Source of the DNA: a virus | Strand: one strand, 5' to 3' | Length of the DNA stretch: 31,702 bases | Virus genome (UHGV): UHGV-0114730 | Shown: one piece after another, positions 1-31,702 of the stretch | Numbering within the stretch: the first letter of the stretch is position 1 | Layout: every line of letters begins with the position of its first letter | Program-made: the position numbers and the translations under genes | The notes under the pieces: model-generated | The model's database searches: none | Told to the model about the DNA's origin: nothing | Seen by the model: the letters and a program-made list of their open reading frames with translations, nothing else

Positions 1-49
1 TACAATGCGGGTTTGAGCGGCATAAATTACCACTGAAAGCCCTTAAACG

Positions 50-1063
50 TTACTCTACTGTGGACACTGTGTGGACACTCTCGGCTTCAGTACCACCTCT
101 TAGCGGATTAAGAGAAATGGCGTCCTGAAGGTACTCTGGCGCAAAATGAGCGTAAACCATAGTTTGCTCAATCCGCGTGTGACCTAGTATCCGTTGTAGC
201 GTGATAATACTTCCTCCATTAATCATGAAATGAGTGGCAAAGCTGTGCCTTAGTGCATGTGTGGCTTGCCCCGTTGGCAAATCCGGTTTTATTGCTTTCA
301 TTGTTCGTCTGAAGCGAGGGTAATCAGCATCAGGGAATAAAAAACCTCGTTTGTTATCCGCGATCATTTTGGCAACAGCCTCTGAGATCGGGACGGTGCG
401 TGGTTTGTTTGTTTTCGTTTTAACAAACGTGACGCGGTTATGGATGATATTTTCTGCTTTCAAACGAGCTGCTTCTCCCCAACGTGCTCCTGTACTCAGG
501 CAAAGAATCGCAATCTTTTTGTTGTCGCCGTCAAGTGCTGCAAGCAGTAAGGCAATTTCTTCCTGTGTGAGATAGCCTGTTTCTGGTTTTTCCTCCTTAA
601 GCCTCTTTGTCCCTCTGATAGGGTGCTCACCAAAGAATAACTCCGCTTCAATCAGGGCTGTAAACATGCCGCTAATACATGTTAAATCACGATTGATACT
701 CGAAGGTTTAATACCCTGACTTCTTCGGGTGGCGCAGTACTGGCTGATAAGGGATTTCGTGATTTGAAATGCGCATGGGTCATTCGTTATTTTTGTGAAG
801 ATTTCAATTTTTCCAAGATTAGATTTCCCATGCTCTTCGTGTTTACCCTTTAAATCCCACCAGATCTGTGTCAGTTCCGACAGACGTCGTTTGTCTGTTG
901 GTTTTGATAGCCATTCTTTATTGTGGTGGTTGTACAACGTGTATTTTTCGAAAGCGACAGCTTCGCTTTTCTTATCAAACTTCCTACGGATGCGTTTTCC
1001 GTTACGTCCAGTAGGGCGGATGTCCACTTCATATCGACCATCATCGAGTTTTTTGATTGCCAT
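50..1063 (-). CDS. int: P2-type tyrosine integrase
   Basis: 337-aa ORF at prophage left end, leftward, followed by C; C-terminal R..HxxR..Y catalytic-region pattern (ALRHSFATH...LGH...Y) typical of tyrosine recombinases; size and position match P2 Int. Confidence 0.93.
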   Translation of the reverse strand: MAIKKLDDGRYEVDIRPTGRNGKRIRRKFDKKSEAVAFEKYTLYNHHNKEWLSKPTDKRRLSELTQIWWDLKGKHEEHGKSNLGKIEIFTKITNDPCAFQITKSLISQYCATRRSQGIKPSSINRDLTCISGMFTALIEAELFFGEHPIRGTKRLKEEKPETGYLTQEEIALLLAALDGDNKKIAILCLSTGARWGEAARLKAENIIHNRVTFVKTKTNKPRTVPISEAVAKMIADNKRGFLFPDADYPRFRRTMKAIKPDLPTGQATHALRHSFATHFMINGGSIITLQRILGHTRIEQTMVYAHFAPEYLQDAISLNPLRGGTEAESVHTVSTVE

Positions 1064-1178
1064 CAGAAAACCCTCCGAGTGGTACTTTTTTTTGCTACTA
1101 CTAATCGCTTTTTTCGTGGTGGCTGAAATTTAGCCACCAATAGTAGGCACTTGTGATGAATATATTCACGATAAATTG

Positions 1179-1478
1179 TTAACCAGTCTTTTGACCGGAG
1201 TGGGGCGACGTTGTTTCGTTTTGCCCAAAGTGTGCGAGAGCGGGCGCAATTTGCCCGGCTTCTGGAGCTACCTGATCAGTCATGAACCACAAAGTATATT
1301 TAGTAAATCTGGGATGTTGTAAGACCTTCATTATGGCTTCAACTCCAGCGTTTTTTGACCGGCTCTCATAGCTCGAAAGTGAGCTGTAGGCTACACCAGT
1401 TAATTCACTGAATTCTTTACGGTTTAACCTTTCAGATTCACGGATTAGCTTCAACTTCTCCGAAACGTCTATTGACAT
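1179..1478 (-). CDS. C: immunity repressor C
   Basis: Track ORF is 123 aa; start moved to internal ATG at 1476-1478 giving 99 aa (P2 C size); HTH-like N-terminus, divergent from cox. Confidence 0.85.
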   Translation of the reverse strand: MSIDVSEKLKLIRESERLNRKEFSELTGVAYSSLSSYESRSKNAGVEAIMKVLQHPRFTKYTLWFMTDQVAPEAGQIAPALAHFGQNETTSPHSGQKTG

Positions 1479-1555
1479 AATTACTCCGATTGCGTAATTT
1501 CTTGCTGATAGTGTGAAATGTTGTGCTTCTGGAGTTATCCTTTTAGGCAATAATT

Positions 1556-1575
1556 AGCCATTAGGAGCCATTAGA
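1556..1575. promoter_or_regulatory. candidate C operator: two direct AGCCATTAG repeats spaced 11 bp, in Pe/Pc switch region
   Basis: AGCCATTAG at 1556-1564 and 1567-1575, between divergent C and cox starts. Confidence 0.4.
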
Positions 1576-1599
1576 AGCACTAAGGGAGAATCGTAGCAG

Positions 1600-1875
1600 A
1601 TGAATAGACAGCTTGTAAGCGTGACTGATGCTGTGCCTTATCAGGAGTTTGCAAAACTCATTGGTAAAACTCCAAGAGCTGTAAGGGGCATGATTGAGAA
1701 AGGGAAATTACCAGTTATTGAGATTACTGACCCTCAGTCAGTATCGGGGCGTGCTGGTGAATATTGGGTATACCTTCCGGCATGGAATAACGGACTAAAA
1801 CTGGCTTATGAAAGCCGTCCTAAAGAGATTCGTGACGGCTGGTTGATGTGGTTAGGTCTCGGTGAACCACGTTAA
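1600..1875 (+). CDS. cox: Cox excisionase / repressor of Pc
   Basis: 91-aa ORF, first gene of early rightward operon, divergent from C; sequence recalled as near-identical to P2 Cox. Confidence 0.9.
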   Translation: MNRQLVSVTDAVPYQEFAKLIGKTPRAVRGMIEKGKLPVIEITDPQSVSGRAGEYWVYLPAWNNGLKLAYESRPKEIRDGWLMWLGLGEPR

Positions 1876-1885
1876 GGAGAACCGT

Positions 1886-2056
1886 ATGAATGAGCCTCGT
1901 TGTATTGCTCAGTTATTGCGTAACGAAAGCCCCAGGGCGATTGACTTCACCATCACCCACGGTAAGGGGCGTAAGGGAATCATTATCCGCACCAAAAAAC
2001 AGAGTCCGTTAAAAAAGGCTCTGACCTTTCTGAAAAGCCGGAGGGTCTGGAAATGA
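1886..2056 (+). CDS. small hypothetical protein (P2 orf78 position)
   Basis: Track ORF begins at GTG 1862; ATG 1886 preceded by AAGGAG (1874-1879) is the likelier start; position between cox and B. Confidence 0.5.
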   Translation: MNEPRCIAQLLRNESPRAIDFTITHGKGRKGIIIRTKKQSPLKKALTFLKSRRVWK

Positions 2057-2553
2057 CAGTGATGACGCTCAATCTCGTTGAAAAACAGCCAGCAGCTATG
2101 CGCCGGATAATTGGTAAGCATCTTGCCGTTCCTCGCTGGCAGGATACATGTGATTATTATAATCAGATGATGGAGCGCGAACGGTTAACGGTTTGCTTCC
2201 ATGCGCAGTTAAAACAGCGTCACGCAACGATGCGTTTTGAAGAAATGAACGACGTCGAACGTGAACGGCTGGTTTGTGCAATTGATGAATTGCGTGGGGC
2301 ATTCTCAAAACGCCGTCAGGTTGGCGCAAGTGAGTATGCATATATTAGTTTTTTAACAGTCAGTCAGCGTCGTACTTTATTTATGCATGCCGGATTGACT
2401 GAAAAAGAATTCAACCAGCCATACTGGCGAATTAATGAAGAATCATGTTACTGGCGTGATGCTTTATTCCGTGCATTACGTGAATTATTCAGCCTGTTTG
2501 AGTATGCACCGACAATTCTGACGTCGGTAAAACCAGAGCAATATCTGCATTAA
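2053..2553 (+). CDS. B: replication protein B (helicase-loader-like)
   Basis: 166 aa, same size and position as P2 B; start overlaps upstream stop. Confidence 0.88.
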   Translation: MTVMTLNLVEKQPAAMRRIIGKHLAVPRWQDTCDYYNQMMERERLTVCFHAQLKQRHATMRFEEMNDVERERLVCAIDELRGAFSKRRQVGASEYAYISFLTVSQRRTLFMHAGLTEKEFNQPYWRINEESCYWRDALFRALRELFSLFEYAPTILTSVKPEQYLH

Positions 2554-2616
2554 ATAATTAACCAGAGTTTTTAACGCACTTAATCGTGCGGGGCTTCTTT
2601 TTGCCTGGAGAAAGTC

Positions 2617-2841
2617 ATGCATACAGTTTCTGAAAATCAGTGCGGTAAATACGCATTACTGCTGCAACAGGCCAGAACCGAAGCACAGGCTGACGCTGCG
2701 ACGCGCTTTTCTTCTCATCTTGACACCATGATTCGCCACATCACAAAGGCGGAGTTATCCCGCGTGGAGATAGTCGAGCTGCTCAGTCAGGAGTCGGAAA
2801 AATTTCACAATATCGGATTGTCTCGCGGGGAGGTGCTTTGA
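2617..2841 (+). CDS. hypothetical early protein (P2 orf80 position)
   Basis: 74-aa ORF in early operon between B and A. Confidence 0.6.
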
Positions 2842-3143
2842 TGTCCTGTTCTCGTTCAGTTGTATTACTGAATAACGCCTTAAAAATCGCCGTTATGAAA
2901 AATGGCGATTTGTCTCTTATTCAACTTTGTCTTGATAAAGAAAAACGCGACATCACTGAATCTGTTATCGCGATTTATCAGAATGAATTAAACCTCCTGT
3001 CTGATGTGGTCAATTTACTTGTTAAACGCGCTGTATTTCACAAGCAAATCTCCTCCGTGGATGAACTGACGAAATTAACGACAGAAATTGCCAGCTATTG
3101 CGCTGATGAATTTAAAAAACTTAACGACAAAAGGAGCTGGTAA
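2838..3143 (+). CDS. hypothetical early protein (P2 orf81 position)
   Basis: 101-aa ORF, start overlaps stop of previous gene. Confidence 0.6.
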
Positions 3144-3367
3144 TGCCGGACAACGTAGATTTTATTCAGGAACAACAGGCTGAATTACTGGAGCGTCAGA
3201 TTAACGCGGCAAGGGTAAAACATTGCGGTGCTTCTGCGCTGGTTTGCGAAGAGTGTGACGCGCCAATACCTGCTGCCCGTCGTGCGGCTTATCCGTCAGC
3301 CACGCGTTGTGTTTCCTGCCAGTCAGTCTTTGAAGCAAAAAACAAACATTACCGGAGAACGGCATGA
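3143..3367 (+). CDS. TraR/DksA-type C4 zinc-finger protein (P2 orf82 position)
   Basis: 74 aa with CxxC...17 aa...CxxC (CEECDAPIPAARRAAYPSATRCVSCQ). Confidence 0.7.
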   Translation: MPDNVDFIQEQQAELLERQINAARVKHCGASALVCEECDAPIPAARRAAYPSATRCVSCQSVFEAKNKHYRRTA

Positions 3368-3639
3368 GTATTCGTATTGAAATTGGCGAACGTTATGTCG
3401 TTACCAGTGACAGCTTTCAGTTTATTCTCCACGAGAAAAAGAGAGCGGAAAGCGGTAAAAACGCCGGTCAGGAATGGCTGGCGGTGGTTGGTTATTATCC
3501 GAAATTAAGCCAGCTCGTTTCCGGCCTGATGCATCACGATATTCTGACCGGAAGCGCAAAGTCTTTTGCTGATTTAAACGCGCAGGTTGAGCAACTCAGC
3601 AGGCGTTGTTCAGAGGCTTTTGGCTCATATGGCCGTTAA
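3364..3639 (+). CDS. hypothetical early protein (P2 orf83 position)
   Basis: 91-aa ORF; stop overlaps start of A. Confidence 0.6.
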   Translation: MSIRIEIGERYVVTSDSFQFILHEKKRAESGKNAGQEWLAVVGYYPKLSQLVSGLMHHDILTGSAKSFADLNAQVEQLSRRCSEAFGSYGR

Positions 3640-5917
3640 AGCCTCCGGGCGTTTTGTCCCTCCGTCAGCATTTGCCGCAGGCACCGGTAAGGCGTTTACC
3701 GGTGCTTATGCATGGAACGCGCCACGCGAGGCTGTCGGGCGCGAAAGCCCCCTTACACGTGACGAGATGCGTCAGGTGCAAGGGGTTTTATCCACGATTA
3801 ACCGCCTGCCTTACTTTTTGCGCTCGCTGTTTACTTCACGCTATGACTACATCCGGCGCAATAAAAGCCCGGTGCACGGGTTTTATTTCCTCAGATCCAC
3901 TTTTCAGCGTCGTTTATGGCCGCGCATTGAGCGTGTGAATCAGCGCCATGAAATGAACACCGACGCGTCGTTGCTGTTTCTGGCAGAGCGCGACCAGTAT
4001 GCGCGCCTGCCGGGGATGAATGACAAGGAGCTGAAAAAGTTTGCTGCCCGTATCTCATCGCAGCTTTTCATGATGTATGAGGAACTCTGCGATGCCTGGG
4101 TTGATGCACATGGCGAAAAAGAATCGCTGTTTACGGATGAGGCGCAGGCTCACCTCTATGGTCATGTTGCTGGCGCTGCACGTGCTTTCAATATTTCCCC
4201 GCTTTACTGGAAAAAATACCGTAAAGGGCAGATGACCACGAGGCAGGCATATTCTGCCATTGCCCGCCTGTTTAACGATGAGTGGTGGACTCATCAGCTT
4301 AAAGGCCAGCGTATGCGCTGGCATGAGGCGTTACTGATTGCTGTCGGGGAGGTCAATAAAGACCGTTCTCCTTATGCCAGTAAACATGCCATTCGTGATG
4401 TGCGTGCGCGCCGCCAGGCAAATCTGGAATTTCTTAAATCGTGTGACCTTGAAAACAAGGAAACCGGCGAGCGCATCGACCTTATCAGTAAGGTGATGGG
4501 CAGTATTTCTAATCCTGAAATTCGCCGGATGGAGCTGATGAACACCATTGCCGGTATTGAGCGTTACGCCGCCGCAGAGGGTGATGTGGGGATGTTTATC
4601 ACGCTGACCGCGCCGTCAAAGTATCACCCGACACGTCAGGTCAGAAAAGGCGCAAGTAAAACCGTTCAGCTTAATCACGGCTGGAACGATGAGGCATTTA
4701 ATCCAAAGGATGCGCAGCGTTATCTCTGCCGCATCTGGAGCCTGATGCGCACGGCATTCAAGGATAATGATTTACAGGTCTACGGTTTGCGTGTCGTCGA
4801 GCCACACCACGACGGAACGCCGCACTGGCATATGATGCTTTTTTGTAATCCACGCCAGCGTAACCAGATTATCGAAATCATGCGTCGCTACGCGCTCAAA
4901 GAGGATGGAGACGAAAGAGGAGCTGCGCGAAACCGTTTTCAGGCAAAACACCTTAACCGGGGCGGTGCTGCGGGATATATCGCGAAATACATTTCAAAAA
5001 ACATCGACGGCTATGCACTGGATGGTCAGCTCGATAACGACACCGGCAGGCCGCTGAAAGACACTGCAGCGGCTGTTACCGCATGGGCGTCAACGTGGCG
5101 CATCCCGCAATTTAAAACGGTTGGCCTGCCGACAATGGGGGCTTACCGTGAACTACGCAAATTGCCGCGCGGCGTCAGCATTGCTGATGAGTTTGACGAG
5201 CGCGTCGAGGCTGCACGCGCCGCTGCAGACAGTGGTGATTTTGCGTTGTATATCAGCGCGCAGGGCGGGGCAAATGTCCCGCGCGATTGTCAGACTGTCA
5301 GGGTCGCCCGTAGCCCGTCGGATGACGTTAACGAGTACGAGGAAGAAGTCGAGAGAGTGGTCGGCATTTACGCGCCGCATCTCGGCGCGCGTCATATTCA
5401 TATCACCAGAACGACGGACTGGCGCATTGTGCCGAAAGTTCCGGTCGTTGAGCCTTTGACTTTAAAAAGCGGCATCGCCGCGCCTCGGAGTCCTGTCAAT
5501 AACTGTGGAAAGCTCACCGGTGGTGATACTTCCTTACCGGCTCCCACAGCTTCTGAGCACGCCGCAGCAGTGCTTAATCTGCTTGATGATGGTGTTATCG
5601 AATGGAGTGACCCGGAGGTCGTGAGGGCGCTCAGAGGTGCATTAAAACACGGACTGAGAAGACCAAACCGTCAGCAAAGAAACGGAAGCCCGTTAAAACC
5701 GCATGAAATAGCGCCATCAGCCAGGCTGACCCGGTCGGAACGAATGCAAATTACCCGTATCCGTGTTGACCTTGCTCAGAACGGTATCAGGCCGCAGCGA
5801 TGGGAGCTAGAAGTGTTGGCACGAGGCGCTACTATTAGTTATGAGGGACAAAAGTTTGCATTCTCGGGTAGTCATGAATGGAGTGGTTTTGCTGAACACT
5901 TTGATCTTTTTGAGTAG
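3629..5917 (+). CDS. A: replication initiation endonuclease A (rolling-circle initiator)
   Basis: Track ORF 776 aa; start moved to ATG 3629 giving 762 aa (P2 A is about 761); HxH-containing region (PHWHMMLF) typical of rolling-circle Rep proteins. Confidence 0.9.
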   Translation: MAVKASGRFVPPSAFAAGTGKAFTGAYAWNAPREAVGRESPLTRDEMRQVQGVLSTINRLPYFLRSLFTSRYDYIRRNKSPVHGFYFLRSTFQRRLWPRIERVNQRHEMNTDASLLFLAERDQYARLPGMNDKELKKFAARISSQLFMMYEELCDAWVDAHGEKESLFTDEAQAHLYGHVAGAARAFNISPLYWKKYRKGQMTTRQAYSAIARLFNDEWWTHQLKGQRMRWHEALLIAVGEVNKDRSPYASKHAIRDVRARRQANLEFLKSCDLENKETGERIDLISKVMGSISNPEIRRMELMNTIAGIERYAAAEGDVGMFITLTAPSKYHPTRQVRKGASKTVQLNHGWNDEAFNPKDAQRYLCRIWSLMRTAFKDNDLQVYGLRVVEPHHDGTPHWHMMLFCNPRQRNQIIEIMRRYALKEDGDERGAARNRFQAKHLNRGGAAGYIAKYISKNIDGYALDGQLDNDTGRPLKDTAAAVTAWASTWRIPQFKTVGLPTMGAYRELRKLPRGVSIADEFDERVEAARAAADSGDFALYISAQGGANVPRDCQTVRVARSPSDDVNEYEEEVERVVGIYAPHLGARHIHITRTTDWRIVPKVPVVEPLTLKSGIAAPRSPVNNCGKLTGGDTSLPAPTASEHAAAVLNLLDDGVIEWSDPEVVRALRGALKHGLRRPNRQQRNGSPLKPHEIAPSARLTRSERMQITRIRVDLAQNGIRPQRWELEVLARGATISYEGQKFAFSGSHEWSGFAEHFDLFE

Positions 5918-6038
5918 TTACCATAAAATGCTCAGGCTACCGCTTGGGATATCCCATGAAATGCTCAGTGTATACGCTTTATGCATAGGGTATAAAGGCT
6001 GCAATTGGCAACAATTGCGCTGACATGGAGATAAACTC

Positions 6039-6134
6039 ATGTTGAAACCAGTGAGAGTACGTCAGTACAATCGCTATCGTTTCGGACGTTGGGAGACGGT
6101 GCGTAAACACCGCCGTTCTTACCCAACGCGATGA
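6039..6134 (+). CDS. possible small basic ORF (31 aa, MLKPVRVRQYNRYRFGRWETVRKHRRSYPTR)
   Basis: Below track threshold; read directly from sequence in the A-to-cargo spacer; no RBS verified. Confidence 0.2.
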   Translation: MLKPVRVRQYNRYRFGRWETVRKHRRSYPTR

Positions 6135-6147
6135 AATGATATGCGAC

Positions 6148-8355
6148 CTAAGCGGTAGTATCTTCTATATTATTTTTCTCTTCATACATTTTAATAAAAT
6201 GTGAAACATCTCCCATAAGTTTAAATATTTCTTTAAATTGTTTGATGTAGATGTCAGGCGTTATTTCGCCCATGTCTGTTATATTTATCGAATCTGAGTG
6301 TGATCCTCTATTTATATATCGATAAAAAGCTTTGAAGTTACTGTTGCTCTCATTTTGTGCAAGCTTGTTCAATTCAAGTTGTAATTCGTTAGTTTTATGA
6401 ACAAATGCAAAGTAATATTCTAAGATATTCCTCATAGTATTAGGAATGACTACATTGTGAATTTTTCCATCTCTGGCATCCTTGAGTATTTGCCATAGAG
6501 ATTGATATTCATTTTGTAAACTATCTCTGCTGATGTTAGAAAAAGAGCTATATAGGTTTTTTGTTATTCTAAAAAGCTGATAGGTATTATTGAATTTTCT
6601 CTCTGAAATTGGTGCTAATTTTATTAGCTCATGAAAAAAATATAGATTATGAGTGAGGATTATCACTTTATCAGCAGAAGTGATAATGTCATAGTGAATC
6701 ATCGATGCTATATCATAGATATAGTTCTGTGATAGACTTGAAATGGGGTCATCAATAACGATTAAACTGTCTCGGTTGTCGAATTCATCTGTATTTGTTT
6801 GCCCCTTGCAATACTCAATAAAATAGAGGAATGTAATGAGGGTTTTTTCACCTTCGCTAAGAGATCTATATACGTTTTTACTTAGTGTATTATCTGAGCG
6901 AACTATAACGAAACTATTTTTTATGGTTGGGTGTTTATCAATATAGAAACAGGTAATGCCAAGGTTTTTTAATTTTGAGTTTATTGAGGAGATTGTTGTG
7001 TCGATATTGGATGTTTTATTTCTTAATTGTTTTATTTCATCATCAGTGTGGTTTATTTCGTTGTTGATAGAATCAATACATTCTTCGAGATTCTTGATAG
7101 TGATGTTGTTTTCAGCTTGAACTTTTTCTAAAACTTCCAGTTCTGTGTTGCAGTAGTTTCTCAATGCCCCCCAAAACTGATTTTGTATTTTACTTTGAGT
7201 AAGGTTAAATTGTTTTACCTTTTCATTAAGTGTATTAATTCTAACGTTATATTGTTTTATGTCTTTTAGAAGAGATTCTTCGATATCATTATCTTTATCA
7301 AGAGTTACACTGAGTGATGGATTTTGTATCTTGTTATTAATTAACTCAATGTTACTTTTTAGCATTTTCTCAAGGGAGGAAATGTGAGCGAGACTAGTTT
7401 TTCTTTCTTCAATTGTGATTGCCGTACAGTCGGTTAACTGTGTTTTTAGTAATTGAAGTTGTTCCTGAGTAGTGGATTCATAAATATGTTTTAGTTTTTC
7501 AATTGATGTTATTCTCTGAGCGTAGCTCTTATCAAAAATTTGCTCGAGTGCCTCTTTGAATTTATCATCAATGGTTTCTTTTTGACAAAAAGGGCAAGTG
7601 TCGTCAACTAAATAATCTTCCTTACCTTTTTTAACCCAATCTAGATTCTGAAGCTTTTTGATTGTTTCTGACAAATAGCTATTACTAGAATCAATGACAG
7701 GGGTCTTTAATAATTGTTCTTCATCAAAAGAAATAATATATGGATTATATGGGGATATTGTTTGTATGGTAGTGTTTTTATGATTCAACAATTCTCTGTA
7801 GTCAGTTAATAATTGATTTAAATCTATATCAGATAATCTAATAGAAGACTTCACCTTTGTGAAAAGGTTTCTTTTATTCTTGAGATACCCTGTCATTAAT
7901 GAGTTGATATCAGAGTTTCTTATGTGTTCGGTATTTAACCAGATTGATTCAGTGCAACTTGTTTCTGCTTCATTATTGCGGTCTTTAAATTTTCTACAAT
8001 TTGCTTTTGTTGCCTCTAGTTTTATTTTTAATTCTTTAACTATTTCTCTTTTCTTACTTATCTCTTTTTCGATTTCGGTGTTTTCTTTGCTTAATGTAAA
8101 AATGCCTTTTTGAACATCTTTATCAAAGAAGTTGTCTTCAATGAACTTTGTATTATAAACCAATGGACGATAGTTATTAATGTTTGTGCAGCGGCAGTCC
8201 CTATAGTCATCGTCTGCTGGATTATAGAAAAAATTTGATATGGTAGATTTCCCAGCTCCGTTTTGCCCGTAAAGGATATTTATTCTTTTTTCGAGGGATA
8301 TTTTCGTATATTTATTTTTGTCGTAGCTTGTTACATTTTTTAGACTAAGTTCCAT
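6148..8355 (-). CDS. cargo 1: ABC-type ATPase with zinc-hook-like coiled-coil insert and C-terminal RloC/PrrC-like putative anticodon-nuclease domain
   Basis: 735 aa; Walker A GQNGAGKST (aa 30-38, nt 8242-8268); CPFC (aa 254-257, nt 7585-7596) in long K/E/N-rich region; LSEGEK (aa 499-504); Walker B LIVIDDPISSLS (aa 531-542); R642-x3-E646 and H686; strongly AT-rich; sits where P2 has tin/old. Confidence 0.55.
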   Translation of the reverse strand: MELSLKNVTSYDKNKYTKISLEKRINILYGQNGAGKSTISNFFYNPADDDYRDCRCTNINNYRPLVYNTKFIEDNFFDKDVQKGIFTLSKENTEIEKEISKKREIVKELKIKLEATKANCRKFKDRNNEAETSCTESIWLNTEHIRNSDINSLMTGYLKNKRNLFTKVKSSIRLSDIDLNQLLTDYRELLNHKNTTIQTISPYNPYIISFDEEQLLKTPVIDSSNSYLSETIKKLQNLDWVKKGKEDYLVDDTCPFCQKETIDDKFKEALEQIFDKSYAQRITSIEKLKHIYESTTQEQLQLLKTQLTDCTAITIEERKTSLAHISSLEKMLKSNIELINNKIQNPSLSVTLDKDNDIEESLLKDIKQYNVRINTLNEKVKQFNLTQSKIQNQFWGALRNYCNTELEVLEKVQAENNITIKNLEECIDSINNEINHTDDEIKQLRNKTSNIDTTISSINSKLKNLGITCFYIDKHPTIKNSFVIVRSDNTLSKNVYRSLSEGEKTLITFLYFIEYCKGQTNTDEFDNRDSLIVIDDPISSLSQNYIYDIASMIHYDIITSADKVIILTHNLYFFHELIKLAPISERKFNNTYQLFRITKNLYSSFSNISRDSLQNEYQSLWQILKDARDGKIHNVVIPNTMRNILEYYFAFVHKTNELQLELNKLAQNESNSNFKAFYRYINRGSHSDSINITDMGEITPDIYIKQFKEIFKLMGDVSHFIKMYEEKNNIEDTTA

Positions 8356-8593
8356 TTTTATTTTTCTCTATTGTTTGTGTATATATGAAAACTGGTCAAA
8401 AATTGCTCTGGAAAAGACATGGCAATTACAAAAGATCTACCTTAGATGAGTAACATTTTCAAGCCACAGCTAAGCTTTCAGTTGCATGATTTTGCATTTG
8501 ATTTTGTGGTCTAAAACCTAAGATGAACACTTTGTTGGGTAAGGTGTGTGTATACGAATGCAACTGCATTAAAACCGCCCCATGAAGCGGGCG

Positions 8594-8612
8594 GGCGAGG
8601 CGGGGAAAGCAC
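8594..8612. other. cos site, 19-nt cohesive-end sequence GGCGAGGCGGGGAAAGCAC
   Basis: Exact 19-mer read in sequence, matching the P2 cohesive end as recalled; located upstream of Q as expected. Confidence 0.8.
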
Positions 8613-8752
8613 TGCGCGCTGGCGGTGGTGCTGATTTTATTTTTTCAGCGTCTGAGCGCGCCGTGATGACGTTTAGATTGTTAGCCGGGGCGTTGGTGTG
8701 TCTGCGGGGTGTTTTGTGCGGTGGTGAGCGTGTGAGGGCGTGATGACGGGGT

Positions 8753-8777
8753 GTAAAAAAGCCGCCCGCAGGCGGCG
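8753..8777 (-). terminator. intrinsic terminator downstream of Q
   Basis: On minus strand GCCGCC-TGCG-GGCGGC hairpin followed by TTTTTT, just 3' of Q stop. Confidence 0.6.
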
Positions 8778-8781
8778 ATGT

Positions 8782-9816
8782 TCAGCCGTTGTCGGTGTCC
8801 AGTGAGTAGTTTTTAAAGCGGATGACCTCCTGACCGAGCCAGCCGTTTATCTCGCGGATCCTGTCCTGTAACGGGATAAGCTCATTGCGGACAAAGACCT
8901 TTGCCACTTTCTCAATATCACCCAGCGACCCGACGTTCTCCGGCTTGCCGCCCATCAACTGAAAAGGGATGCGGTGCGCGTCCAGCAGGTCTGCGGCGCT
9001 GGCTTTTTTGATATTAAAAAAATCGTCCTTCGTTGCCACTTCACTGAGCGGGATAATTTTAATGCCGTCGGCTTTCCCTTGCGGGGCATAGAGAAACAGA
9101 TTTTTAAAGTTGTTGCGGCCTTTCGACTTCACCATGTTTTCGCGGAGCATTTCGATATCGTTGCGATCCTGCACGGCATCAGTGACGTACATGATGTATC
9201 CGGCATGTGCGCCGTTTTCGTAATACTTGCGGCGGAACAGCGTGGCCGACTCATTCAGCCAGGCAGAGTTAAGGGCGCTGAGATATTCCGGCAGGCCGTA
9301 CAGCTCCTGATTAATATCCGGCTCCAGCAGGTGAAACACGGAGCCGGGCGCGAAGGCTGTCGGCTCGTTGAAGGACGGCACCCACCAGTAAACATCCTCC
9401 TCCACGCCACGGCGGGTATATTTTGCCGGTGAGGTTTCCAGTCTGATGACCTTACCGGTGGTGCTGTAACGCTTTTCCAGAAACGCATTACCGAACACCA
9501 GAAAATCCAGCACAAAGCGGCTGAAATCCTGCTGGGAAAGCCACGGATGCGGGATAAATGTCGAGGCCAGAATATTACGTTTGACGTAAATCGGTGAGCT
9601 GTGATGCACGGCAGCACGCAGGCTTTTTGCCAGACCGGTAAAGCTGACCGGTGGCTCATACCATCTGCCGTTACTGATGCACTCGACGTAATCCAGAATG
9701 TCACGGCGGTCGAGTACCGGCACCGGCTCACCAAAGGTGAATGCCTCCATTTTCGGGGCGCTGGCGGTCATTGTTTTTGCCGCAGGTTGCGGTGTTTTCC
9801 CTTTTTTCTTGCTCAT
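8782..9816 (-). CDS. Q: portal protein
   Basis: 344 aa, same size and position as P2 Q; stop overlaps P. Confidence 0.92.
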   Translation of the reverse strand: MSKKKGKTPQPAAKTMTASAPKMEAFTFGEPVPVLDRRDILDYVECISNGRWYEPPVSFTGLAKSLRAAVHHSSPIYVKRNILASTFIPHPWLSQQDFSRFVLDFLVFGNAFLEKRYSTTGKVIRLETSPAKYTRRGVEEDVYWWVPSFNEPTAFAPGSVFHLLEPDINQELYGLPEYLSALNSAWLNESATLFRRKYYENGAHAGYIMYVTDAVQDRNDIEMLRENMVKSKGRNNFKNLFLYAPQGKADGIKIIPLSEVATKDDFFNIKKASAADLLDAHRIPFQLMGGKPENVGSLGDIEKVAKVFVRNELIPLQDRIREINGWLGQEVIRFKNYSLDTDNG

Positions 9817-11588
9817 CAGTAAAACTCCAGAATGGTGGATGTCAGCGGAGTGCTGATACCGGCGGTGAGTGGCTCATTTAACAGGGCGTGCATGGTCGCC
9901 CAGGCGAGGTCGGCGTGGCTGGCTTCCTCGCTGCGGCTGGCCTCATAGGTGGCGCTGCGTCCGCTGCTGGTCATGGTCTTGCGGATAGCCATGAACGAGC
10001 TGGTGATGTCGGTGGCGCTGACGTCATATTCCAGACAGCCACGGCGGATAACGTCTTTTGCCTTGAGCACCATTGCAGTTTTCATTTCCGGCGTGTAGCG
10101 GATGTCGCGCGCGGCGGGATAGAACGAGCGCACGAGCTGGAACACGCCGACACCGAGGCCGGTGGCATCAATTCCGATGTATTCGACGTTGTATTTTTCG
10201 GTGAGTTTGCGGATGGATTCCGCCTGAGTGGCAAAGTCCATGCCTTTCCACTGGTGACGCTCAAGTATTCTGAATTTGCCACCGACCACCACCGGCGGTG
10301 CCAGTACCACGCATCCGGCGCTGTCGCCACGGTGTGACGGATCGTAACCAATCCATACCGGGCGGGAGCCGAACGGATTGGCGGCAAAGGGGGCATAGTC
10401 TTCCCATTCTTCCAGCGTGTCGACCATGCAGCGTTGCAGCTCCTCGAACGGGAACACCGACGCCTTGTCGTCAACAAATTCACACATGAACAGGTTTTTA
10501 AAATCGTCGGCGCTGTTTTCGCGTTTGAGCTGCTCAATGTCGAACAGCGTGCAGCCACCTTTCAGGGCGTCCTCAATGGTGACAATCTGCCGCCACTGGC
10601 CGTCCGCACAGAGAAGACCTCCGGCAAGGGCGTTATGACTGACGTCGATTTCCACGCGTTCGGCGGCGCTGGCGCGTCCCCGGTTGAACAGTTCACCCGA
10701 CCAGAACGGGTAGGCGTCGTGCGCCAGCGTGGACGGGGTGGAGAAATAGGTCGAGCGCAGGTGACTCTGTGAGGCCATACCTGATGCCACCTTACGCAGT
10801 ACCTGAAAATTCGGGATCCAGAAAATCTCGTCGACGTACAGGTCGCCGTTATGGCTCTGTGCGGTGTTGGAGTTGGTGCCGAGAAAAATCAGTTTTGCGC
10901 CGTTATTGCCCAGGACAATCGGGTCACCGGTCAGGTCAACGTCAACCAGCCGGGCAAAGGCGATGATGTATTCGCGGAACACATACGCCTGCGTTTTACT
11001 GGCCGACAGAAAAATCTGGTTATGACCGGTTTTCAGGGCGCGCAGCAGCGCCTCGCGGGAAAAATAAAACGTCGCGCCAATCTGGCGGGATTTCAGGATA
11101 TCGCGGATGCGGTGCTCAAGCCCGGCGCGATACCAGTGCAACTGATAGTCGAAAGACTGCTCAAAGAAAATCTGCTCCAGCTTTTCGATGGCCTCGTCAC
11201 TGAAAAAATTCTTTTTCGGTTTGCGACGCCCGCCTTTGTTGCGGTTAGCGACGTTCGGATTAAGGTCTGCCTCGTTGCCGGTCTGACTGTAGCGGTTTAC
11301 CCGTGCCAGTCGTTCAATCTGGCGTCCCAGCAGGTCAATTTCCTTGAAGTCACCGCCGGTTTTCTGCGGTTTGATGATGAGCTGGGTCAGTCGCGCTTCC
11401 AGACTCATTTCGACACGGCTGATGGGGGCAACGCTGTCCCAGCCGTCGCGCTGTTTCCAGCTCTGCACCGTCGGACGTTTCATCTGCAACATGGCGGCAA
11501 TCTGCGGCACGGAAAACCCCTGCCAGTACAGCAGCGCCGCCTGACGACGCGGGTCGTGTAAAAGAGTGGTGTCTGTGGTGATGGTCAT
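9816..11588 (-). CDS. P: terminase large (ATPase) subunit
   Basis: Track ORF 600 aa; start moved to ATG 11586-11588 (MTITTD...) giving 590 aa as in P2 P. Confidence 0.9.
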   Translation of the reverse strand: MTITTDTTLLHDPRRQAALLYWQGFSVPQIAAMLQMKRPTVQSWKQRDGWDSVAPISRVEMSLEARLTQLIIKPQKTGGDFKEIDLLGRQIERLARVNRYSQTGNEADLNPNVANRNKGGRRKPKKNFFSDEAIEKLEQIFFEQSFDYQLHWYRAGLEHRIRDILKSRQIGATFYFSREALLRALKTGHNQIFLSASKTQAYVFREYIIAFARLVDVDLTGDPIVLGNNGAKLIFLGTNSNTAQSHNGDLYVDEIFWIPNFQVLRKVASGMASQSHLRSTYFSTPSTLAHDAYPFWSGELFNRGRASAAERVEIDVSHNALAGGLLCADGQWRQIVTIEDALKGGCTLFDIEQLKRENSADDFKNLFMCEFVDDKASVFPFEELQRCMVDTLEEWEDYAPFAANPFGSRPVWIGYDPSHRGDSAGCVVLAPPVVVGGKFRILERHQWKGMDFATQAESIRKLTEKYNVEYIGIDATGLGVGVFQLVRSFYPAARDIRYTPEMKTAMVLKAKDVIRRGCLEYDVSATDITSSFMAIRKTMTSSGRSATYEASRSEEASHADLAWATMHALLNEPLTAGISTPLTSTILEFY

Positions 11589-11761
11589 GAATGCCTCGCC
11601 GTGATGAATACACGGCAAGGCTACTGAGTCGCGCCCCGCGATTCGCTAAGGTGCTGTTGTGTCAGTGATAAGCCATCCGGGACTGATGGCGGAGGATGCG
11701 CATCGTCGGGAAACTGATGCCGACATGTGACTCCTCTAATCACTATTCAGGACTCCTGACA
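11589..11761. promoter_or_regulatory. divergent late promoter region (PP leftward / PO rightward)
   Basis: Position between divergently transcribed P and O as in P2; no exact TGT-N12-ACA match found by eye. Confidence 0.4.
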
Positions 11762-12616
11762 ATGGCAAAAAAAGTCTCAAAATTCTTTCGTATCGGCGTT
11801 GAGGGTGACACCTGTGACGGGCGTGTCATCAGTGCGCAGGATATTCAGGAAATGGCCGAAACCTTTGACCCGCGAGTCTATGGTTGCCGCATTAACCTGG
11901 AACATCTGCGCGGCATCCTGCCTGACGGTATTTTTAAGCGTTATGGCGATGTGGCCGAACTGAAGGCCGAAAAGATTGACGATGATTCGGCGCTGAAAGG
12001 CAAATGGGCGCTGTTTGCGAAAATCACCCCGACCGATGACCTTATCGCGATGAACAAGGCCGCGCAGAAGGTCTACACCTCAATGGAAATTCAGCCGAAC
12101 TTTGCCAACACCGGCAAATGTTATCTGGTGGGTCTGGCCGTCACCGATGACCCGGCAAGCCTCGGCACGGAATACCTGGAATTCTGCCGCACGGCAAGAC
12201 ACAACCCCCTGAACCGCTTCAAATTAAGCCCTGAAAACCTGATTTCAGTGGCAACGCCTGTTGAGCTGGAATTTGAAGACCTGCCTGAAACCGTGTTCAC
12301 CGCCCTGACCGAAAAGGTGAAATCCATTTTTGGCCGCAAACAGGCCAGCGATGACGCCCGTCTGAATGACGTGCATGAAGCGGTGACCGCTGTTGCTGAA
12401 CATGTGCAGGAAAAACTGAGCGCCACTGAGCAGCGCCTCTCTGAGATGGAAACCGCCTTTTCCGCACTTAAGCAGGAGGTGACTGACAGGGCGGATGAAA
12501 CCAGCCAGGCATTCACCCGCCTGAAAAACAGTCTCGACCACACCGAAAGTCTGACCCAGCAGCGCCGCAGCAAGGCCACCGGTGGTGGCGGTGACGCCCT
12601 GATGACGAACTGCTGA
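11762..12616 (+). CDS. O: capsid scaffolding protein
   Basis: Track ORF starts at ATG 11696; start moved to ATG 11762 (MAKKVSKF...) giving 284 aa as in P2 O. Confidence 0.88.
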   Translation: MAKKVSKFFRIGVEGDTCDGRVISAQDIQEMAETFDPRVYGCRINLEHLRGILPDGIFKRYGDVAELKAEKIDDDSALKGKWALFAKITPTDDLIAMNKAAQKVYTSMEIQPNFANTGKCYLVGLAVTDDPASLGTEYLEFCRTARHNPLNRFKLSPENLISVATPVELEFEDLPETVFTALTEKVKSIFGRKQASDDARLNDVHEAVTAVAEHVQEKLSATEQRLSEMETAFSALKQEVTDRADETSQAFTRLKNSLDHTESLTQQRRSKATGGGGDALMTNC

Positions 12617-12674
12617 CCGGCGTCAGTCAGTCCGGGAAAACCTTCACGATTAACCCTTAATTTCAGGAAAAACT

Positions 12675-13748
12675 ATGCGCCAGGAAACCCGCTTTAAATT
12701 TAATGCTTACCTGTCCCGTGTTGCCGAACTGAACGGCATCGACGCCGGTGATGTGTCGAAAAAATTCACCGTTGAACCGTCGGTCACCCAGACCCTGATG
12801 AACACCATGCAGGAGTCCTCTGACTTTCTGACCCGCATCAACATTGTGCCGGTCAGCGAAATGAAAGGGGAAAAAATTGGTATTGGTGTCACCGGCTCCA
12901 TCGCCAGCACCACCGACACCGCCGGTGGCACCGAGCGTCAGCCGAAGGACTTCTCGAAGCTGGCGTCAAACAAGTACGAATGCGACCAGATTAACTTCGA
13001 TTTTTATATCCGCTACAAAACGCTTGACCTGTGGGCGCGTTATCAGGATTTCCAGCTCCGTATCCGTAACGCCATTATCAAACGCCAGTCCCTTGATTTC
13101 ATCATGGCCGGTTTTAACGGCGTGAAGCGTGCAGAAACCTCTGACCGCAGCAGCAATCCGATGCTGCAGGATGTGGCGGTCGGCTGGCTGCAGAAATACC
13201 GCAATGAAGCACCGGCGCGCGTGATGAGCAAGGTCACTGACGAGGAAGGTCACACGACCTCTGAGGTCATCCGCGTGGGTAAGGGCGGTGATTATGCCAG
13301 CCTTGACGCACTGGTGATGGATGCGACCAACAACCTGATTGAACCGTGGTATCAGGAAGACCCTGACCTTGTGGTAATTGTGGGTCGTCAGCTACTGGCG
13401 GACAAGTATTTCCCCATCGTCAACAAAGAGCAGGACAACAGCGAAATGCTGGCCGCTGACGTCATCATCAGCCAGAAACGCATCGGTAACCTGCCGGCGG
13501 TACGCGTCCCGTACTTCCCGGCGGATGCGATGCTCATCACGAAGCTGGAAAACCTGTCCATCTACTACATGGATGACAGCCATCGCCGCGTGATTGAGGA
13601 AAACCCGAAACTCGACCGCGTGGAGAACTACGAGTCAATGAACATTGATTACGTGGTGGAAGACTACGCCGCCGGTTGCCTGGTGGAAAAAATTAAGGTC
13701 GGTGATTTCTCCACACCGGCTAAAGCGACCGCAGAGCCGGGAGCGTAA
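12675..13748 (+). CDS. N: major capsid protein
   Basis: 357 aa, same size and order as P2 N. Confidence 0.92.
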   Translation: MRQETRFKFNAYLSRVAELNGIDAGDVSKKFTVEPSVTQTLMNTMQESSDFLTRINIVPVSEMKGEKIGIGVTGSIASTTDTAGGTERQPKDFSKLASNKYECDQINFDFYIRYKTLDLWARYQDFQLRIRNAIIKRQSLDFIMAGFNGVKRAETSDRSSNPMLQDVAVGWLQKYRNEAPARVMSKVTDEEGHTTSEVIRVGKGGDYASLDALVMDATNNLIEPWYQEDPDLVVIVGRQLLADKYFPIVNKEQDNSEMLAADVIISQKRIGNLPAVRVPYFPADAMLITKLENLSIYYMDDSHRRVIEENPKLDRVENYESMNIDYVVEDYAAGCLVEKIKVGDFSTPAKATAEPGA

Positions 13749-13751
13749 CCG

Positions 13752-14495
13752 ATGACGAGTCCCGCACAGCGCCACATGATGCGGGTCTCGGCAGCGATGA
13801 CCGCGCAGCGGGAAGCCGCCCCGCTGCGACATGCAACTGTCTATGAGCAGATGCTGGTCAAGCTGGCCGCAGACCAGCGCACACTGAAAGCGATTTATTC
13901 AAAAGAGCTGAAGGCCGCGAAAAAACGCGAACTGCTGCCGTTCTGGTTGCCGTGGGTGAACGGCGTGCTGGAGCAGGGCAAAGGTGCACAGGATGACATT
14001 CTGATGACGGTCATGCTGTGGCGTCTGGATACCGGCGATATTGGCGGTGCGCTGGAGATTGCCCGTTATGCCCTGAAGTACGGTCTGACCATGCCGGGTA
14101 AACACCGCCGCACCCCGCCATACATGTTCACCGAGGAGGTGGCGCTCGCGGCCATGCGCGCCCACGCTGCCGGTGAGTCTGTGGATACCCGCCTGCTGAC
14201 GGAGACCCTTGAACTGACCGCCACGGCTGACATGCCTGATGAAGTGCGCGCAAAGCTGCACAAAATCACCGGTCTGCTTCTGCGTGATGGTGGTGATGCC
14301 GCCGGTGCGCTGGCTCACCTGCAACGTGCGACACAGCTCGACTGTCAGGCAGGTGTCAAAAAAGAGATTGAACGACTGGAGCGGGAGCTGAAACCGAAGC
14401 CGGAGCCGCAGCCCAAAGCGGCCACCCGCGCCCCGCGTAAGACCCGGAGCGTGACACCGGCAAAACGTGGACGCCCGAAAAAGAAAGCCAGTTAA
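13752..14495 (+). CDS. M: terminase small / endonuclease subunit
   Basis: 247 aa, same size and order as P2 M; basic C-terminal tail. Confidence 0.9.
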   Translation: MTSPAQRHMMRVSAAMTAQREAAPLRHATVYEQMLVKLAADQRTLKAIYSKELKAAKKRELLPFWLPWVNGVLEQGKGAQDDILMTVMLWRLDTGDIGGALEIARYALKYGLTMPGKHRRTPPYMFTEEVALAAMRAHAAGESVDTRLLTETLELTATADMPDEVRAKLHKITGLLLRDGGDAAGALAHLQRATQLDCQAGVKKEIERLERELKPKPEPQPKAATRAPRKTRSVTPAKRGRPKKKAS

Positions 14496-14594
14496 CAACC
14501 GAATGCGCCCCGCGCCAGGGCGGCACGCCGGTCAGTGTGGGTGAATCACCTGACACTGTACCGGCGTCCACCGCCCGACTTTTCTGAGGTAGTC

Positions 14595-15104
14595 ATGATG
14601 ACGCTGATTATTCCGCGAAAGGAGGCTCCCGTGTCCGGTGAGGGTACGGTGGTCATCCCGCAACCGGCAGGCGACGAGCCGGTGATTAAAAACACGTTCT
14701 TTTTTCCCGATATCGACCCGAAGCGCGTCCGGGAACGTATGCGCCTTGAGCAGACCGTCGCCCCCGCCCGTCTGCGTGAGGCCATCAAGTCAGGCATGGC
14801 GGAGACGAATGCGGAGCTGTACGAGTACCGCGAACAGAAAATTGCCGCCGGTTTTACGCGTCTGGCTGACGTCCCGGCAGACGATATCGACGGTGAAAGC
14901 ATCAAGGTTTTTTACTACGAGCGCGCCGTGTGTGCGATGGCGACCGCGTCGCTTTATGAGCGTTATCGCGGCGTGGATGCCAGTGCGAAAGGCGACAAGA
15001 AGGCCGACAGCATTGACAGCACCATTGATGAACTGTGGCGGGATATGCGCTGGGCGGTGGCGCGTATCCAGGACAAGCCGCGCTGCATCGTGAGTCAAAT
15101 CTGA
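14595..15104 (+). CDS. L: head completion protein
   Basis: Track ORF begins at GTG 14535; ATG 14595 (MMTLIIP...) gives 169 aa as in P2 L. Confidence 0.88.
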   Translation: MMTLIIPRKEAPVSGEGTVVIPQPAGDEPVIKNTFFFPDIDPKRVRERMRLEQTVAPARLREAIKSGMAETNAELYEYREQKIAAGFTRLADVPADDIDGESIKVFYYERAVCAMATASLYERYRGVDASAKGDKKADSIDSTIDELWRDMRWAVARIQDKPRCIVSQI

Positions 15105-15307
15105 TGAAGACCTTTGCGCTACAGGGCGACACGCTCGACGCCATTTGTGTCCGGTATTACGGGCGCACTGAGGGCGTGGTCGAGGCCGTGCTCGCCGCAA
15201 ATCCGGGACTGGCTGAACTGGGCGCGGTGCTGCCACACGGCACCGCCGTCGAACTGCCCGACGTTCAGACCGCGCCCGTGGCTGAAACTGTCAATCTGTG
15301 GGAGTAA
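15104..15307 (+). CDS. X: tail protein X
   Basis: Start ATG 15104 overlaps L stop (ATGA coupling); 67 aa as in P2 X. Confidence 0.85.
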   Translation: MKTFALQGDTLDAICVRYYGRTEGVVEAVLAANPGLAELGAVLPHGTAVELPDVQTAPVAETVNLWE

Positions 15308-15310
15308 CGC

Positions 15311-15592
15311 ATGACAGCAGAAGAAAAAAGCGTCCTGTCGCTTTTCATGATTGGGGTGCTGATTGTTGTCGGCAAGGTGCTTGCCGGTGGTGAACCCATC
15401 ACCCCGCGTCTGTTTATCGGGCGCATGTTGCTCGGTGGTTTTGTCTCGATGGTTGCCGGTGTTGTTCTGGTGCAGTTTCCTGACCTGTCACTGCCTGCGG
15501 TGTGCGGCATCGGCTCCATGCTGGGTATCGCCGGTTATCAGGTGATTGAGATTGCCATTCAGCGCCGTTTTAAGGGCAGGGGGAAACCGTAA
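15311..15592 (+). CDS. Y: holin
   Basis: 93 aa with hydrophobic transmembrane segments and charged C-terminus; position before endolysin. Confidence 0.88.
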   Translation: MTAEEKSVLSLFMIGVLIVVGKVLAGGEPITPRLFIGRMLLGGFVSMVAGVVLVQFPDLSLPAVCGIGSMLGIAGYQVIEIAIQRRFKGRGKP

Positions 15593-16089
15593 TGCCGGTA
15601 ATTAACACGCATCAGAATATCGCCGCCTTTCTCGACATGCTGGCCGTGTCCGAAGGGACGGCGAATCATCCGCTGACGAAAAACCGGGGCTATGACGTGA
15701 TAGTCACCGGACTGGACGGGAAGCCGGAAATTTTCACCGACTACAGTGACCACCCGTTCGCGCATGGCCGACCGGCGAAGGTGTTTAACCGTCGTGGTGA
15801 AAAATCCACGGCCTCCGGTCGCTATCAGCAGCTTTACCTGTTCTGGCCGCACTACCGTAAACAGCTTGCCCTGCCTGATTTCAGTCCGTTGTCACAGGAC
15901 AGACTCGCCATTCAGTTGATCCGCGAACGCGGTGCACTGGATGACATCCGGGCGGGACGCATTGAGCGCGCCATTTCACGCTGTCGCAATATCTGGGCGT
16001 CCCTGCCGGGTGCCGGTTACGGTCAGCGTGAGCATTCACTGGAAAAACTGGTCACCGTCTGGCGTACCGCTGGCGGCGTACCGGCTTAA
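15592..16089 (+). CDS. K: endolysin
   Basis: 165 aa; start overlaps Y stop; position and size match P2 K. Confidence 0.9.
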   Translation: MPVINTHQNIAAFLDMLAVSEGTANHPLTKNRGYDVIVTGLDGKPEIFTDYSDHPFAHGRPAKVFNRRGEKSTASGRYQQLYLFWPHYRKQLALPDFSPLSQDRLAIQLIRERGALDDIRAGRIERAISRCRNIWASLPGAGYGQREHSLEKLVTVWRTAGGVPA

Positions 16090-16103
16090 ACGGAGTAAAC
16101 ACC

Positions 16104-16529
16104 ATGAAGAAATTATCCCTTTCACTGATGCTGAACGTGTCGCTGGCGCTGATGCTGGCACTGTCCCTGATTTACCCGCAGAGCGTGGCCGTCAGTTTTG
16201 TCGCCACCTGGGCGATTCTGGCGACGGTTATCTGTGTGGTTGCCTGTGGTGTCGGCGTGTATGCCACTGAGTATGTACTGGAGCGCTACGGGCGGGAGCT
16301 GCCGCCGGAATCGATGGTCGTGAAGATTGTCACGTCGCTGTTTTTGCAGCTGGTGCCGTGGCGCAGACGGGCGGTGGGTCTGGTGGTGATGGTGGCGACG
16401 TTTATCTCGCTGGTCGCTGCCGGGTGGATTTTTACCGCACTGATTTATCTCGTGGCATCGCTGTTTTTCCGGCTGATACGTAAAGCCTGTCGTCAGCGTC
16501 TTGAGGGGCGGGAACTATGTCAAAGCTGA
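16104..16529 (+). CDS. lysA: lysis timing membrane protein LysA
   Basis: 141 aa, multiple hydrophobic helices; follows K as in P2. Confidence 0.85.
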   Translation: MKKLSLSLMLNVSLALMLALSLIYPQSVAVSFVATWAILATVICVVACGVGVYATEYVLERYGRELPPESMVVKIVTSLFLQLVPWRRRAVGLVVMVATFISLVAAGWIFTALIYLVASLFFRLIRKACRQRLEGRELCQS

Positions 16530-16942
16530 TGATTGTGCTGGTCGTGTTGTTATCGCTGGCGGTGACCGGTCTGTTTCTGGTGAAACACAAAAATGCCAGC
16601 CTGCGCGCCTCGCTGGACAGGGCGAATAACGTCGCCAGTGAACAGCAGACGACCATCACCATGCTGAAAAATCAGCTTCATGTTGCCCTCACCAGGGCAG
16701 ACAAAAACGAGCTGGCGCAGGTGGCACTGCGTCAGGAACTGGAGAACGCCGCGAAGCGTGAAGCACAGCGCGAGAAAACCATCACGAGGTTACTCAATGA
16801 AAACGAAGATTTTCGCCGCTGGTACGGCGCTGACCTGCCTGATGTTGTGCGCCGGTTGCACCAGCGTCCGGCCTGCACCGACGCCAGTGATTGTCGCCAA
16901 CGCCTGCCCGAAAGTGAGCCTTTGCCCGATGCCGGGCAGTGA
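16517..16942 (+). CDS. lysB: inner-membrane spanin component (Rz-like) LysB
   Basis: 141 aa; N-terminal TM segment then coiled-coil-like region. Confidence 0.85.
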   Translation: MSKLMIVLVVLLSLAVTGLFLVKHKNASLRASLDRANNVASEQQTTITMLKNQLHVALTRADKNELAQVALRQELENAAKREAQREKTITRLLNENEDFRRWYGADLPDVVRRLHQRPACTDASDCRQRLPESEPLPDAGQ

Positions 16943-17087
16943 CCCGCAGACGAACGGCGATTTAAGTGCCGATATCCGGCAGCTTGAGAACGCGCTGGCG
17001 CGCTGTGCCAGCCAGGTAAAAATGATTAAACACTGTCAGGATGAAAACGATGCTCAAACCCGACAGCCTGCGCAGGGCGCTGACTGA
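16797..17087 (+). CDS. lysC: outer-membrane lipoprotein spanin component (Rz1-like) LysC
   Basis: 96-aa ORF in alternative frame overlapping 3' end of lysB; lipobox LCAGC after signal peptide. Confidence 0.75.
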   Translation: MKTKIFAAGTALTCLMLCAGCTSVRPAPTPVIVANACPKVSLCPMPGSDPQTNGDLSADIRQLENALARCASQVKMIKHCQDENDAQTRQPAQGAD

Positions 17088-17517
17088 TGCCGTCACGGTA
17101 CTGAAAACTAACCCCGATATGCTGCGGATATTCGTGGATAACGGGAGTATTGCCTCCACACTGGCGACGTCGCTGTCATTTGAAAAGCGTTACACGCTCA
17201 ATGTCATTGTGACCGACTTTACCGGTGATTTTGACCTGCTCATCGTGCCGGTGCTGGCGTGGCTGCGGGAAAATCAGCCCGACATCATGACCACCGACGC
17301 AGGCCAGAAAAAGGGCTTCACGTTTTATGCAGACATCAACAATGACAGCAGCTTTGATATCAGTATCAGCCTGATGCTGACCGAGCGCACGCTGGTCAGT
17401 GAGGTTGACGGTGCGCTGCATGTGAAGAATATCCCGGAACCCACGCCGCCGGAGCCGGTCACCCGCCCGATGGAGCTTTATATCAATGGCGAACTGGTGA
17501 GCAAGTGGGATGAATGA
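17050..17517 (+). CDS. R: tail completion protein R
   Basis: Track ORF starts at ATG 17041; ATG 17050 gives 155 aa as in P2 R; either start is possible. Confidence 0.85.
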   Translation: MLKPDSLRRALTDAVTVLKTNPDMLRIFVDNGSIASTLATSLSFEKRYTLNVIVTDFTGDFDLLIVPVLAWLRENQPDIMTTDAGQKKGFTFYADINNDSSFDISISLMLTERTLVSEVDGALHVKNIPEPTPPEPVTRPMELYINGELVSKWDE

Positions 17518-17962
17518 GTTTAAGCGTTTTGAAGACCGGCTGACCGGACTGGTTGAATCGCTGTCACCGTCAGGGCGTCGGCGACTGAGCGCCGAACTGG
17601 CAAAACGTCTGCGGCAGAGTCAGCAGCGTCGGGTGATGGCACAGAAAGCCCCGGACGGCACACCCTACGCGCCACGCCAGCAGCAGAGCGCCAGAAAAAA
17701 GACCGGTCGCGTTAAGCGAAAAATGTTTGCGAAACTTATCACCAGTCGCTTTTTGCATATCCGCGCCAGCCCGGAACAGGCATCAATGGAGTTTTACGGC
17801 GGGAAGTCACCGAAAATCGCCAGTGTGCATCAGTTCGGTCTGTCGGAAGAAACCCGGAAAGACGGTAAGAAAATTGATTATCCGGCGCGTCCTCTGCTCG
17901 GCTTTACCGGTGAGGATGTGCAGATGATTGAAGAGATTATTCTGGCTCACCTCGACCGTTAG
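17510..17962 (+). CDS. S: tail completion protein S
   Basis: 150 aa, size and order as P2 S. Confidence 0.88.
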   Translation: MNEFKRFEDRLTGLVESLSPSGRRRLSAELAKRLRQSQQRRVMAQKAPDGTPYAPRQQQSARKKTGRVKRKMFAKLITSRFLHIRASPEQASMEFYGGKSPKIASVHQFGLSEETRKDGKKIDYPARPLLGFTGEDVQMIEEIILAHLDR

Positions 17963-17963
17963 T

Positions 17964-17981
17964 TGTGCCATTCCTGACACC
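17964..17981 (+). promoter_or_regulatory. candidate late-promoter activator dyad upstream of V (TGTG-N10-CAC)
   Basis: Imperfect match to the TGT-N12-ACA dyad recalled for P2 late promoters, in the S-V gap. Confidence 0.3.
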
Positions 17982-18028
17982 TCATCGTCACATTGCCGCC
18001 GGTATGACCCGGCGGCATCCTTCCCGTT

Positions 18029-18664
18029 ATGAACACTCTCGCAAATATTCAGGAACTCGCGCGCGCACTGCGCAACATGATTCGCACCGGCCTTGTCGTC
18101 GAAACCAACCTTAAAGCCGGTCGCTGCCGTGTGCAGACCGGCGGCATGTGCACCGACTGGCTTCAGTGGCTGACCTGTCGTGCCGGGCGTTCGCGCACAT
18201 GGTGGGCACCTTCCGTGGGGGAACAGGTGCTGATTTTGGCCGTGGGCGGTGAACTCGACACGGCGTTCGTTCTGCCGGGGATTTATTCCGGCGATAACCC
18301 CGCGCCGTCTGCGTCGGCGGATGCCCTGCATATCCGTTTCCCTGACGGGGCGGTGATTGAGTATGAACCTGAAACCAGCGCACTCACGGTAAGCGGAATT
18401 AAAACAGCCAGCGTGACGGCTTCTGATTCTGTTACTGCCACGGTGCCGGTGGTCATGGTGAAAGCATCAACCCGCGTCACCCTGGACACACCGGAGGTGG
18501 TCTGCACCAACAGGCTGATTACCGGCACGCTGGAAGTGCAGAAGGGCGGGACGATGCGCGGCAACATTGAACACACCGGCGGTGAACTCTCATCAAACGG
18601 TAAGGTACTGCACACCCATAAACACCCCGGCGACAGCGGCGGCACAACCGGGAGTCCTCTATGA
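18029..18664 (+). CDS. V: baseplate spike / assembly protein V
   Basis: 211 aa, size and order as P2 V. Confidence 0.9.
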   Translation: MNTLANIQELARALRNMIRTGLVVETNLKAGRCRVQTGGMCTDWLQWLTCRAGRSRTWWAPSVGEQVLILAVGGELDTAFVLPGIYSGDNPAPSASADALHIRFPDGAVIEYEPETSALTVSGIKTASVTASDSVTATVPVVMVKASTRVTLDTPEVVCTNRLITGTLEVQKGGTMRGNIEHTGGELSSNGKVLHTHKHPGDSGGTTGSPL

Positions 18665-19008
18665 CAGCGCGTTATCTCGGAATGAATCGCAGTGATGGCC
18701 TGACGGTCACTGACCTCGAGCATATCAGCCAGAGTATCGGCGATATCCTGCGCACACCAGTCGGCTCACGGGTGATGCGTCGTGATTACGGCTCGTTGCT
18801 GGCGTCAATGATTGACCAGCCGCAGACCCCGGCGCTTGAGTTGCAGATTAAGGTCGCCTGTTACATGGCGGTGCTGAAATGGGAACCCCGCGTCACCCTG
18901 TCATCCGTCACCACTGAGCGCAGTTTTGACGGGCGAATGACGGTCACGTTAACCGGCCAGCACAACGACACCGGCCAGCCACTTTCGTTAACCATCCCTG
19001 TGAGTTGA
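18661..19008 (+). CDS. W: baseplate wedge protein W (gp25-like)
   Basis: 115 aa, start overlaps V stop. Confidence 0.9.
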   Translation: MTARYLGMNRSDGLTVTDLEHISQSIGDILRTPVGSRVMRRDYGSLLASMIDQPQTPALELQIKVACYMAVLKWEPRVTLSSVTTERSFDGRMTVTLTGQHNDTGQPLSLTIPVS

Positions 19009-19012
19009 AACC

Positions 19013-19921
19013 ATGCCGATTATCGACCTGAACCAGCTACCCGCACCGGATGTGGTCGAGGAGCTGGACTTTGAAACCATTCTTGCCGAACGCAAGGCGA
19101 CACTGATTTCCCTTTACCCGGAAGACCAGCAGGAGGCGGTCGCCCGTACCCTGACGCTGGAATCCGAGCCTCTCGTCAAACTGCTGGAGGAAAATGCGTA
19201 TCGCGAGCTTATCTGGCGTCAGCGTGTGAATGAGGCTGCACGGGCGGTGATGCTGGCCTGTGCAGCCGGTAATGACCTTGATGTGATTGGTGCCAATTAC
19301 AACACCACGCGCCTGACTATCACCCCGGCAGATGATTCGACCATCCCGCCGACACCGGCAGTGATGGAGTCTGACACTGATTATCGTCTGCGTATTCAGC
19401 AGGCGTTTGAGGGCTTAAGCGTCGCCGGGTCGGTGGGAGCCTATCAGTATCATGGTCGCAGTGCCGACGGGCGTGTCGCGGATATCTCTGTCACCAGTCC
19501 GTCTCCGGCCTGCGTCACTATCTCTGTGCTGTCACGTGAAAATAACGGCGTCGCATCCGAAGACCTGCTGGCCGTGGTGCGTAACGCCCTTAATAGCGAG
19601 GACGTCAGGCCGGTGGCCGACCGCGTGACCGTGCAGTCTGCCGCCATTGTTGAATACCAGATAAACGCCACGCTTTACCTTTACCCTGGTCCCGAAAGCG
19701 AACCCATTCGCGCTGCCGCCGTGAAAAAACTGGAAGCGTATATCACGGCACAGCACCGGCTGGGGCGTGACATCCGTCTGTCTGCCATTTATGCCGCTTT
19801 GCATGTGGAAGGCGTGCAGCGTGTCGAACTGGCTGCACCACTGGCCGACATCGTGCTCAACAATACGCAGGCGTCTTTCTGTACCGAATACCGCGTTGTG
19901 ACCGGAGGCTCGGATGAGTGA
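19013..19921 (+). CDS. J: baseplate protein J
   Basis: 302 aa, size and order as P2 J. Confidence 0.9.
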   Translation: MPIIDLNQLPAPDVVEELDFETILAERKATLISLYPEDQQEAVARTLTLESEPLVKLLEENAYRELIWRQRVNEAARAVMLACAAGNDLDVIGANYNTTRLTITPADDSTIPPTPAVMESDTDYRLRIQQAFEGLSVAGSVGAYQYHGRSADGRVADISVTSPSPACVTISVLSRENNGVASEDLLAVVRNALNSEDVRPVADRVTVQSAAIVEYQINATLYLYPGPESEPIRAAAVKKLEAYITAQHRLGRDIRLSAIYAALHVEGVQRVELAAPLADIVLNNTQASFCTEYRVVTGGSDE

Positions 19922-20444
19922 TTCGCGACTGCTGCCGACCGGCTCATCACCGCTTGAAGTTGCCGCCGCAAAAGCCTGTGCGGAAATTGAAAAAACGCCG
20001 GTCAGTATTCGTGAGCTGTGGAACCCGGACACCTGCCCGGCAAATCTGCTGCCGTGGCTGGCGTGGGCGTTTTCGGTCGACAGGTGGGATGAAAAGTGGC
20101 CGGAAGCGACAAAACGCGCCGTTATCCGCGATGCCTATTTCATCCACTGTCATAAAGGCACTATCGGCGCAATCCGGCGTGTGGTGGAGCCGCTAGGCTA
20201 TCTCATCAACGTGACGGAGTGGTGGGAAAACAGTGACCCGCCCGGCACTTTCCGGCTTGATATTGGTGTACTGGAAAGCGGTATCACAGAGGCAATGTAT
20301 CAGGAAATGGAACGGCTGATTGCCGATGCCAAACCTGCAAGCCGTCATCTTATTGGTCTGAACATTACCCGGGACATTCCCGGCTACCTGTTCGCCGGTG
20401 GTGTGGCTTACGACGGCGATGTAATTACGGTTTACCCCGGATAA
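19914..20444 (+). CDS. I: baseplate / tail protein I
   Basis: 176 aa, overlaps J end. Confidence 0.9.
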   Translation: MSDSRLLPTGSSPLEVAAAKACAEIEKTPVSIRELWNPDTCPANLLPWLAWAFSVDRWDEKWPEATKRAVIRDAYFIHCHKGTIGAIRRVVEPLGYLINVTEWWENSDPPGTFRLDIGVLESGITEAMYQEMERLIADAKPASRHLIGLNITRDIPGYLFAGGVAYDGDVITVYPG

Positions 20445-20454
20445 GTGAGGAAGA

Positions 20455-22584
20455 ATGAGCACAAAATTCAGAACCGTTATCACCACTGCCGGTGCAGCAA
20501 AGCTGGCAGCGGCAACCGCGCCGGGAGGGCGGAAGGTCAACATTACCACGATGGCCGTCGGGGATGGCGGTGGTAAATTGCCTGTCCCGGATGCCGGACA
20601 GACCGGGCTTATCCATGAAGTCTGGCGACATGCGCTGAACAAAATCAGCCAGGACAAACGAAACAGTAATTATATTATCGCAGAGCTGGTTATTCCGCCG
20701 GAGGTGGGCGGTTTCTGGATGCGAGAGCTTGGCCTGTACGATGATGCGGGAACGTTAATTGCCGTGGCGAACATGGCCGAAAGTTATAAACCTGCCCTTG
20801 CCGAAGGCTCAGGGCGTTCGCAGACCTGCCGCATGGTCATCATCGTCAGCAGTGTGGCCTCAGTGGAGCTGACCATTGACACCACAACGGTGATGGCGAC
20901 GCAGGATTACGTTGATGACAAAATTGCAGAGCACGAACAGTCACGACGTCACCCGGACGCCTCGCTGACCGCAAAAGGTTTTACTCAGTTAAGCAGTGCG
21001 ACCAACAGCACGTCTGAAACACTGGCCGCAACGCCGAAAGCGGTAAAGGCTGCTTATGATCTTGCTAACAGGAAATATACTGCGCAGGATGCCACCACGG
21101 CGCGAAAAGGCCTTGTTCAGCTCAGTAGTGCGACTAACAGCACGTCTGAAACGCTCGCCGCAACGCCAAAAGCAGTAAAGACAGCATATGACCTTGCTAA
21201 CGGGAAATACACTGCACAGGACGCCACCACAGCGCGAAAAGGGCTTGCTCAGCTCAGTAGCGCCACCAACAGCGATTCTGAAACGCTTGCGGCAACGCCA
21301 AAGGCGGTAAAGGCAGCATATGACCTCGCTAACGGGAAATATACCGCACAGGATGCCACCACGGCGCGAAAAGGTCTTGTCCAGCTCAGTAGCGCCACCA
21401 ACAGCGATTCTGAAACGCTTGCGGCAACGCCAAAGGCGGTAAAGGTCGCGTATGACCTTGCTAACGGGAAATACACTGCACAGGATGCCTCCACAGCGCG
21501 AAAAGGGCTTGTTCAGCTCAGTAGCGCCACCAACAGTGATTCGGAAACGCTGGCCGCAACACCAAAAGCGGTGAAGTCTGCCTATGACAATGCTGAGAAA
21601 CGTCTTCAGAAAGATCAGAACGGTGCGGATATTCCTGATAAAAGATTATTCCTGCGCAATATTGGTGCAACAAATTCAACAACCATGTCTTTTAGTGGTG
21701 GTACAGGATGGTTCAGGCTGGCAACTGTAACCATGCCACAGGCCAGTTCCGTGGTTTACATAAGTCTGATTGGTGGTGCTGGATATAATGTTAACTCCCC
21801 TATGCAGGCTGGTATATCTGAACTTGTTCTTCGTGCGGGAAATGGAAATCCAAAAGGTCTTACTGGTGCGTTATGGCGACGGACATCGGTTGGATTTACT
21901 AATTTTGCATGGGTGAATACATCCGGTGATACCTATGATGTTTATGTTGAAATAGGTAATTACGCCACAGGTGTTAATATTCAGTGGGATTATACCAGTA
22001 ACGCCAGCGTAACGATTCATACATCACCATCTTATACAGCGAATAAACCAACAGGCCTGACAGATGGAACTGTATATGTAATTTACAGTTCGCACATTAA
22101 ACCGACTGCTGCTGATGTTGGGGCGTTGCCATTATCTGGAGGTCAATTGAATGGTGCACTGGGCATCGGAACATCCAGTGCTCTTGGCGGTAACTCGATT
22201 GTTTTGGGTGATAATGACACAGGCTTTAAACAAAATGGCGACGGTAATCTGGATGTTTATGCTAATAACGTTCATGTTATGCGCTTTGTCTCCGGTAGCA
22301 TTCAAAGTAATAAAACCATAAATATTACGGGGCGTGTTAATCCCACAGATTACGGTAACTTTGACTCCCGCTATGTCCGGGATATCCGGCTTGGTGGTGC
22401 CGCCACATACAAACCTGCGAACAATGGCATGACATGGACACATCAGGTACCGTCAGGGTGTGTATATACCGGCATTATTGTTCAGGATACCGGCTCAAAC
22501 TCTGCCGATAACATTGGTGGCGTATATTACAGACCGGTGCAGAAATACATTAACGGGACATGGTATAACGTGGCGCAGGTATAA
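20455..22584 (+). CDS. H: tail fibre protein H with internal tandem repeats
   Basis: 709 aa (P2 H recalled as about 669); conserved N-terminal region, repeat block, divergent C-terminal receptor-binding region. Confidence 0.9.
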   Translation: MSTKFRTVITTAGAAKLAAATAPGGRKVNITTMAVGDGGGKLPVPDAGQTGLIHEVWRHALNKISQDKRNSNYIIAELVIPPEVGGFWMRELGLYDDAGTLIAVANMAESYKPALAEGSGRSQTCRMVIIVSSVASVELTIDTTTVMATQDYVDDKIAEHEQSRRHPDASLTAKGFTQLSSATNSTSETLAATPKAVKAAYDLANRKYTAQDATTARKGLVQLSSATNSTSETLAATPKAVKTAYDLANGKYTAQDATTARKGLAQLSSATNSDSETLAATPKAVKAAYDLANGKYTAQDATTARKGLVQLSSATNSDSETLAATPKAVKVAYDLANGKYTAQDASTARKGLVQLSSATNSDSETLAATPKAVKSAYDNAEKRLQKDQNGADIPDKRLFLRNIGATNSTTMSFSGGTGWFRLATVTMPQASSVVYISLIGGAGYNVNSPMQAGISELVLRAGNGNPKGLTGALWRRTSVGFTNFAWVNTSGDTYDVYVEIGNYATGVNIQWDYTSNASVTIHTSPSYTANKPTGLTDGTVYVIYSSHIKPTAADVGALPLSGGQLNGALGIGTSSALGGNSIVLGDNDTGFKQNGDGNLDVYANNVHVMRFVSGSIQSNKTINITGRVNPTDYGNFDSRYVRDIRLGGAATYKPANNGMTWTHQVPSGCVYTGIIVQDTGSNSADNIGGVYYRPVQKYINGTWYNVAQV
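20968..21627 (+). repeat. 5 tandem in-frame copies of a 132-bp (44-aa) tail-fibre repeat inside H
   Basis: Unit starts at 20968, 21100, 21232, 21364, 21496; consensus ARKGLVQLSSATNS(T/D)SETLAATPKAVK.AYDLANGKYTAQDATT; last copy partial. Confidence 0.9.
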
Positions 22585-22587
22585 TTT

Positions 22588-23115
22588 ATGCAGCATTTGA
22601 AAAATATTACGGCGGGTAATCCAAAAACGGTTGAACAATATCAATTGACAAAGAACTTTGATGTTGTCTGGTTTTTTTCAGAAGATGGTAAGAACTGGTA
22701 CGAAGAACAAAACTATTTTGCTGATGACACGATAAAAATAGCGTACGGCAAAGATAATATCATCCGCTATGTGGAAAAGGATGTGACAGCTATCAGACCG
22801 GATGGATTAAGTGTTGTTGAAGTGACGGATATTACTGCTAACCGACGGGCGGACATTTCAGGGAACTGGATGTTTAAGGATGGCACAGTGATTAAACGAA
22901 TTTATACGGCAGAGGAATTGCAGCAGCAGGGAGAAAATCGGAAAGCCAGACTTCTAGCAGATGCTGAATCCGTGATTTTGCCGCTGGAGCGCGCTGTCAG
23001 GCTGAATATGGCAACAGATGAGGAGCGCAGTCGACTGGAGGCATGGGAACGCTACAGTGTTCTGGTCAGTCGTGTGGATCCTGCAAATCCTGAATGGCCG
23101 GAAATGCCGCAATAA
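22588..23115 (+). CDS. G: tail fibre assembly chaperone G
   Basis: 175 aa, directly downstream of H. Confidence 0.9.
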
Positions 23116-23551
23116 GTTGTATGGGCTATGGTGAGAGCTTACATATCTATGGCACAGAGTAAAGCCTAATCTGACAGTCCGCTCTGTGCTAGGAGCGGAC
23201 TCTGTTAAGGTGATTAAACGCTTGAGAGCGAATGTAGTTTTGATGCTAGCTGCTAATATGTAGCATCTTACCGGCTGTGTTAACGTTGGCCTGTCCAGCA
23301 AGGGTTACGGGCAGATAGTGAATGAGCACATCTTAAAGTCTAAACTTTGAATCAACGGCTCCTTGAGACAGACCAAGGCGGCAGGTGCCTTTAATGGCAT
23401 AACCGGCGCAGATCTGTGATGATGTTCACAACTAACCTGAGGTTTCAGTTTTCATACTCTGAGAGTACGATTGTTGTAGAATATTTATGTTGTATTATAT
23501 TTGAATTTTTTATGTAATGTTCTGACAATTACTGATTGAAGAGGGAAGGAG

Positions 23552-25006
23552 ATGGATTTTTCAGAACTAAATATACAACGGCTTTTTGGTCAAGAGGCTG
23601 CTGAAAGCGAAGAAATTGATAGGCTTAAAGAATATTATTTTAAAAGTAAGATATACTCCAAGGTTATTGTTGATCTTCCTTTGAGGATATTGGTTGGGCA
23701 TAAAGGGATCGGCAAATCAGCTTTGTTCAAAGTTGGTATGGAAGATGAGAAAAATAACGGAAGGCTGACTTTCATTATAAAACCAGATGATATAGCAGGT
23801 ATTGGCGGTAAAGATGATGACTTTCTATCTCTTATAACTCGTTGGAAACTTGGCATTAATGAAATCATAGCAAACAAGATCATGACCTACTTCGGGCTAT
23901 TCGACGAGGATAAAAGCCTAATTAATAAAGCATTGGGGGCCGGCGTTACATTATTAGATGTTTTAAGTGAAACTATTAATATCAAAGACAAGATTGATTT
24001 ATCTAGAATTAACTCAGAATTAAAGGCTAAGGCAATACGAAATTTTTTAGACACAAATAAAGTCTCAATATATATAGATGACCTTGATAGAGGATGGCAA
24101 GGAAGACTAGAAGATATCCAGAGAATATCCGCACTACTTAATGCTGTTCGAGATATTTCCAGTGAAAATAGAGGGGTTTATTTCAGAGTTAACCTGAGAT
24201 CGGATGTGTATTTTCTTTCAAGAACTTCGGATGAGTCCACTGATAAAACTGAAGGCTCTGTCATTTGGTTCGACTGGTCTAATCATGAAATATTTGCTCT
24301 TTTGATAAAAAGAGTTGCAACCTTCAATGGGCATTATGGCTTAAGTGATAAAGAGCTTCTACAAAAAAAACAATCAGATCTGATGAATTACTTAACAGAT
24401 ATTATTGAAGACAGATTTACAGGGAGTGGCAAATGGTCTAATGCACCCATGTATAAAATTTTAATGTCATTGATTAGAAGAAGGCCTAGAGACCTTGTTA
24501 AGCTTTTGACTCTAGCCGCACGTAAGGCTCATGATGATGAATCATCAATAATCAAGACCAAACATCTGCAGGCAATATTAGATGAATATTCGCAAGGGAG
24601 ATTACAAGATACGATCAATGAATTTATATCTGAATTACCAGATGTAGAGCGTCTTATACTTGGGATGAAACCCTCAAAGCGGCAACTTAAAGCATCCGAA
24701 AATTATAATTACACTACTAACTCTTTACTGGCAAAATTAAAATCAATAGAACAGCAAGGAGCATTTAAAGGACGAAACAATAAAAACATTTCAACAAAAG
24801 AATTAGCAGCCTTTCTATATAAAATAGGTTTTATTACAGCAAGGAAAGTTTTACCTGATGGAACAATAGATAGAAAATACTTTGAACAAAATAGGTATCT
24901 TTCCAGCAAGTTTGCTGACTTCGGCTATGATTGGGAGGTACATCCTGCATACAGATGGGCATTGCAGCCAGATAATATTTATGATCTCATTGATAGTGTA
25001 GATTAA
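23552..25006 (+). CDS. cargo 2: P-loop NTPase of unassigned family (candidate single-gene defence protein)
   Basis: 484 aa; Walker A GHKGIGKS (aa 49-56, nt 23696-23719); Walker B IYIDDLDR (aa 173-180); basic patch RRRPRDLVKLL (aa 309-319); AT-rich; own GGAGATG RBS; sits where P2 has Z/fun. Confidence 0.6.
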   Translation: MDFSELNIQRLFGQEAAESEEIDRLKEYYFKSKIYSKVIVDLPLRILVGHKGIGKSALFKVGMEDEKNNGRLTFIIKPDDIAGIGGKDDDFLSLITRWKLGINEIIANKIMTYFGLFDEDKSLINKALGAGVTLLDVLSETINIKDKIDLSRINSELKAKAIRNFLDTNKVSIYIDDLDRGWQGRLEDIQRISALLNAVRDISSENRGVYFRVNLRSDVYFLSRTSDESTDKTEGSVIWFDWSNHEIFALLIKRVATFNGHYGLSDKELLQKKQSDLMNYLTDIIEDRFTGSGKWSNAPMYKILMSLIRRRPRDLVKLLTLAARKAHDDESSIIKTKHLQAILDEYSQGRLQDTINEFISELPDVERLILGMKPSKRQLKASENYNYTTNSLLAKLKSIEQQGAFKGRNNKNISTKELAAFLYKIGFITARKVLPDGTIDRKYFEQNRYLSSKFADFGYDWEVHPAYRWALQPDNIYDLIDSVD

Positions 25007-25012
25007 TATCGA

Positions 25013-25038
25013 TAAGCGATCTTGCCAAAGATCGCTTA
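25013..25038 (+). terminator. perfect 11-bp-stem hairpin immediately 3' of cargo 2 (possible terminator)
   Basis: TAAGCGATCTT-GCCA-AAGATCGCTTA starting 7 nt after the stop; weak U-tract. Confidence 0.4.
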
Positions 25039-25226
25039 CATCTTGTATGTCTATCAAAAGAACCTAGATCGCTGTAACTTAGTACATATAAAAGTTAATA
25101 AATCAAATCTAGTATTTTGCTATAAAGATAAATGTCCGCTTCTTGCTCAAAGCAGACTGTCAGATTTGATAACTTTTGGGCTATGTAAATTGTCAGTCGG
25201 AAAATGAGTAAGTTCAAATCAGGACA

Positions 25227-25249
25227 GGCGGGCGGATTGCCCGCCTTTT
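25227..25249 (+). terminator. intrinsic terminator upstream of FI
   Basis: GGCGGGC-GGATT-GCCCGCC hairpin followed by TTTT. Confidence 0.6.
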
Positions 25250-25349
25250 CTTTATCTGTTGTTTCATCCACTGACCAGCCAGGTCAAATAGCGTCTCATG
25301 CTCTGCACAACAGAAAATAGTTGCACCCATTAACCACGGAGTTAAACGG

Positions 25350-26540
25350 ATGAGTGACTATCATCACGGCGTGCAGGTGCTGGAGATTAACGACGGCACC
25401 CGCGTCATTTCCACCGTATCCACGGCCATTGTCGGCATGGTCTGCACGGCCAGCGATGCGGATGCGGAAACCTTCCCCCTCAATAAACCTGTGCTGATTA
25501 CCAATGTGCAGAGCGCAATTGCAAAGGCCGGTAAAAAAGGCACGCTGGCGGCATCGTTGCAGGCCATCGCCGACCAGTCAAAACCGGTCACCGTTGTCGT
25601 GCGCGTGGAAGACGGCACCGGCGATGACGAAGAAACGAAACTCGCGCAGACCGTTTCCAATATCATCGGCACCACCGACGAAAACGGTCAGTACACCGGA
25701 CTGAAAGCCCTGCTGGCGGCGGAGTCGGTAACAGGTGTTAAACCGCGTATTCTTGGTGTGCCGGGACTGGACACCAAAGAGGTGGCTGTTGCACTGGCAT
25801 CAGTCTGTCAGAAGCTGCGCGCTTTCGGGTATATCAGCGCATGGGGCTGTAAAACCATTTCCGAGGTGAAAGCCTACCGTCAGAATTTCAGCCAGCGTGA
25901 GCTGATGGTCATCTGGCCGGATTTCCTCGCATGGGATACGGTCAGCAGCACCACCGCCACCGCGTATGCCACCGCCCGTGCGCTGGGTCTGCGCGCTAAA
26001 ATCGACCAGGAGCAGGGCTGGCATAAAACGCTGTCCAATGTCGGGGTGAATGGTGTTACCGGCATCAGCGCATCTGTATTCTGGGATTTGCAGGAGTCCG
26101 GCACCGATGCTGACCTGCTTAACGAGTCAGGCGTCACAACGCTGATTCGCCGTGACGGTTTCCGCTTCTGGGGTAACCGTACCTGCTCTGATGACCCGCT
26201 GTTCCTCTTTGAAAACTACACCCGCACCGCGCAGGTGCTGGCCGACACGATGGCTGAGGCGCACATGTGGGCGGTGGACAAGCCCATCACCGCAACGCTG
26301 ATTCGCGACATCGTTGACGGCATCAATGCCAAATTCCGTGAGCTGAAAACAAACGGCTATATCGTGGATGCGACCTGCTGGTTCAGCGAAGAATCCAACG
26401 ATGCGGAAACCCTCAAGGCCGGAAAACTGTATATCGACTACGACTATACACCGGTGCCTCCTCTCGAAAACCTGACCCTGCGCCAGCGTATTACCGATAA
26501 ATACCTGGCAAATCTGGTCACCTCGGTTAACAGCAATTAA
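25350..26540 (+). CDS. FI: contractile tail sheath protein
   Basis: 396 aa, size and order as P2 FI. Confidence 0.92.
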   Translation: MSDYHHGVQVLEINDGTRVISTVSTAIVGMVCTASDADAETFPLNKPVLITNVQSAIAKAGKKGTLAASLQAIADQSKPVTVVVRVEDGTGDDEETKLAQTVSNIIGTTDENGQYTGLKALLAAESVTGVKPRILGVPGLDTKEVAVALASVCQKLRAFGYISAWGCKTISEVKAYRQNFSQRELMVIWPDFLAWDTVSSTTATAYATARALGLRAKIDQEQGWHKTLSNVGVNGVTGISASVFWDLQESGTDADLLNESGVTTLIRRDGFRFWGNRTCSDDPLFLFENYTRTAQVLADTMAEAHMWAVDKPITATLIRDIVDGINAKFRELKTNGYIVDATCWFSEESNDAETLKAGKLYIDYDYTPVPPLENLTLRQRITDKYLANLVTSVNSN

Positions 26541-26552
26541 GGAGCCTGACCG

Positions 26553-27071
26553 ATGGCAATGCCGCGCAAACTCAAGTTAATGAACGTCTTTCTGAACGGC
26601 TACAGCTATCAGGGCGTCGCGAAGTCCGTCACGCTACCAAAACTGACCCGTAAGCTCGAAAACTATCGCGGTGCGGGGATGAACGGCAGCGCACCGGTAG
26701 ACCTCGGCCTTGATGACGATGCGCTGTCAATGGAGTGGTCGCTCGGTGGCTTCCCGGATTCGGTTATCTGGGAGCTTTACGCCGCAACCGGTGTGGATTC
26801 CGTACCGATTCGTTTTGCAGGCTCTTACCAGCGCGACGATACCGGCGAAACGGTGGCCGTCGAGGTGGTCATGCGTGGACGTCAGAAAGAAATCGACACC
26901 GGCGAGGGCAAACAGGGAGAAGACACCGAGTCGAAAATCTCCGTGGTCTGCACCTATTTCCGGCTGACGATGGACGGTAAGGAGCTGGTCGAAATCGACA
27001 CCATCAACATGATTGAGAAGGTGAACGGCGTCGACCGGCTGGAGCAACACCGCCGCAATATCGGCCTGTGA
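26553..27071 (+). CDS. FII: tail tube protein
   Basis: 172 aa, size and order as P2 FII. Confidence 0.92.
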   Translation: MAMPRKLKLMNVFLNGYSYQGVAKSVTLPKLTRKLENYRGAGMNGSAPVDLGLDDDALSMEWSLGGFPDSVIWELYAATGVDSVPIRFAGSYQRDDTGETVAVEVVMRGRQKEIDTGEGKQGEDTESKISVVCTYFRLTMDGKELVEIDTINMIEKVNGVDRLEQHRRNIGL

Positions 27072-27127
27072 TTTTCATCCGGTCAGCCTGGCTGACCGGT
27101 TAACCCCGATTCAGAAGTGAGAAAACC

Positions 27128-27403
27128 ATGAACAAAGAAAATGTGATTACCCTGGACAATCCGGTCAAGCGTGGTGAGCAGGTTATCGAACAGGTCACGC
27201 TGATGAAACCTAATGCCGGGACGCTGCGCGGTGTCAGTCTGGCTGCGGTCGCGAACTCCGAAGTCGATGCACTGATTAAGGTGCTGCCGCGCATGACGGC
27301 ACCGATGCTGACCGAGCAGGAAGTCGCCGCGCTGGAACTGCCTGACCTTGTGGCGCTGGCCGGTAAGGTGGTCGGTTTTTTGTCGCCGAACTCGGTGCAG
27401 TGA
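27128..27403 (+). CDS. E: tail assembly chaperone E
   Basis: 91 aa, ends at TGA 27401-27403; contains slippery site near 3' end. Confidence 0.88.
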   Translation: MNKENVITLDNPVKRGEQVIEQVTLMKPNAGTLRGVSLAAVANSEVDALIKVLPRMTAPMLTEQEVAALELPDLVALAGKVVGFLSPNSVQ

Positions 27404-27555
27404 CGTTCCCGAAAAATCTCTCGGTCGATGACCTGATGGCGGATGTGGCAGTGATATTTCACTGGCCGCCATCAGAACTGTATCCCATGAGTCTGACCGA
27501 ACTCATCACATGGCGCGAAAAGGCGCTCCGGCGAAGCGGAAACACGAATGAGTAA
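27128..27555 (+). CDS. E': tail assembly chaperone E+E' (programmed -1 frameshift product)
   Basis: Slippery T-TTT-TTG at 27376-27382; -1 frame is open from 27382 to TAA 27553-27555, giving about 142 aa and overlapping the T start. Confidence 0.75.
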
Positions 27556-29995
27556 CAATGTAAAATTACAGGTATTGCTCAGGGCTGTTGACCAGGCATC
27601 CCGCCCGTTTAAATCCATCCGCACAGCGAGTAAGTCGCTGTCGGGGGATATCCGGGAAACACAAAAATCACTGCGCGAGCTGAACGGTCACGCATCCCGT
27701 ATTGAGGGATTTCGCAAGACCAGCGCACAGCTTGCCGTGACTGGTCATGCACTTGAAAAGGCACGGCAGGAAGCCGAAGCCCTTGCCACACAGTTTAAAA
27801 ACACTGAACGTCCGACCCGTGCTCAGGCGAAAGTGCTGGAATCCGCAAAGCGTGCGGCGGAGGACTTACAGGCGAAATATAACCGCCTGACAGATTCCAT
27901 TAAACGCCAGCAGCGGGAACTGGCCGCTGTGGGAATTAATACCCGCAATCTTGCACATGATGAGCAGGGACTGAAAAACCGTATCAGTGAAACCACCGCA
28001 CAGCTTAACCGTCAGCGTGACGCGCTGGCGCGTGTCAGTGCACAACAGGCAAAACTTAACGCAGTAAAACAGCGTTATCAGGCCGGAAAGGAACTGGCCG
28101 GAAATATGGCCTCAGTGGGCGCTGCCGGTGTGGGGATTGCTGCTGCGGGAACGATGGCCGGAGTTAAGTTGCTGATGCCCGGTTATGAGTTTGCGCAGAA
28201 AAACTCAGAATTGCAGGCCGTGCTCGGTGTGGCAAAAGACTCCGCCGAAATGGCTGCACTACGCAAGCAGGCGCGCCAGCTCGGCGACAATACCGCAGCC
28301 TCGGCAGATGATGCAGCCGGTGCGCAGATTATTATTGCGAAAGCCGGTGGGGATGTTGATGCCATTCAGGCGGCAACGCCGGTCACGCTGAATATGGCGC
28401 TGGCGAACCGTCGCACGATGGAAGAAAACGCCGCCCTGCTGATGGGGATGAAATCCGCCTTTCAGCTTTCAAACGATAAGGTCGCTCATATCGGGGATGT
28501 TCTCTCCATGACGATGAACAAAACCGCCGCCGATTTTGACGGTATGAGCGATGCGCTGACCTATGCCGCACCAGTGGCAAAAAATGCCGGTGTCAGCATT
28601 GAAGAAACCGCCGCAATGGTCGGGGCGCTGCATGACGCAAAAATTACTGGTTCAATGGCGGGGACGGGAAGCCGTGCCGTGTTAAGCCGCCTGCAGGCAC
28701 CGACGGGAAAAGCATGGGATGCACTCAAAGAGCTTGGTGTGAAAACCTCAGACAGCAAGGGAAACACCCGACCAGTATTTACCATTCTGAAAGAAATGCA
28801 GGCCAGTTTTGAGAAAAACCGGCTCGGTACTGCCCAGCAGGCTGAATACATGAAAACTATTTTCGGGGAGGAGGCCAGCTCAGCCGCCGCCGTGCTGATG
28901 ACTGCCGCCTCAACTGGAAAGCTGGACAAACTGACCGCTGCGTTTAAAGCCTCAGACGGGAAGACCGCTGAGCTGGTAAATATCATGCAGGACAACCTCG
29001 GCGGTGACTTTAAGGAGTTTCAGTCCGCTTATGAGGCGGTGGGGACTGACCTGTTTGACCAGCAGGAAGGCGCACTGCGTAAGCTCACGCAGACGGCCAC
29101 AAAGTATGTGTTAAAACTCGACGGCTGGATACAGAAAAACAAATCACTGGCGTCAACCATCGGCATCATTGTCGGTGGTGCACTGGCGCTGATTGGTGTC
29201 ATCGGTGCCATTGGCCTCGTAGCCTGGCCGGTTATCACCGGCATCAATGCCATTATCGCGGCAGCAGGCGCAATGGGGGCAATCTTCACGACGGTTGGTA
29301 GTGCCGTTATGACGGCCATCAGTGCGATTAGCTGGCCGGTTGTGGCCGTGGTGGCTGCCATTGTCGCCGGGGCGTTGCTTATCCGTAAATACTGGGAGCC
29401 TGTCAGCGCATTCTTTGGCGGTGTGGTTGAAGGGCTGAAAGCGGCATTTGCGCCGGTGGGGGAACTGTTCACGCCACTTAAGCCGCTGTTTAACTGGCTG
29501 GGTGAAAAGTTACAGGCCGCGTGGCAGTGGTTTAAAAACCTGATTGCCCCGGTCAAAGCCACCCAGGACACCCTGAACCGTTGCCGTGACACGGGCGTCA
29601 TGTTCGGGCAGGCACTGGCTGACGCGCTGATGCTGCCGCTTAATGCGTTCAACAAACTGCGCAGCGGTATTGACTGGGTACTGGAAAAACTCGGTGTTAT
29701 CAACAAAGAGTCAGACACACTTGACCAGACCGCCGCCAGAACTCATGCCGCCACGTATGGCACCGGTGGTTATATTCCGGCGACCAGCTCTTATGCAGGT
29801 TATCAGGCTTATCAGCCGGTTACGGCACCGGCTGGCCGCTCTTATGTGGACCAGAGTAAAAACGAATATCACATCAGCCTGACGGGTGGTACTGCGCCGG
29901 GGACACAGCTTGACCGCCAGTTACAGGATGCGCTCGAAAAATACGAGCGGGATAAACGTGCGCGCGCCCGTGCCAGCATGATGCATGACGGTTAA
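27548..29995 (+). CDS. T: tail tape measure protein
   Basis: 815 aa, helical N-half, Gly/Ala-rich hydrophobic region; size as P2 T. Confidence 0.92.
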   Translation: MSNNVKLQVLLRAVDQASRPFKSIRTASKSLSGDIRETQKSLRELNGHASRIEGFRKTSAQLAVTGHALEKARQEAEALATQFKNTERPTRAQAKVLESAKRAAEDLQAKYNRLTDSIKRQQRELAAVGINTRNLAHDEQGLKNRISETTAQLNRQRDALARVSAQQAKLNAVKQRYQAGKELAGNMASVGAAGVGIAAAGTMAGVKLLMPGYEFAQKNSELQAVLGVAKDSAEMAALRKQARQLGDNTAASADDAAGAQIIIAKAGGDVDAIQAATPVTLNMALANRRTMEENAALLMGMKSAFQLSNDKVAHIGDVLSMTMNKTAADFDGMSDALTYAAPVAKNAGVSIEETAAMVGALHDAKITGSMAGTGSRAVLSRLQAPTGKAWDALKELGVKTSDSKGNTRPVFTILKEMQASFEKNRLGTAQQAEYMKTIFGEEASSAAAVLMTAASTGKLDKLTAAFKASDGKTAELVNIMQDNLGGDFKEFQSAYEAVGTDLFDQQEGALRKLTQTATKYVLKLDGWIQKNKSLASTIGIIVGGALALIGVIGAIGLVAWPVITGINAIIAAAGAMGAIFTTVGSAVMTAISAISWPVVAVVAAIVAGALLIRKYWEPVSAFFGGVVEGLKAAFAPVGELFTPLKPLFNWLGEKLQAAWQWFKNLIAPVKATQDTLNRCRDTGVMFGQALADALMLPLNAFNKLRSGIDWVLEKLGVINKESDTLDQTAARTHAATYGTGGYIPATSSYAGYQAYQPVTAPAGRSYVDQSKNEYHISLTGGTAPGTQLDRQLQDALEKYERDKRARARASMMHDG

Positions 29996-30009
29996 GGAGG
30001 TGACGAAAA

Positions 30010-30489
30010 ATGATGCTCGCGTTAGGTATGTTTGTTTTTATGCGCCAGACGCTGCCACACCAGACCATGCAGCGTGAATCAGATTATCGCTGGCCGTCAA
30101 ATTCCCGTATCGGTAAACGGGATGCCTTTCAGTTTCTCGGTGTGGGTGAGGAAAACATTACGCTTGCCGGCGTGCTTTATCCCGAACTGACCGGCGGGAA
30201 GCTGACGATGACCACGCTCAGGCTGATGGCAGAGGAAGGCCGGGCGTGGCCGTTGCTGGATGGCACCGGCATGATTTACGGCATGTATGTCATCAGCAGG
30301 GTGAGTGAAACAGGGAGTATTTTCTTTGCAGACGGCACACCCCGGAAAATTGATTTTACGCTGTCACTCACCCGCGTTGATGAATCACTGGCCGCGCTTT
30401 ATGGCGATATCGGTAAACAGGCGGAGTCGCTCATCGGTAAGGCCGGCAGTCTGGCGACCAGATTCACAGGTATGATGGGGGCGGGATAA
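30010..30489 (+). CDS. U: tail protein U
   Basis: 159 aa, size and order as P2 U. Confidence 0.9.
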   Translation: MMLALGMFVFMRQTLPHQTMQRESDYRWPSNSRIGKRDAFQFLGVGEENITLAGVLYPELTGGKLTMTTLRLMAEEGRAWPLLDGTGMIYGMYVISRVSETGSIFFADGTPRKIDFTLSLTRVDESLAALYGDIGKQAESLIGKAGSLATRFTGMMGAG

Positions 30490-31652
30490 TGCTGGATGCG
30501 CTGACATTTGATGCAGGCAGTACGCTGACGCCGGATTACATGCTGATGCTCGACAGCAGGGATATTACCGGCAATATCAGCGACCGTCTGATGAGCATGA
30601 CTCTGACGGATAACCGGGGCTTTGAAGCTGACCAGCTTGATATTGAACTGAACGATGCCGACGGGCAGGTCGGGCTGCCGGTTCGTGGCGCTGTCCTGAC
30701 GGTGTATATCGGCTGGAAAGGTTTTGCCCTGGTATGCAAAGGGAAATTCACCGTTGATGAGGTTGAACACCGGGGCGCGCCGGATGTGGTCACCATCCGC
30801 GCCCGGAGTGCAGATTTCCGCGGGACGCTCAATTCCCGCCGGGAAGGCTCCTGGCATGACACCACGCTCGGTGCGATTGTTGAGGCGATAGCCTCCCGTA
30901 ACAGGCTGGAAGCCAGTGTCGCTCCGTCACTGGCCGGAATTAAAATCCCGCACATCGACCAGTCGCAGGAGTCTGATGCGAAATTCCTGACCCGTCTTGC
31001 AGAACGCAACGGCGGTGAGGTGTCGGTAAAAATGGGAAAACTGTTGTTTCTCAAAGCGGGGCAGGGGGTGACGGCCAGCGGTAAAAAAATCCCGCAGGTC
31101 ACCATCACCCGCAGCGACGGCGACCGCCATCATTTTGCGATTGCTGACCGTGGAGCCTATACCGGCGTAACGGCAAAGTGGTTACACACCAAAGACCCGA
31201 AGCCGCAAAAGCAGAAGGTAAAACTGAAACGCAAAAAGAAAGAAAAACACCTGCGCGCACTGGAGCACCCGAAAGCAAAACCGGTCAGGCAGAAGAAAGC
31301 GCCAAAAGTACCGGAAGCGCGCGAAGGTGAATACATGGCCGGTGAGGCTGACAACGTTTTTGCCCTGACCACGGTATATGCCACAAAAGCGCAGGCCATG
31401 CGCGCCGCTCAGGCAAAGTGGGATAAGCTGCAACGGGGCGTTGCGGAGTTCTCCATCAGTCTGGCTACTGGTCGGGCAGATATTTACACGGAAACGCCGG
31501 TCAAAGTGTCAGGCTTTAAGCGCGTCATAGACGAGCAGGACTGGACAATCACTAAGGTGACACATTTTCTGAATAATAGCGGTTTCACGACGTCCTTAGA
31601 GCTTGAGGTCAGGCTTTCTGATGTGGAGTACGAAACAGAAGATGATGAGTGA
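30489..31652 (+). CDS. D: tail protein D
   Basis: 387 aa, start overlaps U stop; last late gene before expected ogr. Confidence 0.9.
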   Translation: MLDALTFDAGSTLTPDYMLMLDSRDITGNISDRLMSMTLTDNRGFEADQLDIELNDADGQVGLPVRGAVLTVYIGWKGFALVCKGKFTVDEVEHRGAPDVVTIRARSADFRGTLNSRREGSWHDTTLGAIVEAIASRNRLEASVAPSLAGIKIPHIDQSQESDAKFLTRLAERNGGEVSVKMGKLLFLKAGQGVTASGKKIPQVTITRSDGDRHHFAIADRGAYTGVTAKWLHTKDPKPQKQKVKLKRKKKEKHLRALEHPKAKPVRQKKAPKVPEAREGEYMAGEADNVFALTTVYATKAQAMRAAQAKWDKLQRGVAEFSISLATGRADIYTETPVKVSGFKRVIDEQDWTITKVTHFLNNSGFTTSLELEVRLSDVEYETEDDE

Positions 31653-31702
31653 TGTTTTTATTTTATCTGTTTGTTTTGTAAGGATAAATTAACTAAAATG
31701 GC

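Follow-up and report, generated by a model that had tools for sequence, protein, structure and literature searches.

Gene content and organization of the prophage

The whole stretch of DNA analysed here (hereafter the window; 31,702 nt) is nearly all of a 32.1-kb E. coli P2-like (Peduovirus-type) prophage, with a backbone that shares ~96% nucleotide identity with P2 and with many P2-like phages. Judged from the sequence, this P2-likeness is not a chance match, and P2-like prophage matches are present in 3255 of 5426 complete E. coli genomes. Genes for replication, head, lysis and tail are all present, together with cos, ori and the E/E' frameshift signal (Table 1).

Table 1. Features of the P2-like prophage, in window coordinates
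Feature	Position	Strand	Remarks
attL, right part (P' side): Cox-binding region and Int P'-arm sites	1..84		P' arm 58..84 identical to P2
int, tyrosine integrase, 337 aa	50..1063	-	99.7% identity to P2 Int, full length; clean ORF
Immunity switch: C repressor 1179..1478, cox 1600..1875	1179..1875	C -, cox +	Non-P2 immunity type
Early/replication operon: orf78, B, orf80, orf81, orf82, orf83, A	1886..5917	+	Full length, 94-100% identity to P2
ori nick region within A	5467..5507		41 nt, identical to P2
Hotspot 1, A-Q (old/tin) slot	5918..8564		Cassette in place of P2 orf91-tin-old
Cargo 1, RloC-like ABC-ATPase/HEPN anticodon-nuclease homologue, 735 aa	6148..8355	-	Assigned by Pfam, PADLOC and motifs
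Candidate promoter (promoter-like site) of cargo 1	8399..8370
cos, 19-nt cohesive-end sequence GGCGAGGCGGGGAAAGCAC	8594..8612	+	Exact P2 cosL/cosR match
tQ terminator	8755..8776		Identical to P2
Head/packaging/lysis: Q, P; O, N, M, L, X, Y, K, lysA, lysB, lysC, R, S	8782..17962	Q, P -; others +	Full length, 91-100% identity to P2
Shared pO/pP activator site	11652..11682		Identical to P2
Empty S-V slot	17963..18028		66 nt between S and V; P2 orf30 absent
Baseplate/tail-fibre operon: V, W, J, I, H, G	18029..23115	+	V-I 96-100% identity to P2
Hotspot 2, G-FI (Z/fun) slot	23201..25120		Cassette in place of P2 fun(Z)
Cargo 2, Sll1717-family P-loop ATPase, 484 aa	23552..25006	+	NCBIfam NF047389
Hairpin 3' of cargo 2	25013..25038
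Tail operon: FI, FII, E, E+E', T, U, D	25350..31652	+	Full length, 98-99.5% identity to P2
E/E' -1 frameshift slippery site TTTTTTG	27376..27382		Conserved; slippery region 40/41 vs P2
D gene	30489..31652	+	Full-length ORF
ogr promoter	31671..31700	+	Identical to P2; last feature of the window

We compared all 42 P2 proteins (NC_001895) with the window by tblastn. All backbone proteins were recovered full length and gap-free, namely int, C, cox, orf78, B, orf80-83, A, Q, P, O, N, M, L, X, Y, K, lysA/B/C, R, S, V, W, J, I, H, G, FI, FII, E, T, U and D, in an order collinear with P2 (int-C-cox-B-A, Q-P, O-N-M-L, V-W-J-I-H-G and FI-FII-E-T-U-D). All 38 ORFs, the two cargo genes counted, start with ATG, contain one terminal stop and have a length divisible by three, and the frameshifts or truncations sought in the P2 alignment were found in none of the backbone genes. 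These data confirm the initial annotation in its description of a P2-family prophage with an intact backbone, in full-length reading frames from int to D. The coupled junctions that it had pointed out are also present, as ATGA-type 4-nt overlaps at orf78/B, orf82/orf83 and V/W, and 1-nt TGATG/TAATG overlaps occur at orf80/81, orf81/82, L/X, Y/K and U/D.

Contrary to what had been proposed, large deviations from the P2 backbone extend beyond the two cargo genes: C/cox is swapped, H is remodelled, G is only 74% identical to P2, and orf30 is missing. By tblastn, C and Cox are 64.6 and 83.5% identical to their P2 counterparts, and the segment 1064..1900 shares 99.9% identity with Escherichia phage vB_EcoM-720R8 (ON470606.1). 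H (709 aa, vs 669 aa in P2) is a mosaic, with residues 1-251 96% identical to P2 and a C-terminus ~37% identical, and its gene contains a tandem array of 4.5 copies of a 132-nt repeat (21001..21588); a comparable array was not detected in P2 H. The E+E' frameshift product reads through to 27555. Late-promoter sites were located at two positions, pO/pP and pF, and pF keeps its TGT-N12-CCA half-sites. Scanning the window for tRNAs and, at the gathering threshold, against Rfam returned no match; the cargo cassettes are therefore devoid of known RNA elements or retron ncRNA.

Integration site and prophage ends

Position 1 of the window corresponds to P2 position 24413, 30 nt to the right of the attP core. 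Two contigs that match the window over 1..15917 and 1..9695 with 0 mismatches extend beyond its left edge, and in both a 27-bp attL core lies at -56..-30, adjoining yegR. A third contig, matching 17548..31702 (14.1 kb) with 1 mismatch, extends beyond the right edge and displays ogr (31734..31952), the attR core (32055..32081) and then cyaR/yegQ. This ogr ORF, outside the window, encodes a product with 100% identity to P2 Ogr. The two flanks come from different assemblies, each covering part of the window, so that the att pair does not lie on one exact-source contig; the two cores, 27/27 on both sides, are paired in the near-identical prophage of E. coli PKF8. The same flank layout was observed in relatives that reach the flanks, in nine of nine for attL and 10 of 13 for attR, the exceptions being two contigs located at other chromosomal sites and one anomalous duplicated assembly.

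The prophage is integrated by a P2-type Int at a 27-bp core that serves as the 3' terminator of cyaR, an sRNA gene; the site lies between yegR and yegQ/trhP. We found nothing usable in the literature linking CyaR with the P2 attachment site. The initial annotation had correctly placed the int stop at the window edge (stop codon 50..52), attL just left of the window, the right edge 50 nt past D and ogr as the next gene rightward, and the att repeats that it expected in the flanks are those described above. Its equation of the window edges with the prophage ends, on the other hand, does not hold, with the attL core 30-56 nt to the left of position 1, and ogr and the attR core 32-380 nt past position 31702. 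The window looks to have been delimited by gene coordinates, from int to D with +/-50 nt, and it therefore lacks the essential gene ogr and both att cores.

Cassettes in the two P2 hotspots

Both accessory slots are occupied, as had been noted, by inserts of low GC content, 31% in A-Q and 35% in G-FI vs 54% for the backbone. At the first, P2 homology ends after A and returns ~30 nt before cos; at the second, it stops at 23200 and returns at 25121. Both slots are documented P2 hotspots (PMC9122126; bioRxiv 10.1101/2024.10.15.618418; PMC13586616). P2 old, tin, orf91, fun(Z) and orf30 gave no tblastn match in the window, which rules out Old, Tin or Fun homologues in the slots. The slot spacers contain small ORFs (5841..6023, 8582..8743 and 25022..25207), which had no family match; they overlap A, cos or a terminator, and we treated them as non-coding. 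A nucleotide search of the cassettes against 50,697 phage records returned no match for either, and protein-level searches with the cargos against phage records retrieved only distant or partial relatives. The prophage offers a clean natural case of one P2-like element with cargo in both classical hotspots together; ~10% of P2 elements with complete defence systems have systems in more than one hotspot (PMC13586616).

The A-Q cargo is RloC-like

Cargo 1 matches Pfam AAA_13 over its full length (9e-111) and PADLOC PDC-S06 (1e-249), which PADLOC lists as candidate only. RloC was defined by a size of 658-897 aa, ABC-ATPase motifs, a CXXC motif and an Arg-X3-Glu-X36-52-His triad, with Ser often before the His (PMC2610378). 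Cargo 1 has each of these traits: an RloC-like size, the ABC motifs (Walker A GQNGAGKS at residues 30-37, LSEGE at 499-503, Walker B LIVIDD at 531-536, and T568-H569 with the switch His), a CXXC zinc-hook motif (CPFC, 254-257) in a helical insert splitting the ATPase head, and the C-terminal triad R642-x3-E646-x39-S685-H686. These motifs are invariant across 46 homologues (21-68% identity). Against the PDB, cargo 1 gave no match in a single-sequence search and only ABC-head or coiled-coil matches in a profile search. From its motifs, cargo 1 is a Rad50/SMC-like ABC head, split by the helical CPFC insert and fused to a predicted C-terminal domain of the HEPN anticodon-nuclease type.

The identical sequence is system #5, 'AAA_13, RloC-like', with 420 P2-hotspot occurrences, in Table S5B of Rousset et al. 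2022 (PMC9122126), and it is absent among the systems reported there as tested or active; our search for biochemical or phage-challenge data on the P2 RloC-like gene found none. By analogy with RloC, cargo 1 would stay latent in the lysogen until infection-associated DNA damage, or another trigger, led it to cut tRNA anticodon loops; such cleavage would stop translation and amount to abortive infection.

The G-FI cargo is an Sll1717-family ATPase

Cargo 2 matches NF047389, 'P-loop ATPase, Sll1717 family', with 207.4 bits (cutoff 75) over residues 12-471 of 484, and displays a Walker A at 49-56 and a Walker B at 173-177. Structural comparison indicates an ORC/Cdc6/STAND-like AAA+ domain followed by a C-terminal domain that we read as winged-helix-like. 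Just ~40 aa precede the ATPase and the C-terminal domain is small, with no effector domain. There is no above-threshold Pfam match: in a test with the AAA_16, ORC-CDC6-like and nSTAND profiles, cargo 2 itself reached 15.5 bits vs the Pfam cutoff of 32.6, and across 44 family members the matches were sub-threshold only, with AAA_16 in 43 (best 3.8e-5) and with ORC-CDC6-like in 18. Single-sequence and profile searches against the PDB gave no match, no validated defence model of PADLOC-DB v2 matched, the sole PADLOC match being weak and partial (candidate PDC-M28C, E = 0.0026), and we found no experimental characterisation of the Sll1717 family in the literature.

The family is large, with 1466 clusters at 50% identity. 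Homologues of cargo 2 occupy the same slot in E. coli P2-like prophages and in a diverged Serratia P2-like prophage, and over 23380..25009 a Klebsiella homologue has 85% nucleotide identity to the window. Further loci are the end of a Klebsiella lambdoid prophage, where the neighbour is a NACHT gene, a site next to RM genes in P. syringae, an N. europaea island that also encodes ArdA, ParDE, Fic and a resolvase and, for a distant homologue of 24% identity, a Pf filamentous phage; one Neisseria homologue is flanked by housekeeping genes. A partner gene was sought and none is conserved across the homologue loci, each of which has a lone gene. Some relatives carry N-terminal Schlafen/AlbA_2, CHAT or cold-shock (CSD) domains on the same ATPase core, a pattern of conflict-system NTPases. 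We regard cargo 2 as a candidate single-gene defence system. Most likely it would bind nucleic acid and oligomerise in an ATP-dependent manner, and so sense or block superinfecting phage; as it has no effector domain, this mechanism is speculative.

State of the prophage and roles of the cargos

With high confidence, a structurally intact P2-like prophage with two hotspot cargos that likely exclude other phages best explains the observations on gene content and genomic contexts, on motifs and folds and on the att sites. Since the structure is complete, with ogr and the att cores just beyond the window, the prophage is probably competent for excision and particle production. The induction assay that had been suggested would be a poor test of this, P2-type prophages being classically not SOS- or UV-inducible. 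We consider it improbable that the element only looks complete, being a grounded (defective) prophage in which the lytic cycle is blocked by missense mutations or by an incompatible mosaic of immunity, tail fibre and right arm, and which is kept solely for its defence cargo. In favour of a grounded prophage, the right arm is a recombination tract (26.8-31.7 kb) with ~2.5% divergence from the PKF8 prophage, which is near-identical elsewhere, both H and G have a mosaic make-up, and a decayed P2 remnant lies at the same chromosomal site in K-12. However, none of the 36 backbone genes has a frameshift, truncation or IS insertion, the cis sites are intact and both 27-bp att cores are perfect, and the immunity module matches that of a deposited phage (99.9%). 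Moreover, proteins identical to the cargos recur in hundreds of blocks of the collection, and all contigs inspected place them in the same complete layout, consistent with a spreading phage.

Within this intact prophage, the cargos would be 'moron' genes expressed in the lysogen, most likely excluding other phages. For cargo 1, a Rad50/SMC-like DNA-repair or DNA-restricting ATPase (Lamassu/Wadjet-like) with no tRNase activity is very unlikely: its Rad50/SMC-type matches are limited to the ABC head and the coiled coil, whereas the all-helical C-terminal domain carries the invariant R-x3-E...S-H triad at the RloC-defined spacing, no partner nuclease or kleisin gene is found in the A-Q slot, and sources call its homologues 'wobble nucleotide-excising tRNase' or 'translation-disabling ACNase'. 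The prophage is of a known kind and conceptually brings nothing new, its two hotspots and its RloC-like cargo having been catalogued before. We put forward, tentatively, that the cargo 2 ATPase may be a new stand-alone anti-phage system, a minimal ORC/Cdc6/STAND-like AAA+ protein free of effector, which could block superinfecting phage solely by oligomerising, with ATP, on nucleic acid or a phage protein; its relatives would have added Schlafen or CHAT effectors to the shared core. A non-defence role, as a DNA-binding ATPase akin to Cdc6, DnaA, TnsC or MuB for replication, partition or target selection of the element, or else as an anti-defence factor, seems rather unlikely to us; in its favour, the best structural matches include Cdc6/ORC, TnsC, MuB and DnaA, zero known defence models matched, and in roughly one in four P2 hotspot loci the cargo is plasmid-partition genes instead of defence genes (PMC9122126). 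As the family is widespread and mobile, with some Schlafen/CHAT fusions, a positive phage-challenge result would define a new defence family, which is what anti-phage activity of cargo 2, if true, would mean.

Comparison with known systems

P2 (NC_001895 / AF063097) has the same gene order and full backbone, with most proteins 94-100% identical (Int 99.7%, Ogr 100%), and its cos, ori nick region, attP core, P' arm, pO/pP site and ogr promoter are all identical to those found here. The present prophage differs in its length (32.1 kb vs 33.6 kb for P2), in having the RloC-like gene in place of old, tin and orf91 and the P-loop ATPase, on the opposite strand, in place of fun(Z), in the absence of orf30, in its immunity type (C 65%, Cox 84%) and in its diverged H C-terminus and G. 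Two of the matching contigs, ERZ651873 NODE_528 and GCA_044470865.1 JBHZOG010000003.1, show 0 and 1 mismatches to the window within the stretches that each covers. Among complete E. coli genomes none matches the window exactly, the closest, with 128 mismatches, being PKF8 (NZ_CP156813.1), whose prophage is collinear, carries both cargo genes and occupies the same chromosomal site. PKF8 has 3 mismatches across 1..26798 but ~2.5% divergence over 26.8-31.7 kb (FII-D), which indicates a recombination tract.

Cargo 2 resembles STAND and ORC/Cdc6-like NTPases in its predicted AAA+/STAND fold with Walker A and B motifs, but is only 10-17% identical to ORC/Cdc6-, Sso1545- and STAND-type AAA+ NTPases (e.g. 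Avs, BrxC, RADAR RdrA). Unlike the tripartite Avs-like STAND NTPases, it lacks an effector domain and any repeat or sensor domain, and partner genes are absent. Cargo 1 differs from RloC of Geobacillus kaustophilus (Davidov & Kaufmann 2008, PMC2610378) in being prophage-borne, of low GC content and not linked to an R-M locus, and, compared through the motif definition, it resembles RloC in size, ABC motifs, CXXC and triad spacing.

Backbone genes and cis elements

By sequence comparison, the window is a P2-like prophage. In megablast, P2 and dozens of Peduovirus genomes match window 1..25000 at ~96% identity with coverage broken at two places only, and matches to the window occur in 3255 of 5426 complete E. 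coli genomes. We searched all 42 annotated P2 proteins (NC_001895) against the window using tblastn and found each backbone protein from Int to D at full length and without gaps, mostly at 94–100% identity. All 38 ORFs are clean, and the E+E' product of the −1 frameshift is open throughout. The full-length frames described in the initial annotation are thus upheld by the alignment that it had proposed as a check. The overlapping junctions are also real, with ATGA start/stop overlaps at orf78/B, orf82/83 and V/W and TGATG or TAATG overlaps at five further junctions, and the int stop (50..52) and the end of D (31652) lie where they had been placed. In this search, old, tin, orf91, fun(Z) and orf30 had no match in the window; neither did ogr, because this gene sits beyond the window edge. 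The cis elements are listed below, together with the accessory genes and the prophage ends.

Features of the prophage in window numbering (negative positions and those above 31702 extend into the flanks of matching contigs)
Feature	Position	Strand	Description
att core, left	-56..-30		27-bp repeat AAAAAATAAGCCCGTGTAAGGGAGATT
Int P' arm	58..84		exact match to P2
ori nick region	5467..5507		exact match to P2
Cargo 1, RloC-like gene	6148..8355	-	735 aa, 31% GC
cos	8594..8612		exact match to P2
tQ terminator	8755..8776		exact match to P2
pO/pP activator site	11652..11682		exact match to P2
Cargo 2, Sll1717-family ATPase gene	23552..25006	+	484 aa, 35% GC
pF	upstream of FI		TGT-N12-CCA half-sites kept
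E/E' slippery region	27368..27407		40/41 vs P2
ogr promoter	31671..31700		exact match to P2
ogr	31734..31952		from contig L037
att core, right	32055..32081		27-bp repeat AAAAAATAAGCCCGTGTAAGGGAGATT

Prophage ends, integration site and viability

The window begins at the equivalent of P2 position 24413, with the attP core of P2 30 nt to the left. Exact-protein look-ups gave three contigs that match the window, two of them reaching the left flank and one the right. L039 and L040 are identical to window 1..15917 and 1..9695, respectively, with 0 mismatches, and both carry the 27-bp P2 core with yegR to its left. L037 matches 17548..31702 with one mismatch and continues into ogr, 100% identical to P2 Ogr, then a terminator and the second core. 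The att repeat is exactly 27 bp long and the element measures 32,138 bp from core to core. Among the fetched relatives that reach the flanks, the ends are laid out in the same way in all 9 that cover the attL side and in 10 of the 13 that cover the attR side, the exceptions being L035 and L036, which lie at other chromosomal sites, and the anomalous duplicated assembly L004. Both att cores and ogr map outside the window, which was therefore evidently cut at gene coordinates, from int to D ± 50 nt, and is devoid of both cores and of one essential gene. The view that its edges coincide with the prophage ends is only approximately true, with the perfect repeats expected in the flanks present on both sides, slightly further out.

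Note that the sRNA gene cyaR (Rfam CyaR_RyeE, 100.7 bits; minus strand at 14511..14596 of L037, i.e. window coordinates 32058..32143; 4115..4201 of the K-12 contig L042) ends, at its 3' terminator, in the 27-bp P2 att core. The prophage is inserted at this 3' end, with the terminator regenerated. In K-12, cyaR likewise ends in this core, which borders PR-X, a cryptic P2 remnant (ogrK, yegZ).

The intact ORFs, cis sites and ogr, the perfect att cores and a size inside the range of deposited P2-like phage genomes (29.5–34.8 kb) all favor viability, and we consider it quite likely that the element is a viable phage. P2-type prophages are classically not SOS-inducible.

Further deviations from P2 and mosaicism

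The two cargo genes had been presented as the only large deviations from the backbone, but there are others. The C/cox immunity module is of a different type from that of P2 (C 65% and Cox 84% identical) and shares 99.9% identity with its counterpart in the deposited phage vB_EcoM-720R8; the tail fiber H has 709 aa versus 669 in P2, with a diverged C-terminus; G is 74% identical; and the orf30 slot is empty (S-V gap, 17963..18028). Within the H gene, a 132-nt (44-aa) unit is repeated in tandem 4.5 times with 87% matches (21001..21588), whereas TRF detected no such 132-nt array in P2 H; this array probably accounts for the longer fiber shaft. In relatives sharing the cargo-1 or T protein, the orf30 slot, the third variable slot of P2, is occupied, by an AAA/TIR_2-type gene in L012 (1..282) and a RelA_SpoT-domain gene in L035 (111..1190).

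The closest complete E. coli genome, PKF8, carries a collinear prophage with 128 mismatches, three in the first 26.8 kb and about 125 (~2.5%) over 26799..31702. The diverged stretch spans FII-E-T-U-D with a sharp boundary and, on this alignment, is a recombination tract relative to PKF8. In the contigs L033–L038, the same T allele is found in prophages whose Z/fun-slot cargo is quite different and also at other chromosomal sites. In L004 (GCA_949281755.1, 1..21455), the tail genes around cargo 2 are duplicated and fragmented: the G/FI/FII set is present twice and the T/U/D-like ORFs are split. This contig probably reflects either a mis-assembly or P2-like prophages in tandem.

An RloC-like gene in the A-Q slot

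Both accessory slots are occupied, as first described, with cargo 1 between A and Q and cargo 2 between G and FI. Cargo 1 matches Pfam AAA_13 across its full length (E = 9e-111), the PADLOC candidate PDC-S06 (E = 1e-249) and phrog_2801. Its protein has every sequence feature by which RloC is recognized (Davidov & Kaufmann, PMC2610378): a size within 658–897 aa, Walker A (30-37), the ABC signature LSEGE (499-503), Walker B (531-536), the switch His H569, a CXXC motif (CPFC, 254-257) within a long helical insert and the C-terminal triad R642-x3-E646-x39-S685-H686. By analogy with RloC, it is likely a latent ATPase-gated HEPN tRNase, which would cut anticodon loops upon infection-linked DNA damage and thereby lead to abortive infection.

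The public collection lists the exact protein in 643 blocks, and 17 of the 5426 complete E. coli genomes carry the cassette. The gene lies between A and Q in all contigs read, once beside a retron: in the metagenomic relative L014 (7524..9412), a retron (RVT_1 and an Ec48-type effector) adjoins the identical gene, so that two systems are stacked in this slot.

A Sll1717-family ATPase gene in the G-FI slot

Cargo 2 has no Pfam family above threshold and matches NCBIfam NF047389, "P-loop ATPase, Sll1717 family", at 207 bits (cutoff 75); we found no literature on this name. The only PADLOC candidate, PDC-M28C, is a weak partial match. The protein has Walker A (49-56) and Walker B (173-177) motifs and no effector domain, and its C-terminal domain is read as winged-helix-like from the secondary structure of the model. 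P2 homology stops at 23200 and returns at 25121; within this slot, 23380..25009 is shared with Klebsiella at 85% nucleotide identity, which delimits a mobile cassette.

The family is large, with >2600 members retrieved by one search and 1466 clusters when grouped at 50% identity. Members of ~480 aa in Neisseria, Nitrosomonas, Pseudomonas and Vibrio are ~60% identical, which suggests horizontal spread. The contexts are mobile or defensive, except for one Neisseria copy between housekeeping genes, and no conserved partner gene was found across those examined. They comprise the G-FI slot of E. coli P2-like prophages (298 blocks) and of a diverged Serratia P2-like prophage (62% identity), the end of a Klebsiella lambdoid prophage adjoining a NACHT gene (94%), RM genes in P. 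syringae, an N. europaea island with ArdA, ParDE, Fic and a resolvase and, for a distant homologue (24%), a Pf filamentous phage. In the Klebsiella contigs (L020–L023, 6001..9641), the copy is distal to the tail-fiber genes and convergent with the gene for a 623-aa NACHT NTPase.

Some relatives carry a Schlafen/AlbA_2, CHAT protease or cold-shock domain N-terminal to the same ATPase core (among P0237, P0253, P0379, P0367 and P0273, with Schlafen/AlbA_2 in three clusters), a pattern typical of conflict-system NTPases. These fusions suggest a family of effector-swapping NTPases, with cargo 2 as the core-only form. Our best guess, a speculative one, is that cargo 2 may act as an ATP-dependent oligomerizing sensor or blocker, perhaps targeting phage nucleic acid.

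Comparison with known P2 elements

Prophages with the same backbone illustrate how rapidly Z/fun-slot cargo turns over: this slot holds a 537-aa AAA_21+DUF4435 (fused PARIS-like) gene in L034 (5914..7527) and an HEPN, an HNH or a 175-aa unknown gene in others. About 10% of P2 elements with complete defense systems have systems in different hotspots (PMC13586616). ABC-HEPN proteins of the PrrC/RloC type are present in prophages (Anantharaman et al, 2013), and the sequence identical to cargo 1 is P2-hotspot system #5, "AAA_13", annotated "RloC-like" with 420 occurrences (Rousset et al, 2022; PMC9122126 Table S5B); we found no record in the literature of any test of the P2 version. Overall, since the old/tin and Z/fun slots are the classical, repeatedly described P2 hotspots (PMC9122126; bioRxiv 10.1101/2024.10.15.618418; PMC13586616), the element is one more case of a well-known P2-type prophage, with cargo 1 already catalogued and cargo 2 named by NCBIfam.

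Follow-up and report, generated by a model that had tools for sequence, protein, structure and literature searches.

Gene H of the P2-like prophage analysed here contains five consecutive in-frame units of 132 bp, each a member of the repeat family PF03406 (Phage_fiber_2), and related prophages range from one to six copies. Very probably, these copies form the proximal shaft of gpH – between an N-terminal anchor and a Mu S'-like distal module – and their number is altered by unequal recombination. The window referred to throughout is the whole stretch of DNA that was analysed (31,702 nt; UHGV virus genome UHGV-0114730). It comprises an entire P2-like prophage, 98.6% identical over 30 kb to the prophage located beside yegQ in E. 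coli L65. The features on which the argument draws are the following.

20455..22584, + strand: tail-fibre gene H of the P2-like prophage (709 aa; PF12571 plus five PF03406 stretches)
20455..20907, + strand: N-terminal tail-collar / baseplate-attachment domain (PF12571 Phage_tail_fib, aa 1-151, E 1.2e-58)
20968..21099, + strand: repeat unit 1 (aa 172-215), which begins TAKGFTQ and diverges most among the full units
21100..21231, + strand: repeat unit 2 (aa 216-259)
21232..21363, + strand: repeat unit 3 (aa 260-303)
21364..21495, + strand: repeat unit 4 (aa 304-347)
21496..21627, + strand: repeat unit 5 (aa 348-391), in which the consensus ends at 21588
21589..21681, + strand: junction or linker from the array to the distal module, with the motif NAEKRLQKDQNGADIPDKRLFLRNIGATNST, common to Mu S
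21607..22584, + strand: Mu S'-like distal (putative receptor-binding) module, starting at the end of unit 5
22588..23115, + strand: gpG-like tail-fibre assembly chaperone (PF02413 Caudo_TAP, E 1.3e-32)

Both the open reading frames of the window and the RefSeq annotation of the L65 prophage give the gene order V-W-J-I-H-G, as in P2. Since V, W, J, I, tail fibre and assembly gene follow one another in P2 order within so closely similar a prophage, the fibre gene is P2 gene H. An initial annotation, made from the letters of the window, had named it a P2-type H, and the gene order, the PF12571 N-domain and the Caudo_TAP chaperone downstream all bear this out. The product is 100% identical to RefSeq WP_063122134.1 ('tail fiber protein', E. 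coli L65); no NCBIfam model matched H. From these features we infer that gpH is a trimeric, baseplate-attached fibre, the C-terminus of which binds the host receptor.

In Tandem Repeats Finder the array spans 21001..21588, with 4.5 copies of a 132-nt period that match at 87% without indels (score 847), and a second, independent repeat finder gave a register-true copy spacing of 132/132/132 nt. The sole other tandem array in the window is a trivial two-copy repeat of 16 nt (13222..13253). Units start at 20968, 21100, 21232, 21364 and 21496, corresponding to residues 172, 216, 260, 304 and 348; all are in the frame of H and together they occupy aa 172-391 of gpH as five units of 44 residues. The Pfam profile PF03406 recovers five stretches (324.9 bits, E 2.9e-99; gathering score 22 bits), the best of which spans profile positions 1-41 of 42, and all five units are covered nearly end to end: the array thus lies far above chance expectation. 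The claim of five in-frame 132-bp units, of a kind known from phage tail fibres, is therefore correct. A scan of 20300..25400 for promoters and terminators returned nothing above chance inside the array.

The five modules had also been described as near-identical. Units 1-4 are full-length; unit 5 is repeat-like for its first 31 residues only (to 21588) and from residue 32 onward reads NAEKRLQKDQNGA. Translated units are 59-86% identical to unit 1, which differs from units 2-4 at 25-30 positions per 132 nt, and 26 of the 44 columns show the same residue in all five. Variation was said to be concentrated at a T/D site and at a site within AVK.AY taken by K, T, A, V or S. Both sites do vary: position 15 reads T/T/D/D/D across units 1-5 and the variable position in AVK.AY reads A/T/A/V/S, with K absent. 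Positions 1, 2, 5 and 6 vary as well (mainly in unit 1), there are lone changes at 35 and 43, and, in a set of 42 distinct internal units drawn from relatives, no other position comes near 15 and 28 in variability. The invariant residues L19, T22, V26, A29 and A33 sit on heptad a/d spacing, with the variable positions 15 and 28 outside it; this spacing suggests that each unit may include a short trimeric coiled-coil segment.

Comparison of the units at the DNA level shows them to be old paralogues under purifying selection, with no recent amplification. Units 1-4 differ from each other by 11-30 of 132 nt, and from unit 5 by 39-52. Synonymous divergence (dS) ranges from 0.29 (units 3 vs 4) to 1.3 (units 1 vs 5) and dN from 0.03 to 0.17; the resulting dN/dS of 0.04-0.15 indicates that each unit is maintained by purifying selection on the protein. 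Stretches of in-register identity are short: they measure 10-35 nt between units (at most 17 nt for units 1-2 and 14 nt for units 2-3), the exception being units 3 and 4, which share a run of 64 nt. The array therefore lacks the near-identical DNA units that permit frequent slippage at VNTRs and contingency loci; what it has in common with a VNTR is copy-number polymorphism in close relatives, which carry four, five or six units between the same flanks.

This polymorphism was established by counting units with a unit HMM in the best 120 homologues from a collection of 5.8 billion proteins: 83 proteins carry four units, 31 carry five and six carry six. The lengths of H among these homologues step by 44 residues, with proteins of 665, 709/710 and 753 aa corresponding to four, five and six units, and an additional pair of 657 and 745 aa in which the C-terminal part is slightly reduced in length. 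Members of the first three classes (665, 709/710 and 753 aa) match H of the window at 96.5% identity or more, both over the 171 residues that precede the array and over the 318 that follow it, and across four-, five- and six-copy alleles the N-terminal domain (aa 1-151) is 97.7-100% identical. Complete genomes give a similar picture: among the best 40 matches in complete E. coli genomes, 38 are ungapped over 2130 nt (five copies; three at 100% identity) and the remaining two align over 1998 nt, equivalent to four units. Among P2-like contigs from IMG/VR whose H is complete and whose N-domain is 99-100% identical (n=76), two units are present in 16, three in 3, four in 49 and five in 8. H genes from other enterobacterial species have one to four units, and sequenced phage isolates have two (P2 and Wphi), three (fiAA91-ss) or four (vB_EcoM-12474III). 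Close relatives do not, then, all carry exactly five copies – counts run from one to six, and H proteins with the same ends carry four, five or six – and the earlier suggestion of copy-number variation stands.

The observation from which that suggestion had started fares less well. H was thought to be about one unit longer than H of P2; P2 H (669 aa), however, comprises two units, of which the second stops at residue 36 with ..VMDETNKK, and an unrelated distal part of 418 aa, whereas H of the window has five units and a Mu S'-like distal part of 318 aa. Because the two proteins differ in both units and distal part, the 40-aa difference in length is coincidental and does not represent one unit. 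What they share is the gene position, the first unit and the chaperone family, and the first 513 nt are 97.7% identical. Wphi gpH, like that of P2, has two units only, with the second likewise cut short at 36 residues and a different distal part behind it.

If copy number changes by recombination between neighboring units, the events should be traceable in the DNA, and they are: a unit-by-unit correspondence can be drawn up among three alleles. The six-copy allele (L007) is the H allele of the window with unit 3 duplicated. Four of its units (1, 2, 5 and 6) have their counterparts in window units 1, 2, 4 and 5, with 0-2 nt of difference; its units 3 and 4 each lie within 2 nt of window unit 3 and differ from each other at 4 nt. 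A four-copy allele from a complete chromosome (L006) has counterparts of window units 3-5 in its units 2-4, only 1-2 nt apart, and opens with a chimera that is identical to window unit 1 over its first 83 nt and to window unit 2 from nt 93, as would result if units 1 and 2 had undergone unequal crossing-over or slipped pairing. The recombinational origin proposed for the variation is thus visible in sequence, as a duplication of unit 3 in one allele and a fusion of units 1 and 2 in the other. Given the shortness of the identical runs between units, such gains and losses should be occasional rather than frequent. There is, in addition, gene-conversion-like mosaicism inside the array: alleles that diverge by 1-3% in their flanks diverge by 8-15% in their internal units, and nearest-neighbor labelling of half-units distinguishes dozens of array compositions in the 76 IMG/VR contigs, although this labelling is noisy (the 3' halves of units 1-4 are alike) and shows diversity only.

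A quite different explanation is that the five-copy count, or the variation in relatives, is an artefact of short-read assembly. The 64-nt identical run between units 3 and 4 would favor such errors, many of the alleles in databases come from draft assemblies, and the chimeric unit could in principle reflect collapse. Yet the 2130-nt gene occurs at 100% identity in three independent complete genomes, with ungapped five-copy matches in others; four-copy alleles occur in complete chromosomes (H78, H79), and as a class comprise 83 distinct sequences besides; and phage isolates have two, three and four units. The two copies of unit 3 in the six-copy allele are 4 nt apart, which is not something an assembler invents. 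We consider an artefact very improbable, and the concern that the array is a likely site of assembly collapse can be laid aside, the gene being identical in three complete genomes and the only long run being that between units 3 and 4.

The repeat also accounts for an open reading frame on the opposite strand.

21249..21494, - strand: antisense shadow ORF, no gene; wholly inside units 3-4 and internally repeated

With 81 open codons and a GTG start this frame might be taken for a real gene embedded in the repeat. It is, however, limited to two units; the array contains 8 stops in this frame, the maximal open run of which depends on the allele (87 or 131 codons), and the frame shares its wobble positions with H, as is typical of long shadow ORFs. 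These recurring stops, the allele-variable open stretch and the shared wobble frame led us to reject it as a gene, a status that is hardly credible, and they agree with its earlier reading as a shadow of the repeat.

Downstream of the array H takes on a different character. Unit 5 and the linker align to residues 104-175 of the Mu tail fibre S, where the counterpart of the linker reads DNANARLAKDRNGADIPNKPLFIQNLG; the shared motif is ..NGADIP.K.LF..N.G. Muvirus vB_YpM_5, too, has the linker where its S'-type segment starts. Over nucleotides 1153-1940, H has 92.9% identity with the variable fibre segment that adjoins the invertase in this Mu-like Yersinia phage, and the C-terminal ~80 residues of H match Mu S and a short tail fibre in the PDB. 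Within the window itself the elements of a Mu- or P1-type invertible segment are missing. No gix match was found in the window at up to 3 mismatches, and there is no relic inversion site; the window is likewise without a Mu-type invertase or an inverted alternative fibre/assembly cassette. In vB_YpM_5 a gix-type site precedes the homologous segment. The gene after G encodes a P-loop ATPase on the + strand, and the window's only invertase- or recombinase-type gene is the site-specific integrase of the prophage. The distal coding module is thus all that H has in common with the invertible segments. The prophage that carries the six-copy allele also has the downstream cargo gene of the window.

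These relationships raise the possibility that the array and linker serve chiefly as a recombination adaptor for the exchange of distal modules, with changes in copy number as a side effect. On this view the array offers homology common to otherwise unrelated phages of the P2, Mu, P1 and lambda types. The last unit and linker are shared with Mu S, and the distal part, from nt 1153, with the fibre part of a Muvirus invertible segment. DNA homology to other H types stops at positions 728, 858, 1002 and 1181 of H, in the array or at its end (array 514-1173), and behind the same N-domain and array there are at least about 15 different lengths of distal part. All this is as expected of an adaptor. 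One unit, however, would be enough to provide homology for exchange, and five are not needed; the amino-acid sequence is more conserved than the DNA, which shows that selection acts on the protein; and a structural role is compatible with exchange and not excluded by it. We hold the chances that exchange is the chief role of the array to be evenly balanced. In earlier work, Haggard-Ljungquist et al. in 1992 and Sandmeier in 1994 reportedly described tail-fibre genes as mosaics joined at conserved motifs. Garcia et al. 2008 also dealt with tail-fibre mosaicism (as cited in PMC7460101). H fits this long-established picture of mosaic tail-fibre genes assembled at conserved motifs.

The reading we prefer, a proximal shaft whose units are gained and lost by recombination, can be put as follows. 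The five Phage_fiber_2 units would make up the proximal shaft of a trimeric P2-type gpH, and this shaft would join the N-terminal baseplate-attachment domain to the Mu S'-like distal receptor-binding module. Unequal homologous recombination between neighboring units adds or removes whole units in frame; each unit may represent a fixed increment of the trimeric shaft, and the number of units may in turn set the length or reach of the fibre. At the same time, distal modules may be swapped with other phages through homology that the conserved array and linker provide.

Whether the number of units is of consequence to the phage is a separate matter. Copy-number variation could be a neutral by-product of recombination, with anything from about two to six units being equally good and nothing tuned. 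Unit number goes, for the most part, with the kind of distal module – two units in each of the 16 alleles whose distal part is of the P2 type, four in most others – and to this extent looks inherited rather than adjusted. It is only weakly correlated with the length of what follows the array (Spearman -0.33, from non-independent data uncorrected for relatedness), and the total length of H varies widely, between 505 and 816 aa. Against neutrality stands the strong purifying selection on every unit, which indicates that the units are not dispensable filler. Moreover, a coevolving Enterococcus phage repeatedly gained in-frame tandem duplications in its tail fibre (PMC6365445), and so the number of fibre repeats can be adaptive. 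Neutrality strikes us as a real possibility, if a somewhat doubtful one. The opposite extreme, in which unit number (two to six) would be an adaptive length polymorphism, generated by recurrent unequal recombination and matched by selection to the depth of O-antigen or capsule, seems to us unlikely; were it true, unit number would govern host range alongside the receptor-binding tip and independently of it.

Set against its family the array is unexceptional. The 'phage tail fibre repeat' PF03406, or Pf2, was first recognised in the side tail fibre Stf of lambda and in StfR of K-12. The profile of the five units matches 4,259 clusters (at the 50% identity level) among 1.84 billion representative proteins. 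Family members reach 11 and 12 near-identical units, and one protein of 3,377 aa has 23 matched stretches: five copies is mid-range. Sequence and profile searches of the PDB found a unit only in the fibre S/S' of phage Mu, which holds a single one (residues 116-158). For Mu gp49 the cryo-EM model covers the N-terminal part only, the C-terminus coming from a crystal structure (J Virol 2025, PMC11915804). A single-sequence AlphaFold2 monomer model of the whole of H was unusable (mean pLDDT 35, pTM 0.22). On the structure or copy-number polymorphism of Pf2 our literature search found two statements only: a 2012 paper noting that little was known of its structure and function (PMC3368898), and a 2021 modelling paper naming PF03406 as one of the repeat families with no solved structure (PMC8078820).

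Several known systems resemble H in part. Fibres of the lambda Stf type likewise have multiple tandem PF03406 units; lambdoid fibres of this kind have a PF08400 N-domain, whereas H has the P2-type PF12571 anchor. Mu S shares the last unit, the linker and the C-terminal tip, but has one unit where H has five. In Enterococcus phage EfV12-phi1, in-frame tandem duplications of the tail fibre arose under host resistance during experimental coevolution (PMC6365445) and, as in H, a variable number of in-frame copies lies upstream of the binding domain; its unit, however, measures 1.8 kb and its copies are sequence-identical and new within days, while those of H are of 132 nt, old and under purifying selection. 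The collagen-like protein EPclB of EHEC prophages includes a Pf2 domain in trimeric fibres and shows length polymorphism in multiples of structural repeats (PMC3368898). There it is the collagen and coiled-coil segments that vary in length, the Pf2 domain separating two stalks; in H it is the Pf2 array itself.

An array of variable copy number is thus nothing unusual in a tail-fibre gene; neither the repeat family nor the gene nor tail-fibre mosaicism is new, and the exact protein is already in RefSeq. What is documented here is a set of P2-type H alleles that have identical ends and yet vary in length by entire units of 44 residues, through duplication and fusion that can be traced. For annotators this means that 44-aa differences in length between H proteins are real alleles. 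The boundaries between units are natural, tolerated junctions and as such are useful for the typing of prophages and for the engineering of P2, pyocin-like and chimeric fibres. If the number of units were shown to alter host range, it would offer phage engineering a simple, tunable parameter.

Beyond the array of five Phage_fiber_2 (PF03406) units, the distal half of the tail-fibre gene H is related to a Mu-like fibre: window 21607..22394 (H nt 1153-1940) is 92.9% identical at the nucleotide level to positions 3001-3788 of L112, a sequence of the Mu-like Yersinia phage vB_YpM_5, where the matching stretch is a variable tail-fibre segment adjoining an invertase of the hin/gin type. The homology begins right by the end of repeat unit 5 of H, and in vB_YpM_5 a gix-like site lies immediately upstream of the variable segment. 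Within the window neither a gix site nor a Mu-type invertase was found.

Arrays of the same unit occur in other fibres. Proteins P0121-P0124 have different N-terminal anchors and carry 6-12 units per fibre, organized in a higher-order repeat made up of a pair of units and then the linker APSSHTHPWNQITGVPTASL, which contains an HxH motif; P0121 ends in a P2-type junction (..VMDETNKKAPLNSPALTG).

The array also leaves its mark on the opposite strand. Across 20968..21627 an antisense frame is open for 212 codons; it is absent from the listing of ORFs of at least 60 aa. The repeat thus casts two shadows on this strand, the listed ORF of 81 codons and this longer frame. A further tandem repeat lies inside the major capsid gene:

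13222..13253, two tandem copies of the 16-nt unit TGACGAGCAAGGTCAC (TRF score 50)

This score is the threshold value, and the pair is probably insignificant.

Two positions that hold cargo genes in P2 are occupied by ATPase genes:

6148..8355, minus strand, AAA-type ATPase of 735 aa (match to PDC-S06, a candidate defence family in PADLOC, E 1e-249)
23552..25006, plus strand, P-loop ATPase of the Sll1717 family, 484 aa (NCBIfam NF047389, E 4e-61)

The first, weakly similar to LmuB and SMC-like proteins, occupies the tin/old position of P2, with replication gene A on one side and the portal gene on the other. The second, for which Pfam and PADLOC gave no match, is flanked by the fibre chaperone gene G and the sheath gene FI – the Z/fun position – where gene content differs among relatives: P2 has fun(Z), 12474III a SMEK-domain protein, LR882050 an AAA ATPase of 720 aa, and fiAA91-ss and Wphi other ORFs.

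Two large contigs, L097 and L102, also encode an N-domain of the P2-like H type, with identities of 79% and 74%; their assemblies bear the names Vagococcus sp. WN89Y and Chryseobacterium sp. 18061. Neither organism is a plausible host for a P2-like prophage of enterobacteria, so the assemblies are likely to be contaminated or mislabelled.

The P88-like Xuanwuvirus P88_4B11 (L113) has an H with three Phage_fiber_2 units and a P2-type junction. Downstream of its H and G, at 5483-6357, lies a second chaperone gene – inverted – together with a fibre fragment, an arrangement that suggests an invertible fibre cassette in this lineage of the Peduoviridae.

Follow-up and report, generated by a model that had tools for sequence, protein, structure and literature searches.

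A divergent Fun/Z-family ATPase gene as a probable single-gene phage-exclusion cargo in the Z/fun slot of a P2-like prophage

The gene, its slot, and its flanking DNA

The window, the whole 31,702-nucleotide stretch analyzed here (UHGV virus genome UHGV-0114730), holds a gene whose host element is a complete P2-like prophage adjoining yegQ in E. coli. The open reading frame occupies positions 23552 to 25006 on the plus strand, starts with ATG, and encodes 484 amino acids, exactly as had been proposed, and is identified below as a Fun/Z-family (NCBIfam Sll1717-family) AAA+ ATPase gene. Its predicted placement between G and FI is borne out by its flanks, which match Caudo_TAP (22588 to 23115) and Phage_sheath (25350 to 26540). 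It is also AT rich, as anticipated, with a GC content of 0.348 and a GC3 of 0.281, compared to 0.566 and 0.682 for the sheath gene, and the prophage backbone in general has a GC content of ~0.56 versus ~0.35 for the open reading frame. Comparison with a Klebsiella copy gives a dN/dS of 0.032 at a dS of 0.98; the gene is real and under strong purifying selection.

As the original prediction held, the slot corresponds to the Z/fun locus of P2, where the NC_001895 record places fun(Z) between G and FI. Homology to the backbone of P2 and three E. coli P2-like prophages stops at ~23200 and restarts at 25121 to 25139, and the cargo junctions are identical to those of P2 (23200/25121 in the window, 15358/17418 in P2). 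Between them lies a 1,920-bp cassette (23201 to 25120, plus strand) consisting of one gene and no second gene, while the P2 cargo at the same slot spans 2,059 bp and carries fun(Z) on the opposite strand. The G-FI interval is described in the literature as a variable hotspot for anti-phage cargo in P2-like prophages, and the genomes agree: the flanks are found in 1,022 to 2,073 of 5,426 E. coli genomes and the whole query cassette in only 4. Other occupants of the slot include Shedu, HNH, S1 peptidase, DUF4145, and NUDIX+HAD genes. Comparison of the interval across P2-like prophages shows that the query gene is not conserved among P2 relatives, and it is absent from every sequenced P2-like phage having the flanks.

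Both junctions are marked by the arms of an inverted repeat, which are 85% complementary. The 33-nt left arm (23168 to 23200) is conserved P2 backbone that forms a hairpin by itself (-20.1 kcal/mol, z -3.4) and is also present in P2-like prophages with other cargo. The right arm (25134 to 25166), likewise backbone, is terminator-like on the minus strand and is kept in P2 and other P2-like prophages.

The G stop codon (23115) and the start of the open reading frame (23552) are separated by 436 bp, as had been noted. The description of this gap as AT rich holds for its proximal 172 bp (GC content of 0.366) but not for positions 23116 to 23379 (0.46). The first 85 bp of the latter are conserved P2 backbone, and the remainder (23201 to 23379, GC content of ~0.46) is cassette-specific noncoding DNA absent from the Klebsiella copy and from the other P2-like prophages compared. 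By contrast, the proximal region (23380 to 23551, plus strand) accompanies the gene and is shared with the Klebsiella lambdoid-prophage copy at 74% identity over 172 bp. Within it, conservation is high over the proximal ~90 bp, which contain a repeated TTTATGT(T/A) motif, and from ~23462 onward the two copies are near-identical despite a coding dS of ~1. A putative plus-strand promoter can be read by eye here (-35 TTGTAT at 23490 to 23495, -10 TGTAAT at 23513 to 23518), although a consensus scan did not flag these hexamers. The ribosome-binding site expected for the gene is present as the purine-rich AGAGGGAAGGAG at 23540 to 23551. A structured or small RNA partner in the gap was considered and rejected, since Rfam gave no match in 22900 to 25500 and only the proximal 172 bp accompany the gene.

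Two hairpins had been reported before FI, and both exist, but only the first belongs to the cargo. It lies within the variable cassette at 25013 to 25038 (plus strand), 7 nt past the stop codon, and has an 11-bp stem without a U-run (dG -15 kcal/mol, z -6.2). The second (25226 to 25246, plus strand) is a GC-rich backbone hairpin followed by a T-run, resembling an intrinsic terminator (dG -20.1 kcal/mol, then a U-run) and placed upstream of the FI late-promoter region. The DNA around it is 91 to 97% identical to P2 and relatives, and in P2 the homologous DNA directly upstream of FI is annotated with the pF activator site and a transcription start.

Motifs and predicted fold of the protein

The Walker motifs named in the original prediction can be read directly from the translation at residues 49 to 56 and 173 to 180. 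Walker A is GHKGIGKS (G49 to S56; codons 23696 to 23719, plus strand), with G52, G54, and K55 invariant among 58 divergent relatives. Walker B is IYIDDLDR (I173 to R180; codons 24068 to 24091, plus strand), in which D176 and D179 are invariant and D177 is conserved in at least 90% of the same relatives. The segment RRRPRDLVKLL (R309 to L319; 24476 to 24508, plus strand) is also where it had been placed, but rather than a basic patch it is the family's lid (sensor-2-type) motif, with P312 and R313 invariant in the 58 relatives and marking the start of a helix (312 to 328) in the structural model. A further C-terminal motif, DWEVHPAYRWALQ (residues 460 to 472; 24929 to 24967, plus strand), is conserved only in the query's clade, where E462, H464, P465, and R468 reach at least 90% in alignment A2; the Fun(Z) clade has YQIFYGLAKAL aligned there and does not keep the motif residues. 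As had been foreseen, there is no transmembrane segment (maximum Kyte-Doolittle 19-residue mean of 0.99), and a Pfam search of the 484-residue protein detected no nuclease, TIR, SIR2, or protease domain.

The AlphaFold2 (AF2) model (pLDDT 81.7, pTM 0.81) predicts an ORC/Cdc6-STAND-type AAA+ fold composed of N-terminal helices, a P-loop core, a helical insertion, a lid, and a winged helix. The insertion follows strand 2 (residues ~81 to 168; 23792 to 24055, plus strand), with modeled helices at 91 to 114, 121 to 142, and 156 to 168 between strands at 72 to 76 and 171 to 175. This segment varies more and is more prone to indels than any other part of the family, as column entropy and gap fraction both peak there in each of the two alignments, and it is a candidate specificity region. 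The predicted winged-helix region spans residues ~385 to 445 (24704 to 24886, plus strand). Its putative recognition helix, ELAAFLYKIGF, is hydrophobic, so the sequence gives no support to a DNA-reading winged helix. Neither the Pfam search nor the AF2 model reveals an effector domain.

The protein has the architecture of ORC/Cdc6 AAA+ proteins, namely, Walker A and B motifs, the strand-2 insertion, a sensor-2 Arg lid, and a C-terminal winged helix. Its best structural matches are the archaeal "ATPase_2" AAA+/winged-helix proteins (PDB 2fna and 2qen) and the ORC/Cdc6 clade, with which it shares the helical insertion after strand 2, the conserved lid Arg, and the winged helix after the lid. It differs from ORC/Cdc6 in having DD rather than DE in Walker B and in having no link to replication. 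Sequence profiles do not place it in this group, as the query has no Pfam match, to PF24389 or Cdc6 families included; 28 of 58 relatives match the first ~60 positions of PF24389 only, mostly below threshold. Solved structures show no significant sequence match to the query beyond the P-loop, and viral structures (BFVD) yield generic AAA+ proteins only, at a TM score of 0.3 or lower. A match to a known phage structural or assembly NTPase (terminase, packaging, or clamp loader) was not found, consistent with the original reading of the gene, and the PHROG matches are to families of unknown function only.

Kinship with Fun(Z) and comparison with other families

Two elements of the original prediction, that the protein is unassigned and, by implication, that it is an unrelated replacement of Z/fun, are not borne out by family analysis. 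The protein matches the NCBIfam model NF047389 ("P-loop ATPase, Sll1717 family") at 207.4 bits (E 4.2e-61), well above the curated cutoff of 75 bits, and covers the model over its full length, with residues 12 to 471 aligned to positions 1 to 454 of 454. Identical copies of the query carry this same name in RefSeq. The NCBI pipeline likewise assigns fun(Z) DNA (99.9 to 100% identity) to the Sll1717 family in 13 E. coli RefSeq genomes, and Fun(Z) homologues at 62 to 88% identity bear the same family name. Judged from these annotation names, an indirect but strong line of evidence, P2 Fun(Z) would itself belong to NF047389. The family name conveys no function.

Profile comparisons support this kinship directly. 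An hhalign comparison of the query clade to the Fun(Z) clade gives a 98.0% probability (E 1.9e-13) over 435 aligned columns at ~17% identity. The query-family HMM detects P2 Fun(Z) at E 1.4e-7 (nominal database of 10^6) and all 23 Fun(Z)-clade members at E 5.1e-6 or better, while unrelated P-loop neighbours, used as a negative control, score E 1.1 or worse. Pairwise BLASTP of the query against Fun(Z) is not significant by itself, and the shallow profile A1 reaches only 38% probability against the Fun(Z) clade. On the strength of the deeper profiles, the query is homologous to Fun(Z) over its full length.

The two proteins resemble each other in many respects. Fun(Z) (NP_046777) occupies the same slot with the same junctions, is a single gene without a partner, and is of similar size (528 versus 484 residues). 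Shared motifs include Walker A at 49 to 56 (GEKGTGKT in Fun(Z)), Walker B, (L/I)R(S/P)D(V/I)(Y/F), DK...W, RPRD(L/I), and FL(Y/F)...(I/V), and the Fun(Z) lid, RPRDILRML, aligns with RRRPRDLVKLL of the query. They differ in Walker B, where DDLD of the query faces DGID in Fun(Z) (LFIDGID aligned), and in the C-terminal WEVHPAYRWAL motif, which Fun(Z) lacks. There is no nucleotide similarity, and the orientations are opposite (minus in P2, plus here). Because the query and fun(Z) are of the same family and homologous end to end, the difference from P2 amounts to a swap within the Fun/Z family, with a very divergent member lying in opposite orientation between the same junctions.

P2 fun(Z) is an abortive-infection or lysogenic-conversion gene known to exclude T5-like phages, T-even phages, and other Myoviridae; cloned fun(Z) blocks T5 by itself, and it also confers FUdR sensitivity. 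With identity of only ~17%, this phenotype is not simply transferable to the query, whose phage range probably differs from that of P2 Fun/Z. Searches of the literature collection covered here returned nothing on Sll1717, NF047389, WP_063122021, or PDC-M28, and a whole-word search for FunZ found no mechanistic study.

Other P-loop families fit less well. The query resembles KAP NTPases (PF07693) in its DD-type Walker B, its P-R lid motif, and the insertion inside its P-loop domain, and one relative carries the KAP name in UniRef. The resemblance is as weak as originally judged, and KAP assignment was rejected: the query has no Pfam match, 6 of 58 relatives match only below threshold, and the insertion is soluble, with no transmembrane helices (the maximum hydropathy of the whole protein is 0.99). 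No Pfam or PADLOC match links the query to Avs, NACHT, or NB-ARC models, and a few of the 58 relatives give sub-threshold matches to nSTAND1/3/5 or NACHT. Compared to Avs, bNACHT, RADAR RdrA, and BREX BrxC, the query has neither a repeat-type sensor nor an effector, and at ~480 residues it is far shorter than the STAND-type and ORC-like defense NTPases of 800 to 2,000 residues. A reading of H464 (in WEVHPAYR) as the STAND "MHD" histidine was discarded, as the residue aligned with it in the Fun(Z) clade is Phe.

In PADLOC 2.0.0, the query matches component C of the phage defense candidate PDC-M28. The match is marginal and partial for the query (E 0.0026, 14.7 bits), with query residues 169 to 272 in register with positions 170 to 272 of a 480-residue model, and 24 of 58 relatives match it, at best with E 8.5e-8. 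PDC-M28 is a multigene candidate, whereas the query is solitary; it has no confident component C match, and its one-gene cassette has no adjoining A and B. In rare relatives, the same core follows an N-terminal Schlafen nuclease or CHAT protease domain that is catalytically intact; the Schlafen fusions keep an intact Ex4(E/D)xK motif. The latter fit the scheme of prokaryotic Schlafen (pSlfn) proteins as an effector with a fused sensor (PMC13056530), but the query lacks a Schlafen domain, and the text of that paper names no ATPase of its type as a fusion partner.

Distribution, rival functions, and a proposed mechanism

The gene is rare and patchily distributed, always solitary, and carried as cargo by several unrelated temperate phages and islands; it recurs in phage hotspots. 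The cassette, comprising the gene and its putative promoter, moves between unrelated phages; one copy resides in the Klebsiella lambdoid prophage, adjoining a NACHT protein gene. Across 80 loci from 80 species, no neighbour recurs, and a hidden partner was rejected, with no flank and no small open reading frame in common among the loci compared and the top neighbour family present in at most 4 of 80. Some homologues lie in phage defense hotspots or adjoin restriction-modification (RM) and NACHT genes, and many are lone insertions among housekeeping genes. Defense genes are about 2- to 3-fold more frequent among immediate neighbours than among open reading frames at least 7 kb away (~12 to 16 versus ~6 of 149 among those listed), a modest and not robust enrichment (Fisher p 0.04 to 0.22 among those listed) that is given no primary weight here. 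Identity within the family is unusually high across phyla, at 43 to 64%, which would usually be atypical for a fast-evolving sensor.

We consider it probable that the open reading frame encodes a divergent Fun/Z-family, prophage-encoded, single-gene phage-exclusion (abortive-infection) ATPase, and a defense role of some kind appears likely. One alternative is that the protein is the sensing or regulatory part of a defense and is unable to act alone, with killing carried out by a partner encoded at another site in the host or on a different element, or by a recruited host factor. The missing effector domain, the relatives that place the core beside Schlafen or CHAT effectors, the 24 of 58 relatives matching a component of a multigene candidate, and the NACHT protein next to the Klebsiella copy all point that way. 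So does the documented use of host factors by STAND defenses, such as that of EF-Tu by Avs7. We nonetheless regard this as unlikely, given that no neighbour recurs in 80 species, that the cassette travels among unrelated phages as a single gene with its putative promoter, and that fun(Z) needs no companion when cloned to block T5.

To a similarly small degree, the gene may have no defense function and instead be an accessory gene encoding, for instance, a DNA-binding ATPase that tunes host or prophage physiology through lysogenic conversion or control of induction or replication. The lone homologues among housekeeping genes, the weak enrichment of defense neighbours, and the high cross-phylum conservation are in keeping with such a role, as are the replication initiators and regulators within the fold family, the FUdR sensitivity caused by fun(Z), which is a physiological phenotype, and the partition systems and CDT toxin reported among the non-defense cargo of P2 hotspots. 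Against it stand the homology to a validated anti-phage gene of the same slot, the recurrence in phage defense hotspots and beside RM and NACHT genes, and the immune effector domains fused in relatives. It is very improbable that the protein is a housekeeping ATPase of a mobile element, whether one that initiates replication or loads a helicase or one that selects transposition targets in the manner of TnsC/MuB/TniB/IstB. Across the 80 loci, no partner of the transposase, helicase, or origin type recurs, the window has none, the cassette ends are hotspot junctions common to all cargo types rather than ends of its own, P2 already has the gpA replication system, and nearby transposases are of the IS3/IS481 type. 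IS3/IS481-type transposases are not known to use TnsC/IstB-like ATPases, and a transposition ATPase of that kind was rejected, with no transposase partner recurring in the 80 loci.

Returning to the single-gene exclusion ATPase, we infer the steps past nucleotide binding as follows. The protein would be made in the lysogen from its own putative promoter and, since its Walker B reads DD and not DE (Fun(Z) has DG), would behave as a nucleotide-dependent switch and not as a motor. A cue from infection by another phage would be sensed, most plausibly via the hypervariable helical insertion, and would lead to an ATP-bound oligomeric state, as is typical for ORC/Cdc6 and STAND proteins. The Schlafen and CHAT fusions fit such a sensor or regulator role for the core. 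To stop the infection, the oligomer would need no dedicated catalytic effector: it would bind or sequester some phage or host component or nucleic acid that is essential, or it would engage a host factor.

That Fun(Z), the founding member of the family, is a defense gene is already known, and the query is a divergent member of that family and a good candidate for being a variant of Fun/Z whose target range differs. A more tentative possibility is that Fun/Z-family proteins, the query clade included, are minimal effector-less ORC/Cdc6-STAND-like ATPases that execute immunity themselves, with the helical insertion setting specificity. They may do so, for example, by ATP-dependent assembly on replicating or damaged DNA or by sequestering a conserved phage component. 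If so, they would form a mechanistic class distinct from Avs, bNACHT, RADAR, and Schlafen systems, in which a sensor is paired with an enzymatic effector, and two deep clades of one P2 slot would guard against different phage groups.

The Z/fun slot and its cargo

The 484-aa ORF (23552-25006, +) lies where the original prediction placed it, between the Caudo_TAP tail-fibre assembly gene G (22588-23115) and the tail-sheath gene FI (25350-26540), in a complete P2-like prophage integrated beside yegQ in E. coli. Its composition is foreign, with GC of 0.348 and GC3 of 0.281 compared to 0.566 and 0.682 in the sheath gene, in agreement with the AT-richness noted by eye. The ORF has its own purine-rich RBS (23540-23551), and the three motifs read from its protein are present: Walker A GHKGIGKS (49-56), Walker B IYIDDLDR (173-180) and RRRPRDLVKLL (309-319). 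As had also been stated, the protein contains no hydrophobic, potentially transmembrane segment and no nuclease, TIR, SIR2 or protease domain. Two descriptions of the flanks hold in part. Both hairpins 3' of the ORF fold well (-15 and -20.1 kcal/mol), but the second belongs to the backbone; the gap after G is AT-rich only in the 172 bp adjoining the start codon, and its first 85 bp are P2 backbone. A 179-bp non-coding segment of the cassette (23201-23379, GC about 0.46) is absent from the Klebsiella copy of the gene and the other P2-like prophages compared, and has no Rfam match.

Alignment with P2 and with three P2-like prophages of E. coli whose cargo differs delimits a variable region of about 23201-25120, the junctions of which match P2 positions 15358 and 17418 exactly. 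In P2 these enclose fun(Z), annotated in the P2 record as [quoted passage not shown]. The slot flanks occur in 1,022-2,073 of 5,426 complete E. coli genomes and the window cargo in only 4. Other occupants of the slot are Shedu, HNH endonucleases, an S1 peptidase, DUF4145, a small "lysogenic conversion protein", and NUDIX plus HAD. The proposal that the G-FI gap is the Z/fun locus and a variable hotspot is thus borne out. It has been called a hotspot in two preprints, and the other hotspot, gpA-gpQ, is the subject of Rousset et al. 2022.

The cargo is bracketed by a backbone-owned 33-nt inverted repeat (23168-23200 and 25134-25166), conserved in P2 and in relatives with different cargo; its arms are 85% complementary, and the left arm alone forms a strong hairpin. 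Fun/Z-family cargo occurs in both orientations, - in P2 and + in the window and Serratia, a pattern that would be consistent with the arms being sites of inversion or recombination. In the classical old/tin slot, from gpA to portal, an AT-rich island (about 6000-8500) holds a gene for a 735-aa AAA_13 ATPase (6148-8355, -; Pfam E 9e-111) that matches the single-gene PADLOC candidate PDC-S06 over its full length (E 1.3e-249). The window therefore carries cargo in both hotspots. Within the tail-fibre gene H (20455-22584), 21001-21588 comprises 4.5 tandem copies, 87% matching, of a 132-bp (44-aa) unit encoding a recurring tail-fibre segment, ...LSSATNS(T/D)SETLAATPKAVKAAYDLANGKYTAQDATTARKG..., over which spurious 40-aa ORFs recur in another frame.

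Relationship to P2 Fun(Z) and predicted fold

The observations behind the original prediction are confirmed and its interpretation stands in part, but the gene does not represent an unassigned family that has taken the place of Z/fun. Searches of Pfam and PADLOC with the protein gave no significant match, and its two PHROG matches are both to families without an assigned function. NF047389, the NCBIfam model for the "P-loop ATPase, Sll1717 family", matches it over the whole length with a score of 207 bits (cutoff 75), so the protein is not unassigned. Annotations of sequences 62-88% identical to P2 Fun(Z) (NP_046777) read "P-loop ATPase, Sll1717 family" or "funZ protein", and in 13 RefSeq E. 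coli genomes fun(Z) DNA (99.9-100% identity) is named an Sll1717-family P-loop ATPase. Direct BLASTP against Fun(Z) was not significant; the same alignment sets Walker A at equal residue numbers, RPRDILRML facing RPRDLVKLL, and matches the C-terminal helix. Profile-profile comparison of a divergent family alignment (58 relatives at 24-52% identity) with a Fun(Z) alignment gave 98% probability and E 1.9e-13 over 435 collinear columns, and a shallower family alignment, A1, returned the same alignment at lower confidence. With a nominal database of 10^6, the family HMM retrieved P2 Fun(Z) at E 1.4e-7 and 23 of 23 Fun(Z)-clade sequences at <=5.1e-6; the best unrelated sequence among 822 neighbour ORFs, other P-loop ATPases included, scored E 1.1. 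Together, the shared motifs, the HMM and profile results and the common family name show that the protein is a very divergent homologue of the Fun(Z) it replaces. The two share slot, family, collinear columns and Walker A numbering, but they are encoded on opposite strands with about 17% protein identity and no nucleotide similarity. The ORF is thus a deeply divergent Fun/Z (Sll1717) family member sitting in the Fun/Z slot.

An AlphaFold2 model computed from 34 homologues has good confidence (pLDDT 81.7, pTM 0.81). In it, strand 2 is followed by a long helical insertion (residues ~81-168), and a helical lid and a winged helix are also present. Across the 58 relatives, G52/G54/K55 of Walker A, D176/D177/D179 of Walker B, R216, K232, P312-R313, D353 and E357 are nearly or fully invariant, and a C-terminal WE(I/V)HPAYRWAL motif is likewise conserved; variability and indel load are greatest in the helical insertion. 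RRRPRDLVKLL had been called a basic patch, and its conservation, with P312-R313, instead marks it as a lid (sensor-2-type) motif. Family members show sub-threshold matches to AAA_16, ORC-CDC6-like, ATPase_2, nSTAND and KAP models, in keeping with the caution placed on the KAP resemblance. The protein has no sequence-level link to solved structures, and no specific viral structural relative was found.

Spread of the family

The family is large and widespread, yet rare. At 50% identity it falls into 1,456 clusters, of which 266 reach E <=1e-30, and about 147 of about 100,000 species representatives, from many phyla and at 43-64% identity, fit the search patterns. Family genes occur in only 4 of 72,556 plasmids and 1 of 50,697 phage records. 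The latter, at 24% identity, is ORF1 of the Pseudomonas Pf inovirus PfAC09 (L020, 5968-7470), a full-length relative annotated only as "DNA-binding protein" and located at the genome end beside the excisionase, in the Pf accessory region. The gene turns up repeatedly as cargo of phages. A Serratia fonticola P2-like prophage carries a member in the same G-FI slot at 62% identity. In that locus (L016), a 75-aa ORF (10547-10774, +) after the family gene and a DUF6232 gene between S and V on the opposite strand (2461-2832, -) look like additional small cargo. The P2-like viral contig IMG/VR 3300030580_000559 (L103, 795-2219 and 5010-5966) has a member at 62% identity in the old/tin slot, with a P2-type portal gene about 2.8 kb away, so both P2 hotspots carry cargo of this family. 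A copy at 94% identity, widespread in K. pneumoniae, sits at a lambdoid prophage end past gpJ and a Peptidase_S74 tail fibre (L001-L004, 9770-11641, -), convergent with a probable bacterial NLR-type defence gene encoding a 623-aa NACHT/NB-ARC protein. Other members accompany ParDE and ArdA on a Nitrosomonas mobile element, lie between type I and type IIG restriction systems in P. syringae, or are lone insertions amid housekeeping genes.

The E. coli and Klebsiella copies have only the ORF and 172 bp upstream in common, and dN/dS between them is 0.032 at dS 0.98. About 90 bp before the start codon (23462-23551) are almost identical despite near-saturated synonymous sites. What moves is therefore a single gene together with its regulatory region. 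Within this stretch the motif TTTATGT(T/A) recurs and could serve as an operator or promoter element.

Possible function

The Walker B DD (or DG), taken with the ORC/STAND-like architecture, points to a switch governed by nucleotide and not to a motor. An infection cue, most plausibly read by the variable helical insertion, would trigger ATP-dependent oligomerization, and since no enzymatic effector is present, the assembly itself may block infection, either because it sequesters or binds some essential component or because it engages a host factor. The P2 record notes that fun(Z) also confers FUdR sensitivity, a hint, if a speculative one, that the cue might be disturbed DNA replication or nucleotide pools. 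According to PMC8594841, sensitivity to Fun/Z extends to all Markadamsvirinae, to all T-even phages and to every other member of the Myoviridae tested.

About 5% of the best 150 representatives bear N-terminal extensions, namely Schlafen AlbA_2 in three proteins, CHAT in one and a cold-shock domain in one; the Schlafen extensions retain the Ex4(E/D)xK catalytic motif and the CHAT extension its His/Cys dyad context. Prokaryotic Schlafen nucleases fused to sensor modules are validated anti-phage effectors (PMC13056530), and in the Schlafen and CHAT fusions the Fun/Z-type core occupies the sensor or regulator position. No neighbour gene recurs across 80 loci. Immediate neighbours of family genes give strong matches to HmaC, type III methyltransferase, PD-Lambda-1, AbiU, Shedu, DUF4297, DUF499 and PD-T7-4, whereas ORFs at least 7 kb away in the same loci match only PDC candidates and two mad3/AriA-type ATPases; this enrichment of about 2-3-fold has weak statistics and so counts only as supportive. 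The PADLOC candidate PDC-M28C is matched by 24 of the 58 relatives. Alternatively, the protein could be a sensor that needs a trans-acting effector, the product of a non-defence accessory gene, or a mobile-element ATPase. On balance, we consider a defence role for the ORF likely, and distinctly more so when the variant with a trans-acting effector is included.

More than the gene as such, it is the pairing of two highly divergent alleles of an unsolved classical Abi system, together with the anatomy of the family, that gives this ORF its interest, through what they make testable.
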